A stretch of DNA of 59,647 bases from Candidatus Doudnabacteria bacterium (GCA_016788825.1 JAEUSD010000004.1:1-59647), one strand, 5' to 3'. Positions 1-59,647 are shown, numbered from the stretch's first letter. Notes: a model not told the origin generated them from the letters alone. Program-made: numbers and translations.

Positions 1-422
1 ATGGTGTGCCCAGCCCGCTACAGAGCGTCGCCCATGTTTCTGTCGAATCTGCGACAAGTGTCCTAATCAAGCCATATTATATGGACAAGGCGCTGTTGGA
101 AGAGATCGTGAAGGTGGTGAATCAGCTGAACTTGGGTTTCAATCCCCAGATAGACTCGGACAAAGTGCGAGTGAATATTCCGCCTATGACAGAAGAGCGT
201 AGAAAAGAAACAGTCAAAGAACTGGGCAATATGCTTGAAGAATCAAAAACTACGATCCGCCAAATACGTCAGAAATACATAACAGATGTGAAAGAGCTTG
301 AAGGGGTGTCTGAGGATGAGCAAGATCGAGATCAAAAAGAGATTCAAAAGCATATCGATGCAGCAAACGCCAAACTGAAGGATGCCGCAGATAAAAAAGA
401 AGCTGAGCTCACAACCCTCTAA
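1..422 (+). CDS. frr: ribosome recycling factor, C-terminal part (5' end lies outside the window)
   Basis: The open frame runs off the left edge. VRVNIPPMTEERRKE...TIRQIRQKY matches the RRF family. Stop TAA 420-422 overlaps the next ATG. Confidence 0.9.
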   Translation, partial: GVPSPLQSVAHVSVESATSVLIKPYYMDKALLEEIVKVVNQLNLGFNPQIDSDKVRVNIPPMTEERRKETVKELGNMLEESKTTIRQIRQKYITDVKELEGVSEDEQDRDQKEIQKHIDAANAKLKDAADKKEAELTTL

Positions 423-1588
423 TGCCCGAAGTACTAAACACTCTGATTACAATTGTTTCCTTCATCCTGATTCTGGGGATACTTGTGTTTATCCATGAGT
501 TAGGTCATTACCTAGCTGCTAGGCTGATGCGCGTCCACGTGGAAGAGTTTGCATTTGGTTTTGGAATGAGTTTGTGGAGCAGGAAGATCGGCAAAACAGT
601 CTACAAGATCAATTTGCTGCCATTTGGTGGCTACGTGAAGCTGCAAGGTGAAAAATACGATCCCAACGACCAGCGAGACGATAGTTATACCCATAAATCT
701 GTTTATGCGAAGCTGTTTATCTTGTTGGCTGGTATTACTATGAATATACTCTTGGCGATCTTTTTGTTTGCAATCTTCTTGGGCACTGCAGGCTATCAGC
801 AAGCTTTCCGAGCGATAACAGATTTTGATTTTGTTGGGGTGCAGTCGAGTAAGATCGCCCTTGTAGTTTCTAACGTAGAACCGGGGGCGCCGGCGGATGG
901 TAATTTGAAATCTGGAGATGTCATCCTGAAGGCTGATGATCGAGATTTCGCTTATTTGGGCGAATTTAAAGAGATTTTGGCGCAAAAAGAGGGTGGTAGC
1001 ATAACCTTAGAGGTTACAGATATTGAGTCCTTAGCCGGCGCCCCCCGACAGGTCACTTTGAACTTGCGTGATCAGTCTGAAGGAAAGCCACTCTTGGGGG
1101 TAGGATATATAAGCATGTATATAATCGATTACCCGGCAAGTGTGATCTCAGCTATTCCGCATACTTGGAATATGTTCTCTTATCAGCTGGTGTCATTGAG
1201 ACAATTGATTGATGATTCTATTGCTTCGCAAGATGCCCAGATTGCTTTACAGGAAGTCGGTGGGGTGATCGCAGTGGGGAATCTAGTTGGACAAGTTGTT
1301 TCATTAGGTGATTACTTAGCGTTACTAAATCTTACGGCATTGCTGAGTGTGGCACTGGCTTTCTTCAATGTTTTGCCGTTTCCGCTATTGGATGGTGGGC
1401 AGGCAACCTTAGAAATCCTCCAGGCGCTGATGCGGAGACGTATTCCTGACAAGTACCTCAATGTTATAAACACCATTGGGTTGGTATTCTTGTTGGGATT
1501 AAGCGTCTTGATAACTTTTAAAGATGCATTGCAATTTAATTTAATCCAGGGGATTTTGGAGCAGGTTAGGTCTGTTTTTGGACGCTAA
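422..1588 (+). CDS. rseP: RIP site-2 metalloprotease (M50 family, RseP-like)
   Basis: HELGHY zinc motif in the first TM region, central PDZ-like segment (GAPADGNLKSGDVILK), C-terminal NVLPFPLLDGG motif, several TM helices. Confidence 0.85.
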   Translation: MPEVLNTLITIVSFILILGILVFIHELGHYLAARLMRVHVEEFAFGFGMSLWSRKIGKTVYKINLLPFGGYVKLQGEKYDPNDQRDDSYTHKSVYAKLFILLAGITMNILLAIFLFAIFLGTAGYQQAFRAITDFDFVGVQSSKIALVVSNVEPGAPADGNLKSGDVILKADDRDFAYLGEFKEILAQKEGGSITLEVTDIESLAGAPRQVTLNLRDQSEGKPLLGVGYISMYIIDYPASVISAIPHTWNMFSYQLVSLRQLIDDSIASQDAQIALQEVGGVIAVGNLVGQVVSLGDYLALLNLTALLSVALAFFNVLPFPLLDGGQATLEILQALMRRRIPDKYLNVINTIGLVFLLGLSVLITFKDALQFNLIQGILEQVRSVFGR

Positions 1589-1630
1589 TCTGTGTTAGAA
1601 TTCCCACGCTCGATTCATTAATAAATAATT

Positions 1631-1843
1631 ATGGCAGTAATTGTTCACGATGATATGCCCGTAGATCAAGCTCTGAGAATGTTGTGGAGAGAAGCAAACA
1701 GAGAGGGTGTAATCGAAAAGTTAAAAGAAATAAGGTATTACGTAAAGCCAACCAGTATCAAGCATACTGTGAAGAGGGCTTATGCTAAGACCAAGAGACG
1801 TAGGGCACGTGCTAAGCGTCGTGCCGCAAATAAAGGACACTAA
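1631..1843 (+). CDS. rpsU: 30S ribosomal protein S21
   Basis: 70-aa very basic protein with an S21-like N-terminus and a KTKRRRARAKRR tail. Confidence 0.8.
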   Translation: MAVIVHDDMPVDQALRMLWREANREGVIEKLKEIRYYVKPTSIKHTVKRAYAKTKRRRARAKRRAANKGH

Positions 1844-1872
1844 TTGGTGTCCTAAAACTAATCTTTCCTTCA

Positions 1873-3312
1873 ATGGCTGACGTTCTTTACCGTAAATATC
1901 GGCCACATACTTTTGCTGAAATTAAGGGACAGTCAGTTACAGTGAGTATTCTCAAGCAAGCTGTGGCCACTGACAAGCTATCTCATGCATTCTTATTTTC
2001 TGGTCCACGCGGGACTGGTAAGACTTCTACAGCAAGGGTTCTAGCAAAGGCCGCCAATTGTTTACATCTAAAGAAGGATGGTGATGTGTGTGGTGAGTGT
2101 GCGGTTTGTAAAGAGATAGATAATGGCAGCTTTCCTGATTTGGTTGAAATAGACGCTGCATCAAACCGGGGAATTGATGAGGTGCGGCTCCTGAAAGAAC
2201 AGGTCAATTTTCTCCCTGTAAGGGGCAAAAGAAAGGTGTATATCATTGATGAGGTACATATGATGACCAAAGAGGCTTTTAATGCCCTCTTGAAGCTTCT
2301 GGAAGAACCTCCTACCCATGCCATATTCATTTTGGCTACCACAGAGATTCACAAAGTCCCAATTACGATTTTATCGCGGGTGCAGCGCTACGACTTTATG
2401 CTTGCTGAGCAGTTGGAGCTTTCTGCGAAACTGAAGATGATTGCTGATAATGAGCAAGTAGAGGTGGAAGATTTAGTTTGGGATCTAATATTTCAGTTCA
2501 GCCAAGGAAGTTTCCGTGATGCAGAGACATTGCTAATGAAAATTATGCAATTGAAGTCTGCTGACGGCAAAGTGTCTGTTGCGGAGGCGGAGTCTGTTTT
2601 GGGGGTTGCTCCAACTACAGAAGTTACCTCCATAGCGGAGGCTTTACTAAGAGGGCATTCGGTTCAGGAGGTTATGCGGACGTTGAATGATTTTTCGAGT
2701 CGTGGTGGCAATTTGGTTTACCTAGCAAAGCAAATAGCGTCCCATATCCGCCAGGGCCTTGTAGAGGAAAAAGAGCCGATCAGCAAACGGCTATCTCAAG
2801 TGCTGAATATGCTGATAAGCATTCAATCGGAAGCTAAATTTATTGACGATGTTCGAATGCTTTGGGATGTCGGCTTGCTTAAGGTCTTCTCCGAACTCCA
2901 ACCACAGATGAAGGGTGGGGGCGACGCGCCTAAGTCCGATATACCGTCACAAAAGGGTAACATGCCGTCGCACAGCGTTAAAAAAACGCAGGTTGAACAG
3001 CAACCAGTACAGGTGAGTTCTTCAGAGGTAGTACAGGCGGGTGGTCAGTGGGAAAAGTTCTTATTGGTTGCTAGAAAAGTGGATCTAAAGCTATGGACAT
3101 GTTTGCAAGGGGCAATTTATGATCATGAGCGCAACGTTGTGGTTGTGCCTGGCAGTTATGCATTTGAAGAATTACAAAAAGATACGATGAGGGGAAAGCT
3201 CGATAAGGCTGCAAATCAGATATTTGGGGCTACTATTAGTGGGATAGAGATGTCCAAAAATGCTATTATGGGTGAGAGTTCTAATGCAGAGCTCGTAGAG
3301 TCAATACTTTAA
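1873..3312 (+). CDS. dnaX: DNA polymerase III subunit gamma/tau
   Basis: Walker A GPRGTGKTS, zinc module CGECAVC, Walker B YIIDEVHM, SRVQRY sensor, and dnaX-ybaB-recR synteny. Confidence 0.92.
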   Translation: MADVLYRKYRPHTFAEIKGQSVTVSILKQAVATDKLSHAFLFSGPRGTGKTSTARVLAKAANCLHLKKDGDVCGECAVCKEIDNGSFPDLVEIDAASNRGIDEVRLLKEQVNFLPVRGKRKVYIIDEVHMMTKEAFNALLKLLEEPPTHAIFILATTEIHKVPITILSRVQRYDFMLAEQLELSAKLKMIADNEQVEVEDLVWDLIFQFSQGSFRDAETLLMKIMQLKSADGKVSVAEAESVLGVAPTTEVTSIAEALLRGHSVQEVMRTLNDFSSRGGNLVYLAKQIASHIRQGLVEEKEPISKRLSQVLNMLISIQSEAKFIDDVRMLWDVGLLKVFSELQPQMKGGGDAPKSDIPSQKGNMPSHSVKKTQVEQQPVQVSSSEVVQAGGQWEKFLLVARKVDLKLWTCLQGAIYDHERNVVVVPGSYAFEELQKDTMRGKLDKAANQIFGATISGIEMSKNAIMGESSNAELVESIL

Positions 3313-3330
3313 ATTTTTAAGAAAATCATC

Positions 3331-3630
3331 ATGGGAGTAATCGATATGGCAAAAATGATCCGCAAGGCTCAACAGACAAGAAAGACAATGTCTAAGATCA
3401 TGGCTGCTGGTAAATCTAAATCTCAGAATACAACAATTTTGCTAAATGGATTGACTGAAATCGAAGATATTGAATTTGGAGACTTGCTGTTTGCGGATGG
3501 GAATAAAGAGGTGTTGAAACAACAGATCAAAAAAGAGGTGATTGAGGCATTCAAAGACGCAAAGAAAAACCTGGAGACACAGCTTTCACAAAGCATGGAC
3601 CTAGATAGCATCCGCGATATGTTGTCATGA
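3331..3630 (+). CDS. ybaB: YbaB/EbfC-type nucleoid-associated protein (probable)
   Basis: 99-aa protein in the conserved slot between dnaX and recR. The sequence is only weakly YbaB-like. The start could instead be Met at 3346. Confidence 0.65.
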   Translation: MGVIDMAKMIRKAQQTRKTMSKIMAAGKSKSQNTTILLNGLTEIEDIEFGDLLFADGNKEVLKQQIKKEVIEAFKDAKKNLETQLSQSMDLDSIRDMLS

Positions 3631-4244
3631 GCGCCCCAATTCTTCCATCTGCAATTACAGATTTATCTGATACCCTGAGTAGGCTACCTGGGATTGGCCC
3701 TAAACTGGCGGCCAGATTGGCAGTATACTTGGCGGTAAAGGGGGTGAGAACTAGGGATGAGCTAATTGCAGGTCTGGGAGATGTTGCAGAGAGTATTCAA
3801 GTTTGTTCGCAGTGTGCGAATCTGTCGGAATCCCCCTTGTGTGCGATATGCCTGGACGAAGGTCGGGATAGGTCCAGCGTGCTAGTTGTGGAGACGGTAT
3901 TAGATCTTTACCAGATAGAGAAAGCCGCTATATACAAAGGGTTGTATCTTGTCCTTGGGGGGTTAATATCTCCAGTCAATGGGGTGGGGGTAGCGGATCT
4001 TAACATTGATTTGCTGTGGGATATGTTGGCAAAGTATGAGTGTAAAGAGGTAATAATCGGTTTTAACAATAACGTGGAGGGGGATGCTACCGCGATGTAT
4101 ATCTCTGGACAGGTAGGGGAACGTTTCCCAGGGATAAAAACTTCTCGGCTCGCAAGAGGATTAGGTGCCGGGATAAGTTTAGAGTATATTGACCCTTCTT
4201 CGCTTCAGGGGGCGTTTCAGAATAGATCTTCAGTTAGCAATTGA
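3627..4244 (+). CDS. recR: recombination protein RecR
   Basis: HhH N-terminus (LPGIGPKLA), C4 zinc finger CSQCANLSESPLCAIC, Toprim-like C-terminal half, ATGA overlap with the upstream gene. Confidence 0.92.
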   Translation: MSAPILPSAITDLSDTLSRLPGIGPKLAARLAVYLAVKGVRTRDELIAGLGDVAESIQVCSQCANLSESPLCAICLDEGRDRSSVLVVETVLDLYQIEKAAIYKGLYLVLGGLISPVNGVGVADLNIDLLWDMLAKYECKEVIIGFNNNVEGDATAMYISGQVGERFPGIKTSRLARGLGAGISLEYIDPSSLQGAFQNRSSVSN

Positions 4245-4518
4245 TCCATCACAACAGTAGCGATACGCTATAGGTACGATTTCGGGTGCGAAGGTTCCTC
4301 CTTCTTTCGTAAGATATTTCGGCGAGTTATAACCATATTGTAGTTGCTATTTGACATGTTGTATTTTCGATAGATCCTATAGAGTAGAACCTGCCATCTG
4401 GGATGAATATATACCATTTCTTGGCAGTTAAGCCTTATATTTGTTGCAGCGATTTTCATTGAATCATGAGCCCTTTTTTGCTAATATTCCAAGCGTTTAA
4501 ATAAGAAAATAAAAACAT

Positions 4519-4887
4519 ATGGCGAAAGCAAAGAAAAATGTAGTAGAGACAGAGCAGTCGGGTGGTGAGGTGGTTTTGAAGAGTTATGAGTTAGCCTTAT
4601 TGGTGAAGCCATTGCTACCTTTTGATGTACAACAGAAAGTAATTAGCCCACTTACTGAGTTTGTAAAGAAGTCGGGTGGTGCAATGACTCCAGTTAAGGA
4701 TGACGCAGGTAAAGATATAGAGCTAGCTAAGAAACACCTTGCTTACCCAATAAAGAAGCATGAAGAAGGTTACTACGGATTCTATAGTCTACAGTTGCCT
4801 GCAAATAAAGCTAAGGAGTTGGAGAGGCAGCTCAAGTTCAACACAGATGTGTTAAGGTTTTTGCTTATTTCGGAAGATAAACTATAA
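4519..4887 (+). CDS. rpsF: 30S ribosomal protein S6
   Basis: First gene of the conserved rpsF-ssb-rpsR cluster, with S6-like length and pattern (YELALLVKP...). Confidence 0.8.
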   Translation: MAKAKKNVVETEQSGGEVVLKSYELALLVKPLLPFDVQQKVISPLTEFVKKSGGAMTPVKDDAGKDIELAKKHLAYPIKKHEEGYYGFYSLQLPANKAKELERQLKFNTDVLRFLLISEDKL

Positions 4888-4901
4888 GGATTGTATTTTG
4901 A

Positions 4902-5324
4902 ATGTCAAAGTCACGTTCATTAAATAAAGTCCAGTTGATTGGGAATCTCACTAGGGATCCGGTACTGAAGAAGACAGCAAATGGAGTTACCGTCTGCACA
5001 TTTGGGATGGCAACAAACTCAAGTTGGAAGGATGCTCAGGGAGAGACTAAAGAGCGAGCCGAGTTCCACAGTATTGTGGCTTGGAATAAGATGGCAGAAG
5101 TGTGTGCGCAGTTGCTGTCGGTGGGAATGCTTGTTTTTGTAGAAGGAGAGTTGAGAACGAATGTTACTGAAGATGAGGCTGGTGGAAAGAAGTATCGTAC
5201 AGAAATAAAAATGAATGATATGATCTTGCTGGATTCTAAGGGGAAGACCGGGGTTGGGGTTGATTCGGAAGAAGATGTGCAACCAGAACAAGAAAATACT
5301 GGTGAAGAAGTAAATTTATTTTAG
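4902..5324 (+). CDS. ssb: single-stranded DNA-binding protein
   Basis: OB-fold N-terminus LNKVQLIGNLTRDP, and an acidic C-terminal tail ending EEVNLF. Confidence 0.92.
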   Translation: MSKSRSLNKVQLIGNLTRDPVLKKTANGVTVCTFGMATNSSWKDAQGETKERAEFHSIVAWNKMAEVCAQLLSVGMLVFVEGELRTNVTEDEAGGKKYRTEIKMNDMILLDSKGKTGVGVDSEEDVQPEQENTGEEVNLF

Positions 5325-5342
5325 TAGTTCATAATTAAGAGT

Positions 5343-5591
5343 ATGAAAAAAGATACGAGAAAGAAACGCAAACAGAAACCAGTGAGGTTAAATCTTCCTT
5401 GTCCATTCAACGGTAATCCCGATTTGATTGACTATAAAGATACTTACAAACTGAAGAAGTTTGTTACAACAAGAGGAAGACTTCTTCCTACTTCCAAGAC
5501 TGGTGTTTCTACGAAATGCCAAAGGAAACTAGCATTGTCTGTAAAGCGCGCGCGCTATATGGCCATGCTGCCTTACGTGCATTACGTGTAA
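5343..5591 (+). CDS. rpsR: 30S ribosomal protein S18
   Basis: Small basic protein with FVTTRGRLLPTSKTGVSTKCQRKL, typical of S18. It follows ssb. Confidence 0.88.
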   Translation: MKKDTRKKRKQKPVRLNLPCPFNGNPDLIDYKDTYKLKKFVTTRGRLLPTSKTGVSTKCQRKLALSVKRARYMAMLPYVHYV

Positions 5592-5643
5592 TTTCCCAAA
5601 AACAATCGCATAGCATATAATGGTCTTTGTCTAAAGTTTTGCT

Positions 5644-6849
5644 ATGCCTTCAGATAGTGTAATTAAAAACCGAAATTACGCAGTGGTAGTAATACTAGTC
5701 GCGTTTGCTTTTGGCGCTGGCCTCTTAGTTGGATCCAACTCACCTTCGCCAGTGACTGGTGGGGCGAACTTCTTCGATGGTGCTTACCTGCAAAAGATAT
5801 ACAGCAATATAAAAGCTGAGTACATAAATGAACTTCCAAGTACAACAGATATTACCCGAGGAATGGCCAAAGGCCTAGTTGAGTCTCTTGGAGATAAGTA
5901 TTCAAGTTATCTATCGCCCCAAGAAGCCGCCGACTATTTAGAAGGGAACGATTCCGCATTTGAAGGGATCGGTGTACAGCTAGATTTTAATGGTAGTTAT
6001 ACCTTTGTGCTGAGCCCTCTAGATGGTTACCCTGGGCAGAAGGCTGGTTTGTTGGCTGGGGACTTAATCTTAGAGGTAGATGGGTCAGACGTCTCCGGTA
6101 TTAGGCCAGAATTAGTTGCGACGAAAATTCGAGGACAGGCTGGTACTAAGGTCAAATTGACTGTGTATCGAGAAGCTGAGGCTAAAGCTCTTGATTTTGA
6201 AATCACCCGCGAGCGCATAGATTTGGAGAATATTACGTTTGAGAAGCTGGATAATGGCGTTGTGAGGATAGATATAGTCAAGTTTACAGAGGGTAGGGAA
6301 GAAGGGAAAGATCCGGTAAAAGTGTTCAACGATGCTTGGGATAAGGTTGCAAATCAAGTAAAAAGCTTGTCGCCCTCTGCTATTGTTTTGGACCTTAGGA
6401 ATAACCCTGGAGGTTACGTAGACTCTGTGAAATATGTGGCAGAAGAGTTCTTGTCCAAGGGTAATATTATTATGCAGGAAGAAGACAAACAGGGAAGCAG
6501 AGAGCAGATTAGGGATTACCGTGATGGGAAGTTTGAAACTGTTCCTCTGGTTGTACTGGTAAATGAAGGTTCTGCTTCGGCCTCAGAGATCTTGGCTGCG
6601 GCCATTCAGGAGAATGGCCGCGGAAAGGTAGTTGGTATGCCTACTGTGGGTAAAGGGGTAGAGCAAAAAGTACTTCCATTGGATGATGATGGCCTTTTAT
6701 TCTTGGTATTTAAACGCTGGTTGACTCCAAAAGCAAACCAGCTATCTCCAGAGTCACCTGTTACCCCAGATGTAGAGGTAAAATTTGACCCAGCAGTTGG
6801 AACTGATAACCAGTTGACTCGGGCGCTTGAATCATTGGCGGGCAATTAG
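5644..6849 (+). CDS. S41 family carboxy-terminal processing peptidase
   Basis: N-terminal TM anchor, PDZ segment (GYPGQKAGLLAGDLILEVDG), S41 motifs NNPGGY and GSASASEI. Confidence 0.85.
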   Translation: MPSDSVIKNRNYAVVVILVAFAFGAGLLVGSNSPSPVTGGANFFDGAYLQKIYSNIKAEYINELPSTTDITRGMAKGLVESLGDKYSSYLSPQEAADYLEGNDSAFEGIGVQLDFNGSYTFVLSPLDGYPGQKAGLLAGDLILEVDGSDVSGIRPELVATKIRGQAGTKVKLTVYREAEAKALDFEITRERIDLENITFEKLDNGVVRIDIVKFTEGREEGKDPVKVFNDAWDKVANQVKSLSPSAIVLDLRNNPGGYVDSVKYVAEEFLSKGNIIMQEEDKQGSREQIRDYRDGKFETVPLVVLVNEGSASASEILAAAIQENGRGKVVGMPTVGKGVEQKVLPLDDDGLLFLVFKRWLTPKANQLSPESPVTPDVEVKFDPAVGTDNQLTRALESLAGN

Positions 6850-7731
6850 GAAGCGTTCTCGCCCGAATTGATCTGGTAAGATGACTACTTCTCTGTATAA
6901 ATTTAGCTGTTCTACTGCGTTTTTTAGCTTACTCACAGTGCTTGGGGAAGCCTCAAAGAAAAGCGAGGCAGGAACCTCCAGGTGGTTAACGTAGCTAAGA
7001 ATGCTTTTGTATACCTCTAGACCGTCAGGACCACCATCTAATGCTATTTGAGGTTCGTAATTCTTCACGCTGGGGGGTAATCCGGCCATCTCTGCACTTG
7101 TTATATATGGTGCATTAGCAATAATATGTGTCGGCCGCGCCGCAGGCGCGGCCTGATAATCCTTGATATCACTATTTATTAGGGTGATTTGGTTTTCCCC
7201 TTCTGTGGCAACAGCTTTGTCATTATTTGTTACGAAATTGATACCCAATTGGGTGCTCAGGTTCAACTGAGCTATTTCCATTGCTGGTAAGCTAATCTCT
7301 AACCCTGTGTATTCGATGTGCGGAGTTAGCTTTTTTAGAGCTACGGCGATGCAGCCACTTCCTACGCCCACTTCTAGGACATTGACTGGTTTATCTTTTG
7401 ATTGGTTGTTTAGATCCGCTACGAGGAGTTGAACCAGGGACTCAGTTTCTACTCTGGGAATCAAAACATCGGGGGTGATCTTTAGTCTGTAGCCCATAAA
7501 CTCAGCTTCTCCGATAATATATTCCAAGGGTTCATCGGATAGGAGTCTGTTGAGTTTCATTGTCAATTTCTTGTACTCATCCTCGCTGACCTCCCTTTCT
7601 GGGTAGGCATGCAATTCGCTACGCTCAATGCCTAGGGTTTTAACTATGAGTGGGACGATGTCTTGCTCGTAATCTGTGCCGGCTATGCGGGCCTGGGAAG
7701 AGAATAGTTGTAGTATCTCCTTGTAATTCAT
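6832..7731 (-). CDS. prmC: release-factor glutamine N5-methyltransferase (PrmC/HemK)
   Basis: SAM motif VLEVGVGSGCI, catalytic NAPY (an NPPY variant), 1-nt ATGA-type junction directly downstream of prfA. Confidence 0.85.
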   Translation of the reverse strand: MNYKEILQLFSSQARIAGTDYEQDIVPLIVKTLGIERSELHAYPEREVSEDEYKKLTMKLNRLLSDEPLEYIIGEAEFMGYRLKITPDVLIPRVETESLVQLLVADLNNQSKDKPVNVLEVGVGSGCIAVALKKLTPHIEYTGLEISLPAMEIAQLNLSTQLGINFVTNNDKAVATEGENQITLINSDIKDYQAAPAARPTHIIANAPYITSAEMAGLPPSVKNYEPQIALDGGPDGLEVYKSILSYVNHLEVPASLFFEASPSTVSKLKNAVEQLNLYREVVILPDQFGRERFLIARQ

Positions 7732-8825
7732 CAGTCTGCGTCTTCTGCGGTAATTACTTGGCCCTGGCTGATACGGTCACGGAGCTCTTTGTTCACTGTT
7801 TTTACAATTTCATCTAGCTCACCTTCGAGTACTTCCTGGATATTAAACCAAGATTTTGAGATTCGATGATCAGTAATCCTACCTTGGGGGAAATTGTAGG
7901 TGCGGATCTTCGCTGACCTGTCTCCGGATTGAATCGCTTGGGACCTGATATCTTTTGTTTTGCTGGCGACTTCTTGTTGGTGTGCTGTATACAGTTTACT
8001 GGCAAGGATGGACATCGCTTTTTCTTTGTTCTTGTGTTGTGAGCGGCTGTCTTGGCAGGTGACGATAATCCCTGTGGGGAGGTGGGTGATTCTTACGGCA
8101 GAGTCGGTCCTATTTACCCCTTGTCCGCCAGCTCCGGATGATCTATATACGTCTACACGGATATCTGAAGCGGGAATATTTACATCGGATTCTGGTATTT
8201 CGGGGAGGATAACGACAGATATTGCTGACGTGTGAATCCGTCCGTTAGCTTCTGTTACCGGGACTCTCTGCACGCGGTGAACACCACTTTCAAATCTAAG
8301 CTTGCCAAAGGCCCCTTTTTCGTCGACACGAAACACTACCTCTTTGATCCCTCCTGTGTCTTCTAGGCTGGTATGGATGCTTTCTATGTCCATGTGTTGA
8401 GTGTTTAGGTAGCGTACATACATCCGATGAACTTCTTCGGCGAATAGGGCGGCTTCAGTTCCACCTGTTCCAGCTCTGATTTCCACAATTGCGGGTCGCT
8501 CGTCATCTGGAAGCTTAAGTGCGGTGAGGTCTTTGAGTTTGCTCTCGAGTTGCTGTATTTGCTCTTGCAGTAATGGTAATTCTGCGGCAGCAGCTTCTGC
8601 CATCTCAGGATCTGAGGTCAAGATCTCGGTGTCAGTTAACTGTTTGCTTAAGGCGGTATATTTGGAATGGGTATCTAAGAAATCTTGCAGATCAATTAGT
8701 TCTTTGTTTAGTTCGCCTGCTTTTTTATAGTCTGAAACGACGGCAGGAGTCTGCAGCTCGGCAAGAATCTCGGTTAGCCTTTTCTGCTTAGTAGAAAGTA
8801 AAGCTGGGTCTATCTCAATCGCCAT
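7731..8825 (-). CDS. prfA: peptide chain release factor 1
   Basis: GGQ motif (SSGAGGQGVNRTDSAVRITHLPTG) and an RF1-type PxT tripeptide (RVPVTE). Confidence 0.95.
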   Translation of the reverse strand: MAIEIDPALLSTKQKRLTEILAELQTPAVVSDYKKAGELNKELIDLQDFLDTHSKYTALSKQLTDTEILTSDPEMAEAAAAELPLLQEQIQQLESKLKDLTALKLPDDERPAIVEIRAGTGGTEAALFAEEVHRMYVRYLNTQHMDIESIHTSLEDTGGIKEVVFRVDEKGAFGKLRFESGVHRVQRVPVTEANGRIHTSAISVVILPEIPESDVNIPASDIRVDVYRSSGAGGQGVNRTDSAVRITHLPTGIIVTCQDSRSQHKNKEKAMSILASKLYTAHQQEVASKTKDIRSQAIQSGDRSAKIRTYNFPQGRITDHRISKSWFNIQEVLEGELDEIVKTVNKELRDRISQGQVITAEDAD

Positions 8826-8858
8826 GCGAAGATTATATCTTAAATCAAAGGGAGGAAG

Positions 8859-9227
8859 CTATTTCTGCTGCAACTGCTTCATCATATCCTTTAGAGTTGG
8901 GGCTTTTGCACTAGTGATTTGAGAAACACTTGAGGTCTTGCGTGCCTCTGCCTTCTTGCGCTTCTTGATTACCAAGTCTTTATTGGCAGCTGAAACGCGG
9001 TCAGTAAAGCGTTTCAATGTATCAAAAGTGTCAACCAACTGGTCTGCTTTTCCGGTGTAGTGTGGGTGGGAAGCAGAGGATATTTGCACATTTACAACGT
9101 TGTGTTCAACACCGTCGATAGATTTTGTGCTCTCTGAGGTGATTGTCGATACGCTAGTAAATTCTGTCTTTGTAGCGCTATCAACAAAGACTACTGGTTT
9201 TGTTTGTGGGTGGATACCTTTTCTCAT
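8859..9227 (-). CDS. rpmE: 50S ribosomal protein L31 (type B, with a Lys-rich C-terminal extension)
   Basis: MRKGIHPQ N-terminus and HPHYTGK motif, with no CxxC zinc motif. About 40 extra C-terminal residues. Confidence 0.8.
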   Translation of the reverse strand: MRKGIHPQTKPVVFVDSATKTEFTSVSTITSESTKSIDGVEHNVVNVQISSASHPHYTGKADQLVDTFDTLKRFTDRVSAANKDLVIKKRKKAEARKTSSVSQITSAKAPTLKDMMKQLQQK

Positions 9228-9373
9228 GCGCGGTGATTATAGCAGCTTGGGCGGTGAGTTGTCGATGAGTCTTATTTGTCTCTGTTATTTTGATTCTTAT
9301 GGCGGTTGAGGGGGTAGTACTTCGTTACTTTAGTGTAGAACAGTAGGTGGTTTTATGTAACTTTTGCACGAAA

Positions 9374-9382
9374 TGTGGATAA
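9374..9382. promoter_or_regulatory. perfect DnaA-box 9-mer (TGTGGATAA = reverse complement of TTATCCACA)
   Basis: Exact match to the consensus, in the rpmE / hypothetical-dnaB intergenic region. Confidence 0.3.
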
Positions 9383-9443
9383 TTGTCGTAAACTGCATCC
9401 GTGTGGTATCTTAGAGATGATTCATATATTAGTACTACGCGAA

Positions 9444-9980
9444 ATGAATATTAAATTAATTGCACCAAAAGTAATCCAAATTGAGGGAGATTCTGCTTCG
9501 GCAGTTGTGGAATTTGAGGGGGGAAAGGCAAAAGATGTTGATGGGGGGCTTTATGTGAGTGTGAACTCTGAGGTGGTGGGTGCTATATCTGGCCCTGGGG
9601 AATATGAGCAGGGTGGGGTGGAGTTAGCAATGTTGGAAACGAAGGAAATTGTTGCTGGGCAGGCTGAACTTGCTCAAGTACGCATCGATAATATTAATGT
9701 ATTGAATGTATTGCAAGCTCCAGGAGATCTTCAGAAAGAGCAGTGGGAACTGATAGATAATGTACATATTTTGTGTATGGATGCTGGCATAAAAATTGAT
9801 GAGCCAGCTAAATTCGTGAATAAAATTAACCCGTATGTCTTAATTGTGTTGAACTCAGATAAGGAGACAGCGGAGAAATGGTTGGGTATGACTATTGAGT
9901 CTCAAGATAAAAAGTATAAATTCTCGGATAAAGATTTCACTGCCGAAGAACCTGTACTGAGAGTGCTGTTGCTGGCTTAA
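9444..9980 (+). CDS. hypothetical protein (possible degenerate MBL-fold-like protein)
   Basis: Coding-like open frame. The preferred start is MNIKL at 9444 (the ORF track starts at 9375). The GPGEYE segment recalls UPF0173/MBL-fold proteins, but no HxHxDH is present. Confidence 0.5.
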   Translation: MNIKLIAPKVIQIEGDSASAVVEFEGGKAKDVDGGLYVSVNSEVVGAISGPGEYEQGGVELAMLETKEIVAGQAELAQVRIDNINVLNVLQAPGDLQKEQWELIDNVHILCMDAGIKIDEPAKFVNKINPYVLIVLNSDKETAEKWLGMTIESQDKKYKFSDKDFTAEEPVLRVLLLA

Positions 9981-10004
9981 TATTCTCGCAAAGTATAACT
10001 AAAA

Positions 10005-11324
10005 ATGGCTGATCGGGTTCCACCACAAAATTTAGATGCAGAGCGTTCAGTACTGGGGGCCATATTGCTTGACAGTACTGTATTGACTAATGTTGCTGAT
10101 GATCTAAAAGCTGAGCATTTTTATTCACCACAGAATGCAATTATTTATGAGGGGATTGTTGATTTGTACCAACACGCAAAGCCGATAGACGTCGTAACTT
10201 TGACAAGCATATTGAAGTCGAAGAAGAAGTTACAGCAGGTGGGCGGAAGTGCCTACCTCTCCGAGCTAATTGCTGGGGTTCCCACTTCCGCCCACGCCAA
10301 AGAGTATGCGTTGATAGTGAAGCAAGCGTTTGTGCGTAGAAGTTTGATGCAGTTTGCGACTAAACTGGAAGAGCAGGCAGTGACAGAGGATAAGGAGATT
10401 ACTCAGATTATGGACGAGCTGGAAGGGCGGCTATTTTCTCTGTCGCAAGATAGCACGCAGAGAGATTTTCAGACTGCTGCTGCACTTTTGGAACAGCATT
10501 TTGAGATAACTGAAGAATACAGCAAAAACCCCAACGCGCTACGTGGATTATCTAGTGGTATGCGGGCTGTTGATGAAATCTTAGGGGGGTTGCATAACTC
10601 TGATCTAATAATTCTAGCTGCTCGGCCTTCTGTAGGTAAGAGTTCTTTTGCTTTCGATATTGCTCGCAATGTGGCGATTGACCAGGCTAAGTCAGTGGCA
10701 ATTTTTTCATTGGAGATGCCTGGGGTACAAGTGATTCAAAGGGTTTTGTCCCAGCAGATTGATGTTAGTTTGTGGGATCTGCGCATGGCGCGAATGACCG
10801 ACCAAGCTTATGCGCGCTTTGCGGAGGGGGCGGGCAAGTTGGCTGATGCCAAGCTGTTTATTGATGATACCCCTGGCCTAAATATTATGCAGCTGCGTAG
10901 CAAAGCGCGCAAATTAAAGATTGAGCACGGGTTGGATTTCATGATCATTGATTATTTGCAGTTGATGCAAAGTGTAAACGCTAGAAGTGACAACCGCGCG
11001 AGCGAGGTAGCGGAGATCTCTCGATCACTCAAGTTGCTCGCTCGCGAACTCAACATTCCTATTATGGCCCTCTCGCAGTTGAATCGTGCAGTGGAAAGTC
11101 GGAATGACCATATTCCTCAACTTTCTGATCTTAGGGAGTCCGGATCTATTGAGCAGGACGCTGACTTGGTGATATTTCTAAGCCGTGAAAAACTCTTCAA
11201 CCCAGAAACCGAGAACCCGGACAAGGTTGATGTGTTTATTGCAAAGCATCGTAACGGACCGGTGGGTAAGGTGGAGTTGAAGTTTGTCGAGAAAACGACA
11301 AAGTTTGTGGATGTAGATGTCTAG
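10005..11324 (+). CDS. dnaB: replicative DNA helicase DnaB
   Basis: DnaB N-domain, Walker A ARPSVGKSSFA, Walker B MIIDYLQLM, RESGSIEQDAD motif. Confidence 0.95.
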   Translation: MADRVPPQNLDAERSVLGAILLDSTVLTNVADDLKAEHFYSPQNAIIYEGIVDLYQHAKPIDVVTLTSILKSKKKLQQVGGSAYLSELIAGVPTSAHAKEYALIVKQAFVRRSLMQFATKLEEQAVTEDKEITQIMDELEGRLFSLSQDSTQRDFQTAAALLEQHFEITEEYSKNPNALRGLSSGMRAVDEILGGLHNSDLIILAARPSVGKSSFAFDIARNVAIDQAKSVAIFSLEMPGVQVIQRVLSQQIDVSLWDLRMARMTDQAYARFAEGAGKLADAKLFIDDTPGLNIMQLRSKARKLKIEHGLDFMIIDYLQLMQSVNARSDNRASEVAEISRSLKLLARELNIPIMALSQLNRAVESRNDHIPQLSDLRESGSIEQDADLVIFLSREKLFNPETENPDKVDVFIAKHRNGPVGKVELKFVEKTTKFVDVDV

Positions 11325-11400
11325 GGCTAGATAATCAGCTTGCTTTGTGGGTATATAGGCGATAAAATCCCAGTGCTGAAAAGCGACTAGATTTACTTAT

Positions 11401-11486
11401 GCCGGAGTGGTGGAATTGGTAGACACGCTGGACTCAAAATCCAGTGCAGGTTACACTGTGTGAGGGTTCGAGTCCCTCCTCCGGTA
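11401..11486 (+). tRNA. tRNA-Leu (anticodon CAA), class II with a long variable arm, no encoded CCA
   Basis: Acceptor GCCGGAG/CTCCGGT, anticodon stem-loop CTGGA-CTCAAAA-TCCAG, long variable arm, T-arm GGGTTCGAGTCCC. Confidence 0.9.
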
Positions 11487-11514
11487 AATATTTTCATTAT
11501 TCATCTTTATTATT

Positions 11515-12084
11515 ATGGCAGGTACATTTAACGCGAACGAATTGCGTAAGGGGATGGTTTATGTTCATGGGGGCGATGTTTTGTTGGTTCTTGATTACAA
11601 ACATATCAAAATGGGGCGGACGCCGGCGACAAATCGTGTGAAGGTAAAGAATATCCTTACTGGTAATATTACCGAAAAGACCTACGGGTCAAGCGATAAG
11701 GTGCAGGAGGCTGATGTTTCGAAGCGCACAGCACAATACCTGTATGTCGATGGTGAAAACGTGAACTTTATGGATACAGATGATTACAGTCAGTTTTCGC
11801 TACCTCTCGAAGATCTGAAAGAAGCTCTGGGTTACCTTAAAGAGGGTGAAAAAGTTATTACTTTGTACCTAGATGGTAAACCCGTAAGTGTTGAAGTGCC
11901 AAAAAGCGTAGAACTCAAGGTGACACTGGCTTCCGATGCTGTGGCAGGGGACTCTTCCAGTAACCCTACAAAACGTGTAACATTAGAAACAGGGTTAGAA
12001 ATTGATGTACCTCTGTTTATCAAACAAGGTGAGGTAATCAAGGTAAACACTGAGACTGGGGAGTACTCTAGTCGAGCAAATTAA
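11515..12084 (+). CDS. efp: elongation factor P
   Basis: 189 aa with three-domain EF-P-like sequence. The tip loop is KMGRTPA (Arg-type). Confidence 0.93.
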   Translation: MAGTFNANELRKGMVYVHGGDVLLVLDYKHIKMGRTPATNRVKVKNILTGNITEKTYGSSDKVQEADVSKRTAQYLYVDGENVNFMDTDDYSQFSLPLEDLKEALGYLKEGEKVITLYLDGKPVSVEVPKSVELKVTLASDAVAGDSSSNPTKRVTLETGLEIDVPLFIKQGEVIKVNTETGEYSSRAN

Positions 12085-12113
12085 TTAATTTTATATAGTT
12101 AAGGGTTAAAGCC

Positions 12114-12740
12114 ATGGCAGACATCGTTACAGCCTTACTTACAAATAGCCAGACTTTGCTGGTGATAATTCTTTTCTACCTAGCAGCTTTGTGGCTGATG
12201 TTCTGCTTATGGGTGTTTATCGATGCCATGAAGCGTTTCCGCAGCCTGCCAATCTCAATTATTCTGACGTTATTGACGTTTGTGTTTAACTTTCCTGCAC
12301 TAGTTTTCTACTTGATCATTCGCCCAGAAGACCCTACTTTGGATGGCTATGCTAGCGAAGGTGGAGTGAATGTTCCATTGATGAATTTTGTAGGAAATGA
12401 TGGAGAAGTGCAGTTTTCTCTTAACTTGAAGGTAAATCCCAAATACCAGCCAGGGGCAGATATGGATGTAAATGTTAACTGGAAGTCTGACCGTGCAGAT
12501 GTGCGCCCTGTTGAATCTACATATAATCTTTCTGCAAGTGTTTCTGAACCTGTCAGCTCTGGTTCATCTATCAAAGATAAATTAGCTGGATTTCGCTCCA
12601 AAGCTACTTCTTCTTTTAAGCAAGTTGTCGAAACTTCGAAAAAGAAAGTAGATGATTATAGCCAAGAAATTTCTAGCACCGATGAGGGTGGGGAAGAGGA
12701 TGATAAGGCTGCTAGGTCTGCTAAATCAAAACGCAAATGA
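12114..12740 (+). CDS. membrane protein of unknown function (PLD-N-like double-TM N-terminus, charged tail)
   Basis: Two hydrophobic helices with ...FIDAMKR...LIIRPEDP, like the short cardiolipin-synthase-N membrane domain. A Ser/Lys/Glu-rich hydrophilic tail follows. Confidence 0.55.
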   Translation: MADIVTALLTNSQTLLVIILFYLAALWLMFCLWVFIDAMKRFRSLPISIILTLLTFVFNFPALVFYLIIRPEDPTLDGYASEGGVNVPLMNFVGNDGEVQFSLNLKVNPKYQPGADMDVNVNWKSDRADVRPVESTYNLSASVSEPVSSGSSIKDKLAGFRSKATSSFKQVVETSKKKVDDYSQEISSTDEGGEEDDKAARSAKSKRK

Positions 12741-13438
12741 ACACCGAAGTAATTCTGCTAGCAGTTGGGGGTACGTGGATTATCTTAAGCTTCTTCTACT
12801 GGAGGCACTACTATCTGGGGAACAAATCTGCGTTCGTCTCTTATGATCGGGTTTTTCTGGCACTTATTCTTGCGCTAGTCATAACTAGGTTAGCATCTGT
12901 AACTATTGACTACAGCTTATTAGTAAGGCCTTTTAGTGTGCTGGAGGTGGTGAGCATCTTTAACTTGCATTACTTCTATCCCTTAATTCCTGCCGCAGTC
13001 CTGCTGGCACACCAGTTTTATAGTTTCAATGTCAAATTGAACAGGCACTGGGCGGAAGAAAGTTTTCCCGCAATTTGGTATGGAATCGGTTTAACAGTTC
13101 CCATTGTTTGCGTCCAGATAGTTCGCGCGATTAGTTTGGAATGGCCAAGACAGTTCCTAGGGTTACATATCGGTCACTTGACTGTACTGGCAATTTCTTT
13201 CGTTTTGGCGTGGTACCTAAAGAAGAATAAGCTTTTGCTAAGGCTGGGTTACTTGGTTTACTTATTCCAACTGCTAGGGTTTGTACTGTCTTATCACGTC
13301 TCGCAGACTATCTCGATGGAAGAGCTAAACCTGTATTTCTCGGCTTGCGGGATTGCATTTGTATTGATATTCCTGCCGTATATTCCTTACAACTTAGCTA
13401 AGTTTGTACGCCGTAATGAACTGGTGGAAAAAGGCTGA
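12737..13438 (+). CDS. polytopic membrane protein, function unknown
   Basis: About 7 hydrophobic segments by eye. ATGA overlap with the upstream gene. Sits directly upstream of lspA, but no Lgt motifs were recognised. Confidence 0.6.
   Translation: MNTEVILLAVGGTWIILSFFYWRHYYLGNKSAFVSYDRVFLALILALVITRLASVTIDYSLLVRPFSVLEVVSIFNLHYFYPLIPAAVLLAHQFYSFNVKLNRHWAEESFPAIWYGIGLTVPIVCVQIVRAISLEWPRQFLGLHIGHLTVLAISFVLAWYLKKNKLLLRLGYLVYLFQLLGFVLSYHVSQTISMEELNLYFSACGIAFVLIFLPYIPYNLAKFVRRNELVEKG
13390..13405. repeat. TTAGCTAA-family palindrome copy (CAACTTAGCTAAGTTT)
   Basis: Inside the membrane-protein CDS (+), read as L-A-K. 14 nt are perfectly palindromic. Confidence 0.9.
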
Positions 13439-13784
13439 TTGGTTGTGGGTGGCTGCGCTCTTGGTGATTGTAGACCAGTTGCTTAAGCATACTCTCTCTG
13501 GAGAACTGGTGGTAAATCCTGGCGTTTTCTTAGGACTGATTTTGCCGAATGCGTTAATAATCCTTCTCCATGCAATATTTTTGGTCGTAGGGGTACTGTG
13601 GGGCTTGAGTAATAAAACTTATCTTGCCAAGATAGTTTTGGCTTTGGTAGTAGTCTCTGGCAGTAACTTCATAGATCGAGTGTTGTTTGGTGGGGTGATA
13701 GATTATCTCCAGATTTGGGGAGTTTGGTTTAATTTGGCTGATGTGGGGGTTAGTGTTTTTTTAGTGTTAGCCCTATTTTTCTAA
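13404..13784 (+). CDS. lspA: lipoprotein signal peptidase (signal peptidase II)
   Basis: VVNPGVFLG, NFIDRVLFGGVIDYL and FNLADVG motifs (catalytic Asp residues), four TM segments. The true start may be 13416. Confidence 0.75.
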   Translation: MYAVMNWWKKADWLWVAALLVIVDQLLKHTLSGELVVNPGVFLGLILPNALIILLHAIFLVVGVLWGLSNKTYLAKIVLALVVVSGSNFIDRVLFGGVIDYLQIWGVWFNLADVGVSVFLVLALFF

Positions 13785-13805
13785 CAGAGTATATGAAATA
13801 TAGGG

Positions 13806-13811
13806 TATAAT
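13806..13811 (+). promoter_or_regulatory. TATAAT -10 box 9 nt upstream of the ATG (leaderless-type geometry)
   Basis: ggTATAATacgtggcatATG, with no Shine-Dalgarno between the box and the start. Confidence 0.4.
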
Positions 13812-13820
13812 ACGTGGCAT

Positions 13821-15710
13821 ATGAAACCAAAGCTAAACACATTACAAAAGCTAGTCAGTTTAGTAACTATACCTGCTGTAGTTGGGGTTCTACACTCAAA
13901 TCCGGCTAAAGCTGCTGATAAAGATGATGTTGAAAGAAGATCTCCTCTTCCAATCCAACAGGCGGAGCAAGGACTTACAGAAGAATATCTGAGTATTTGG
14001 ATTGGACTCTACCGCGACCTAGCGGGGGAAGACGATATTCTTAAAGGTAGAGGGGGGCTTAGAGAATATTTAGAGGAGAGAAATACATATTTCAGCTACC
14101 TACCTTCTGATCTGACATACAAGATAATGCAAAATGGTGGACTTGGTCTGTGGGAATGGGTGCGGTTAGCAGCGCTTGAGGCTGAGCAGCTCGGTAGACG
14201 GAGTAAAGATGACACACTGCCCGGATTCATAGAAGATTTTTTACGTGAAGCAGACACTCTGCCAGAGCTTGCTGAACATTGGTTTGACAATGACCTAACT
14301 GAAGTTAGTGCTGAAGAGCGTAGTGGGATGAGGGACTTCTATCTGAGCTTATCACCTTATCAGCAAGCATTCTTTAGGTTTCAGCCACCTAACAAGTTTG
14401 CACTTCAAACTGTTTATGCAATTTATAAGGTGCAGGAAAGAAGTGTTGATCCAAGGACCTTTGTCGATGTATGGATGTTTATTCTAACTCTAGAAGGAGA
14501 GGCTGATACTCCATATACTGTGCATTTGGAAGGTGATGAGGGTAAGATAGATGAAGGCTCTCAGCTTGAAGAAGAACTTTCGACGGATGAAATTCCCGAC
14601 GCAGATTTGCAAGCTATATATGATCAATGGCAGGAAGAATATAAAGAGTACGTTGAAGGTAGCAATGGTTTGATTTTGATGTTTGAGTACTTTAGGGGAA
14701 TGAGTCCAGCCGTAAGGGCCCAAGTGATACAAGCTGGCGGGTTAGACGCCTTTGTTTGGTTAGTTTATATTCGAGGAACTGTGAATAATGAGCCCGTGGA
14801 GGGTGTGGACGAGTTTACAGTCGAGTTTCTAAGAAGTAATAGTACAAATGATGAGCAGGCCGAACAATGGCTTTCTGCTCGAGGTTATGGAGAGGGGCCT
14901 CTAAAGTCATTCTTTATGGCCATGACTCCTCTACAGCGAGCTTATGTACTTCAGAATAGGACTTTGACATGGCAAAATCTTGTTTCTCAAGTCCCAGGTG
15001 GTCTGTCTGTGAAGGATTTCATGGACAGAATTATCGTTACAGACTTTGCTAACGGTTCGATTGGGGCGACTTATTTCACGGATCCTTTTGAGGTTAGCAC
15101 AGACCCAACTGGTTTTGATGAGAGAGTTTCTGAATCAATTCCAGAAGAATTTGCCGATATACCTGGTATAACTGCCTTGCAAATTTTGGCTCAATCTTTT
15201 GACAGAGAAAATGGAACCAATTACGAAAAAGTAATTTTTGATTTCTTATGGGGACAAGTTCTTCTCGATGATGCCATAGGGGACCCAATGTCTGATTTAA
15301 GTTTTCAACATACTTCTGAAGATAGGGATGACTATACACAGGTGTTACTTTCGGTTTATAACTCTAGCCTTAATGTGGAACAGAAGATGAATATCTTAGA
15401 TACACTTATGCGTAATATGGAGTTTAATGTAGTGCTCCCGAGATATGCGAGCGTGGATACAATCACTCTCGAACAGTATATCCAAACGCATGATGCTACG
15501 ACCCTAGCAGGTGGCGGGCGGCGAGTAAGATCGGTCCCACGTGTAGAAGACGGTAATGTAATTTTTACTGCGAATGGGGATGTCGGGGTAGAGATATTAT
15601 TAGCTGTATTCGATCGAAAACATCCGAACACTGGTGCTTGGTATATGGTGAAATTCCCGGATGGGAGTGTTGGCTTTATGAGTTACAGTGTTCTTGGATT
15701 TTCCCAGTAG
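13821..15710 (+). CDS. secreted acidic protein with an internal tandem duplication and a C-terminal SH3-like module, function unknown
   Basis: Signal peptide (LVTIPAVVGVLHSNPAKA-AD), two related modules of about 100-140 aa, and a C-terminal GAWYMVKFPDGSVGFM segment resembling bacterial SH3. Confidence 0.75.
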   Translation: MKPKLNTLQKLVSLVTIPAVVGVLHSNPAKAADKDDVERRSPLPIQQAEQGLTEEYLSIWIGLYRDLAGEDDILKGRGGLREYLEERNTYFSYLPSDLTYKIMQNGGLGLWEWVRLAALEAEQLGRRSKDDTLPGFIEDFLREADTLPELAEHWFDNDLTEVSAEERSGMRDFYLSLSPYQQAFFRFQPPNKFALQTVYAIYKVQERSVDPRTFVDVWMFILTLEGEADTPYTVHLEGDEGKIDEGSQLEEELSTDEIPDADLQAIYDQWQEEYKEYVEGSNGLILMFEYFRGMSPAVRAQVIQAGGLDAFVWLVYIRGTVNNEPVEGVDEFTVEFLRSNSTNDEQAEQWLSARGYGEGPLKSFFMAMTPLQRAYVLQNRTLTWQNLVSQVPGGLSVKDFMDRIIVTDFANGSIGATYFTDPFEVSTDPTGFDERVSESIPEEFADIPGITALQILAQSFDRENGTNYEKVIFDFLWGQVLLDDAIGDPMSDLSFQHTSEDRDDYTQVLLSVYNSSLNVEQKMNILDTLMRNMEFNVVLPRYASVDTITLEQYIQTHDATTLAGGGRRVRSVPRVEDGNVIFTANGDVGVEILLAVFDRKHPNTGAWYMVKFPDGSVGFMSYSVLGFSQ

Positions 15711-15745
15711 GGATTAGTTTGTTCCTCCTTAAATATTCTTTAATA

Positions 15746-15751
15746 TATAAT
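15746..15751 (+). promoter_or_regulatory. TATAAT -10 box 5 nt upstream of the ATG (leaderless-type geometry)
   Basis: taaTATAATgcagcATG, upstream of the pseudouridine synthase gene. Confidence 0.4.
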
Positions 15752-15756
15752 GCAGC

Positions 15757-16644
15757 ATGGAGTTCAAAGTCGAAAAAATACACGCGGGTAAAAGGTTGGA
15801 TCTTTATCTGACACTGATGCTCCCCAATTATTCACGGTCTAACATTCGTAAATTGCTGGATATGGGTAAGGTGATGCGTGGGGAAGAGGTGGAGTACCGT
15901 CCCAATTATAAAGTAGAAGAAGGAGATGTGTTTGTAGTCGGTTCAGAAGAAGAGTTGCAACGCAAAAGCCTTACGCCTTGGGATGTAGATGTGGAGATAG
16001 TCTACAAAGATAAAGATCTAGTCTTAGCCTATAAACCAGCAGGGATGAATGTGCACCCCACAAGCATCGAAGACACTGAATCCTTAATAAATGCTGTGGC
16101 ATTTAAACTAAAAGATGAACTTACACCATTTGGAGTAAACCTTGTAAATAGGATAGATAAGGCCACTTCTGGATTGGTTGCGCTGGCGATATCACCGGAA
16201 GGAGCATGGCATTACGCTAAGCAGTTTGCAGAGGGGAGAGCGAACAAAACATACTTGGCAGTTGTCTCTGCCGACTGGTTTGAAGATTACGGTGAGGAGG
16301 AAGTCCATGTAGCGAACTTTATTCGCTACGATGTGATCCGCAAGCGCCAAGTAGTAGTCCAGACGCGGGGAGATCATGCTGAGACAGATTTCCGCTGGGA
16401 GAAGCTAACAGATGACTCAAACTGGGGTATTCTGACAGTACACCCTCGCACAGGAAGGACTCACCAAATAAGGTTACACCTTGAAAGCTTGGGTTATCCG
16501 ATCTTGGGAGATGATAAATATGGGGGGAAAGAATATCCTCGGCTACTTCTGCATGCATATGCCTTGGAACTTGCTAAACTAGGTGGAGGAAAGATTAATG
16601 TGCATACTTCATGGCCAAAAGATTTGCAAAAGATACGTCTTTGA
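15757..16644 (+). CDS. rluD: RluA-family 23S rRNA pseudouridine synthase (RluD-like, with an S4 domain)
   Basis: N-terminal S4 domain (GKRLDLYL...), catalytic NRIDKATSGL motif, HPRTGRTHQIRLH motif. Confidence 0.85.
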   Translation: MEFKVEKIHAGKRLDLYLTLMLPNYSRSNIRKLLDMGKVMRGEEVEYRPNYKVEEGDVFVVGSEEELQRKSLTPWDVDVEIVYKDKDLVLAYKPAGMNVHPTSIEDTESLINAVAFKLKDELTPFGVNLVNRIDKATSGLVALAISPEGAWHYAKQFAEGRANKTYLAVVSADWFEDYGEEEVHVANFIRYDVIRKRQVVVQTRGDHAETDFRWEKLTDDSNWGILTVHPRTGRTHQIRLHLESLGYPILGDDKYGGKEYPRLLLHAYALELAKLGGGKINVHTSWPKDLQKIRL

Positions 16645-16710
16645 GACGTAAAAAAGACTCTCGGTTCACTTATTTATGGCAAACCAGTAAGGTTGCTAGT
16701 GTTTTGAATA

Positions 16711-16748
16711 GGCTAAGGAGGCGGGCCGTACGGCCCGCCTCCTTAGCC
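16711..16748 (+). terminator. 38-nt perfect GC-rich palindrome (18-bp stem) downstream of rluD: probable terminator or structured element
   Basis: GGCTAAGGAGGCGGGCCG-TA-CGGCCCGCCTCCTTAGCC. There is no clear U-tract. The arms contain AAGGAGG and CCTCCTT. Confidence 0.45.
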
Positions 16749-16754
16749 TCGGCT

Positions 16755-17978
16755 ATGCCGAGCACCAAGAGGACAATAACGCTTCCCAGTCTGCCTTTTC
16801 GGATACATATACCTAAACTGAAGCGGAGCTTTTTTATCAAAGTATTTTTGGCCGTAGCTGTAGTAGCTATTGTAGCCGGTGTCATACATCTATCTTCTTT
16901 GAAGCTTACTCCTAGCGTTTTCGCTGAGCAGGGGGTAGAGCCTTTGCCTATCACAGGAGACACAATTAATATTCTGTTTGTAGTGTATGACAAGGTCAAT
17001 GACTATGAATTCTGTGACTTTGTCGCAGTGGTGAGTTTGAATAAGAAATCAACGCAGAGAACAATTTCAATAATAAACGTAGACAAGGAGTTTGCAGTAT
17101 TTACCTATCTAAATCGCGCCGTAAAGCTGCGTAGCATGTTGGCGACCACCAAGGCTGATGATGAGCCAGGTTTGCCATATATTTCGAGTGGTGTGCAGGC
17201 AATGCTGGGAATTCGGTTGGATAGATATGTGTTTGTGAGTAAGTCTAATTTGATACAGATGGCGGAGATAGTGGGGGTGGAGTATTTGGTCCCAGAAGAG
17301 GTTGCTGATCAGGATGTGGGATTCTTCGCCAAGGGACAAAAGCTGCAGGGGCAGGACTTGATAGAGTATTTGGCGATAGATCAGGCTGGTGCCGATGTGC
17401 AATCAGAGCGGTTTAAGAAGTTTCTTGAATCTGCTGTGCCCGGTACATTGGGCTTTAATGGATACTTACGGGTCATATCCCAACTCGAAAAGTTCATGGG
17501 TTCGGTGGAAACAGACATTTCTGTGCGCGAAGCGTGGGAGCTTGCTCTAAATCTATATAGTCGGTTTGATTACCAATACATCTACATTGGTGCGCAGGAG
17601 GGGACTGTTGTAACCTCGAAGCAGGGGGGGTATTTGGTATCCGACTCGTTGTTGATCGATCAGAAACTTGAGCCGCTACTAGCCAGGGAGCCGATCTTGA
17701 GGGAGCAAGCAAGGATTGAAGTTTTCAATGCAACTGGCCGCCCTGGGCTGGCAACTGCAACGAAGCGTTTGATCACAAACCAGGGCGGCAAGGTGATCCG
17801 CGCGGGGAATGCGCCAGAGGCGTATGAGCGTACAACTCTTTATGTTGAGGATCCAGAGAGGTATTCAGCGAATATCTCGCTAATAAATGAGTTACTGCGG
17901 GGAGACTTGCTCATTGTCGAAGAGACTTATCCATATAATCACACCGGAGATCTCGTACTAGTGTTGGGAGGGGAGTAG
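16755..17978 (+). CDS. LytR-CpsA-Psr (LCP) family cell-envelope protein with a LytR_C-like C-terminal domain
   Basis: N-terminal TM anchor, then an LCP-like core (INILFVVYD...) and a C-terminal ARIEVFNATGRPGLA...LVLG module. Start chosen at Met 16755, after the hairpin (the ORF track starts at 16611). Confidence 0.75.
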   Translation: MPSTKRTITLPSLPFRIHIPKLKRSFFIKVFLAVAVVAIVAGVIHLSSLKLTPSVFAEQGVEPLPITGDTINILFVVYDKVNDYEFCDFVAVVSLNKKSTQRTISIINVDKEFAVFTYLNRAVKLRSMLATTKADDEPGLPYISSGVQAMLGIRLDRYVFVSKSNLIQMAEIVGVEYLVPEEVADQDVGFFAKGQKLQGQDLIEYLAIDQAGADVQSERFKKFLESAVPGTLGFNGYLRVISQLEKFMGSVETDISVREAWELALNLYSRFDYQYIYIGAQEGTVVTSKQGGYLVSDSLLIDQKLEPLLAREPILREQARIEVFNATGRPGLATATKRLITNQGGKVIRAGNAPEAYERTTLYVEDPERYSANISLINELLRGDLLIVEETYPYNHTGDLVLVLGGE

Positions 17979-18112
17979 TATTGTGGAACAGTGTTTCACA
18001 TGGGTACACAACTTAGCATTAGCACTGTTTGAGGTGAAATCAGATGCGGGCTAGAGCCGAATAGGGTTATTTAGTAGTATAATTCCCCTGTATACTTGTA
18101 ATTATTTTTATC

Positions 18113-18889
18113 ATGTCAGGACATTCCAAGTGGGCAACTATACGTCGTGCCAAGGAGATTACCGATAACAAACGCGGGAAAATCTTCAGTAAATTATCCA
18201 AGGATATCATTGTGGCTGCAAAAGCTGGCGGTGATCCTACTATGAACTTTACGCTACGTCTGGCGATAGAGCGTGCCAAGGCAGCAAATATGCCGGCTGA
18301 CAATATTGAACGAGCAGTCAAGAAGGGGTCAGGACAGGATAAAGATGGCGCAGCGATTGTGGATGTGACCTATGAAGCATACGGCCCTGGGGGAACAGCG
18401 GTACTAATTGATTGTCAAACTGATAATACAAATCGTAGTCTTACAGATGTGCGACTGGCAGTGGAAAAATCGGGGGGCAAGCTAGGGTCTGCTGGTAATG
18501 TGTCGTGGCAGTTTGCGGAGAAAGGACAGATTATTGTAAAAGCTGCTAAGTACGTGCCTTCGGAGAAGTATGGCCAGGAAGGGAAGTATGTGCCGGTGGA
18601 TGCTGCTGAGGTTGAGTTGAGCTTGATCGAGATCTCTGGAGTGGAGGATATAAATGCTGATAAGTCTGAGGGTGAGGTGATGCTAGAAGTTCTCACGGAT
18701 AGAGATCAATTTAGGGCTGTTTACCAAGAAATTCAAAAGCAGGGTTATAAAGTCGAGACAGCAGAATTAGCGAAGATAGCTAAGGAGAGGGTGGCATTAA
18801 ATGCTGAAGATCAAACGAAAATGGATGCATTTCTGGAGGCGTTGGATGAAGTAGAGGATGTAAAGAATGTATGGCACAATGCCGCCTAG
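18113..18889 (+). CDS. yebC: YebC/PmpR family transcriptional regulator
   Basis: MSGHSKWATIRR...KRGKIFSKL N-terminus is diagnostic. Confidence 0.92.
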   Translation: MSGHSKWATIRRAKEITDNKRGKIFSKLSKDIIVAAKAGGDPTMNFTLRLAIERAKAANMPADNIERAVKKGSGQDKDGAAIVDVTYEAYGPGGTAVLIDCQTDNTNRSLTDVRLAVEKSGGKLGSAGNVSWQFAEKGQIIVKAAKYVPSEKYGQEGKYVPVDAAEVELSLIEISGVEDINADKSEGEVMLEVLTDRDQFRAVYQEIQKQGYKVETAELAKIAKERVALNAEDQTKMDAFLEALDEVEDVKNVWHNAA

Positions 18890-19509
18890 GGCGTATCTGG
18901 GGTTGTCTTCTGCGGTTGGGGGTCGGTAAGCTTGATACCAAGTCCTTGAAGCAATCCTAACGCTTCGGGAAGTGAGAACTTAGCATCTTCTAACTTGTTT
19001 ATGGTTGGTGAGATTGTGTAGTTCTTAGCGTCCACAAAGTTGCACTTGCGGAGATCGCAATGCTCAAAAGTAGCTCCACTCAAATCTGAACCCTGGAATG
19101 AAGCCTCGTAGAGGTTTGTGTTTGCAAAAAATCCTTCTTTTATCGAACAATCTATAAACCTTTGGTGTGCAAGGTTGCAATGACTGAAATCCATGTAGTC
19201 GAGGTTGCAGTTTATGAAATCAAATGACTTCAAAACGCCAATGATACAGGTGAAGTCCGTGCGACTAATTCTGCAACCGGTAAAGATGCACTTTATTAGG
19301 GAGACTGAATCTAGTTTTGTAAGTGTGAAGTTGCAATTCTGGAACTCGCATTCTCTGAAGGTGCACTGTTTGAGCTTGCTTTCGGTGAAGTTGCAAGACA
19401 CAAACTTACATAGTTCAAACTCGACTGTAGAGATCTCCTGGTCGCTTAAATCGTGGTTCTTGAAGACTTTTTCTGTATATGTGTTTTCCGCTTTCCATGG
19501 CGTAGACAT
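18886..19509 (-). CDS. pentapeptide-repeat protein (Qnr/MfpA-like size)
   Basis: Continuous A(D/N)LxF-type pentapeptide periodicity (CNFTES, CTFREC, CNFTLT...) over about 180 aa. 4-nt convergent overlap with yebC. Confidence 0.85.
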   Translation of the reverse strand: MSTPWKAENTYTEKVFKNHDLSDQEISTVEFELCKFVSCNFTESKLKQCTFRECEFQNCNFTLTKLDSVSLIKCIFTGCRISRTDFTCIIGVLKSFDFINCNLDYMDFSHCNLAHQRFIDCSIKEGFFANTNLYEASFQGSDLSGATFEHCDLRKCNFVDAKNYTISPTINKLEDAKFSLPEALGLLQGLGIKLTDPQPQKTTPDTP

Positions 19510-19561
19510 GGCTAATCATACCACTGTTTCGTCAAAAAGCCGGAGTGGTGTAATATGTGCC

Positions 19562-20065
19562 ATGCAAAGAATCCTGGGAATCGATGTGGGTACGGCGATT
19601 GTGGGGTGGTCCGTCTTGGAAAAGTCCCCAACACATAAAAACGGTATGACCTTGATAGACTATGGCGTAATTACCACAGAATCAACCATCCCAATGCCAA
19701 AGCGGTTGGATGAGATTTTCCATAAACTACATGCTGTAATCGAATATTATAAGCCAACTCATTCAGCCATAGAGAGTCTGTTTTATTTCAAAAACCAGAC
19801 GACTGTGATGTCTGTGAGCCAGGGCAGAGGGGTGATACTGTTGGTGTGCCAGCAAAAAGATTTGGAAATAGCCGAATACACTCCTTTGCAGGTGAAACAA
19901 GCTGTGACGGGTTATGGGCGAGCAGAGAAGAAGCAAGTACAACAAATGGTGCGTGCTATACTGGGTTTGAAAGAAATTCCCAAACCTGATGATGCTGCTG
20001 ACGCAATTGCAATCGCAATCTGCCATGCCCAAACCATGGGAAATAGGTTAAAAACTGTTACTTAA
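19562..20065 (+). CDS. ruvC: crossover junction endodeoxyribonuclease RuvC
   Basis: MQRILGIDVGTAIVGWSV N-terminus and C-terminal DAADAIAIAICH. Start chosen at 19562; the 119-codon upstream extension in the ORF track is antisense to the pentapeptide gene. Confidence 0.9.
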   Translation: MQRILGIDVGTAIVGWSVLEKSPTHKNGMTLIDYGVITTESTIPMPKRLDEIFHKLHAVIEYYKPTHSAIESLFYFKNQTTVMSVSQGRGVILLVCQQKDLEIAEYTPLQVKQAVTGYGRAEKKQVQQMVRAILGLKEIPKPDDAADAIAIAICHAQTMGNRLKTVT

Positions 20066-20079
20066 TTGGTACGATTTAA

Positions 20080-20670
20080 ATGATTGGTCACATTAACGGA
20101 AAGGTATTAAATATCCTTGCAGACAAAACGATAATTGTGGGGACTGCTTCTGGTGTAGGTTATCGGTTAAATGTGGGAAATCAGGGTTTTTTGGTTGATC
20201 AGGCAGTGGCATTGTACGTTTATACTGCAGTTAGGGAGAATGAGATCTCTTTGTGGGGGTTTGAAAACATTGATAATCAGAAATTGTTTGAGTTGCTTTT
20301 GGGGGTAAATGGAATAGGATTGAAGACTGCTTTTACTTTGGTAAACGAGGTGGGGGGAGAGGCGATCGCGGCCGCGATCGCCTCGGGTGACCCAAAATTA
20401 ATTAAGGTTCCTGGAGTAGGGCCGAAGATTGCTGAACGGCTTATTTTGGAACTAAAAGGGAAGGTTGATCATATTTCTCCTACAGGTGCGGCCCAAAGCT
20501 CAGCCATGTCTGAGGCTGGCGGGCGTTCTGAGCTTGAGCAAGAAGCTGTCTCGGCCTTGGTGGCGCTAGGGTATAAGGACCAGGAGGTTGTGGCAGCGAT
20601 TCGCAAATTGAAGCCAGACGAGTTTAGTACTACTGAAAGTCTGGTGAAGGCTTTATTGACTAGGATTTAA
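20080..20670 (+). CDS. ruvA: Holliday junction DNA helicase subunit RuvA
   Basis: MIGHINGKV N-terminus, two HhH motifs (VNGIGLKTA, VPGVGPKIAERL), C-terminal domain III. Confidence 0.92.
   Translation: MIGHINGKVLNILADKTIIVGTASGVGYRLNVGNQGFLVDQAVALYVYTAVRENEISLWGFENIDNQKLFELLLGVNGIGLKTAFTLVNEVGGEAIAAAIASGDPKLIKVPGVGPKIAERLILELKGKVDHISPTGAAQSSAMSEAGGRSELEQEAVSALVALGYKDQEVVAAIRKLKPDEFSTTESLVKALLTRI
20359..20384. repeat. 26-nt perfect palindrome inside ruvA (GAGGCGATCGCGGCCGCGATCGCCTC)
   Basis: Read directly from the sequence. It encodes E-A-I-A-A-A-I-A-S and contains two GCGATCGC octamers flanking GCGGCCGC. Confidence 0.9.
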
Positions 20671-20676
20671 GTAGGT

Positions 20677-20682
20677 TATAAT
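20677..20682 (+). promoter_or_regulatory. TATAAT -10 box 7 nt upstream of the ruvB ATG (leaderless-type geometry)
   Basis: ggtTATAATaattaccATG. A TTGACT -35-like hexamer lies at 20656-20661 (15-nt spacer). Confidence 0.4.
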
Positions 20683-20689
20683 AATTACC

Positions 20690-21706
20690 ATGGATGATGA
20701 TAATCAACGAATTGCGAGCGGTAGTTTGTTAAACGATTCTGAAGAAGCAGTAGAACAAAGCCTTCGGCCGACAAGTTTTACAGAGGTGGTGGGACGTGAG
20801 CGCGAAAAGGAGAACCTGAGGGTGATGATTGAGTCGGCGCGCCAACGTGGTGCCGCGCTTGATCATATTCTTTTTCATGGGCCACCAGGCCTGGGGAAGA
20901 CTTCGCTAGCAATGGTAATTGCCAAAGAGATGGGGGTGGGATTACATGTGACTACAGGCCCAGCGATAAATAAAGCAGGGGATTTGGCAGCGATTGTGAC
21001 TTCTTTGGAGCCGAATTCGATATTATTCATTGACGAAGTTCACCGTCTAAGGCATCCGGTTGAGGAGATTCTTTATCCGGCGATGGAGGACCGAGCAATC
21101 GATATCATAATTGGTAAGGGGCCAAGTGCAAAAACCCTTCGGTTGGACCTGCCGCAGTTTACAATAGTTGCGGCGACTACTAAGTTGTCTATGTTGAGTG
21201 CGCCTTTGCGAGATAGGTTTGGGATCGATTTTCGGCTTGATTTTTATACAGAAGAGGAGTTGGCAGAAATTGTGCAACAAAAGGCGCAAAAACTCGGTAT
21301 AATTGTGCATCCTGACGCGGCCCGCGAAATAGCCAAACGCTCGCGTATGACGGCCAGAATCGCGGTCCGCATCCTTAAGCGAGTGAGAGATATTGCTGTG
21401 GTGGAGGGTAAGCACTCAGTTGATTTAGATAGTGTTTTGGCGGGCTTGAAGATGCTAAATATTGACGAGCTAGGGTTGGATGATATTGATCGGAGGCTTT
21501 TGCACAGTTTGGCTGTAAAATTCTCTGGTAAACCCGTGGGGTTGGGCACTCTGGCCGCAAGTATATCTGAAGAAGCGGCTACTGTAGAGGATGTATACGA
21601 ACCATTTTTGCTACGTCGGGGCTTGATCGAAAGGACACCACGAGGTAGAGCAATTACAGATCAGGGCACGGTATATATTCAGACTAAAAATTTAACTGCG
21701 TTATGA
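20690..21706 (+). CDS. ruvB: Holliday junction DNA helicase RuvB
   Basis: Walker A GPPGLGKTS, Walker B LFIDEVHRL, sensor and winged-helix C-terminus. Confidence 0.95.
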   Translation: MDDDNQRIASGSLLNDSEEAVEQSLRPTSFTEVVGREREKENLRVMIESARQRGAALDHILFHGPPGLGKTSLAMVIAKEMGVGLHVTTGPAINKAGDLAAIVTSLEPNSILFIDEVHRLRHPVEEILYPAMEDRAIDIIIGKGPSAKTLRLDLPQFTIVAATTKLSMLSAPLRDRFGIDFRLDFYTEEELAEIVQQKAQKLGIIVHPDAAREIAKRSRMTARIAVRILKRVRDIAVVEGKHSVDLDSVLAGLKMLNIDELGLDDIDRRLLHSLAVKFSGKPVGLGTLAASISEEAATVEDVYEPFLLRRGLIERTPRGRAITDQGTVYIQTKNLTAL

Positions 21707-22536
21707 TGACAACACGATTTAGAGCATTATCTTTGGCATCGGTTGCGACTGCGGTATTCTTTCTTTCTTTGCTTGGCGTAATCCCTGTGGCAGATTGGGT
21801 GGGGGCTCAGACAGCTTTGACGATCAATCTGTGGGTGGCGGTTGTGTCTTCTGTTGTGTTGGTTGTTGGGACACCCTGGGTGTTGTTCTTTAAGTCGAAG
21901 AATTGGTCTTTGGCCGTCTTGTCTTTCTTCCCTGGTGTGGCGCTTTTCCCTTATGTTCTTTTGGCAGATTCGGTCATCAAATCGGTCTTTTCGGACCTAG
22001 GGCAAATCTCTGCGGCGGCTGTCGCCGCCGCAATTTATTGGTTGGTGGCATACCTCCTAATTTTGACTGTAAATGTCCTAAATGGGTCACTGTTGTTTGG
22101 GATCCCTTTGGGACAGGCGGGTAAGGCTGCTCAATTTGTGTTTTCCCTAATTTCATCATACTTCTTAATTGCTTTTCTGTTTGGGGGAGAATTGGGGTTG
22201 GAAGTGCGGTTGTTGATGAGCGCCTTATTTATTTTTTATTACAGTTTCGCTTGTGTTTTCGTACTTCAAGTGACTTTCAAGGAGGTGTGGATGAGTAGTT
22301 TGGCAATCACATTGGTGATGATGATCGCGATTGTGGCGTTGTCATTGTGGCCGCTGAGCTCTGTCTATGCGACTTTGGCAGCGGTTGTAATGTTTTATAT
22401 CATGTTGAATGTCGCGGTGGAGGTGAGAGAGAAGATAGGGCAGGCTATTTGGGTGGAGTATGCAGTGCTCTTGGCTTTGATTATTATAATCTTGTTTACC
22501 AACGGGGTGTGGGGGATAAATGGACGATTGATCTAG
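21703..22536 (+). CDS. polytopic membrane protein, function unknown (translationally coupled to ruvB)
   Basis: ATGA overlap with the ruvB stop. About 8 hydrophobic helices by eye. No recognisable motif. Confidence 0.65.
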   Translation: MMTTRFRALSLASVATAVFFLSLLGVIPVADWVGAQTALTINLWVAVVSSVVLVVGTPWVLFFKSKNWSLAVLSFFPGVALFPYVLLADSVIKSVFSDLGQISAAAVAAAIYWLVAYLLILTVNVLNGSLLFGIPLGQAGKAAQFVFSLISSYFLIAFLFGGELGLEVRLLMSALFIFYYSFACVFVLQVTFKEVWMSSLAITLVMMIAIVALSLWPLSSVYATLAAVVMFYIMLNVAVEVREKIGQAIWVEYAVLLALIIIILFTNGVWGINGRLI

Positions 22537-22537
22537 A

Positions 22538-23617
22538 TTAGTCTGTGAAGGCACCTTCCAACTTGGCTAGGAATCTGTCTGGAAAGTTCTCTTTGCGTAG
22601 TGTAGGGGAATTTACTAAAATCAGCCTAAACGCCTCTCTGATTAAAGACTTCTGATTTGTCGTGTAGCCTTGGAGGTTATCAATTACCCTATCAAACCCT
22701 AGGTTTGGGTCGTCGAGATCGAAATTAGCAAGGAGGTTGAGAACATAGCTAGTAGATTCGTCTTCCAAAATATTTTGACCGGTTATTACCTCTAGTGCGG
22801 TTATTCCGAGAGAAAAGATCTCGCTGGCATAAATATCGTAGTCCTCCACGAACTTAGTTGCATGACTGCTCATGCTTCTTGCCCTTTCGGGCGAGCTATA
22901 GCGGACAGTAAGAGATGTGTAAATAGGGTCAGGAATTCTCGTGTCAGCGGCTACATTCTTTCGTTGATCGATACAGGATGTAAGATCGATAAACATTAGG
23001 TGGCCATCGTAGTATATGAGGTTTGCTGGTTTTATGTCACAGTGGTATATTCCCATCTTGTGGAGCTCTACGACCAGGTTCACCATTTGACGTATGATTG
23101 AGAACCTCTCTTTGACCGACAGTGTCGGTATGAGGTTGTTGAGGCTGAGAGAGTCCCCGTAGGTGGCATTCTCTATCTCTGTTCCGAGGTACGGTTTAAG
23201 CAGTAAGAAGTATCTCTTATCTGTTTCTATTAAGTCTATAACTCTGGCTGTAAATCCTCTATCACTTAATTCTGCCATCAATCGCGAACTTAAGATAAAT
23301 CGCTGTACTGCTCGGGCATACTGGTTGTTTTTAGAACCTGTGATCCTAAACCTTATGTGTTCGGAAATAGTAGATGGGTCGACTACGTTCGTGTAGGGTA
23401 AAAATTCCTTAGCTAAGAACTTATGTCCATTACGTTCTGCCACAAATATATCCCCCTCCCCACCCCTTGATAGGAAACCTATCAGCGTCATAATTGCCCC
23501 GTCACGTGTTTTAAGCTCGACCCTTTTAAAGGGGGGTTGCAGAGTAGGAGTGGGATTCTGGGGGGTCGTTGATGGCCGTGGTTCTTTTTCTAGTGGTGGG
23601 GCTAATAAATCGTCCAT
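22538..23617 (-). CDS. Hanks-type Ser/Thr protein kinase-like protein (soluble, no sensor domain)
   Basis: Gly-rich loop RGGEGDIF, FLAKEF (VAIK-like Lys), catalytic HCDIKPANL, DLT in place of DFG, SPE (APE-like). Confidence 0.8.
   Translation of the reverse strand: MDDLLAPPLEKEPRPSTTPQNPTPTLQPPFKRVELKTRDGAIMTLIGFLSRGGEGDIFVAERNGHKFLAKEFLPYTNVVDPSTISEHIRFRITGSKNNQYARAVQRFILSSRLMAELSDRGFTARVIDLIETDKRYFLLLKPYLGTEIENATYGDSLSLNNLIPTLSVKERFSIIRQMVNLVVELHKMGIYHCDIKPANLIYYDGHLMFIDLTSCIDQRKNVAADTRIPDPIYTSLTVRYSSPERARSMSSHATKFVEDYDIYASEIFSLGITALEVITGQNILEDESTSYVLNLLANFDLDDPNLGFDRVIDNLQGYTTNQKSLIREAFRLILVNSPTLRKENFPDRFLAKLEGAFTD
23405..23420. repeat. TTAGCTAA-family palindrome copy (TTCCTTAGCTAAGAAC)
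   Basis: Inside the kinase CDS (-), read as F-L-A-K-E. Confidence 0.9.
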
Positions 23618-23624
23618 ACCAAGT

Positions 23625-23630
23625 ATTATA
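23625..23630 (-). promoter_or_regulatory. TATAAT -10 box 7 nt upstream of the kinase ATG (leaderless-type geometry)
   Basis: The minus strand reads gagaTATAATacttggtATG. Confidence 0.4.
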
Positions 23631-23721
23631 TCTCATACTTGTTATTTGAGAGGGGGTTTCCTAAAAATATGGCAATAGAAGAGAGTGGTACGTAAAATAT
23701 GTTACGTAACTATGGGGTTAT

Positions 23722-23730
23722 TGTGGATAA
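23722..23730. promoter_or_regulatory. perfect DnaA-box 9-mer (TGTGGATAA) inside the 610-bp non-coding region
   Basis: Exact consensus match read in the sequence. Confidence 0.3.
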
Positions 23731-24227
23731 CTATAGGTCTTTCACTAATGAAATTAATGATAATTACGAAAGAGATTATAAGAATAGTAAGGTTGCATAA
23801 TTGGATATTTATGTCCCTGGTGAGAGAGGGGCTACTCTGAGAGAGGTGATGCCACTTTAGGTAGAGATACTTACTGAGTATAATTACCCTTATATTTAGT
23901 ATAATGTTGTTTCGACTGAGGAGGGAGGGGTTCTGTCAAACGTTCTATAAATTAACATTTGTACTCTTTGCCGGCAAAAAAATAATTATTTCTTATTATT
24001 TGTAACTTTCTAATCGGATCTATGCTTAGCCTTATTTCTTATCACCTTTAGACCCGACTTTTGGCAATTCCACCCATTATTTACCGCTCAAGTTGTGGAA
24101 ACCCTTTACTTGTAAGGGTTATAGTGAAATCGCGTTTAAATCGTTTTTAAGGGGTGTGCCAATTTAAGACGACTGAGAGGTCAGCTTCAAACGGTAGTTT
24201 CTGTTAGTTGGAGGTTAAATCCCAGAT

Positions 24228-26900
24228 TTAGATCACTGTGATAGCTGCCACACGGTCGCCATCTTTGACCTTCATCATAGTTACACCAGATGTCTGACGA
24301 TTACGTTCTGGAAGTTCTTGAGTTGGAACTCGCACAGCTTGGCCGTGTTCGCTCATTATCAGTAATTCGCGATCTGGGTGATCCAATACACGAGCTGCAA
24401 CTAGGTTTCCGGTTTTATCGTTCAGCCTAGCAGCAAATACACCAGAGCCGCCACGTTTTTGAATTGGGAATTGTTCCAATTTAGTAACTTTTCCAAAACC
24501 AAATTCAGAGATACATAATAAGAAGTCTTCGGTTTTGCGGATCACATCCATGGAAATAACTTCATCTTCTTTACGCAAGCTAATTCCGCGTACACCCATT
24601 GTTGCACGACCTGTTTCACGAACATCTTCCTCATGGAAATGGATAGATTTGGCTTCGCGGGTAACCAACATCAGGGTATCGTTGCCCGTTGTGGGTTTTA
24701 CCCAAACTAGTTCATCGCCCTCCTCTAGTTTGATTGAGATCAATCCACTATTGCGGATGTTTGCATATTCAGTGATTTCAGTCTTTTTGACTGTTCCACG
24801 ACGAGTAGCCATAAACAAGAATTTATACGCTCTACCCTCGTTTTCGGTTGCCTGCTCGCCTTCTTGAGTCACATCTTCATCCAAGATTTTTCCTTCCGGA
24901 CTGCGAGTCAAAACACTGGTAATCAATTCACCCTGGTTGATATTGATCAAATTGATTACAGGAACGCCTTTGGCTGTGCGGGTATTGTATTCAGGGATCT
25001 CAAATACACGCAAGGCAAATACACGTCCGTGATTGGTGAAGAACAGCACCTCATCATGAGTGCTACAGCTGAATACATGGCGGACAGAGTCATCTTCCTT
25101 GGTGGTCATGGCTTTTTTGCCTACGCCTCCACGGCCCTGTGTTTGGTAAGAATCGTTCTTAATGCGCTTGATATATCCTTGTTCACTGATCGTCACAAAC
25201 ACTTGTTCTTCGGCCACTAAGTCTTCCTCACTAATCTCTCCAGCTTTACCCTTATGTACTTTGGTGCGACGTTTATCTCCAAATTTCTCTTTCAACTGTG
25301 TAAGCTCTGTAGAGATGATTGACAACACCTCTTTGGGGTTTCCTAGGATCACCAAGGTAGATTTAATGTCTTTTAAGACTTGGTTGTATTCATCTTCGAT
25401 CTTTTGACGCTCCAGTGCTGACAAACGCCTAAGCTGCATATTCAAAATTGCAGTTGCTTGAATGTCCGACAACTTGAATTTCTCCATCAAAGTTACTTTG
25501 GCTACATCCGAATCCTTAGACTTGCGGATGATAGCGATGATCTCATCTAGGTGGTCGAGTGCAATCATCAAGCCTTCGAGAATGTGTTCGCGTTCTTTGA
25601 GTTTTGCTAATTCAAACTCGAAACTACGGATCAAAACCTGCTGACGATGATTTAAGAAAATGGTCAAAATCTGCTTGATATTCAATAGTTGCGGCTCGCC
25701 TTCTACCAAAGCAAGAATGTTTGCGTTGAAAGCTTTCTGAAGCTCTGTAAATTTGAACAGGTTGTTTTCTACAGCCTTTGGCTTGGCATCACGTTTCAGC
25801 TCGATAACCAAACGGATTCCTTGTCTGTTTGAAAGATCCTTGATGTCTGAAATTCCGGTCACTTTGCCGTCTTTGACAAGCTCAGCGATCTTGGCGACAA
25901 GTCTTTGCTTGTTTACCTGATAAGGAATTTCGGTGATTACGATCTGGAATTTCCCGCCTTTTAATTCTTCAATGGTGGAAATTCCACGTTGTAGAATGCG
26001 TCCACGGCCAGTCTCGTATACCTGGGCTACTTCTTTTGCGTCGAAAATTTCTCCGCCAGTTGGGAAATCGGGTCCTTTGATATGCTTCAATAAGTCACTG
26101 ATTTGTACCTCAGAAACAAACTCTGGGAAACGTTTGGCAGGCAAAGCATCTAAGTCCGCAACCGTTTTGATAGTGGTGTAGTCTGGTTTAGTGCTCTTTT
26201 CTGGATTGTACTCGCTGGTTCCTGCTGTAATTGTGGTCTGAAGTGCGTCCACGATTTCCCCTAAGTTATGAGGAGGAATCTTTGTCGCCATACCGACGGC
26301 GATACCCTCAGAACCGTTCAAAATCAAGTTTGGCAATAAAGCCGGAAGTACTTCAGGCTCAATTTCTAAGCCATCGTAGTTTGGATTCAAATCAACTGTG
26401 CGCTTGTCGATATTCCCCAGCATATCCTCGGAGTGTTTGTCCAAGCGCGCCTCGATATACCTTGCAGCTGCGTGTACATCTCCGTCGATAGATCCGAAGT
26501 TACCTTGACCTTCGATCAGAGGGTAACGCATGTTCCAATCTTGGGCCATACGGACCAAGGCATCTTCAATCGCGGCACTACCGTGTGGGTGGTATTTACC
26601 CATCACATCTCCGGAAATTCTAGCTACTTTTTTGAATGCACTCCCCGGCTTGATACCCATTTGGTGCATACCCCAGAGGATACGACGCTGCACAGGTTTC
26701 AATCCGTCGCGAGCGTCCGGTAGGGCGCGAGCGACGATCACACTCATCGCGTAGTTGATATATGAGCTTCTCAGTTCATCGACAATATTTGCTGGTTTTA
26801 CCCCTGGAGCCAATGGCTTAGTCTCTTCTGGTTGAACAGGAAGTTCAGCACTAGTCTCCTCGATTGATTCTTCAGTTGTAACTTTAGTTTCTTCTGCCAT
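24228..26900 (-). CDS. gyrA: DNA gyrase subunit A
   Basis: Active-site region AARYIEARL, QRRILW/GKYHPHG QRDR-like region, C-terminal beta-pinwheel repeats. Lies directly downstream of gyrB. Confidence 0.97.
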   Translation of the reverse strand: MAEETKVTTEESIEETSAELPVQPEETKPLAPGVKPANIVDELRSSYINYAMSVIVARALPDARDGLKPVQRRILWGMHQMGIKPGSAFKKVARISGDVMGKYHPHGSAAIEDALVRMAQDWNMRYPLIEGQGNFGSIDGDVHAAARYIEARLDKHSEDMLGNIDKRTVDLNPNYDGLEIEPEVLPALLPNLILNGSEGIAVGMATKIPPHNLGEIVDALQTTITAGTSEYNPEKSTKPDYTTIKTVADLDALPAKRFPEFVSEVQISDLLKHIKGPDFPTGGEIFDAKEVAQVYETGRGRILQRGISTIEELKGGKFQIVITEIPYQVNKQRLVAKIAELVKDGKVTGISDIKDLSNRQGIRLVIELKRDAKPKAVENNLFKFTELQKAFNANILALVEGEPQLLNIKQILTIFLNHRQQVLIRSFEFELAKLKEREHILEGLMIALDHLDEIIAIIRKSKDSDVAKVTLMEKFKLSDIQATAILNMQLRRLSALERQKIEDEYNQVLKDIKSTLVILGNPKEVLSIISTELTQLKEKFGDKRRTKVHKGKAGEISEEDLVAEEQVFVTISEQGYIKRIKNDSYQTQGRGGVGKKAMTTKEDDSVRHVFSCSTHDEVLFFTNHGRVFALRVFEIPEYNTRTAKGVPVINLININQGELITSVLTRSPEGKILDEDVTQEGEQATENEGRAYKFLFMATRRGTVKKTEITEYANIRNSGLISIKLEEGDELVWVKPTTGNDTLMLVTREAKSIHFHEEDVRETGRATMGVRGISLRKEDEVISMDVIRKTEDFLLCISEFGFGKVTKLEQFPIQKRGGSGVFAARLNDKTGNLVAARVLDHPDRELLIMSEHGQAVRVPTQELPERNRQTSGVTMMKVKDGDRVAAITVI

Positions 26901-26905
26901 TTGTT

Positions 26906-28831
<1,926 letters not shown>

Positions 28832-28950
28832 TTACTGTGGGACAGTGTCGGTTGATAGCTTACCATAACGTAGGTCGGGCTGTCATCAACCCTATCGGGC
28901 TGTACCGGTGATTATAACACCTAAGACAAGTAGCAGTTATAGATAAATTA

Positions 28951-28979
28951 AGGAGGGTTCCGCTTCGCGGAACCCTCCT
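28951..28979 (-). terminator. 12-13 bp GC-rich hairpin downstream of the VanZ-like/holB unit
   Basis: AGGAGGGTTCCG-cttcg-CGGAACCCTCCT. On the minus strand it is followed by TAATTTATCT. It lies between the VanZ-like stop and the gyrB start. Confidence 0.5.
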
Positions 28980-29004
28980 GTGCAAGCAAAAAACCTTACT
29001 TTCT

Positions 29005-29514
29005 TTATTCTTTCTTATGACCGCGATCCTGTAAGCGGTGCTTTACAGCCATCTCCAACTCACCAATTACAGGCATGGTGTAAACAATCAAGGCTGTAAG
29101 CAATACTGCCATAGTGCTTATCAAAATATCCTTGATATCTCCGCTACGTCCCTCTACTCCTGCATAAGTCTGGATCGCTTCATCGAAGATAGAGATAAGT
29201 ACAGTCACGAAAATTGTAACTAACACAACAAGTGTCTCAATTATCAACAAGAATTCAGTATCTTCTTTCGCTTCACGCTTGCTATGCCAGACTGCCAAAC
29301 GGCTTACGCTATTCTTCAAAGTTCCGATCACAGAACGATAAAGTAAGATAAACAACATGGCATACAAGAACATGCGGAACAATACTTTCAAAGCCTCGTT
29401 TCCAGCTCCCGCAGTCACATCAAGGTTAGGTAAAAAAGATAGCCAAAGTACTAAGGCTAAGAAGGCCAGGGTGCTACCCCAGATCCAAATGTAATAAGCT
29501 ACTCGCTTGCTCAT
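29005..29514 (-). CDS. VanZ-like family membrane protein
   Basis: Four TM helices and FDEAIQTY..GRSGDIKDILISTMAV, typical of VanZ-like proteins. Start chosen at MSKRVAYY (29514). Confidence 0.6.
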   Translation of the reverse strand: MSKRVAYYIWIWGSTLAFLALVLWLSFLPNLDVTAGAGNEALKVLFRMFLYAMLFILLYRSVIGTLKNSVSRLAVWHSKREAKEDTEFLLIIETLVVLVTIFVTVLISIFDEAIQTYAGVEGRSGDIKDILISTMAVLLTALIVYTMPVIGELEMAVKHRLQDRGHKKE

Positions 29515-29534
29515 GGCAGTGTTAATAAAATATG

Positions 29535-30239
29535 TTACTCCATAGTAATGGCCAAAGTTTCCCATGTCAACTTTTGGTTTCCGCCTGGCAGGGTAAGGAT
29601 TTTGTACGCAAGAAGGCAACTATCTAGCTGTGAATTTATCTTAATTCTCTTTTCTGGGTGAGAAATCCCCTCTTCGATTAGTCTTTTGATTAATTGTTTC
29701 ACAACTTCAAGCTGGTCTTTTTTATCTGGGAAGTCTTTTAAAACTTGTCCTGCTGTCTTGATTCTGGCTGTCACATCGGGGTGAATAAGTTGGGGAATTA
29801 CTTTCTCGTACTCGAGAGTCCCTACTTCTCCGCCTTCGAGATTGTGCACGATAACGCGCGATAGAATTGTCGCCAGCAAAGCGTGTGGCGAACGGGCAAG
29901 TAGCACAATTACCGTATCCGACCCCGGTTCTTCTAGTGTTTTTAGTAAGCTATTTTGTGCTTCCGTGGTGAGACTGTCGCTATTTTCGATCACTGCAAGC
30001 TTTAGAGGTGACTGAAAAGGTTTCAATTGGCTCCAGGCGGCAATTTTGTGAGTCTCCTCAACACCGATGCTTGCCTTGGTTTTTGCTATCAGGAGGAGGT
30101 CGGGATGGCTATCTGGCTGCAAAATTGCCGCCGCAGGTGCTGGCAGTATCTTAGCTAACTTTTCGCGGACTGCTTCGTTTAAAACTGGCGAATTTGTGAT
30201 CACCATCACACTAGGTAGATGCATACCTAATAGTAGCAT
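29535..30239 (-). CDS. holB: DNA polymerase III delta' subunit
   Basis: LLKTLEEPGSDTVIVLLA...LATILSRV clamp-loader motifs. Start chosen at 30239 or 30224, leaving a divergent promoter gap to pilB. Confidence 0.8.
   Translation of the reverse strand: MLLLGMHLPSVMVITNSPVLNEAVREKLAKILPAPAAAILQPDSHPDLLLIAKTKASIGVEETHKIAAWSQLKPFQSPLKLAVIENSDSLTTEAQNSLLKTLEEPGSDTVIVLLARSPHALLATILSRVIVHNLEGGEVGTLEYEKVIPQLIHPDVTARIKTAGQVLKDFPDKKDQLEVVKQLIKRLIEEGISHPEKRIKINSQLDSCLLAYKILTLPGGNQKLTWETLAITME
30148..30163. repeat. TTAGCTAA-family palindrome copy (TATCTTAGCTAACTTT)
   Basis: Inside holB (-), read as K-L-A-K-I. Confidence 0.9.
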
Positions 30240-30256
30240 GTAGTTTGATCCATAAA

Positions 30257-30285
30257 TTGACAATGCCTCCCTGATCTTATAGATT
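30257..30285 (+). promoter_or_regulatory. putative sigma70-type promoter of the pilus operon (TTGACA-17 nt-TAGATT)
   Basis: TTGACA at 30257-30262, a 17-nt spacer, TAGATT at 30280-30285, AGGAA RBS-like at 30290-30294, ATG at 30308. Confidence 0.45.
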
Positions 30286-30307
30286 GTGTAGGAACGTAAA
30301 GTAAAAT

Positions 30308-32116
30308 ATGCCCAACGACACTGCCCAGTTAGCACAATCTACCGCCCCCTCTTCTGCAAGTAATTCCGTGCGAGGTATCACGAATATTATGGATGCCCTG
30401 TATGCAAAGGGATTGATAGATGACGAGACCCTACGACGGGTGAAGTTTGAAAGTGTAACTACTGGTCTCCCCTACGAACAAATTATTGTAAGCAAAAATA
30501 TAGTTGATGAAGAAAAGCTTCAACGTACACGTGCTGAGATGTTTGGGATTGGGTATATCGATTTAAACTCAATCTCTATTCCGAGTGAGATCTTGACCCG
30601 TATCCCGATGGATATGGCGAGGGCAAACAACGTGGTAGCGTTTGAAGAAACCGCCAACCGTGTGAAAGTTGCAATGCTGGATCCACTGGATCTTCAGCGA
30701 GTGAGTTTTCTTGAATCGTACCTTAAGAAAAAGGTAGATGCTTATTACTCTACTAACCAGGCGATTCAAAGAATTATTGATACCAAGTATGGAACTCAGA
30801 TAAATGATGAGGTGACCGAGGCACTGGAAGATGTTGGAGTGCTCGATATCTCGAGGCAAGGTGCTACTTCTGATCTAAATGAAGCAGAAATTAATTCTGC
30901 CCCAGTGGCCAAAATCGTAAATATGATCTTGGACTATGCTATTAAACATCATGCTTCTGATGTACATATTGAGCCTAGAGAAGGAAAAGTAGCCGTCCGA
31001 TATCGAATTCATGGTATTTTGGCCGAGAAGCTGACCCTACCAAATACATTGGCACCTTCGGTGATATCGCGTATCAAAATCTTAGCTAATATGAAGATTG
31101 ATGAACACCGAATACCGCAAGACAATAGGTTTCAGGTAAAAAGCGATGGGAATGCTGTAGACATTCGTGTTTCGGTTATGCCGGCGATATACGGAGAGAA
31201 GGTTGTAATGAGGTTGTTGGAAAAAGGTGGTGGTGTAATAAGCCTTGAGGGGACTGGGTTACGTGGTCCAGCATTCAAAACCTATCGCGAATCGCTAGAT
31301 AAGACGCAAGGAATTATCTTGATCACCGGGCCAACTGGAAGTGGTAAAACACAAACACTTGCTAGTTCTCTGGCAATTCTGAATGATCAAGAAGTGAATA
31401 TTTTGACTATCGAGGATCCGGTAGAAATTCGCATTGATGGTATCACTCAGGTGCAGGTTAATCCTGAAGTTGGGCTAACTTTTGCCAGTGCTATGCGCGC
31501 ATTTTTACGTCAGGACCCAGATATCATCATGGTAGGGGAAATTCGTGATGCTGAAACAGCAAATTTGGCGGTTCAGGCGGCACTGACTGGTCACTTGGTA
31601 TTGGCTACTTTGCACACAAACAGTGCCGCCGGTGCATTGCCACGGTTACTGGATATGGGTATCCAACCTTTCCTGCTTTCTTCAACGATTAATGTGATTG
31701 TGGCTCAAAGGTTGGTGCGAAGGTTATGCGACGAGTGTAAGCAGGCAATCGACCCTACTCCGCAAGCAATGGAAATGTTGCACAAGGTGCTTGACCCGCT
31801 ACATGGTTTTGATATCAAGCTAGATTCTGCTGGCCAAAAAATCCACTTTGATTCTCAAACAGAACAGGTTAAACTATACAAGCCTGTTGGATGTCCGAAA
31901 TGTGGTGACTCTGGATATCTTGGCCGAGTAGGTATTTTCGAGTGCATGCGCTCTTCCGAAAAGATTGGACAGATGGTAGTCGGACAGGTTCCGGCGAGCG
32001 ATATCGAGAAGCAAGCGATCGCTGAGGGGATGATCACAATGGTCCAAGATGGAATGATGAAAGCAATTCAAGGAGTGACTACTTTGGAGGAAGTACTGAG
32101 GGTACAAAATACTTAA
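30308..32116 (+). CDS. pilB: type IV pilus assembly ATPase PilB (GspE family)
   Basis: T2SSE N-domain, Walker A GPTGSGKTQT, Asp/His boxes, tetracysteine CDEC...CPKCGDSG. Confidence 0.92.
   Translation: MPNDTAQLAQSTAPSSASNSVRGITNIMDALYAKGLIDDETLRRVKFESVTTGLPYEQIIVSKNIVDEEKLQRTRAEMFGIGYIDLNSISIPSEILTRIPMDMARANNVVAFEETANRVKVAMLDPLDLQRVSFLESYLKKKVDAYYSTNQAIQRIIDTKYGTQINDEVTEALEDVGVLDISRQGATSDLNEAEINSAPVAKIVNMILDYAIKHHASDVHIEPREGKVAVRYRIHGILAEKLTLPNTLAPSVISRIKILANMKIDEHRIPQDNRFQVKSDGNAVDIRVSVMPAIYGEKVVMRLLEKGGGVISLEGTGLRGPAFKTYRESLDKTQGIILITGPTGSGKTQTLASSLAILNDQEVNILTIEDPVEIRIDGITQVQVNPEVGLTFASAMRAFLRQDPDIIMVGEIRDAETANLAVQAALTGHLVLATLHTNSAAGALPRLLDMGIQPFLLSSTINVIVAQRLVRRLCDECKQAIDPTPQAMEMLHKVLDPLHGFDIKLDSAGQKIHFDSQTEQVKLYKPVGCPKCGDSGYLGRVGIFECMRSSEKIGQMVVGQVPASDIEKQAIAEGMITMVQDGMMKAIQGVTTLEEVLRVQNT
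31078..31093. repeat. TTAGCTAA-family palindrome copy (AATCTTAGCTAATATG)
   Basis: Inside pilB (+), read as I-L-A-N-M. Confidence 0.9.
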
Positions 32117-32118
32117 TA

Positions 32119-32134
32119 AAAGTTAGCTAACTTT
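32119..32134. repeat. perfect 16-nt palindrome AAAGTTAGCTAACTTT filling the pilB-pilT spacer (a copy of the TTAGCTAA motif family)
   Basis: Read directly. The pilB stop is 32114-32116 and the pilT ATG is 32137. No Shine-Dalgarno is present. Confidence 0.9.
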
Positions 32135-32136
32135 CT

Positions 32137-34209
32137 ATGCCATTCGTAAACTTAACAAATGATCAAGGGATGACCCCACAATCTGGTGCCACATCCCCTT
32201 CAACTGTATCGTCAGCGGCAACTGCTGCGACAAATCCGAGTGTTTCACAGTCTTTGCCCACTTTGCCACCTACTCCACAGCCTTTACCTGCAGTTGCCGA
32301 CCCTATTGCCCCTCAGATTCGAGAGATAAAAGGTCCAAGCTTTGAGACTAGCGGGACGACAGCTTTGGCTCCACAGCCAACTGATCCGATTCCACCAAAT
32401 AAATTGGCTGAAGATGATTTTGATACTAAGTTGGCAGAAATAAATGCCCAACTCGCAGATGTGATTCCTGGGGATTCGAGTGGTCAATTGCTCAAAGAAG
32501 AGTCTAAGCCAGCAGTGCCGTCTGCGACAGCTGCTCTTCCAGCAGAGAAAGAGATGCCTTTGGTTGAAGATAAGCCGTTGTCGGTCAAGCAAGACAAAGA
32601 AATCCCCAAGCCAGGAGGTGTGCTTGATCTACAAGCGAAAACCCCTGTATTGACGGAAGCTTCAAAACCGCAGTCTGCTGTCCCGGTAACAAATGCAGCC
32701 CCTGCTTCAAATATTCAAGACGACTTCGATATTGTAATTGGGACCGAACAAAAATCTAACACTGAATCTAGTTCGCCAATTGCTGAAAGTAAAAATTTGG
32801 TTGCACCTCTGCTGCCCGCTGTGCAACCAGCTGCTGACAGCCCGTTGGCGCCGGCGGTAAAATCTGAAGCTGCGGGATCGACCCCTCAGCCGGCGCCGGC
32901 AGCTAAGGTTCAAGAAAACTTAGCTAACATTTCTGGTGTGCCGGAAGTAAAGCCTGTTACACCAAACGAGGTCAAACCTGTGCGTAAGGAAGAACCCAAG
33001 CCTTTGCAGATTAGTCCAAAGCCAGCTCCCCGGGTTTCTTTGCCTCCTCTGCCCTCTGATGTAACTGTTCCACAGTATGAGAAAGAGAAACTGAATCAAT
33101 TAGAGGCCGATGTAAAGATTTCGTCTGAAAGTGGTTCTAAATTGGTGACGAAAGAATACTCGCTGGATGAAATACTTCGTCAGGCAGTAAATGCGGGAGC
33201 TTCAGATGTGCACCTAAATGCAAATTATCGTGCTGTTGCTAGGGTAAATGGCAAACTACTACCTCTCCAATCAGAAGTCTTGTCGAGTGAAAAGATCAAA
33301 AAAATGGTGGGACAAGTGATTGGGAACCATCGCGATGTAGACATGGACTCAGTGTTGGACCTAGATTTGGCTTATGTTTTGCCAAATAGCACGGCACGCT
33401 TTCGAGTAAATGTTTACAAGGAGCGTGATAGTCATGCTGCTGTATTTAGGCTTATCCCAGAAAGGATCCAAACGATCGAAGAATTGGGATTACCCCCACT
33501 ATTGAGGGAATTCTTAACTTTGGAACAAGGTTTGGTATTAGTTACGGGTGCGACAGGAAGTGGAAAAAGTACCACTATCGCTACACTGGTGAACGAAATC
33601 AATCTTAAACAACCAAAGCATATTGTCACAATTGAAGACCCGATTGAATATGTTTACCCTGTGGGTAATGCAGTCGTGAGTCAGCGAGCAGTTAACTCCG
33701 ACACAGAATCATGGGCCGCTGCTCTACGTTCGGTACTGCGTCAGGATCCAGATGTTGTAGTCATTGGGGAAATGCGTGACTTGGAGACTATCTCTGCAGC
33801 TCTGCGAGTGGCAGAAACTGGACACTTGGTGTTTGGTACCTTGCACACAAATAGTGCAGCGCAAAGCGTTGATAGAATTATTGATGTTTTCCCTGAATAC
33901 CAACAAAATCAGATACGCACTCAGTTGGCTAATGTGCTGACAGCTGTGGTTTCACAGAAGTTGGTTCCTGTTGCTGGGGGAAGATTGCGGGTTGCGGTTG
34001 AAATTATGCTGGTGAACTCTGCTGTGCGTGCAGCAATTCGCGAAAATCGCGTTTACCAGATAGATAATATGATCCAAACGAGTGCCGAGGAAGGGATGAT
34101 AAGCATGGAGAAGTCTTTGATCGAATTTGTACATCAGGGTTTGATTTCTCCTGAGGTGGCACAGCAATTTGCCAACAAGCCTAGCGATTTATTAGCTTTG
34201 CTGAGATAA
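32137..34209 (+). CDS. pilT: PilT-type pilus retraction ATPase with a roughly 335-aa Pro/Ala/Ser-rich N-terminal extension
   Basis: The C-terminal 350 aa are a canonical PilT core (ASDVHL, Walker A GATGSGKST, VIGEMRD, GHLVFGTLHTNSA). The first 335 codons or so are an open, low-complexity frame. Confidence 0.85.
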   Translation: MPFVNLTNDQGMTPQSGATSPSTVSSAATAATNPSVSQSLPTLPPTPQPLPAVADPIAPQIREIKGPSFETSGTTALAPQPTDPIPPNKLAEDDFDTKLAEINAQLADVIPGDSSGQLLKEESKPAVPSATAALPAEKEMPLVEDKPLSVKQDKEIPKPGGVLDLQAKTPVLTEASKPQSAVPVTNAAPASNIQDDFDIVIGTEQKSNTESSSPIAESKNLVAPLLPAVQPAADSPLAPAVKSEAAGSTPQPAPAAKVQENLANISGVPEVKPVTPNEVKPVRKEEPKPLQISPKPAPRVSLPPLPSDVTVPQYEKEKLNQLEADVKISSESGSKLVTKEYSLDEILRQAVNAGASDVHLNANYRAVARVNGKLLPLQSEVLSSEKIKKMVGQVIGNHRDVDMDSVLDLDLAYVLPNSTARFRVNVYKERDSHAAVFRLIPERIQTIEELGLPPLLREFLTLEQGLVLVTGATGSGKSTTIATLVNEINLKQPKHIVTIEDPIEYVYPVGNAVVSQRAVNSDTESWAAALRSVLRQDPDVVVIGEMRDLETISAALRVAETGHLVFGTLHTNSAAQSVDRIIDVFPEYQQNQIRTQLANVLTAVVSQKLVPVAGGRLRVAVEIMLVNSAVRAAIRENRVYQIDNMIQTSAEEGMISMEKSLIEFVHQGLISPEVAQQFANKPSDLLALLR
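32916..32931. repeat. TTAGCTAA-family palindrome copy (AAACTTAGCTAACATT)
   Basis: Inside the pilT N-terminal extension (+), read as N-L-A-N-I. Confidence 0.9.
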
Positions 34210-34212
34210 CAT

Positions 34213-35433
34213 ATGGCGGAATTTAGCTACATTGCAGTTACCAAAAAAGGCCAGAAAGTGACTGGGACGCGTGAGTCAGACAGCCGTGATGAAGTCGCTA
34301 AATTCCTGCACCAGCAAGATCTGACAGTGATATCCATAGATGAGAACTTAGGTTTGGATTTTAAGCGTCTGGGGAGTATTCAGATAGGGGGAGTTCCCCT
34401 CAAGGAGCGCGTTCTGTTTGTAAAACAATTCTCAACGATGTTGAGTGCGGGGCTCCCGATCATCCAGGCTTTAGATATTTTGGTACAGCAGACTGAAAAC
34501 CAGTTTCTGCGTGAGAAGTTGGTGAAAGTCTACCGTGCAGTTGAATCTGGTAGTGCTCTATCCGATGCATTCCGCAAAGAGAAATCCATATTTTCTGAAC
34601 TACAAATAAGTTTAATCGTGGCTGGAGAGAAAAGTGGTACTTTGAACGAAGTAATGGCTCAGGTTGCAATAGATCTTGAGAAATCTAAGCAATTGAGGTC
34701 AAAATTGATTGGCGCGATGATCTACCCCGTGATATTGATGATAGTGATGGTTGGTGTGTTTATTATGTTGCTTTTGTTTATGATCCCTACGGTGAAGACG
34801 TTGTATGCGGATTTTGGCGTGGAGGAACTGCCGACGATCACGGCAATTCTTGTCTCAATGAGTGATGCAATCAGCAACCCGGTGGGGATTCTGACGCTAC
34901 TTCTGCTTGTGGTCTTTGGTTTTGTTGGATTTCGATATGTGCGTTCAACTCAGTACGGTAGGTACGCAATAGACAAGTTTTTGCTCAAAATCCCTGTGTT
35001 TGGCCAGTTAATTGTCAAGGCGGAGTTGGCTCAGTTCAATCGATTGTTGTCGATGTTGCTCAAAAACGGAATTTCTATCGTTGAAGCACTGCGCATAATT
35101 TCTAATTCTATGTCCAACGTTGTGTACAAGAAAGAGGTACTAAATTCTGTAGATGAAGTTGTCAAAGGTAACCCGCTCTCTTTGGTCTTGGCTAAGGGGA
35201 ATGTGTTTCCAATAATTATGGTGAAGATGCTTTCCACAGGGGAAGAAACGGGAAAAATAGATAAGATTTCAGGAGATATGGCGATTTACTACGAAACAGA
35301 ATTGAATGAGCTGACGGCTAATTTGACAAAGCTTATTGAACCTTTTATCCTTTTAGGTGTAGGGGGGTTGGTTGGTTTTATGGCGATTGCCGTTTATTTA
35401 CCCCTTTACCAATTGGGGCAATATATACAATAA
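34213..35433 (+). CDS. pilC: type IV pilus platform protein PilC (GspF family)
   Basis: Duplicated GspF domain, three TM segments, position after pilB/pilT. Confidence 0.9.
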   Translation: MAEFSYIAVTKKGQKVTGTRESDSRDEVAKFLHQQDLTVISIDENLGLDFKRLGSIQIGGVPLKERVLFVKQFSTMLSAGLPIIQALDILVQQTENQFLREKLVKVYRAVESGSALSDAFRKEKSIFSELQISLIVAGEKSGTLNEVMAQVAIDLEKSKQLRSKLIGAMIYPVILMIVMVGVFIMLLLFMIPTVKTLYADFGVEELPTITAILVSMSDAISNPVGILTLLLLVVFGFVGFRYVRSTQYGRYAIDKFLLKIPVFGQLIVKAELAQFNRLLSMLLKNGISIVEALRIISNSMSNVVYKKEVLNSVDEVVKGNPLSLVLAKGNVFPIIMVKMLSTGEETGKIDKISGDMAIYYETELNELTANLTKLIEPFILLGVGGLVGFMAIAVYLPLYQLGQYIQ

Positions 35434-35468
35434 TATATATAGGCATTTTTATTTATTATTTACCAAAC

Positions 35469-35921
35469 ATGCGCGTCGAGAAAGCCAACAAAGGTAAGAA
35501 AGCATTTACCTTAGTTGAATTGATGGTCGTAATGGCTATCATTGCGGTATTGATGGGATTAGCAGCGTTTGGTATTGCCACTGCCTTACGTGTCTTGAGG
35601 GATAACCAAAGACGCGATTCAGTACGCAATATCGCCGTTGCGTTGAATGCATATTATGCAGACAACTCACGCTACCCAACTACCATTACTTTGTCTACTA
35701 CAGCATTTACTGTAGCAACAGGGTATGTTGTGCCACTTGCAGGCGTAGCTCAGGCTACCAACAATGCCACACCTAACGCTAACGGTACAGCTTACTGCTA
35801 CTCTACAACCACTGATGGTTTTAGGTTAGGTGCTAAGTTGGAGACATCGACTTGGTTTATGATGGGTTCTGCATCTACAGTGACTCCATGCACTGATGCA
35901 AACATAATTACCCCAACATAA
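35469..35921 (+). CDS. pilA: type IV prepilin, probable major pilin
   Basis: Class III signal: KGKKA|FTLVELMVVMAIIAVL with Glu+5. 150 aa. First pilin after pilC. Confidence 0.8.
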   Translation: MRVEKANKGKKAFTLVELMVVMAIIAVLMGLAAFGIATALRVLRDNQRRDSVRNIAVALNAYYADNSRYPTTITLSTTAFTVATGYVVPLAGVAQATNNATPNANGTAYCYSTTTDGFRLGAKLETSTWFMMGSASTVTPCTDANIITPT

Positions 35922-35933
35922 TCTTGGTTTAGA

Positions 35934-36350
35934 ATGAAACGAGACCACCGCTGGTACGCATTTAGCCTTATTGAGCTTACTGCAGTATTAGCGGTGGTTG
36001 CTATTTTGGCCGCCATAGGTTTGTATGCTGGAGCAACTGCTCAAAGCACCGCTCGTGACGAGCAACGCAAGGCTATATCGGCAAAAATAGTATCCAATAT
36101 TGATGCTTTCTTCCGAGATAACGGTTTCTATCCTAGTCATCAGTACGATGTTGCGTGGACATCAAACCAATTGACAATTGGTCCCCGCACTATCCCATTA
36201 ACTGGTGCTCTGTCGTATTCGAATACTACTACAAATGCAACGGTCACAAGGTATTTTTACCAGAGTGCATCTGTTGGATATGTCCTGTGTGTGGGGCGTG
36301 AATCTGGGGGATGGATCCGGACGGGATTTGCTAATATAAATTGTCCTTAA
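35934..36350 (+). CDS. type IV prepilin-like protein
   Basis: WYA|FSLIELTAVLAVVAILAAIG N-terminal methylation-type motif. Confidence 0.7.
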   Translation: MKRDHRWYAFSLIELTAVLAVVAILAAIGLYAGATAQSTARDEQRKAISAKIVSNIDAFFRDNGFYPSHQYDVAWTSNQLTIGPRTIPLTGALSYSNTTTNATVTRYFYQSASVGYVLCVGRESGGWIRTGFANINCP

Positions 36351-37210
36351 ATTTTGCTTCAAATAGTTTTATGGAAGTCTTATTACCAATTGTAATTTTG
36401 CTTGTCGGGCCTGTGGCAGCTAGCTACATGGCTGCGTATGTGATGAGAGATAACAAGCTGACACAGGCCCGAGAGGCCCGTTCACAATGTGATGGCTGTG
36501 GGCGAACTTTAAAGTGGTATGAATTGGTTCCTCTATTCTCTTACCCATTGCTACGTGGGAAATGTGCGACATGTGGGCACAAGATTGACCCACGCATTTG
36601 GTTGGCTGAATTATGGGGTTTGGTGATCTTTTTGGTTTTGGCGATTGGGGTAAATAAAATGTTGGCTACTGTCTCTGGGCAAGAGGCGATAATTTATACC
36701 GCTGTGGGGACATTCTTTTGTTTGGTGTTATTGTACCTTAGCGTTTACGACTTATTCACTTTTTCGATTCCGACTGAGATGACGCGTTGGGCTGTGGGGG
36801 CCGCGATTTTGGCCAACGTGCTTTTCGCTGGCCTGAGGGCGTTCAACGCGGCCCCGCTCGCAGCTGTTCATATTGGTTATCCGGACAATTTGTTGATGGC
36901 ACTAATTGCTGGGGGTTTCTTCTGGGCGATTATTCGGCTGACTAGACAAAAAGGGATGGGGATCGGAGACGTAATCTTGGCCGTAATAATCGCCTCGCTG
37001 CTTGGGTGGCCGGCCACAGTGTCCGCCTTCTACACAATGCTGATATCTGCCGCCGTGGCCGGTCTGCTCTGGGCTATCTTCAAAGGTAAATTGCGTGGAA
37101 CAATTATTCCGCTGGTGCCATTCATGACCCTTGGATTTGTGGTAGCATATGTATGGGGAATTGAAATTTTTAATCTACTCTTCCAGTGGCCCGGAACAAA
37201 TCTTTTTTGA
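36341..37210 (+). CDS. pilD: prepilin peptidase / N-methyltransferase (A24 family, PilD)
   Basis: Cys box CDGCG...CATCG, catalytic Asp regions (LSVYDLFTFSIP and GMGIGDVIL), polytopic. The start could instead be 36371. Confidence 0.85.
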   Translation: MSLNFASNSFMEVLLPIVILLVGPVAASYMAAYVMRDNKLTQAREARSQCDGCGRTLKWYELVPLFSYPLLRGKCATCGHKIDPRIWLAELWGLVIFLVLAIGVNKMLATVSGQEAIIYTAVGTFFCLVLLYLSVYDLFTFSIPTEMTRWAVGAAILANVLFAGLRAFNAAPLAAVHIGYPDNLLMALIAGGFFWAIIRLTRQKGMGIGDVILAVIIASLLGWPATVSAFYTMLISAAVAGLLWAIFKGKLRGTIIPLVPFMTLGFVVAYVWGIEIFNLLFQWPGTNLF

Positions 37211-37773
37211 AGGCGTTTACGTTAGTTGAAATCATGGTGGTGATGGCAATAATTGCTACGCTGCTTGTGGTTGGTATCGGTTCTTTTTCCCTACTCAGAA
37301 ACAGCGTTGAGCTCGACCAAGCTACGAATGAATTTATTTCCATTATTCGGACAATGCAAAACCGTGCTAGGAATTCGGCCACTAGTGCGGTCTTGGCTGC
37401 GCTTAACCCAAGTAATCCCCTGTTAGCTCGAGTAGACGGCTTCGCAGTGTACATAGATAGTACATCGCAGTACTCTCTTCGCTACTGCTTCGCCACAGCT
37501 GGTACAGGTACCACAACCTACAATTGTTCTGGCTACGAGCTGCCCAATGCCAAACCGGCTACTTATAGCAATATTACAGTTCAGGCCGTGGGTGGCGGAA
37601 GCTGTACTGGGATAGTTTTTGACAAATTGAGTGGGGACATTAGCGGTATATCCTCGCCCAACGCTACAGCTGTGGATACAGGGACTTGTCGGTATCGTCT
37701 GACACACAGTCTGCTATTGAGCTATCGTGAAATTTTGGTTAACCTGGCAAGTAATAACATCCAGATTTTGTAA
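37186..37773 (+). CDS. type IV prepilin-like protein (minor pilin)
   Basis: LKA|FTLVEIMVVMAIIATLLVVG N-terminal motif. Confidence 0.75.
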   Translation: MARNKSFLKAFTLVEIMVVMAIIATLLVVGIGSFSLLRNSVELDQATNEFISIIRTMQNRARNSATSAVLAALNPSNPLLARVDGFAVYIDSTSQYSLRYCFATAGTGTTTYNCSGYELPNAKPATYSNITVQAVGGGSCTGIVFDKLSGDISGISSPNATAVDTGTCRYRLTHSLLLSYREILVNLASNNIQIL

Positions 37774-37775
37774 TT

Positions 37776-38315
37776 ATGCTGACACAGCCCATCCGTTTAC
37801 GCAAAGCCTTTGGCCTGCTTGAGGTACTGATTGTGCTTGCTATTGCTGCGACTACTATGTTGGCGGCCACGCAAATCGCTTTGGATGGTTTTCGCTCTAT
37901 TAAATTGAATGAAGTACTGGATTATGCCAATGGGCTTATGCTACAGGCACTAGAGATTGCCAAAAGTCCAACAGATGTTGAGATAGTCGCGGGTACTCAA
38001 CCTACCAATTTTGAAGCAAGTTACAGATTAACTACCAATTCAGCGGGCAAAGCAGTTATGTCAGTTGTAACCACGTCAACTACTCCACTTACGGTAGCCA
38101 ATTGTTCGACATCTTCACCCTATTTCGTAGACGCAAATATCCCTAACATTACAGATCCTATCATCTGTCTACAATTGACGGTCACGCAGCGTACAAATTT
38201 CGGACAGGTATATTACGAAATCCGTTCTCGACTCGTTTACAATCTCAATGGGTCACAGAATGAGCGGCAGATAATAGGTTATCGCCGAGATGGATTCAAA
38301 TTTACACAATTATGA
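37776..38315 (+). CDS. type IV prepilin-like protein (minor pilin)
   Basis: RKA|FGLLEVLIVLAIAATTML N-terminal motif. Confidence 0.7.
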   Translation: MLTQPIRLRKAFGLLEVLIVLAIAATTMLAATQIALDGFRSIKLNEVLDYANGLMLQALEIAKSPTDVEIVAGTQPTNFEASYRLTTNSAGKAVMSVVTTSTTPLTVANCSTSSPYFVDANIPNITDPIICLQLTVTQRTNFGQVYYEIRSRLVYNLNGSQNERQIIGYRRDGFKFTQL

Positions 38316-38875
38316 GGACAAAACCTAGCAATAAAAAGTTAGCTAACATTTCTCTTGAGGCATTTTCACTGATGGAGATGGTAGTCACCATGGCTATAAT
38401 CGCTATCATTATGGTGATGTTGTCCAATGTGCTGATCAATTCGATTGTGATCTCTCAAAGAAGTATTGCACGCAGCTTTATTCGAGAAGAGGTCGCAACA
38501 GTGCTAGATTTGATCGCGATTGATATCCGCAAGGCCACGACAATAGGCGCATGCGACGGTAGTTTACTTGCCGCAAACTGTGATTTCGTGATCGGTACAG
38601 CCTACTCTTGGGAAATGTGTGATGATCCTGGTGGCTCGACAGTCAAAGTGATTTGCAAAAGAGATGCTCAAGGCAATATACTTTATTCGACATCGCCCAG
38701 CTTACAGATAGACACGTTCAGATTTGAACAAGGATATGGGTTAGTGGGTTCTGCTAGAGAAAGGAATGTGTTGGTGACCATTGTAGGGAGCCATGTAAAT
38801 ACGAAATTGTCTATTCGAAATGTGGTGAGCCAAGTGGCAATATCCAGTAGAAACTATTACTTAATTGCAAGGTAA
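38312..38875 (+). CDS. type IV prepilin-like protein (minor pilin)
   Basis: LEA|FSLMEMVVTMAIIAIIMV motif. ATGA overlap with the upstream gene. Confidence 0.7.
   Translation: MRTKPSNKKLANISLEAFSLMEMVVTMAIIAIIMVMLSNVLINSIVISQRSIARSFIREEVATVLDLIAIDIRKATTIGACDGSLLAANCDFVIGTAYSWEMCDDPGGSTVKVICKRDAQGNILYSTSPSLQIDTFRFEQGYGLVGSARERNVLVTIVGSHVNTKLSIRNVVSQVAISSRNYYLIAR
38335..38350. repeat. TTAGCTAA-family palindrome copy (AAAGTTAGCTAACATT)
   Basis: Inside the minor pilin leader (+), read as K-L-A-N-I. 19 of 20 nt are identical to the 32916 copy, flanks included. Confidence 0.9.
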
Positions 38876-39760
38876 ATGAGGCATAAACACCTTTCTGGTC
38901 AAATCTTGGTTGTTACTTTGATGATTCTGATCATTATTGCGATCATCGTCGTGGGGGTTGTCGCTGTGGGTAGCAAAGATGTACTGCAAAGCATTACCGA
39001 TCAAAGGTATAACGAGCTATACGATGCTGCCGAACGTTCGATTGTTGGCTTGATAGATAAGTACGGCGACCCCACTGAACCGCTTACAAACCTTACAAAC
39101 TCTGCGCAAGTCCCTTCTGGTTACTCATGTGCTCTAGATCCATCTGTATCGGGACAGTATCGCTGCACGGTAAATTCGGTTTACAACCTTTTGTTTGTAA
39201 GGGATTCACGCGATGTTGTTGACTATGAGCTGAATAAGGATGATAGTTTGACGTTGAATATGAACGGCTACAGAGGCACAGTTGTGGTCAGTTGGACTGG
39301 GACTGCTGCTCTGGAATTCTCTCTGATTTACAACGATGCTGGAACGATAAGAAATATCAATGATTTATATGACAACAATTCTCCCACTATTTTTACAGCC
39401 AATGGTGGAAATCCTCTGAGTGACCCCAATAATACACATGCTTTTCCTTTTGTTACCAATGCAGGCGGCGGGATTCGGTTCAACATCGGAGGGATCACAG
39501 GACTCCCCGCCGCCGCCACTACCTACGCCCTGCGCATTACTCCTCGCATGAGTGGAAGTGCAGGTAATATCCTCCTCTCAGTCATTCCTCAAAATGCTGG
39601 CTATCCAAACCAGGTACGCATCTTCAATGGTGCAAGTTTGAGTACTCAAGCAGATGTGGGAGTTTTGGCAGAAGCGATCACTCAGGTCCCTCTTTTCCCC
39701 CAGATTGCCAATGTATTCCAGTACGGATTCTTGACTGGCGGGGGAATTGCAAAGAACTAG
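38876..39760 (+). CDS. pilus-associated membrane-anchored protein (PilX-like N-terminus)
   Basis: N-terminal SGQILVVTLMILIIIAIIVVG anchor without Glu+5. Lies within the pilin block. Confidence 0.5.
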   Translation: MRHKHLSGQILVVTLMILIIIAIIVVGVVAVGSKDVLQSITDQRYNELYDAAERSIVGLIDKYGDPTEPLTNLTNSAQVPSGYSCALDPSVSGQYRCTVNSVYNLLFVRDSRDVVDYELNKDDSLTLNMNGYRGTVVVSWTGTAALEFSLIYNDAGTIRNINDLYDNNSPTIFTANGGNPLSDPNNTHAFPFVTNAGGGIRFNIGGITGLPAAATTYALRITPRMSGSAGNILLSVIPQNAGYPNQVRIFNGASLSTQADVGVLAEAITQVPLFPQIANVFQYGFLTGGGIAKN

Positions 39761-39839
39761 TGGCACAAAGAATTTATGTTGACACCAATCCATCCAGCCA
39801 ACATAATGTATCAGTCCTTATTGTGACCGAATTAACAGT

Positions 39840-40880
39840 ATGAATGTTCCAGAATTTTTTTCATTAGATATTGGTAACCACTCTATCAAGGTGGCTCAGG
39901 TAAAGCGTGAAAAAAATGATACGGCCAAACTGCTGCATGTAGGCGCTGTAAATGCTGATTTGGGAATGCTTGAGGCGCCTGGAGATGACGCTTTGGCAAA
40001 GATTGCTGAGCAGCTAAAGCAAGCCAAGGATGCGGCCGGCATTCGCACAAACAACTGTGTAGCTGCTGTGCCTGAAACTCCTATCTTTTCACGTCTGCTA
40101 AGCATCCCCAAAGTCGATAACACAGAGGTTGAAGAAGCGGTTCACTGGGAGCTGAAACCTTTGATCCCTGTCCCACTCGAGGATGTAGACGTTGCATTTA
40201 TGGAGATTGGAGAAGCCAAAAAAGGTGAGCAGACTTTTGTAGATATGTATGTTGTGGCTGCTCCCAAAGTGCTTACAACTAGGTACAAACGACTAGCACA
40301 GCTCGCAGGATTGAACCTACTCGCTTTGGAAACTGAGTCTTTGGCAAATACCCGTGCAGTCACATTTAACCACCCTACAGAGAAAGACATTTTGATCTTT
40401 GATTTCGGAGCTTTCAGCACCGATCTGATCATCGCCCGTGATGGCGTCCCAGTCTTCGCGCAGAGCATCAGCACGGGCTCCGATGCCCTGACCAAGGCTG
40501 TGGCTGCTGACTATGGTTTGGGTATGCAAGAGGCTGAGAAGTACAAGAGAGCTTACGGGATAGATTTCAAGTTAGGTGATGGTAAGGTAGCTAAGTCGAT
40601 TGAGCCGATCATGCAAATTATTATCAATGAGATGAGCCGTACTTTTACGTATTTCAAAGAGCGTGTTGGAGAAACGGGGGCAAACAAGATATACCTTTGC
40701 GGTGAAGCTGCCAAGCTGCCAGGTTTGTCAGACTATTTTACCCAGAAGTTTGGATTGACCTCGATTTTGGTTGATCCTGTGGCTCGGATAACGATGGATG
40801 ATACTACCCGAAAAGAACTTGAACAGCTAAGTCCCGTTGGTTTTAGTGTGGCGATTGGCTTGGCGCTCAAGGATGCATAA
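39840..40880 (+). CDS. pilM: type IV pilus assembly protein PilM (actin-like ATPase fold)
   Basis: FSLDIGNHSIKVAQV N-terminus, IFDFGAFSTDLII phosphate-2-like motif, about 350 aa. Confidence 0.85.
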   Translation: MNVPEFFSLDIGNHSIKVAQVKREKNDTAKLLHVGAVNADLGMLEAPGDDALAKIAEQLKQAKDAAGIRTNNCVAAVPETPIFSRLLSIPKVDNTEVEEAVHWELKPLIPVPLEDVDVAFMEIGEAKKGEQTFVDMYVVAAPKVLTTRYKRLAQLAGLNLLALETESLANTRAVTFNHPTEKDILIFDFGAFSTDLIIARDGVPVFAQSISTGSDALTKAVAADYGLGMQEAEKYKRAYGIDFKLGDGKVAKSIEPIMQIIINEMSRTFTYFKERVGETGANKIYLCGEAAKLPGLSDYFTQKFGLTSILVDPVARITMDDTTRKELEQLSPVGFSVAIGLALKDA

Positions 40881-40903
40881 TATTCAACAAAACCTGCCCA
40901 CAA

Positions 40904-41473
40904 ATGGCTAGTGACAGATCAATCTTCAAATTTAATATCCTACAGACCAAGAGTGTAAGGCAAAGGCAAATAGAATATGAGCGGGATAACTCGACATTGT
41001 ATGCCCTACTCCTCGTATTGTTTGCAAGTTTTGTGTACCTTGCAATTGTGATAACTCAAGGGACAATAATCGAGCCACGTAGGTTGGAGGCGCTTGAACT
41101 ACTTGGCCAGCGGGAAGATATTGCCCAAACATACGCAGATATTCGTAGTCTAAATGGAGAGCTATTTATCAAAACCCGAACTCTGCGACCAGTCCTGGAC
41201 AAAAACATCGATGCCAAAGAAATCTTCCGTGTGGCTGATGCCATCATTGCCACCAAACCCGGCTTGATCATAGAAAGTTATGTGCGTGAGCAAGAAGGAG
41301 ATTTTGTCTTTGTAGTGGTGTCCTCTACCGTCACCGATGTGCCAGAGATAATCCGAGATACGATCGAAATAGATGGAGTATCCGATGTAATGGTGCGAAA
41401 TGTGTTTATCAGTGAGGAAACTAACCTGGTCAGAACTACAATAGCTCTTACTATCTCTGCTACCGATGCCTGA
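40904..41473 (+). CDS. pilN: PilN-like bitopic pilus alignment protein
   Basis: Short cytoplasmic N-terminus, a single TM (LYALLLVLFASFVYLAIVI), position after pilM. Confidence 0.55.
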   Translation: MASDRSIFKFNILQTKSVRQRQIEYERDNSTLYALLLVLFASFVYLAIVITQGTIIEPRRLEALELLGQREDIAQTYADIRSLNGELFIKTRTLRPVLDKNIDAKEIFRVADAIIATKPGLIIESYVREQEGDFVFVVVSSTVTDVPEIIRDTIEIDGVSDVMVRNVFISEETNLVRTTIALTISATDA

Positions 41474-42290
41474 AGCTAAGGCTCCGCCACCACCACAACC
41501 AGCAGGGACAAATGCGGCAGTTAATGTACCGAAAGAAAGCGATCGCCCATGGCGTCCTAAGCAAAAAAGAGAAGCAAATGACTTCGGAGCCATCCTTCGT
41601 TTGTTCGTAGTTCCTATCGTGGCCGTAACCGTGTTTATCGGCATTTTGTTTGCGTTGATTCTCCCCGGGGTGGGAGAGATATTTGCCAAGTTTGATAGTC
41701 TAGACAATATTCGGCAGAACACAGAGTCGTTAAATCAGACAATTACTCAGCTGCAGGCGCTATCTACTAGGCGTACAGAGGTAGAAAATGATTTAGAGTT
41801 GGTAAACAATATTGCCCCGGTTGGGGTGACAGAGGTAGTTGTATTCCAAAAAAAGATAGCTAACTTGGCAGCACTGAATGGGCTAACATTGGTGAAATCG
41901 CAGACAGATGAACAGATACTAGCGATCGAGAATGACAACCCAGTTTTGGGTATCAATGAGATTCCTTCTCAACTTTCCATAAATGGAACTTTGCCAAATA
42001 TCAAAAGATTTATTGAGCAGATAAAAGACCTAGAAGACTTTGTCATAATTGGTGAGATGCAGATTCGTGTTGTAGATGAGGTATCCCCTGATAGGTTGAC
42101 TGATACTTCGCTTACCTGGAATTTGGATATTACATTGGTGAAATATCAGTTCCAACAGCCCAACGAACAGAATAAGTTAGCTGAGGCCTACGCAGCTGTG
42201 CCGGTTACGGTGAAAATTGAACAAAGTATATTGGACTTTATTAGGAATAAATTTAGTACAGTAAACGAAGAAGGGTTACTAGATAACTAG
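41466..42290 (+). CDS. pilO: PilO-like bitopic pilus alignment protein
   Basis: Single TM (LFVVPIVAVTVFIGILFALIL) followed by a coiled-coil-like segment. 8-nt overlap with the pilN-like gene. Confidence 0.5.
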   Translation: MPEAKAPPPPQPAGTNAAVNVPKESDRPWRPKQKREANDFGAILRLFVVPIVAVTVFIGILFALILPGVGEIFAKFDSLDNIRQNTESLNQTITQLQALSTRRTEVENDLELVNNIAPVGVTEVVVFQKKIANLAALNGLTLVKSQTDEQILAIENDNPVLGINEIPSQLSINGTLPNIKRFIEQIKDLEDFVIIGEMQIRVVDEVSPDRLTDTSLTWNLDITLVKYQFQQPNEQNKLAEAYAAVPVTVKIEQSILDFIRNKFSTVNEEGLLDN

Positions 42291-42294
42291 TGAG

Positions 42295-42525
42295 TTAGTC
42301 TGCAATCTTAATGAAGACTTTGGTGCCCTGTTTGCGAGCTAAAATGCTGAGCACGTCGCGAATTGCCTTGATATTCTTTCCTGCTTTGCCAATTAGTTGG
42401 CCACGAGCTTCTGCAGCTACTGTGATTGTAAACACAATACCGATATCATCCATACCCTCTTCGATCTGAAACTCAGTGTTCTCTGGAAGTGCGTTTTGCA
42501 AGATAAATTCTAATAGTTCGCGCAT
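42295..42525 (-). CDS. KH-domain RNA-binding protein (YlqC/KhpA-like)
   Basis: 76 aa, GxxG loop LIGKAGKNIKAIR, conserved position downstream of rpsP. Confidence 0.8.
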   Translation of the reverse strand: MRELLEFILQNALPENTEFQIEEGMDDIGIVFTITVAAEARGQLIGKAGKNIKAIRDVLSILARKQGTKVFIKIAD

Positions 42526-42536
42526 TTTAGTTGGTA

Positions 42537-42941
42537 TTAATTTGCTTCCGCTGCTGGAGCCTCAGATTCCGCCGCGGCGGGTGTCTCCACTTCGACAGCT
42601 GGTGCTGGGGCCGCGGCGGCAGCTGTCTTTTCTGCTGCCTTGGCATTTCTTTCGGTGGCTTTTTTGCCTGGTTTCTTGGAATACTTAGGTTCGTATTTAT
42701 CTTTTTTATTCAAAATTCCTGCTTTTACAAACAAATTTACAACTGTGTCTGTTGGTTGAGCTCCGACTGACATCCAGTACTCTGCACGTTCTTTATCGAT
42801 CTTGATCTCTTTGGTTGTTGGAGAATAATGTCCCAAGATCTCTAGGGCCTTGGTTTCGCGCTTTTCACGGCCATGTACGGCGATGACACGATAGCTTTTT
42901 ACTCCTTTACGTCCGGTTTTTGTTAGTCTTAGTTTTACCAT
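42537..42941 (-). CDS. rpsP: 30S ribosomal protein S16 (with an Ala/Pro/Glu-rich C-terminal extension)
   Basis: MVKLRLTKTGRKGVKSYRVIAV N-terminus. About 50 extra C-terminal residues. Confidence 0.9.
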   Translation of the reverse strand: MVKLRLTKTGRKGVKSYRVIAVHGREKRETKALEILGHYSPTTKEIKIDKERAEYWMSVGAQPTDTVVNLFVKAGILNKKDKYEPKYSKKPGKKATERNAKAAEKTAAAAAPAPAVEVETPAAAESEAPAAEAN

Positions 42942-42967
42942 AATGTTTTTTGCTTTGAATCAAACTG

Positions 42968-43702
42968 TTAAGCAGGGCTGATTTTAACAGAATCCTGGTA
43001 TTTTTGGTATAGCTCATCCCATTTCGCAAGCGTAAATTTGGCTGCATTCTGCTCTGCTTCTTGTTTGCTGTGGCCTTTGCCGGAGGCAAAGGCCTGTCCT
43101 GCTATCACGACTTCCATTTCAAATACCTTGTCGTGATCTGGTCCGCTGGCTGCTACCAACTGGTAGACCGGGGTAGATTTGAGTGTTTCTTGAGCGATTT
43201 CTTGGAGTTTGGATTTTGGGTCTACGTCTAAGCGGTTAGCAACAATGTTGTCTATATTTACTAGCAGATACTGAGAGATAAACTTCTCGGCCGCTGCTAA
43301 TCCCTTGTCTAGGTAGATTGCTCCGATTACGGCTTCAAATGCGTTGGCGAGGATGTACGGCCTTGAGCGGCCGCCTGTTGCCTCTTCTCCTTTGCTCATA
43401 AATAAGTACTTCCCCAGTTCTATCTGGCCGGCGCAGCCGGCCAGGCTTTCTGTCCTGACCAATGCTGCTCGGAAGCTGGTCAGGTCGCCTTCTGGTCTAT
43501 CTGGGTATTTTTGAAAAAGGAATTGGGTTGTGATCAGTTCTAGGACCGCATCTCCCAAAAATTCCAATCTCTCGTTGTGGTTGGACCTGCGGTCCCTGTT
43601 TTCGTTGACGTAAGATCTGTGGGTAAGCGCTTCTTCAATCAAAGCTGCATTGGCAAATTTGATGTCGATTTTACCTTCTAGCTCCTGAATATCTGGTTGC
43701 AT
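42968..43702 (-). CDS. rnc: ribonuclease III
   Basis: ALTHRSY...NERLEFLGDAVLE signature and a C-terminal dsRBD. Start chosen at Met 43702, 1 nt after the nusB stop. Confidence 0.9.
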   Translation of the reverse strand: MQPDIQELEGKIDIKFANAALIEEALTHRSYVNENRDRRSNHNERLEFLGDAVLELITTQFLFQKYPDRPEGDLTSFRAALVRTESLAGCAGQIELGKYLFMSKGEEATGGRSRPYILANAFEAVIGAIYLDKGLAAAEKFISQYLLVNIDNIVANRLDVDPKSKLQEIAQETLKSTPVYQLVAASGPDHDKVFEMEVVIAGQAFASGKGHSKQEAEQNAAKFTLAKWDELYQKYQDSVKISPA

Positions 43703-43703
43703 A

Positions 43704-44150
43704 TTATTCTGTTGGTTTTTGTCTTCTAATGTCGTTGAGCATTGTTCCCAATACCCCGTTGATAAAGCTACCACTACTCTCGCCGCCAAACTCTTTTGCC
43801 AACTCTACGCATTCGTTGATGACGATTTTTTCTGGCGTGAGCTTGGCGACAAATCCTTCCCAAATGCCCATCCTGAGTACTACCAAGTCGGCTTTGGCGA
43901 TTTGGGCGATCGGCCATGATGGCTAATACTCCTCGATCAATTTATCTAAATATGCTTGGTTGTCTTTGACCCCGGACACGATTTTTTTGTATAGCTCGAT
44001 ATCGTACTCCGTGGCTTCGAGGTTTTCAAGAAGGTATTCTTCGGTGAGTGGTTCTGAGCCTTGTTCGGTAAGCTCCCAGAATAGCTTCTGTAGAGCCATT
44101 GCACGCGCTGTATGGCGAGGGTCAATTACAACTTTGGTATCGGTATCCAT
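43704..44150 (-). pseudogene. nusB: transcription antitermination factor NusB interrupted by a single in-frame TAG (43923-43925)
   Basis: The 75-aa N-terminal ORF (PRHTARAMALQKLF...) and the C-terminal ORF (...LRMGIWE...INECVELAKEFGGESSGSFINGVLG) are in the same frame. They are separated only by the TAG and 12 sense codons. Confidence 0.75.
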
Positions 44151-44154
44151 CCAA

Positions 44155-44349
44155 TTATTTTACACGCTTTGCTTTGGTGCGTAAAAATTTCACACCCTTA
44201 TAGAAAGGATTCTCTGGAGTAACCATGTGGGGCATAACTAGCTTGCCACTTGGAGATTTTGTTAGTTGTGCCAATTTAGCCTTCCACTGGTGTGCTAATC
44301 TTCTCCCTTTGCGAGAGCTGGACATTTTTCTTTTTGGTGCTGCTGCCAT
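44155..44349 (-). CDS. rpmF: 50S ribosomal protein L32
   Basis: MAAAPKRKMSSSRKGRRLAH N-terminus, typical of L32. Confidence 0.8.
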   Translation of the reverse strand: MAAAPKRKMSSSRKGRRLAHQWKAKLAQLTKSPSGKLVMPHMVTPENPFYKGVKFLRTKAKRVK

Positions 44350-44418
44350 GTGTTTATTCTTTCAAATGCGGGGTAATTGTAGCATCCTTATGCGCTGCGG
44401 CCAAGGTGTATAACATTT

Positions 44419-44973
44419 CTAGGTACTTCTCTCTTTGTCTATGAGCCTGCGTATGTATTCTGAAGAGGTGAGTCTTAATCTAGCAGCTTCTTCGTTTATA
44501 AAATTTAATTGTCCGCGGGATAAGAAGAAGTTAAATCGTTCGCCTAGCAACTCTTTTTTGTATTTGTTAATAAAGTCCTCTACGTACCTCTTGGCATTAT
44601 GTTGGTTGTACTTGGCGGCATGGAAGTATCTGTCGATGATTTTGATTGAGTAGTCTTCATGCAAAGATAGGCATAATACAGGTTTCTTGTTTTGAATTGC
44701 TAAGGTTGCCTCGTGTCCGAGTTGGAAGTTTTGCTCGGATATTTCAATAATGACAAGATCTGCCCATAAAATACCTTTCTTGATTGCCTCGTAGTGTAGT
44801 GCTCTATCTGCTGTGATTTTTTGCAGGTCTGTTTTCGTTAATAACGATTTATAGTTTCCCTTTTCGGGGGAGATTAACTCTACACCGGTTTCCTCTATGC
44901 ATTTACGCACGATGTCGTAGTACTTTTGGTACTTTTCCTTGCCAGAATAGGCAGCAGTGAAGAATACTTTCAT
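44419..44973 (-). CDS. fusion protein: nucleoside 2-deoxyribosyltransferase-like N-domain plus a ribbon-helix-helix C-terminal domain
   Basis: MKVFFTAAYSG...ADLVIIEISEQNFQLGHEATLAIQNKKPVLCL resembles the NDT/DNPH1-like fold. The C-terminal RFNFFLSRGQLNFINEEAARLRLTSSEYIRRLI looks like a CopG/RHH motif. Assigned by eye only. Confidence 0.5.
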   Translation of the reverse strand: MKVFFTAAYSGKEKYQKYYDIVRKCIEETGVELISPEKGNYKSLLTKTDLQKITADRALHYEAIKKGILWADLVIIEISEQNFQLGHEATLAIQNKKPVLCLSLHEDYSIKIIDRYFHAAKYNQHNAKRYVEDFINKYKKELLGERFNFFLSRGQLNFINEEAARLRLTSSEYIRRLIDKERST

Positions 44974-45047
44974 ATGTATATACGTATAATCCTGCTTTTA
45001 TTATACAACAGTTATAGTTATTATCGTTGGAATATACATATTAAGCT

Positions 45048-45485
45048 ATGCATATGCCCGAATATATGAAACTTGGAACGCATTTGAAGGTAAAGGATTT
45101 TTTCAAGTCACTAGATTTTTATCTTAAACTGGGGTTCAAGCCAGTATTTGCATATGGCGATGAGCAGTACCTTGCTAAATACGCACAAAATATTCCCCAT
45201 GCGGCAGAGAGATATCGCGGGATGACGTTTGAGATTGGTGGTGGGCCGTTTGAAATTGCAGATGGTCATGTAGCAGTGAAGCCAGATGTCTTCAAACTGA
45301 GGATTGAGAGTTCTAAAGTCTCTGCCATGATAGATGTTGATAGTATTGAAAAGATTATCAACATCTGCGAAAGGAACGGTTTTGAGATTGCCAAAGGTAG
45401 GGTTAAATACCCTTGGGGAACAGAAGAATTGGTTGTGCGAGATCCTGATGGCTTCATTATCGTATTTAGGGAGTTTAGTAAATAA
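45048..45485 (+). CDS. glyoxalase/bleomycin-resistance (VOC) family protein
   Basis: THLKVKDFFKSLDFYLKLGFKP and RDPDGFIIVF beta-alpha-beta-beta-beta module pattern. Confidence 0.7.
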   Translation: MHMPEYMKLGTHLKVKDFFKSLDFYLKLGFKPVFAYGDEQYLAKYAQNIPHAAERYRGMTFEIGGGPFEIADGHVAVKPDVFKLRIESSKVSAMIDVDSIEKIINICERNGFEIAKGRVKYPWGTEELVVRDPDGFIIVFREFSK

Positions 45486-45486
45486 C

Positions 45487-45999
45487 ATGCCGCCTACTCC
45501 ACCTTTTGATAGACGACAAATAACAGGAGGCGATGTTGAATTCTTTTACGATCATACTCATCCGTTTGCGAATGTATTCTCTTCCACTATCAATTATGGG
45601 GGGAGCGAGTATCGATCTGCAGAACAAGCATACCAGTCTATGAAGTTTAATCCTGAACAGGATGCTCATATCCTGGAAGCGATTATGCAGGCCACAGAAG
45701 CTGGTCAGGCTAAAGTTATCTCGAGAACTTTTAGTGCTCATATAAGGCCAGGTTGGAATGATATAAAGTTCAGAATTATGATTAAGATTGTGTTAGCTAA
45801 GATGGAACAACACCCTGAAATTGCTGAGAGGTTATTGAACACAGGAAATAGGGTGCTGGTAGAAGATGCGCCAGATGATCCTTGCTGGGGTATGGTAACG
45901 AACGAAGTAGGTGTTGTCTCTGGGAGCAATTATATGGGCCGAGTACTCATGTTTGTAAGGTACATCTTGCAGAAAAGGGAAAAAGTGGCTGAGGTCTAA
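45487..45999 (+). CDS. NADAR (YbiA/DUF1768) family protein
   Basis: FFYDHTHPFANVFSS...YRSAEQAYQSMKF...RPGWNDIKFRIM...DPCWG motifs. Start at 45487, 2 nt after the VOC stop. Confidence 0.75.
   Translation: MPPTPPFDRRQITGGDVEFFYDHTHPFANVFSSTINYGGSEYRSAEQAYQSMKFNPEQDAHILEAIMQATEAGQAKVISRTFSAHIRPGWNDIKFRIMIKIVLAKMEQHPEIAERLLNTGNRVLVEDAPDDPCWGMVTNEVGVVSGSNYMGRVLMFVRYILQKREKVAEV
45789..45804. repeat. TTAGCTAA-family palindrome copy (TGTGTTAGCTAAGATG)
   Basis: Inside the NADAR CDS (+), read as V-L-A-K-M. Confidence 0.9.
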
Positions 46000-46005
46000 T
46001 GGACC

Positions 46006-46341
46006 CTATACCTCTTCTTCGGGATGGAATTTGAGTATTATTCCAGCGTAGTCTTGAGTATTGATGTCTGCTTTCATTCCTGCTTGTTTATACAATTTGA
46101 TAATACTAAACTCCTCACGCCTACCATTATGTTCTATTAACACGCCATACAATTTCACATAGCTATTCCCATTTTGCTCAATGATCTGCCCTATCTTGGA
46201 AAGTTCTATAATACTATATCCTTTAGATAAGAAAGGAAGTTGTTGATTTAGTATCTGAATGGTTTCTTCCAAGTTGTTTGAGTTGGTTAGCTGACTTAGT
46301 GATAAGAAAGTATCTGTCATATTCCATATATAAACGTGCAA
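46006..46341 (-). CDS. hypothetical protein
   Basis: 111-codon open frame filling the gap between the NADAR and rsmD genes. No motif recognised. Confidence 0.45.
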   Translation of the reverse strand: MHVYIWNMTDTFLSLSQLTNSNNLEETIQILNQQLPFLSKGYSIIELSKIGQIIEQNGNSYVKLYGVLIEHNGRREEFSIIKLYKQAGMKADINTQDYAGIILKFHPEEEV

Positions 46342-46386
46342 TAATACCTCGGCCGGGTCATTTTGACAAGATAACTATATGAAGTC

Positions 46387-46947
46387 TTATTCAGTAGCCT
46401 CTGGAACTGGATTTAGTCTCCAGTATGTCACCTGGCTTTCGCCAAATGTTTCGGTAAGGATGTGTTCTAGTGTTTCCTGGGGTAGCTCCTCTACTTTCAC
46501 GTTTAGTGGGAGGCGGAGAATAAAGATCCCCGTGGGTTTGAGGCATTGGGCGACGATGCGCGGGGCAAAATCGGCTGCTGCGGCAAATGGTGGATCGGCA
46601 AAGATAACATCGAACTGTTTATCTGTTTGAAAAACATATTTGTGAGCCTGCTTATCTGAGACTGTGGACTGTTCCTCGAAACCTAATTTAGCTATATTTT
46701 CTTTGAGTAGTTTGTTGGCGGTGTAGTCTTCTTCGACAAAGGTTGCAGAGCTTGCTCCTCTACTCAAAGCTTCTAGTCCAAAACTACCTGAACCGGCGAA
46801 GAGGTCCAGCACGTCAGCTTCCGGGATCCAATTGGCGATAGTGTCAAACAGTGACTGCTTAATACGGTCCGTCAAGGGACGGCTGCTTGGGGCCACCTGC
46901 AATTTCCTATTTTTAGCCGTCCCGGCAATTATACGAGGTTGAGACAT
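46387..46947 (-). CDS. rsmD: 16S rRNA (guanine966-N2)-methyltransferase RsmD
   Basis: RIIAGTAKNRKL, RPLTDRIKQSLF, DLFAGSGSFGLEALSRGA, IFADPPF motifs. Confidence 0.8.
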   Translation of the reverse strand: MSQPRIIAGTAKNRKLQVAPSSRPLTDRIKQSLFDTIANWIPEADVLDLFAGSGSFGLEALSRGASSATFVEEDYTANKLLKENIAKLGFEEQSTVSDKQAHKYVFQTDKQFDVIFADPPFAAAADFAPRIVAQCLKPTGIFILRLPLNVKVEELPQETLEHILTETFGESQVTYWRLNPVPEATE

Positions 46948-46977
46948 GTCAGATTATCCTGTATTAGGCCCATACGA

Positions 46978-47502
46978 TCAAGCTTTGCGGTTCAAGAATA
47001 CTACCTCTCCTCCTGTAACTAGCTTGCGCCGGTCAATGATCTTGAGGCCGTTTGTAGGTGGAATGTTGGATGTCCCAATGTGCCGATACACAACTATTCC
47101 ATCTGGTTCTAGTTTTGCCTGTATCCCTTCGAATGAGCGATGGTAGTGCTGGGGTAATGGCGGATCGATAAAAATAATGTCGTACTTTAAAATAGTATTA
47201 CGCATGAAGTCTTCTACTGTCTTGGCCTCAATTATGCCGCGTGAGGTAAGGTTAAACTTATGTAGATTTGAAGCGATGCACTCGCTTGCATCGATCGTAA
47301 TGTCTACGAATATAACTTTGGCGGCACCTTGCACGAGCGCTTCTATGCCATTGCTGCCCGAACCGGCATAGAGGTCAAGTACTTTGCTATCTTTGATACG
47401 GTTCGGGCCGAGCATTTCGAACACTTGGAGACGTGATTTATCTGGAAGGGGGACAGCACCCTTAGGGACTTTGAGCAACTTACCAGCGATGGTTATGTTC
47501 AT
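46978..47502 (-). CDS. RsmD-like SAM-dependent methyltransferase (tandem paralogue)
   Basis: ITIAGKLLKVP, DLYAGSGSNGIEALVQGA, IFIDPPL. It has the same architecture as the adjacent rsmD. Confidence 0.7.
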   Translation of the reverse strand: MNITIAGKLLKVPKGAVPLPDKSRLQVFEMLGPNRIKDSKVLDLYAGSGSNGIEALVQGAAKVIFVDITIDASECIASNLHKFNLTSRGIIEAKTVEDFMRNTILKYDIIFIDPPLPQHYHRSFEGIQAKLEPDGIVVYRHIGTSNIPPTNGLKIIDRRKLVTGGEVVFLNRKA

Positions 47503-47582
47503 TGTCAGGATGCTTAATATATAAGCTGATGGGATTATAGCATATATACCCGGATATATATGAATATAACGTGAGATACGCT

Positions 47583-48068
47583 TTATCTAGCTTCCATCTG
47601 CAGACTCACGTGGTAAGCCAGGATGCCGGCGGTGGTGGCGACGTTGAGGCTTTCTTTGGAGCCGAACATAGGGAGTTCGATACACTCGTCCGCAAGGGCG
47701 ATCACTTCCGGGGAGACCCCGGTTATTTCATGTCCGAATACTAATACCGTGTTTTCGGGATACTCTACCTCGTTGAATCTTTTGCTGTGAGGTGTTTGCT
47801 CAACGACAAAGATTTTATGACCAGCCTTTTTGAGTTGTTGGATACGCTCTAGTGTGTTTGCGGTTTTTTCCCATTCTACAGTATCCTCTGCTCCTAGAGC
47901 TGTTTTGGGGATCCGATTGTGGGGAGGGTATGGGGTGATTCCACAGAGGTGGAGTTTTCGGACACCGGCACTGTCGCATGTCCGAAATATCGCTCCCACA
48001 TTGAGCGCCGAACGAATATTGTCTAGCAAAATGTCATAAGGGAAAGTGATCTTTTGGCTCATCTTCAC
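47583..48068 (-). CDS. SpoU/TrmH-family RNA 2'-O-methyltransferase
   Basis: NVGAIFRTCDSAGV, VFGHEITGVS, SLNVATTAGILAY motifs (SPOUT knot). Confidence 0.8.
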   Translation of the reverse strand: MKMSQKITFPYDILLDNIRSALNVGAIFRTCDSAGVRKLHLCGITPYPPHNRIPKTALGAEDTVEWEKTANTLERIQQLKKAGHKIFVVEQTPHSKRFNEVEYPENTVLVFGHEITGVSPEVIALADECIELPMFGSKESLNVATTAGILAYHVSLQMEAR

Positions 48069-48898
48069 AAAGCAATAATCAAAATCACAACAATAGAAAC
48101 AATCACCCTATACCACCCAAATGAGCTGAGACCGTGTTTCTGGAGGTAGCCTAGTAGGAAACGGATTGCCCACCAGCCAGAAATGAAGGCTGCGAGCATC
48201 CCTAAAATGTTAGCTAAGATTAGCTCTTGGCTCAGGACTTCACTCTTCAGTAAATCGTACACAGCAAGAACGCTAGTGGCCGTCAAAATTGGAATGCTCA
48301 TGAGAAACGAGAACTTGGCAGCAGCCACTCTACTCAGGCCCAATGATTGACCAGTCAAGATAGTTACCCCAGACCGAGAGATCCCCCTTATTAGGGCAAA
48401 AATCTGGCTCAGACCGATCGTAATGGCATCAACCCATCGAGTTTGGGGTAACTGTCGTTTGTGGCTGCGATGCCACCTGTCAGCGAGAATAAACAAGATT
48501 CCTACAACCCCCATGAGGATAGCCGTAATCAGCGCTGGGATGGGGAAAATAGTTTGGTCTGTATAAAAGGCATCAATCTTACTCTCTAACAATAAGCCCA
48601 CTACCCCAGCCGGGATAGTCGCCAACACGATTTTGAAAATGAGGTGGAAGTCTTGCTTGTTTTCTTCACTACCTTTGCCTAAGGTGAAAAGAGCTTTGGC
48701 ATACTGCCACAAGTCTTTGCGAAAGAATATTAGCAACGCAAGCAATGTGCCGATGTGTGTAAACAGGATGAATGTAGTTCCAGGTGACTGCCAACCAAAT
48801 AAGTCAGGGATCAGTTGTAAGTGTCCAGAGCTAGAAACAGGGATAAATTCGGTTAAGCCTTGGACAACTCCCAAAGCGATTGCTTGTGCTATATCCAT
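48065..48898 (-). CDS. uppP: undecaprenyl-diphosphate phosphatase
   Basis: GLTEFIPVSSSGHL and SRSGVTI motifs, polytopic. Start chosen at MDIAQAI (48898). Confidence 0.9.
   Translation of the reverse strand: MDIAQAIALGVVQGLTEFIPVSSSGHLQLIPDLFGWQSPGTTFILFTHIGTLLALLIFFRKDLWQYAKALFTLGKGSEENKQDFHLIFKIVLATIPAGVVGLLLESKIDAFYTDQTIFPIPALITAILMGVVGILFILADRWHRSHKRQLPQTRWVDAITIGLSQIFALIRGISRSGVTILTGQSLGLSRVAAAKFSFLMSIPILTATSVLAVYDLLKSEVLSQELILANILGMLAAFISGWWAIRFLLGYLQKHGLSSFGWYRVIVSIVVILIIAL
48206..48221. repeat. TTAGCTAA-family palindrome copy (AATGTTAGCTAAGATT)
   Basis: Inside uppP (-), read as I-L-A-N-I. 15 of 16 match the symmetric consensus. Confidence 0.9.
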
Positions 48899-48980
48899 GA
48901 GCTGATTATATCTTAGGGTATAGCATTCAGCCAACTAGAAACCGTAGGGATATGTTGCCTCGGTATGGCTTTGCCTGTAC

Positions 48981-50972
48981 TTAGATTGCCTCAAAAAGTG
49001 TAATACGACGAATACCCTCGGTATAAAGCTTTTTAGCAACTTCGCGGGCATGGAGAATCAGATTGAGGTCCTGAAAGTTGGCAATCTTCAATGGGGGAAT
49101 TCCGGATTGACGATACCCATAAACCTCTCCAGGCCCGCGGTGTTTGAGGTCAAATTCTGCAATCTCTAGCCCGTCATTTGTGTGAGCAAAGAAATCTAGG
49201 CGGGCTTGGGCGTCAGAGGACAATTCTTCGTTAGCGAATAGCAGGCACCAACTTTGGGTCTCGCCGCGGCCGACACGGCCGCGGATCTGATGCAGTTGAG
49301 CCAGCCCGAAGCGCTCTGCTCCTTCGATAACCATCACGCTGGCCCGAGGGACATCGACGCCGACTTCGATCACTGAGGTGCACACAAGCAAGTCGATGTC
49401 TCCTTGTTTGAACGCCTGCATAGTAGCTGCCTTGATATCTGGCTTCAATTGCCCGTGCAATATCCCAATTCGTACGTGAGGCAAAAGCTCTTTCAATTCC
49501 TCAAACGTCGCCAAAGCACCTTTTGCCTCCAGTTTTTCACTCTCTTCAATCAGCGGACATACCCAGTAGGCTTGATTTCCTAATTCAACTTGCTCTGTGA
49601 GCCATTTCAATGCATCCGGTCGCTTCTCCTCTGGCACTACCCTGGTGCTGATTGGTAGTCTTCCGGCGGGCTTTTGCAAGATTCTACTTACCTCCACATC
49701 ACCAAAAAGCCCAAGTGCCAGTGTCCTTGGTATCGGTGTAGCAGTCATATCTAGCTGATGGGGATAAGCTTCTGGGCTAAACTCGAGACCTATCTCGCGC
49801 TGATTAGCTCCAAAGCGGTGTTGCTCGTCCGTAATCACTAGCCCTACCTTCTTCAGTAAGGCACTTTGCCTTGCTAGGATGGCACTGGTTCCGATCAAGA
49901 TATCTGCATCTTGGGGATTTTTTGTTTCACTAGTTATCAGGGAGATTTTAGCTCCCGAGTTGGCTAAATATTTGTGAAACGTTTGTAAATGTTGTTCTGC
50001 CAGTATTGTTGTAGGCGCAAGGACTACAGTTTGTAGTCCAGCGCTGTAGGTAGCGTAACTGGCAATGACTGCGACGGCTGTTTTTCCACTGCCCACGTCT
50101 CCCTGCAGCAGCCGTCGCATAGGTTTGTCCTTGTCCATATCTGCTATTACGTCGTTTACCGCTTTCTCTTGGTCTGCTGTAAGGGCGAACGGGAGTGAGC
50201 CCGTCAATTCTTTCAGCCCTGCAGGGTCAATATGTATTCTGGGTGCGGTGTAATACATATACTTTGCTCCGGCATTCAGAGTCTTGAGCTGTAAATGAAC
50301 CAGCTCGCGTAGCTGTAGGTTCCTTGTGGCAGATTCCAAGGCTGGTTCACTGCTCGGGAAGTGTTCTTCGCGCAAATCCTTGATAATGTCTACCTGTGCG
50401 GGCAAAGCGCCATCTACCTTTGCTACTTCATCTTGCAAATCGCTGATACCTTCAAGCTGCTGCAACACCAGATCTAGCTTTGCCCGCAACCATCTGATGC
50501 CTAGTCCAGCAGTCAATGCATATTGGGGGGCGATTCGGCCCAAGTGTAGCTGCTCTTCCCCCTCTTTTACCTCTTCTACGCTTTCTGGGTAGAACTGCAA
50601 GCGGTTTTTACTCATTTTGAGATTTCCGAGTACAAGGTAGTCTACCTCTGTAGATAAAGATTTTGCCAAGTATGGCTGATTAAACCACGTTGCTTTGATA
50701 GTTCCCGAGGCGTCGGAGATTAGCGCGGTCTGTAAAGTTCTGCGTCCGGGGATTCGTACACTGCTTACCTTGGACATACGTCCCTGGATCACGTATTTAC
50801 CTTCCTTCTGCAGCTCCGAGATGTCTGTGATACTGGTTGTATCCTTATGGTAACGTGGGAAATGCGTGATGAGGTCGCGAATTGTATGGATTCCTAAGTT
50901 AGCTAACTTTTGGGCATACTTGTCGCTAATGCCAGGTAGCTCTGTGACAGGGGTATTTAACTGCATGTGCAA
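48981..50972 (-). CDS. recG: ATP-dependent DNA helicase RecG
   Basis: Wedge/OB N-domain, Walker A GDVGSGKT, DEQHRFG box, QLHQIRGRVGRG motif VI. Confidence 0.92.
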   Translation of the reverse strand: MHMQLNTPVTELPGISDKYAQKLANLGIHTIRDLITHFPRYHKDTTSITDISELQKEGKYVIQGRMSKVSSVRIPGRRTLQTALISDASGTIKATWFNQPYLAKSLSTEVDYLVLGNLKMSKNRLQFYPESVEEVKEGEEQLHLGRIAPQYALTAGLGIRWLRAKLDLVLQQLEGISDLQDEVAKVDGALPAQVDIIKDLREEHFPSSEPALESATRNLQLRELVHLQLKTLNAGAKYMYYTAPRIHIDPAGLKELTGSLPFALTADQEKAVNDVIADMDKDKPMRRLLQGDVGSGKTAVAVIASYATYSAGLQTVVLAPTTILAEQHLQTFHKYLANSGAKISLITSETKNPQDADILIGTSAILARQSALLKKVGLVITDEQHRFGANQREIGLEFSPEAYPHQLDMTATPIPRTLALGLFGDVEVSRILQKPAGRLPISTRVVPEEKRPDALKWLTEQVELGNQAYWVCPLIEESEKLEAKGALATFEELKELLPHVRIGILHGQLKPDIKAATMQAFKQGDIDLLVCTSVIEVGVDVPRASVMVIEGAERFGLAQLHQIRGRVGRGETQSWCLLFANEELSSDAQARLDFFAHTNDGLEIAEFDLKHRGPGEVYGYRQSGIPPLKIANFQDLNLILHAREVAKKLYTEGIRRITLFEAI
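50895..50910. repeat. TTAGCTAA-family palindrome copy (TAAGTTAGCTAACTTT)
   Basis: Inside recG (-), read as K-L-A-N-L. Confidence 0.9.
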
Positions 50973-50979
50973 TTATATC

Positions 50980-52161
50980 TCAAGTTTCGGTTGTGGTCTC
51001 TTCCGCTACATGCATTTCAATAGGAACCGCCCTTTTTACGAGACTTTGGCTTGCTTCATCGTATGTAAAGTTTTGCCAGATGTAATGAAATAGTTTTTGC
51101 ATAGGTGCCATTGCTGGACAGCTGTGTGAGAGCTTACTATCAATGTTCTTAGTATCTACAAAACTTGTTCTACTAGTTCCAGAGCCTTGGTGAAATGTAT
51201 GGATATCCCTAGAATGGTAGGCAAGTGCTTTGGGTAATTCTCGCAGTTGAATCATTAAGGCGTTAAATTCATCTGCTAACTCGGAAGCCAAATTTGTAGC
51301 GTTATTTCTATCTGAGAGTACTTTAATGTAGTTTTGTCTATCGGGTGAGAGTGTTGGAGTAATCTCCAGTATAAAGTCTTCACTGTCTATGTTTGTTGAT
51401 ATCGGTGACCTTCGGTTAGTTGCAGGGAAATTCCCCAAGCGAGCGATAACCCTGCTAATAAATATTTTCTCTCCATTGAGCTCATGGTAGGGATTTACAA
51501 TCTTTACCCAAAGCTTTGCACAATCGACTATTAATTGTTCTAAGCGAATAGAAGCTGTAGTTCCTAATAGCTGCTGTACTTCTTCTTCAAGTTGATAAGC
51601 AAGTTTTCGCAATAATTTTCTGTCTTCGGTGTGCGCTGCTTTTAGGAGTTCTCCTATTTGAGAAAAGTGACTCTTAACTTTGCTTTCAAACTGTGGTCTT
51701 CTGAAATTCTGAAAATTGTAAACTTCGTCCAAAGTTAATTCCTTTTTAGACTTTGTATTAGAGAAATTGTTTACGGAAACTAACAATTTCATGTATAACT
51801 CTTTATTTGTCGGGAACTCTAAGTACCAGATATTCCACTTTCTACGAATTCCTAATGCTGCTATAGAAGTATCGAGATCTTCAATAAAGTACTTTTCAAG
51901 CTTGAGTTTTAGAAGATCTATGAAATCTTCAATAGGCGATGTCACTTGTATTTCAAGTAATTCAGCTAACCTGTCAATGAGTGCTTCTACTGCTGGATCT
52001 ACCAATTCTGGGAAATCCTTTTCGTATTTAGACATGTTTGCAGTTACGAGAGCAGTTATATATGGAATACTCTCCAAATTTATAATGTCTTGGAGTTTTT
52101 CAAGCGGGAGAGTTATTCGAAGTCTCCCCAATAGGTTGAGCTTTAAGGCTGTGCCATTCAT
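50980..52161 (-). CDS. hypothetical protein (393 aa), function unknown
   Basis: Long uninterrupted frame that looks more AT-rich than its neighbours. No recognisable motif. Its start overlaps the stop of a 37-codon ORF (ATGA). Confidence 0.6.
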   Translation of the reverse strand: MNGTALKLNLLGRLRITLPLEKLQDIINLESIPYITALVTANMSKYEKDFPELVDPAVEALIDRLAELLEIQVTSPIEDFIDLLKLKLEKYFIEDLDTSIAALGIRRKWNIWYLEFPTNKELYMKLLVSVNNFSNTKSKKELTLDEVYNFQNFRRPQFESKVKSHFSQIGELLKAAHTEDRKLLRKLAYQLEEEVQQLLGTTASIRLEQLIVDCAKLWVKIVNPYHELNGEKIFISRVIARLGNFPATNRRSPISTNIDSEDFILEITPTLSPDRQNYIKVLSDRNNATNLASELADEFNALMIQLRELPKALAYHSRDIHTFHQGSGTSRTSFVDTKNIDSKLSHSCPAMAPMQKLFHYIWQNFTYDEASQSLVKRAVPIEMHVAEETTTET

Positions 52162-52271
52162 CTTACTGGAAACAGCAGTGCAAATAGGATCAAAAGCGGT
52201 GTACTGAGCATGCTGATGATCATCAGAGCCATGAAGAAGATGTAGAGTTTGGATGGTTTTTTCTTTTGCAT
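52158..52271 (-). CDS. 37-aa single-TM peptide (MQKKKPSKLYIFFMALMIISMLSTPLLILFALLFPVR), not in the ORF track
   Basis: ATG at 52271 and TGA at 52160-52158, overlapping the downstream ATG (ATGA coupling). Lys-rich N-terminus followed by a hydrophobic helix. Confidence 0.4.
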   Translation of the reverse strand: MQKKKPSKLYIFFMALMIISMLSTPLLILFALLFPVR

Positions 52272-52277
52272 GAGTAG

Positions 52278-52283
52278 ATTATA
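52278..52283 (-). promoter_or_regulatory. TATAAT -10 box 6 nt upstream of the 37-codon ORF (leaderless-type geometry)
   Basis: The minus strand reads ggtgTATAATctactcATG. Confidence 0.35.
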
Positions 52284-52285
52284 CA

Positions 52286-52310
52286 CCTCTGCCCTGGTTT
52301 GAGGCAGGGG
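52286..52310 (-). terminator. imperfect 8-bp GC-rich hairpin immediately after the glyA stop
   Basis: CCTCTGCC-(9 nt)-GGCAGGGG with one G.U pair. Weak U-tract. Confidence 0.3.
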
Positions 52311-53618
52311 TTAACGGGGTTTAAATAATTTGGTGAGGTTGGCGACCTCTCTTTTCACTGCGGCCAATTCGGCAGAATTGGCCGCCTCTGTTCCCTTCTC
52401 TTTTATGAGCTCTAGAACGCTATCTATTAGCTCTGCGATCTTAATCATTTCATTCTCACCTAGTCCGAGACTGGTTACAAATGGGGTTCCGAGTCTGATG
52501 CCTGAAGGGTCGTTTGGCTTGCGTTTTTCGCCTGGAATTGTGTTCATATTCACAATAATGTCAGCCTTTGCCAATATCTGTGCCACATCTCTTCCTCCGA
52601 GGCCTGAGTCGCTGATATCTATTAGAATTAAATGCTTATCCGTCCAGCCTGAAACCGGGTGATATCCCCTAGATATTAGCTCTGTACACAAAGTTTGAGC
52701 ATTATTGATCACTTTTTGTGTATATTCAGCAAATTCGGGTAAAAGTACCTCTTCGAGTCCGACAGTTATCCCGGCGATATTGTTATTGAACGGTCCGCCC
52801 TGAAGACCTGGCAATACTGCCTTATTTACCTTTTTGATGATCGTTTGTGGCGCCAAAATCAGCGCGCCGCGAGCGGCGCGCAGTGTCTTGTGTGTGGTCA
52901 GTGTCACAATGTCTGCAATGCCCACTGGCGAAGGTACTACCCCACCTGCGATCAACCCGGCCTCGTGTGCCACATCTGCCATGTACAGTGCCCCAACTGA
53001 CTCTGCAATCTCTTTCATCTTTCCATAATCAATATTTCGGGGGTATGCAGTCCCTCCGGTGATCAGTAACTTTGGCTTATGTTTCTTGGCTAGCGTTGAG
53101 ATTTTCTCGTAATCAAGAAGCTGAGTCTCTGGGTCGGTTTTGTACTGAATTGAGTTAAACAATTTTGCTGAAATGTTTACTTTGTTACTACCTCCTAGGT
53201 ATTCAAAGGTATCTTGGGCCACCTGCTCTCCCCCTTGCGGCTCATACGACCACCCATGGGATAGGTGGCCCCCATCTGGCAAGTGCATACCCATGATAGT
53301 ATCTCCTGGTTGCAACACAGCTAGGTATGCAGCCAAATTAGCATTGCTACCCGACAGCGCTTGAACATTAGCTCCCCAGTCTTCGGGGAGCTTAAATACC
53401 TTGCGCACCAATTCCAAACAATACTCTTCTAACTCATCGATAAACTGGTTCCCTTCGTAGTACCTAGCTCCTACGTTTCCTTCAGAGTACTTATGCATCA
53501 ATACTGAACCGACGGCATTACGCACTGCTTCGGAGGTGTAGTTTTCGGAAGGAATGAGATTTAGCTGTGTAAGCTGGCGCTGTTCTTCTTTTTTGATTAT
53601 GCCCAAGACCTTGTTCAT
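52311..53618 (-). CDS. glyA: serine hydroxymethyltransferase
   Basis: NLIPSENY N-terminus and the PLP-lysine motif TTHKTLRAARGA. Confidence 0.95.
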   Translation of the reverse strand: MNKVLGIIKKEEQRQLTQLNLIPSENYTSEAVRNAVGSVLMHKYSEGNVGARYYEGNQFIDELEEYCLELVRKVFKLPEDWGANVQALSGSNANLAAYLAVLQPGDTIMGMHLPDGGHLSHGWSYEPQGGEQVAQDTFEYLGGSNKVNISAKLFNSIQYKTDPETQLLDYEKISTLAKKHKPKLLITGGTAYPRNIDYGKMKEIAESVGALYMADVAHEAGLIAGGVVPSPVGIADIVTLTTHKTLRAARGALILAPQTIIKKVNKAVLPGLQGGPFNNNIAGITVGLEEVLLPEFAEYTQKVINNAQTLCTELISRGYHPVSGWTDKHLILIDISDSGLGGRDVAQILAKADIIVNMNTIPGEKRKPNDPSGIRLGTPFVTSLGLGENEMIKIAELIDSVLELIKEKGTEAANSAELAAVKREVANLTKLFKPR

Positions 53619-53705
53619 AGCGAGTAATTTATACCATGGCGGGATAGAATTTAGCTATCTGATTGAGGGGAGATTATTGTATAATCCTAGCGACTGAGTC
53701 TTTAT

Positions 53706-53790
53706 GGAGAGTTGACGGAGTGGTCTATCGTGCCCGTCTTGAAAACGGGTGTCCCGCAAGGGACCGGGGGTTCGAATCCCTCACTCTCCG
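53706..53790 (+). tRNA. tRNA-Ser (anticodon TGA), class II, no encoded CCA
   Basis: Acceptor GGAGAGT/ACTCTCC plus discriminator G, anticodon stem-loop CCCGT-CTTGAAA-ACGGG, long variable arm, T-arm GGGGGTTCGAATCCC. Confidence 0.9.
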
Positions 53791-53795
53791 AATTT

Positions 53796-54257
53796 TTAAG
53801 CTGCTTTTGCTGTGTCGACTAAATCCTCTTCATCCATACAACATAGCACCCCTACGTAAGTATAGGTGTCCCAGTTCCAATCCTCGTATTGGTGAAGCAG
53901 ATTGGAGTATGCACAAAGAGACTGTGCTAAGTCGATGGGTTTAATACTATGCTTTTCAGCAATATCTAGGGTGTTTTGACGGATGAAAGCTTCAATTTCT
54001 TTTGAGAAGCGGTTTTTGAAAGGGTCTTGTCCAAATCCAAGGAGAGGGATGACTTGGGAATTTACGAAGACCATTACTTCGCTAAATGCCTTTGATTCAA
54101 TAATTCTTTTATATGTATCTGTATCTACTCTACTACCCCAGTTTAGTATTGCGTGGTTTGCATATGGAGGGAATTTAGTAAATTCAAGTTCTCTTTCTGC
54201 AAGATAGTCTCTGGTTTCTGCCGTATCTAAGGGGTCGTGAATAGTTATTGTTAGCAT
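53796..54257 (-). CDS. hypothetical protein (153 aa)
   Basis: Open frame ending 5 nt from the tRNA-Ser 3' end. No motif recognised. Confidence 0.5.
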
Positions 54258-54363
54258 ATAAGGAAATGATAGATATATCTGATTATAGCATCGTAATATT
54301 ATTGGGCAAGATTATGAGGTCTCTTCTTTATTTGTGTTTCTGCCAAACTTGTAGATATGGTAA

Positions 54364-54966
54364 CTAATCCAGTGAGATTATACTCCCGCGCTTGCGAGGA
54401 ATTACTAACCTACTATGCCGTGCATCCGAAATGATGGCATTGATTTGTGTATGAGTAAGAACCGTTTGCCAGGTAGGGGTTTGAGCTTTAGCTGTTCCTC
54501 CAACTCTTGAAGTTACTCCCCATGCTGCTGCAGGGTTGTTTTTTTGAGGTATCTGGCCGCAAAATAGATGCCAGAGGAATACGAAATATTCTTTAAATCC
54601 AGGTTCAGTAAGGGGTTCCTGGCCTTCTGCCTCGAAATTTATGCCTTCTATCCAGGCATTGATACTCTTTTCAAGTTCAATAAGGTTAAGTTCTCCATTA
54701 CTCATATTATCTTGCAGGGTATCGACTAAGCAGCCAAGTGCTTCGATTGGGGGAGGTAATTTATCTTTGATCAGCAGGGCTATGTATGCCTCTCTACCCC
54801 CAATAACCTCTACGGCAGTGTTGAAAGCTTGTATAAGAAGGGGGGCTAATATAGTTTGTCTCGTTTCTGGTGTAGCGCCCGCTGTTCGTTCTAGTAATAA
54901 ACGTGTGGCTGAGAATGCTTCAAAGAGAATTTCGATATCGCCAGGTTGAGTTGCTTCATTCAACAT
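54364..54966 (-). CDS. hypothetical protein (200 aa)
   Basis: Open frame 19 nt downstream of the NTPase gene. No motif recognised. Confidence 0.55.
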   Translation of the reverse strand: MLNEATQPGDIEILFEAFSATRLLLERTAGATPETRQTILAPLLIQAFNTAVEVIGGREAYIALLIKDKLPPPIEALGCLVDTLQDNMSNGELNLIELEKSINAWIEGINFEAEGQEPLTEPGFKEYFVFLWHLFCGQIPQKNNPAAAWGVTSRVGGTAKAQTPTWQTVLTHTQINAIISDARHSRLVIPRKRGSIISLD

Positions 54967-54985
54967 ACCTGATTATATCACTACT

Positions 54986-56056
54986 CTATCCTTCTCTACT
55001 CGATTTTAGGAAGGTGGACATGATCGGTGAGAAGAGTTTGTATTTGGTACCTTCTTTCGACACCAACTTAAGTGCAAGGAGTAAACCTAAGTCTCTCGAC
55101 TCGGCGACGTCGCGGTTTTGACTGATCGAGTTTAGGATTTGGAATTGCTTCACGGTCAAAGACCCGAGCAGCCTCTGCGAGGCTAAATCTAACTCCCAAG
55201 TTGACGGAATGTTAGCTAACCCTTCCAGGCTTAGTAACCCAAGCTTCTTCGTGTAAACTGGGTATCCCCCAGTGAGCTCTTGAATACGAGCTACCTTCGC
55301 CTTGTATTTCGGGCTTCGCTGAATAATCCACCGCAAAGGTTTAAATTTAGGTAACAACGCTGACATCTGATAAGTTTCGCTAACGGTAGGAAGAGGCAGT
55401 GGGAACACACTCTGCAGCGCTAAATTCTTTAATCCCGCCCAACGATCCACATGCGAAGGCTCAAAAAGATGCGCATCTGGGATAGCGAAAATTAGGTTGA
55501 GGTGCGACTTGTATCTCTCCCTCAAAGACACGATAAACTCTGTGATATCTTCAAAACCCGGCTTCAGTATCGCCTCAACATTGTCTAGGATCAAGTAAGC
55601 AATAACATCCCGCCGCATGGCGATCATCTTGTCCAGGTAAATATAAAGATTTAACTTTGGATCAGAGCCTTCCGCCGCCAAATGCGAGTACTCTCTCTCA
55701 ATTTCAAGCTGACTAGTGGTCTGTAAATTGGCCGAGATTAAATTGCGCGTCAGAATATACAGAAGTCGGTTAAGCTTGAAATTCTCCGCAGATGGAAGCA
55801 CCGCGGAAGCGTCGATCGACGCTTCCGCGGCATATTCGTTCATATCGATATATACAAAACGCACATTATGCAATTCCCGATAACGACGCTGGTACTTATG
55901 GTTGTATGCTAGGAATTTGAGTAATTTGGTTTTTCCAAACCCCGAAGGCGCAAACAAAGTAAGGGATTGAGATTCCTGAAGCTTCCGAATCAAACTTTTG
56001 ACTTGGCTAGCAGAATAATCTGCGCCGTAGTCTTGCACTTCGGTTGCGAGTTGCAT
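54986..56056 (-). CDS. P-loop NTPase (AAA+/ORC-like or ATPase_2-like) with a C-terminal helix-turn-helix-like region
   Basis: Walker A LFAPSGFGKTKLL near the N-terminus, Walker B-like AYLILDNVE, sensor-like NLIFAIPD. The C-terminal LTVKQFQILNSISQNRDV...LLLALKLV looks like a wHTH. Confidence 0.65.
   Translation of the reverse strand: MQLATEVQDYGADYSASQVKSLIRKLQESQSLTLFAPSGFGKTKLLKFLAYNHKYQRRYRELHNVRFVYIDMNEYAAEASIDASAVLPSAENFKLNRLLYILTRNLISANLQTTSQLEIEREYSHLAAEGSDPKLNLYIYLDKMIAMRRDVIAYLILDNVEAILKPGFEDITEFIVSLRERYKSHLNLIFAIPDAHLFEPSHVDRWAGLKNLALQSVFPLPLPTVSETYQMSALLPKFKPLRWIIQRSPKYKAKVARIQELTGGYPVYTKKLGLLSLEGLANIPSTWELDLASQRLLGSLTVKQFQILNSISQNRDVAESRDLGLLLALKLVSKEGTKYKLFSPIMSTFLKSSREG
55208..55223. 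repeat. TTAGCTAA-family palindrome copy (AATGTTAGCTAACCCT)
   Basis: Inside the P-loop NTPase CDS (-), read as G-L-A-N-I. Confidence 0.9.
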
Positions 56057-56088
56057 ACTGGATTATAGCAAGGATAGATATTTTTAAG

Positions 56089-56103
56089 ACCCCCCTGGGG
56101 GGT
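56089..56103. promoter_or_regulatory. putative CsoR operator: inverted repeat ACCCCCC-T-GGGGGGT
   Basis: A G/C-tract pseudo-palindrome of the type bound by CsoR-family repressors. It lies 37 nt upstream of the first gene of the copper operon and abuts a TTGACA hexamer (56105-56110). Confidence 0.5.
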
Positions 56104-56139
56104 ATTGACAATTACAAAACGTTGGAGGAAGATAAGCGT

Positions 56140-56562
56140 ATGCAGGTCACTATCTCAAAAACCACAATCAAGAACTTAACCCTAGCTCTAGGGGTTTTAA
56201 TACTTGCCATACTGGGAATCTGGCTGATCTCTGCACGTCCAGCCTCACAAGAAACACCCGCCAACGATCTTCCTCAGGCCGAGGCACAAGCCGACGGCAC
56301 ACAGGTTGTCCAGGTTACTGCCAAGGTCGGATACTCCCCTGCAGTTACGGTTGCCAAAGCAGATACACCTACAAAGCTAAAAGTCGTCACGAATAATACA
56401 TACGATTGCAGTATTGCCCTCACAGTCCCAGCTGTCGGTTATCGCGGAATGCTGCCCTACTCCGGTACAACAGAAATAGATATTCCTCCTCAAAAAGCGG
56501 GCACGGAGATTCAAGGAGTCTGCACGATGGGGATGTACAGATTTCAAATCAAATTTATCTAA
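56140..56562 (+). CDS. membrane-anchored cupredoxin-like copper-binding protein
   Basis: Single TM, then a beta-rich domain ending CTMGMYRFQIKF (Cys/Met ligand pattern). GGAGGA RBS at 56124-56129. Start chosen at 56140. Confidence 0.6.
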   Translation: MQVTISKTTIKNLTLALGVLILAILGIWLISARPASQETPANDLPQAEAQADGTQVVQVTAKVGYSPAVTVAKADTPTKLKVVTNNTYDCSIALTVPAVGYRGMLPYSGTTEIDIPPQKAGTEIQGVCTMGMYRFQIKFI

Positions 56563-56578
56563 TCATCTTACTAAACAA

Positions 56579-56854
56579 ATGCAACACAACCATAAACAAG
56601 CAGTGATTGCTCTCAAAAAAGCCCAAACCCACATCAAAAAAGTAATTGAAATGATAGAAGCCGATGAATACTGTATCGACGTGATCACCCAGATCATGGC
56701 AGTCAAAGGCCAACTCGGCCTCGCCGCAGATAAGATCTTGGGAGAACACATGCAAAGCTGTTTCGTTTCAGGAATGCACTCGGAAGATGACGAGCATAGA
56801 CAAAAAATGGTCAAAGAAATTATCGCAGTTTATAAATTAGCCCAGAAAGGATAA
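56579..56854 (+). CDS. csoR: CsoR/RcnR-family metal-sensing transcriptional repressor
   Basis: 91 aa. [28 protein letters not shown]...H....C pattern (C-H-C ligands). Confidence 0.85.
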
Positions 56855-56859
56855 CCAAC

Positions 56860-59169
56860 ATGCCTAAAGATAATCATAACCACAGCAATCACAATTCCAA
56901 AGTAAGCATCCCTGTAGCCGGCATGCACTGTGCCAGCTGTGCAGCCACAATTAAGTCGAAGTTATCTCAAGATCCCGATGTTGTAAGTTGTGAAGTTAAC
57001 TTTGCTACGAACACCGCACAGCTCGAGATCAAAAGTGGCCAGCCGAACATCCCTGAGCTCAACAAACGAATTGAGAAGTACGGTTATCAGCTTGTTTCAC
57101 AGGATTCTAAGCATATGGAGCATCAAAAAGATGGCGATGCTGCCGTGGAACACGCTCATCATCACGATCACATGGGAGGTATCGCGGTACAAAAACAAGA
57201 ATTAGCCTTTTGGCGTAAGAAGTTTTATCTTTCCCTCCCCTTCACTCTAGCATATCTAGTACTGATGGTGATTGAATTGTTTAAGCTTGTTGAATTGCCG
57301 ATGGAAATATTGAACGGAGTCGGTCTAGTCGCCGGAGCGATAGTAATGGCAGGCGCTGGCCGCCCGTTTATAGATGCTGTACGAAGGTTTGTGCAATACC
57401 GGGCGGCCAACATGGATACCCTGGTGGGAATCGGTACCTCCGTTGCTTATGTTTACAGTGCAGCGATTACCCTCTTCCCTAGTCTGGTGATGGGATTGGG
57501 CCTACCCGATCATACCTACTATGATGTGGCGATTGTGGTGATCGGCTTTATTATCACTGGAAAGTATCTAGAGGCCAGTTCAAAACTGCGCACGGGTGAA
57601 GCCCTGATCAAACTGATGGAATTGTCCGCCAAGACAGCACTTGTCGAACGCGATGGGCAAGAAACAGAGATCCCCATTGAACAAGTTGTACTGGGGGATT
57701 TGGTCCGGGTGCGTCCTGGGGAGAAAGTCCCTGTCGACGGCAAGATTGTGGCTGGCGAAACAGCTGTGGATGAGTCGATGATCACCGGAGAGCCGCTTCC
57801 TGCAGATAAACAACAAGGCGATACAGTCCTTGCAGGAACCATAAATACTTACGGCTCTATTCAATTAGAAGCTACAGGTGTGGGGGCGGATACCATGTTG
57901 TCTCGCATTGTTGAAATGGTACAAATGGCGCAAGCGTCCAAAGCCCCAATTCAGCAGCTTGCGGATAGAGTTTCGGCTGTCTTCGTACCAATTGTGCTAG
58001 TAATCGCGCTAGCTACGTTCTTGATCTGGCTGGGTCTGGGGATTGTCGGAGCTGTGGATGGGGCTGTAGGAATGGCGATTACTAATCTTGTGGGCGTGCT
58101 GGTCATCGCTTGTCCTTGTGCATTGGGCTTAGCCACGCCCACAGCGATCGTGGTAGCCACTGGTAGCGCTGCTCGCAAAGGGATTTTGATCAAAAATGCG
58201 GAGGCGCTGCAGAAGTTGGCGGCCGTTGACGTAGTCGTGACAGACAAAACTGGAACTCTTACCCACGGCCGCCCGCAGGTGCTGGATATGAAATTGGCGG
58301 CTGGTGTGGATGCAGATCAAGCCCTGCAAGCATTATTCAGTCTGGAAAAGTTATCTGAGCACCCAGTAGCAAAAGCGGTAGTTGAATACGCAGCTAAAAA
58401 TGGCGCTCAAGCTCTGCGGGTAGACAGTTTCGCTGTTATCCCTGGCAAGGGGGTGAAAGGGAAAATTGATGGTGTGGAATATTTTGCTGGTAACCCTGCT
58501 CTGTTGGCAGATTTGAAGATCGATATTCCATCCGAACTGAGTGCTCAGATCGAACATCAAGCGAAGTCGGTTATTTACTTGGCTACGGCCAAAGCAGTGC
58601 AGGGGTTTGTGCAGATTACGGATGAAGTGAAAGGGCCGGCGAAAGAGGTTGTCGCAGAGCTAGGACGGCGTGGAATTCAGGTAACAATGCTGACTGGTGA
58701 CGATGCGGCAACTGCGCACGCAGTTGCCGCTGAACTAGGTATTTCCTCCGTCATTGCGGGGGTCTTACCTGATGGTAAGGCAGCGGAGATCCAAAAGCTA
58801 CAAGCGCAGGGCTTCAAGGTTGCTATGTTGGGAGATGGAATCAATGATGCCCCTGCTCTGTCCCAAGCCGACGTAGGGATTGCGATGGGTAATGGGACAG
58901 ATGTGGCGATCGAGTCGGCTGAAATTATCTTGCTCAAGGGTGATTTGACGAAGTTGTTTGCTGCCATCAAGTTATCCAAGTCTACTTTGGGGATTATTAA
59001 GCAAAACTTGTTCTGGGCCTTTATTTACAATATCTTGGGCATCCCAGTAGCGGCAGGTTTGCTCTATCCTCTTGGGTTGAGTTTGAATCCAGCGATTGCT
59101 GGCCTGGCTATGGCTCTGTCATCGGTGTCGGTAGTGCTCAATTCTTTGAGACTTGCGACCAGAAAATAA
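56860..59169 (+). CDS. copA: copper-translocating P1B-type ATPase
   Basis: N-terminal HMA domain [15 protein letters not shown] ([11 protein letters not shown]), [15 protein letters not shown]. Confidence 0.95.
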
Positions 59170-59193
59170 ATGTATATATAAATTACTCATATT

Positions 59194-59647
59194 ATGTCAG
59201 ATTCGAAACAAAAAGTTGTCAGCGTAACTACTCAAGAATATTTCGTAGAAGGGATGCACTGTGCGGCGTGCGAGGTATTGGTTTCTGAGCGGATGCTCGA
59301 GGTCCCTGGCGTGCAGGCCGCAGAGGCCAAATTGGTGACTAAGACTGTGCAGATAACTTGGGATGGGCAACTGGATGTTGAAGGATTGAGACTCAAGGGG
59401 ACTGAGTTGCTGCGTGATGTGGGTTACAAATTACACCTTGGTGACACCGCGCCAGGCCACGCAGTGGCCTGGCGCAAGCTACTTTTGCCCCTGATTTTGG
59501 CCCTAGTTATCTTTGGAGGATTCTTATTACTTCAAGAGTCTCCCCTTACAGGGTTGTTATCTGGCACTCAAGCCACTACATTGTCTTTTGCCTTCCTATT
59601 AGGGCTCGTAGCCTCTGTATCTACTTGTATGGCGGTAGTCGGGGGCT
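59194..59647 (+). CDS. HMA (CxxC) domain fused to a membrane domain, 3' end outside the window
   Basis: GMHCAACE heavy-metal-associated motif followed by hydrophobic helices. The frame runs off the right edge. Confidence 0.7.
   Translation, partial: MSDSKQKVVSVTTQEYFVEGMHCAACEVLVSERMLEVPGVQAAEAKLVTKTVQITWDGQLDVEGLRLKGTELLRDVGYKLHLGDTAPGHAVAWRKLLLPLILALVIFGGFLLLQESPLTGLLSGTQATTLSFAFLLGLVASVSTCMAVVGG

Follow-up and report, generated by a model that had tools for sequence, protein, structure and literature searches.

A palindromic DNA word accumulated in the genes of a Dojkabacteria sub-lineage and its candidate readers

An over-represented palindrome in unrelated genes

What causes a single palindromic octamer, TTAGCTAA, to recur in a series of unrelated genes across the window, by which we mean the whole 59,647-nucleotide stretch of DNA analyzed here? 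A sequence-only reading had listed 12 exact copies; our recount recovered the same number and 11 of the coordinates, the exception being the copy placed at 30152, which lies at 30151 (the full set being 13394, 23409, 27672, 30151, 31082, 32123, 32920, 38339, 45793, 48210, 50899 and 55212). The null models predict between 0.9 and 1.6 copies as against the 12 observed: 100 dinucleotide shuffles averaged 1.49 copies, peaked at 6 and never reached 12, and an order-2 Markov model gave an expectation of 0.88 (P=2e-10), with TTAGCTAA ranking top by a wide margin among the palindromic octamers of the window. Under an order-3 Markov model it is first among all 8-mers (z=13.9), and GTTAGCTAAC is the highest-ranking 10-mer. 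The claimed over-representation is hence upheld, with the shuffles, the Markov models and the codon-aware nulls described below all falling far short of 12, and the observation of an over-represented palindrome is confirmed as real. In the 60 kb examined the density of TTAGCTAA is about 1 per 5 kb, an excess of about 9-fold, which by our own estimate rises to about 40-fold for GTTAGCTAAC. The sites, with their coordinates in the window (no strand assigned), their hosts and the residues that they encode, are:

Site 1, caacTTAGCTAAgttt, 13390..13405: 3' end of a 233-aa ORF, function not assigned; N-L-A-K-F
Site 2, ttccTTAGCTAAgaac, 23405..23420: Ser/Thr-kinase-like gene; F-L-A-K-E
Site 3, tttgTTAGCTAAcatt, 27668..27683: gyrB; M-L-A-N-K
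Site 4, tatcTTAGCTAActtt, 30147..30162: 5' part of holB; K-L-A-K-I
Site 5, aatcTTAGCTAAtatg, 31078..31093: pilB; I-L-A-N-M
Site 6, AAAGTTAGCTAACTTT, 32119..32134: perfect 16-bp palindrome in the 20-bp pilB-pilT spacer
Site 7, aaacTTAGCTAAcatt, 32916..32931: N-terminal extension of a 690-aa PilT-like ATPase; N-L-A-N-I
Site 8, aaagTTAGCTAAcatt, 38335..38350: codon 9 of a minor-pilin-like gene; K-L-A-N-I
Site 9, tgtgTTAGCTAAgatg, 45789..45804: NADAR-domain gene; V-L-A-K-M
Site 10, aatgTTAGCTAAgatt, 48206..48221: uppP; I-L-A-N-I on the gene strand
Site 11, taagTTAGCTAActtt, 50895..50910: recG codon 22; K-L-A-N-L
Site 12, aatgTTAGCTAAccct, 55208..55223: AAA/STAND-like NTPase gene; G-L-A-N-I

Conservation extends beyond the octamer. 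Of the 24 half-sites, 23 have G or C next to the octamer; 11 of the 12 copies have it on both sides, and five copies are the exact 10-mer GTTAGCTAAC. These flank counts agree with those given earlier, as do the 16-mers then quoted. Among flanking bases at third codon positions the preference holds in 21 of 22 cases (P=5e-7). The fuller motif approximates AAWS-TTAGCTAA-SWTT, and flank conservation thereby bears out the suggestion of a symmetric consensus reaching about 16 bp. While the perfect core is present 12 times versus about 1.3 expected, its 24 one-mismatch variants, when pooled, total 33 versus 30, i.e. they are at chance level, and recognition of the core looks all-or-none, with excess information. 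Two candidate degenerate sites (no strand assigned) are:

Candidate site, aaaaGATAGCTAACttgg, 41855..41864: one mismatch in the core, consensus-like flanks
Candidate site, GTTAGCTGAC, 46286..46295: one mismatch in the core

The two-fold symmetry, together with the graded flanks, suggests a symmetric reader of duplex DNA, and would point to a dimeric protein or to a methyltransferase-type enzyme acting at the AGCT centre.

Coding context and codon-aware tests

Eleven of the 12 copies are borne by ORFs, and all 11 are read as TTA-GCT-AAN. The sequence-only reading had drawn attention to this single frame, which is correct as a description and void as evidence: the other two frames of TTAGCTAA contain TAG or TAA on both strands, so that TTA-GCT-AAN is the only frame possible within any ORF, whichever strand of the palindrome is read. 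The forced, and hence uninformative, frame is a point in favor of chance, or of codon, dipeptide or off-frame-stop ('ambush') usage of Leu-Ala-Asn/Lys, as the source of the copies, and so is the fact that codon usage alone can render the word common in AT-rich DNA rich in Leu-Ala-Lys, as in a phage contig (L217) with 8 copies in 22 kb, mainly in genes for coiled-coil tail proteins. However, when synonymous codons were shuffled within genes, with the proteins and the per-gene codon usage held constant, 2000 shuffles averaged 1.59 copies, with no more than 7 in any of them, and none attained the 11 genic copies observed. A null conditioned also on the neighboring base predicts 1.24 copies among the 32 LA[N/K] tripeptides of the window proteins (P=1.8e-8). 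A codon-aware shuffle of this kind had been proposed as a check on the original claim, and the excess persists under it. Further, CTAGCTAA occurs only once despite carrying the identical pair of off-frame stops, a lack of enrichment that argues against an off-frame-stop effect, and neither the bias in the flanking bases nor the perfect 16-bp symmetry of the intergenic copy fits with chance. For the window, we therefore consider the explanation by chance or codon usage to be effectively refuted. These codon-aware nulls exclude a peptide or codon-usage effect and support the idea of a DNA-level signal within unrelated genes: with about 10 times more TTAGCTAA in genes than codon usage allows, the word is probably read as DNA. 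The LA[N/K] tripeptides are themselves in excess (32 versus 17.8 expected), and the proteome is bent to suit the motif.

Non-coding DNA amounts to about 3.7 kb (about 6% of the window) and holds the sole intergenic copy, site 6, which had rightly been described as a perfect 16-mer in the pilB-pilT spacer and which ends 6 nt before the pilT ATG. The accessory lineage-specific genes, namely those for the kinase, the NADAR protein and the NTPase, account for about 5% of the coding DNA and carry 3 of the 11 genic sites.

Retention and turnover of sites among relatives

The contig belongs to a Candidatus Dojkabacteria (CPR) genome, that of an uncultured, ultrasmall bacterium. TTAGCTAA is strongly enriched in the window and less so in its two nearest relatives, whose gyrB identities are 85% and 79%. 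Enrichment is absent from the Dojkabacteria loci L103-L106 (gyrB identity 72% or below), and a control set of 92 loci representing other phyla (1.49 Mb) contains 5 copies versus 6.9 expected. Thus the prospect raised earlier, that relatives might show no excess, is contradicted by the two nearest and realized in the more distant Dojkabacteria. Beyond about 79% gyrB identity neither the motif nor an alternative 'dialect' was detected in relatives, and the syntenic regions of Dojkabacteria at 66-72% identity yielded no repeated palindrome of any kind.

Three of the nearest relative's four sites are common to the window, i.e. those in pilB (L095), in the pilB-pilT spacer (core preserved at L095 5473) and in recG (L100 766). 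Codon identity at conserved residues between the two genomes is 35-45%, which is near saturation, and the retention of three sites despite such synonymous divergence would suggest selection or continuing drive, though the numbers are small and site conservation stops at this relative. At the gyrB site three relatives retain L-A-N via other codons (TTG GCC, CTG GCC); at the holB site the nearest relative has CTT GCG CAG, and at the uppP site it encodes V-M-A-N-M (GTT ATG GCA AAC ATG). The kinase gene of site 2 is missing at the same place in all four nearest relatives, and the NADAR gene of site 9 is missing from the syntenic region of the nearest one. More distant relatives have L-S-N or L-S-G at the pilB site, and the outgroups L-S-K, L-T-K or L-E-R at the recG site. 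Comparison with relatives indicates that an ancestral Ser/Thr was replaced by Ala at both of these, that Met was replaced by Leu in uppP and that the change in gyrB was synonymous. The motif is lineage-specific and turning over: a Dojkabacteria sub-lineage has actively built up copies in both coding and non-coding DNA and has kept part of them, at the cost of amino-acid replacement where needed.

Chromosomal arrays, operators and repair bias as alternatives

As to what reads the motif, no recognizable reader protein is present among the window genes. We tentatively favor a dispersed, protein-read genomic tag of the HIP1 or uptake-signal kind, and its close rival is an array of binding sites of the parS/ParB, Noc-NBS, SlmA-SBS or MatP-matS type for a dimeric chromosome-organizing or partition protein, of which the window would sample one chromosomal domain. 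We regard such an array as conceivable but doubtful. Those systems likewise use 12-16 bp, dimer-bound and often intragenic palindromes, placed regionally in tens of copies, and the 16-bp palindromic consensus with its graded conservation has the usual shape of a dimer site. The gene content of the window is origin-like (dnaX-recR, rpsF-ssb, dnaB helicase and gyrBA), a set typical of the vicinity of origins in Firmicutes. Of 79 control genomes, 35 have a canonical parS (<=2 mismatches) no more than 10 kb from gyrB, and no Dojkabacteria or other CPR locus examined has one, so that the usual site is missing here; three relatives carry a TTAGCTAA site shortly downstream of gyrA, at distances of 45 bp, 256 bp and about 1 kb, which is where other phyla have their parS. 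Clusters of multiple parS sites are known, and 12 sites in 42 kb resemble them. Moreover, the leftmost 23.4 kb of the window contains a single site and the remainder the other 11 (P=0.02 in a post hoc test), and hence the distribution could be regional rather than global. The ParB-family protein KorB, which binds TTTAGCGGCTAAA, also offers a precedent, in that its partner KorA binds TGTTTAGCTAAACA, which contains the exact TTAGCTAA (PMC11790492). Against an array, parB/noc-like genes and dnaA are missing from the window, as are a cluster of DnaA boxes (14 boxes versus 15.5 expected) and a sign change in GC-skew; the spacing of sites is not significantly clustered and fits uniform or random scatter; and a set of uniformly perfect cores with near-matches at chance is unusual for protein-site arrays. 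The Dojkabacteria at 66-72% gyrB identity, which lack both the motif and any other repeated palindrome, also speak against it. The parS consensus TGTTNCACGTGNAACA is unrelated in sequence and has no match at <=2 mismatches in the window or any Dojkabacteria locus, the best in the window being a single 3-mismatch sequence, a level attained by 19 of 100 shuffles; the suggested parS resemblance of the outer arms is not systematic either, TG..CA being present in only 7 of 24 half-sites. In its consensus sequence the motif is presumably also unrelated to NBS, SBS and matS; its density is higher than that of these sites and of parS, and no cognate gene is encoded in the window.

Two further explanations appear improbable. 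The motif might be the operator of a dimeric helix-turn-helix (HTH) factor, KorA- or RptR-like, with a regulon including the type IV pilus genes. The KorA operator OA of IncP plasmids (TGTTTAGCTAAACA) and the RptR operator (TTTAGCTAA/TAGCTA) have an identical central TTAGCTAA or TAGCTA, and provide examples of small HTH dimers reading this core (PMC11790492; PMC12255303). In L001, L096 and L098 the divergent pilB/holB region carries sites upstream of pilB, L001 having two of them at a distance of 43 bp; site 4 of the window, within holB, precedes the start of the divergent pilB by 157 bp, and both the window and its nearest relative have a site directly before the start of pilT. However, KorA and RptR operators occur as a handful of copies at promoters, on plasmids or in defence islands, with autoregulated repressors and with T/A adjoining the 8-mer, whereas the sites considered here are chromosomal and numerous, have G/C at these positions and are intragenic in 11 of 12 cases, many of them mid-gene (gyrB, pilB, pilT, uppP). 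Among relatives 7 of 17 sites are intergenic, which is little above the expectation from the stop-codon constraint on coding DNA, and pilB lacks an upstream site in both L105 and L106. The information in the motif, by our own estimate from the flanks, far exceeds the need of a regulon-sized set, near-matches are at chance level, and no HTH gene, and specifically no HTH repressor or KorA or RptR homolog, was found in the window. The second explanation is that the motif has no reader function and is a by-product of biased, sequence-specific mutation or repair. A mechanism of this kind, suggested at one time for HIP1, is very-short-patch-type repair tied to an AGCT methyltransferase. It would be consistent with AGCT being a typical methyltransferase target that is mildly in excess in the window (313 versus 225 expected), and with the confinement of the excess to perfect copies. 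Yet a 4-bp-specific process fails to explain a near-invariant sequence of 8-10 bp with symmetric A/T flanks, the sites required non-synonymous changes in essential genes, three of them survived near-saturated synonymous divergence, and neither a DNA methyltransferase nor a Vsr gene was seen in the window.

A dispersed tag as the favored reading

Under the favored reading as a dispersed tag, the motif would label DNA as 'own lineage' and be recognized as such by a DNA-processing machine, candidates being type IV pilus/competence uptake or a methylation-linked step preceding recombination; it might then spread since DNA bearing it would preferentially be taken up, kept or repaired. The scatter of sites within the window, compatible with uniformity, is in favor of such a tag; the near-empty left 23.4 kb and the lack of the motif in relatives beyond about 79% gyrB identity count against it. 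The window contains a complete type IV pilus locus and several minor pilin-like genes, and the pilus cluster (about 20% of the window) has four or five of the 12 sites inside or adjoining it, which is circumstantial evidence for an uptake role. The DUS of Neisseria and the USS of Pasteurellaceae are comparable as short words in unrelated genes at least-cost places, lineage-specific and altering the tripeptide content of host proteins, in organisms with type IV pilus or competence machinery; the USS additionally has A/T-rich flanking positions. Like them, the present motif is imprinted on proteins and shared by relatives, the sharing being with the two nearest only. DUS and USS differ in being asymmetric, present at about 1 per kb and enriched 100-fold or more, and are not known to include a palindrome; the palindromy and lower density found here thus count against an uptake tag. 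The DUS also has a receptor, the minor pilin ComP, and a comparison of three minor pilins of the window with PDB sequences gave no ComP or FimT match, the matches being limited to the generic N-terminal pilin helix.

A more specific version of the tag, which we consider rather unlikely, is that TTAGCTAA (GTTAGCTAAC) might be the first uptake or self-recognition sequence in Patescibacteria/CPR, read by the pilus/competence apparatus or a downstream methylation-dependent step and recently spread in this Dojkabacteria sub-lineage. Natural competence has been reported for Patescibacteria (PMC10633639), and if this version were true, a palindromic tag would bias the choice of environmental DNA for recombination in these naturally competent, nucleotide-scavenging epibionts.

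HIP1 (GCGATCGC, cyanobacteria) resembles the present motif as an octameric palindrome with a methyltransferase-type centre, mainly intragenic and in excess beyond codon usage, lineage-specific and partially conserved between related genomes. This 8-bp palindrome with a methylase core is a reported transformation enhancer and a proposed uptake sequence (bioRxiv 10.64898/2026.06.24.733823), and has lately been linked to natural transformation (PMC5861425; bioRxiv 10.64898/2026.06.24.733823). TTAGCTAA likewise exceeds composition and codon usage both in and between genes, although its roughly 9-fold excess in the 60 kb sampled is below the 15- to 300-fold of HIP1 (PMC5861425), which can exceed one copy per gene. 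Differences also lie in the sequence and the phylum, in the AT-richness and extended 16-bp consensus of the present motif, and in the lack of an encoded DNA methyltransferase in the window. The methylases that the window does encode, PrmC, an RsmD-like protein and SpoU, are protein or RNA methylases.

A palindromic word in strong excess

The sequence-only reading had counted 12 exact copies of the 8-bp palindrome TTAGCTAA in the window, and all 12 are present, the position of one being corrected from 30152 to 30151. Dinucleotide-preserving shuffles gave a mean of 1.49 copies and a maximum of 6, and an order-2 Markov model predicts 0.88 (P=2e-10), the runner-up palindromic octamer reaching a P of only ~2e-3 under that model. 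With an order-3 model this core shows the highest excess among all 8-mers in the window (z=13.9), as does GTTAGCTAAC, the core with one base on each side and the exact form of 5 of the 12 copies, among the 10-mers; the widely dispersed 10-mers with n>=5 are all motif-derived. The flanks were counted by splitting each site into two half-sites, with positions numbered outward from the core.

Bases flanking the core in the 24 half-sites
Position 1: C 14, G 9, T 1
Position 2: A or T in 22 of 24
Position 3: T in 19 of 24
Position 4: T in 15 of 24

These counts yield approximately AAWS-TTAGCTAA-SWTT, bearing out the symmetric consensus of about 16 bp read earlier from the sequence, and the perfect 16-bp palindrome claimed for one copy lies at 32119-32134. 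Words that differ from the core at a single position, 24 in all, are at chance level, with a combined 33 copies against 30 expected; the excess is limited to the perfect core.

Coding constraints do not account for the excess

The 11 copies inside ORFs are all read as TTA-GCT-AAN, encoding Leu-Ala-Asn/Lys (hereafter LA[N/K]), and this uniform frame had been offered as evidence of a signal. It is void as such, since the remaining two frames of TTAGCTAA hold TAG or TAA and, the word being a palindrome, reading the other strand meets the same stops, which leaves TTA-GCT-AAN as the only possible frame. The excess itself survives a codon-aware null: within-gene synonymous shuffling (2000 runs), which preserves each protein and the per-gene codon usage, yielded 1.59 copies on average and never more than 7, versus the 11 observed. 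Moreover, 11 of the 32 LA[N/K] tripeptides are spelled with TTAGCTAA, whereas codon frequencies conditioned on the adjacent base, estimated outside these tripeptides, predict 1.24 (P=1.8e-8). The bases adjoining the genic cores are third codon positions, and 21 of 22 are G or C versus a GC3 of 0.445 (P=5e-7). Chance and codon usage are excluded as the source of the excess.

Selection for off-frame stops ("ambush") was considered and rejected, as CTAGCTAA, which matches the motif in both off-frame stops and whose Leu codon is just as common, occurs once. The motif is also unlikely to act as a hairpin: 28-nt stretches around four sites, folded as single-stranded DNA, are no more stable than shuffled versions (z -1.2 to +0.4), and a hairpin or terminator role was discarded. 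The motif is a DNA-level signal of two-fold symmetry, about 16 bp long, whose 8-bp core is invariant, and it would presumably be read in duplex DNA by a symmetric protein.

Distribution in relatives and control loci

Syntenic loci around gyrB and recG were taken from relatives, and copies of TTAGCTAA were compared with an order-3 Markov expectation. The relatives with 79-85% gyrB identity are those of SRR29931264/5 and SRR32741836.

Copies of the core in syntenic loci of relatives (locus; identity to the window; length; copies; expected)
Nearest relative (L094, L095, L100); gyrB 85%; ~32 kb; 4; ~1.3
L096; gyrB 79%; 15.7 kb; 4; 0.2
L097 and L102; gyrB 74%; 19.6 kb; 1; 0.7
L105; gyrB 72%; 17.8 kb; 1; 0.6
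L098; gyrB 70%; 21.9 kb; 2; 2.2
L106; gyrB 68%; 21.9 kb; 0; 1.0
L103; gyrB 66%; 22 kb; 0; 0.7
L001 (GC 29%); gyrB 63%; 11.8 kb; 4; 1.1
L104 (GC 33%); recG 47%; 22 kb; 1; 1.5

An excess in relatives, which the sequence-only reading had made a test of the signal, is seen when all of them are pooled (17 copies versus 9.2 expected, P=0.014). The 92 control loci from other phyla (1.49 Mb) hold 5 copies versus 6.9 expected. Taken together, these counts indicate that the strong excess is specific to the genome of the window and fades with phylogenetic distance. The counts in L001 and L104 are to be discounted, because TTAGCTAA is common through codon usage in AT-rich DNA encoding Leu-Ala-Lys-rich proteins.

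The phage contig L217 (IMGVR_UViG_3300021197_001262; 38.9 kb, GC 32%) carries 8 copies of TTAGCTAA and 9 of AAAGCTTT in 22 kb, the copies (8361-13264) falling mainly within coiled-coil tail proteins of 1158 and 569 aa. We judge them to be such a codon and peptide effect of AT-rich DNA, given that the bases flanking the core are G or C in only 8 of 16 cases. A viral link of the 16-mer was not upheld: its 110 single matches in viral contigs are at about chance level by a rough estimate, and the multi-copy loci are tandem-repeat proteins (L151, L209) or an AT-rich phage with Leu-Ala-Lys-rich tail proteins (L112/L217). A search of ~22 kb from each of the distant Dojkabacteria for a replacement palindrome or 10-mer "dialect" found nothing convincing. 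As separate observations, GTAATTAC, a palindrome, occurs 5 times in the 15.7 kb of L096 (6764, 9373, 12530 and others) versus 0.26 expected, and the palindrome ATTTAAAT occurs 11 times in the 11.8 kb of the AT-rich L001 versus 2.8 expected.

Origin and apparent retention of the sites

Comparison of individual sites with their orthologous positions shows that both synonymous and amino-acid-changing substitutions created them.

Genic sites and their counterparts in relatives
gyrB: ATG TTA GCT AAC in the window; Leu-Ala-Asn as TTG GCC or CTG GCC in three closer relatives (synonymous); ATT GCT (Ile-Ala-Asn) in another; TTA GCT AGC, one base off, in a more distant one
pilB: Leu-Ala-Asn in the window; site present in the nearest relative; Leu-Ser-Asn or Leu-Ser-Gly in outgroups (Ser to Ala)
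recG: Leu-Ala-Asn in the window; site present in the nearest relative; Leu-Ser-Lys, Leu-Thr-Lys or Leu-Glu-Arg in outgroups (Ser/Thr to Ala)
uppP: Ile-Leu-Ala-Asn-Ile in the window; Val-Met-Ala-Asn-Met in the nearest relative (Met to Leu)

The amino-acid-changing origin agrees with an excess of the LA[N/K] tripeptide itself (32 versus 17.8 expected, P=0.0015). At conserved residues, only 35-45% of codons in the nearest relative match those of the window, which is near saturation; three of the nearest relative's four sites are nonetheless common to both: the one inside pilB, the one in the pilB-pilT spacer and the one at the N-terminus of recG. Though small, these numbers point to sites being retained by selection or a continuing drive.

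Three genes with no counterpart at the same place in relatives, together ~5% of the coding DNA, hold 3 of the 11 genic sites. Of these, the kinase and NADAR genes are absent from the nearest relatives' loci that are syntenic with the window, and the NTPase gene lies outside any syntenic locus. The build-up of the motif is recent and belongs to one Dojkabacteria sub-lineage; it extends over coding as well as non-coding DNA and came at the price of amino-acid changes.

Genes of accessory or defence-type appearance, each with one motif copy
22538-23617: kinase, with weak similarity to MADS6/LanL kinases
45334-45999: NADAR-domain gene
54986-56056: AAA/STAND-like NTPase gene

Arrangement along the window

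Site spacing is consistent with a uniform scatter (tightest five, P=0.10; largest gap, P=0.56); the leftmost 23.4 kb hold just one site (P=0.02, post hoc). The top-strand GC skew has a baseline of about +0.17 over 1-24 kb, irrespective of gene strand, and of about +0.03 over 24-60 kb, with no change of sign. This drop at ~24000 coincides with the boundary of the site-poor part, 11 of the 12 copies lying to its right. A chimeric assembly is unlikely, as synteny across the ~24000 junction is conserved in relatives. Left of the boundary, 1 of 10 LA[N/K] tripeptides is converted to the motif, and right of it 10 of 22, a non-significant difference (P=0.11).

Among the relatives' sites, 7 of 17 are intergenic: they occupy the divergent region between pilB and holB, the spacer between pilB and pilT, or the DNA downstream of gyrA. 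This share is only modestly above expectation, given that coding DNA can hold the word in just one of its three frames. Several relatives hinted at a conserved operator, either ahead of pilB or following gyrA, but L105 and L106 have none of these intergenic sites and the idea was dismissed. A canonical parS or origin in the window was likewise rejected, with no parS and 14 DnaA boxes versus 15.5 expected. The region between gyrA and the kinase-like gene (23618-24227) is a 610-bp non-coding stretch, unusually long for a contig that is 94% coding; it has one perfect DnaA box, TTATCCACA at 23722, with no cluster, and no match to an Rfam family or tRNA. Ranking directly behind the motif in over-representation is the word family of a non-palindromic octamer, CGCTCGCG or its complement, found 7 times (6208, 10997, 11039, 21338, 26708, 26726 and 52868) versus ~0.6-0.8 expected.

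Possible functions of the motif

Two functional classes are compatible with the data, and the one slightly ahead, though tentative, is that the motif is a dispersed tag of the HIP1 or uptake-sequence kind. The all-or-none core and its surplus of information, the marks left on protein sequences, the presence in accessory genes, the roughly equal enrichment within and between genes, and the turnover, lineage specificity and scatter-like spacing all favour such a tag, and we also count for it the natural competence of Patescibacteria (PMC10633639). HIP1, likewise an 8-bp palindrome and built around a methylase core, has been reported to boost transformation and proposed as an uptake sequence (bioRxiv 10.64898/2026.06.24.733823). 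Classical uptake sequences, however, are non-palindromic, and the low density and low fold-excess weaken the case, as does the lack of an identified methyltransferase or receptor; searches of the window with NCBIfam and Pfam, lax thresholds included, found no DNA methyltransferase, ParB/Noc-like or helix-turn-helix gene.

Only slightly less probable to us, and just as tentative, is that the sites instead form a regional array for a partition or nucleoid protein. The site architecture is that of a dimer binding site and the gene content of the window is origin-like. Against such an array, the window has neither a cognate gene nor an origin signature, and the corresponding regions in more distant Dojkabacteria carry no array. 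It would also fit the distribution of canonical parS (<=2 mismatches): of 79 other-phyla genomes (L002-L080), 35 have one no more than 10 kb from gyrB, typically just after gyrB or gyrA, but it is missing from all of L001, L003, L012 and L094-L106, which are the Dojkabacteria loci and two other CPR loci (one from a Saccharibacteria MAG, the other from an unclassified Patescibacteria MAG). In three relatives, sites lie downstream of gyrA, the position of parS in other phyla, and KorB/KorA operators contain a TTAGC half-site or the whole 8-mer (PMC11790492). An operator for a transcription factor is less likely, with 11 of 12 sites being intragenic, and so is a pure by-product of repair bias, for which the specificity is too long and the signs of retention are unexpected.

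The kind of phenomenon is already known; what is new is the sequence, the lineage and the symmetric 16-bp consensus at moderate density, and our literature search found no paper tying TTAGCTAA to Dojkabacteria or CPR, or to an iterated genomic motif. The CPR/Patescibacteria represent a large part of bacterial diversity, are almost uncultured and rely on imported DNA and nucleotides. To our knowledge, very few DNA-binding regulators have been described in them, and a strongly selected, lineage-specific 16-bp word offers a concrete handle on a DNA-reading system in this group. A true uptake or self-recognition tag would extend the phenomenon past Neisseriaceae and Pasteurellaceae (and perhaps cyanobacteria) and could help improve genetic transformation of CPR. 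A partition or nucleoid site would represent a non-canonical replacement of parS in a lineage seemingly devoid of it near gyrBA. Under either reading the motif is a cheap binning marker for contigs of the sub-lineage.

Gene content and affinities of the contig

The window spans one complete contig of 59,647 bp, and exact-match protein searches with the genes at its ends gave no result. Its gyrB is 63-85% identical to proteins in the protein collection, the named ones being from Candidatus Dojkabacteria (WS6, Patescibacteria/CPR); the top GTDB genome match is a Dojkabacteria MAG (gyrB 63% identical), and a metagenome scan with PilB recovered relatives at <=49% identity only.

Genes of the window
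Translation and cell envelope: frr, rseP, rpsF, prfA, prmC, efp, lspA, rnc, rpsP, uppP, glyA
Replication and repair: dnaX, recR, ssb, dnaB helicase, yebC, ruvCAB, gyrBA, holB, recG
Complete type IV pilus locus: pilB, 690-aa pilT-like ATPase, pilC, pilins, prepilin peptidase, pilM, pilO
Others: RNA methylases, copper ATPase, two tRNAs

A Shine-Dalgarno-like sequence precedes only 11 of the 66 genes, so that its absence upstream of pilT is normal here; this suggests that translation initiation in the organism may be largely SD-independent. The PilT-like retraction ATPase (32137-34209, 690 aa) begins with ~340 aa of additional N-terminal sequence that matches no family and includes a Pro/Ala/Lys-rich stretch at residues ~236-288; long versions are also found in relatives (595-721 aa), L106 (405 aa) being the exception. 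A tandem pair of RsmD-like (Cons_hypoth95) methyltransferase genes at 46387-47502 recurs in the nearest relative (L100), and more distant relatives have a single copy.
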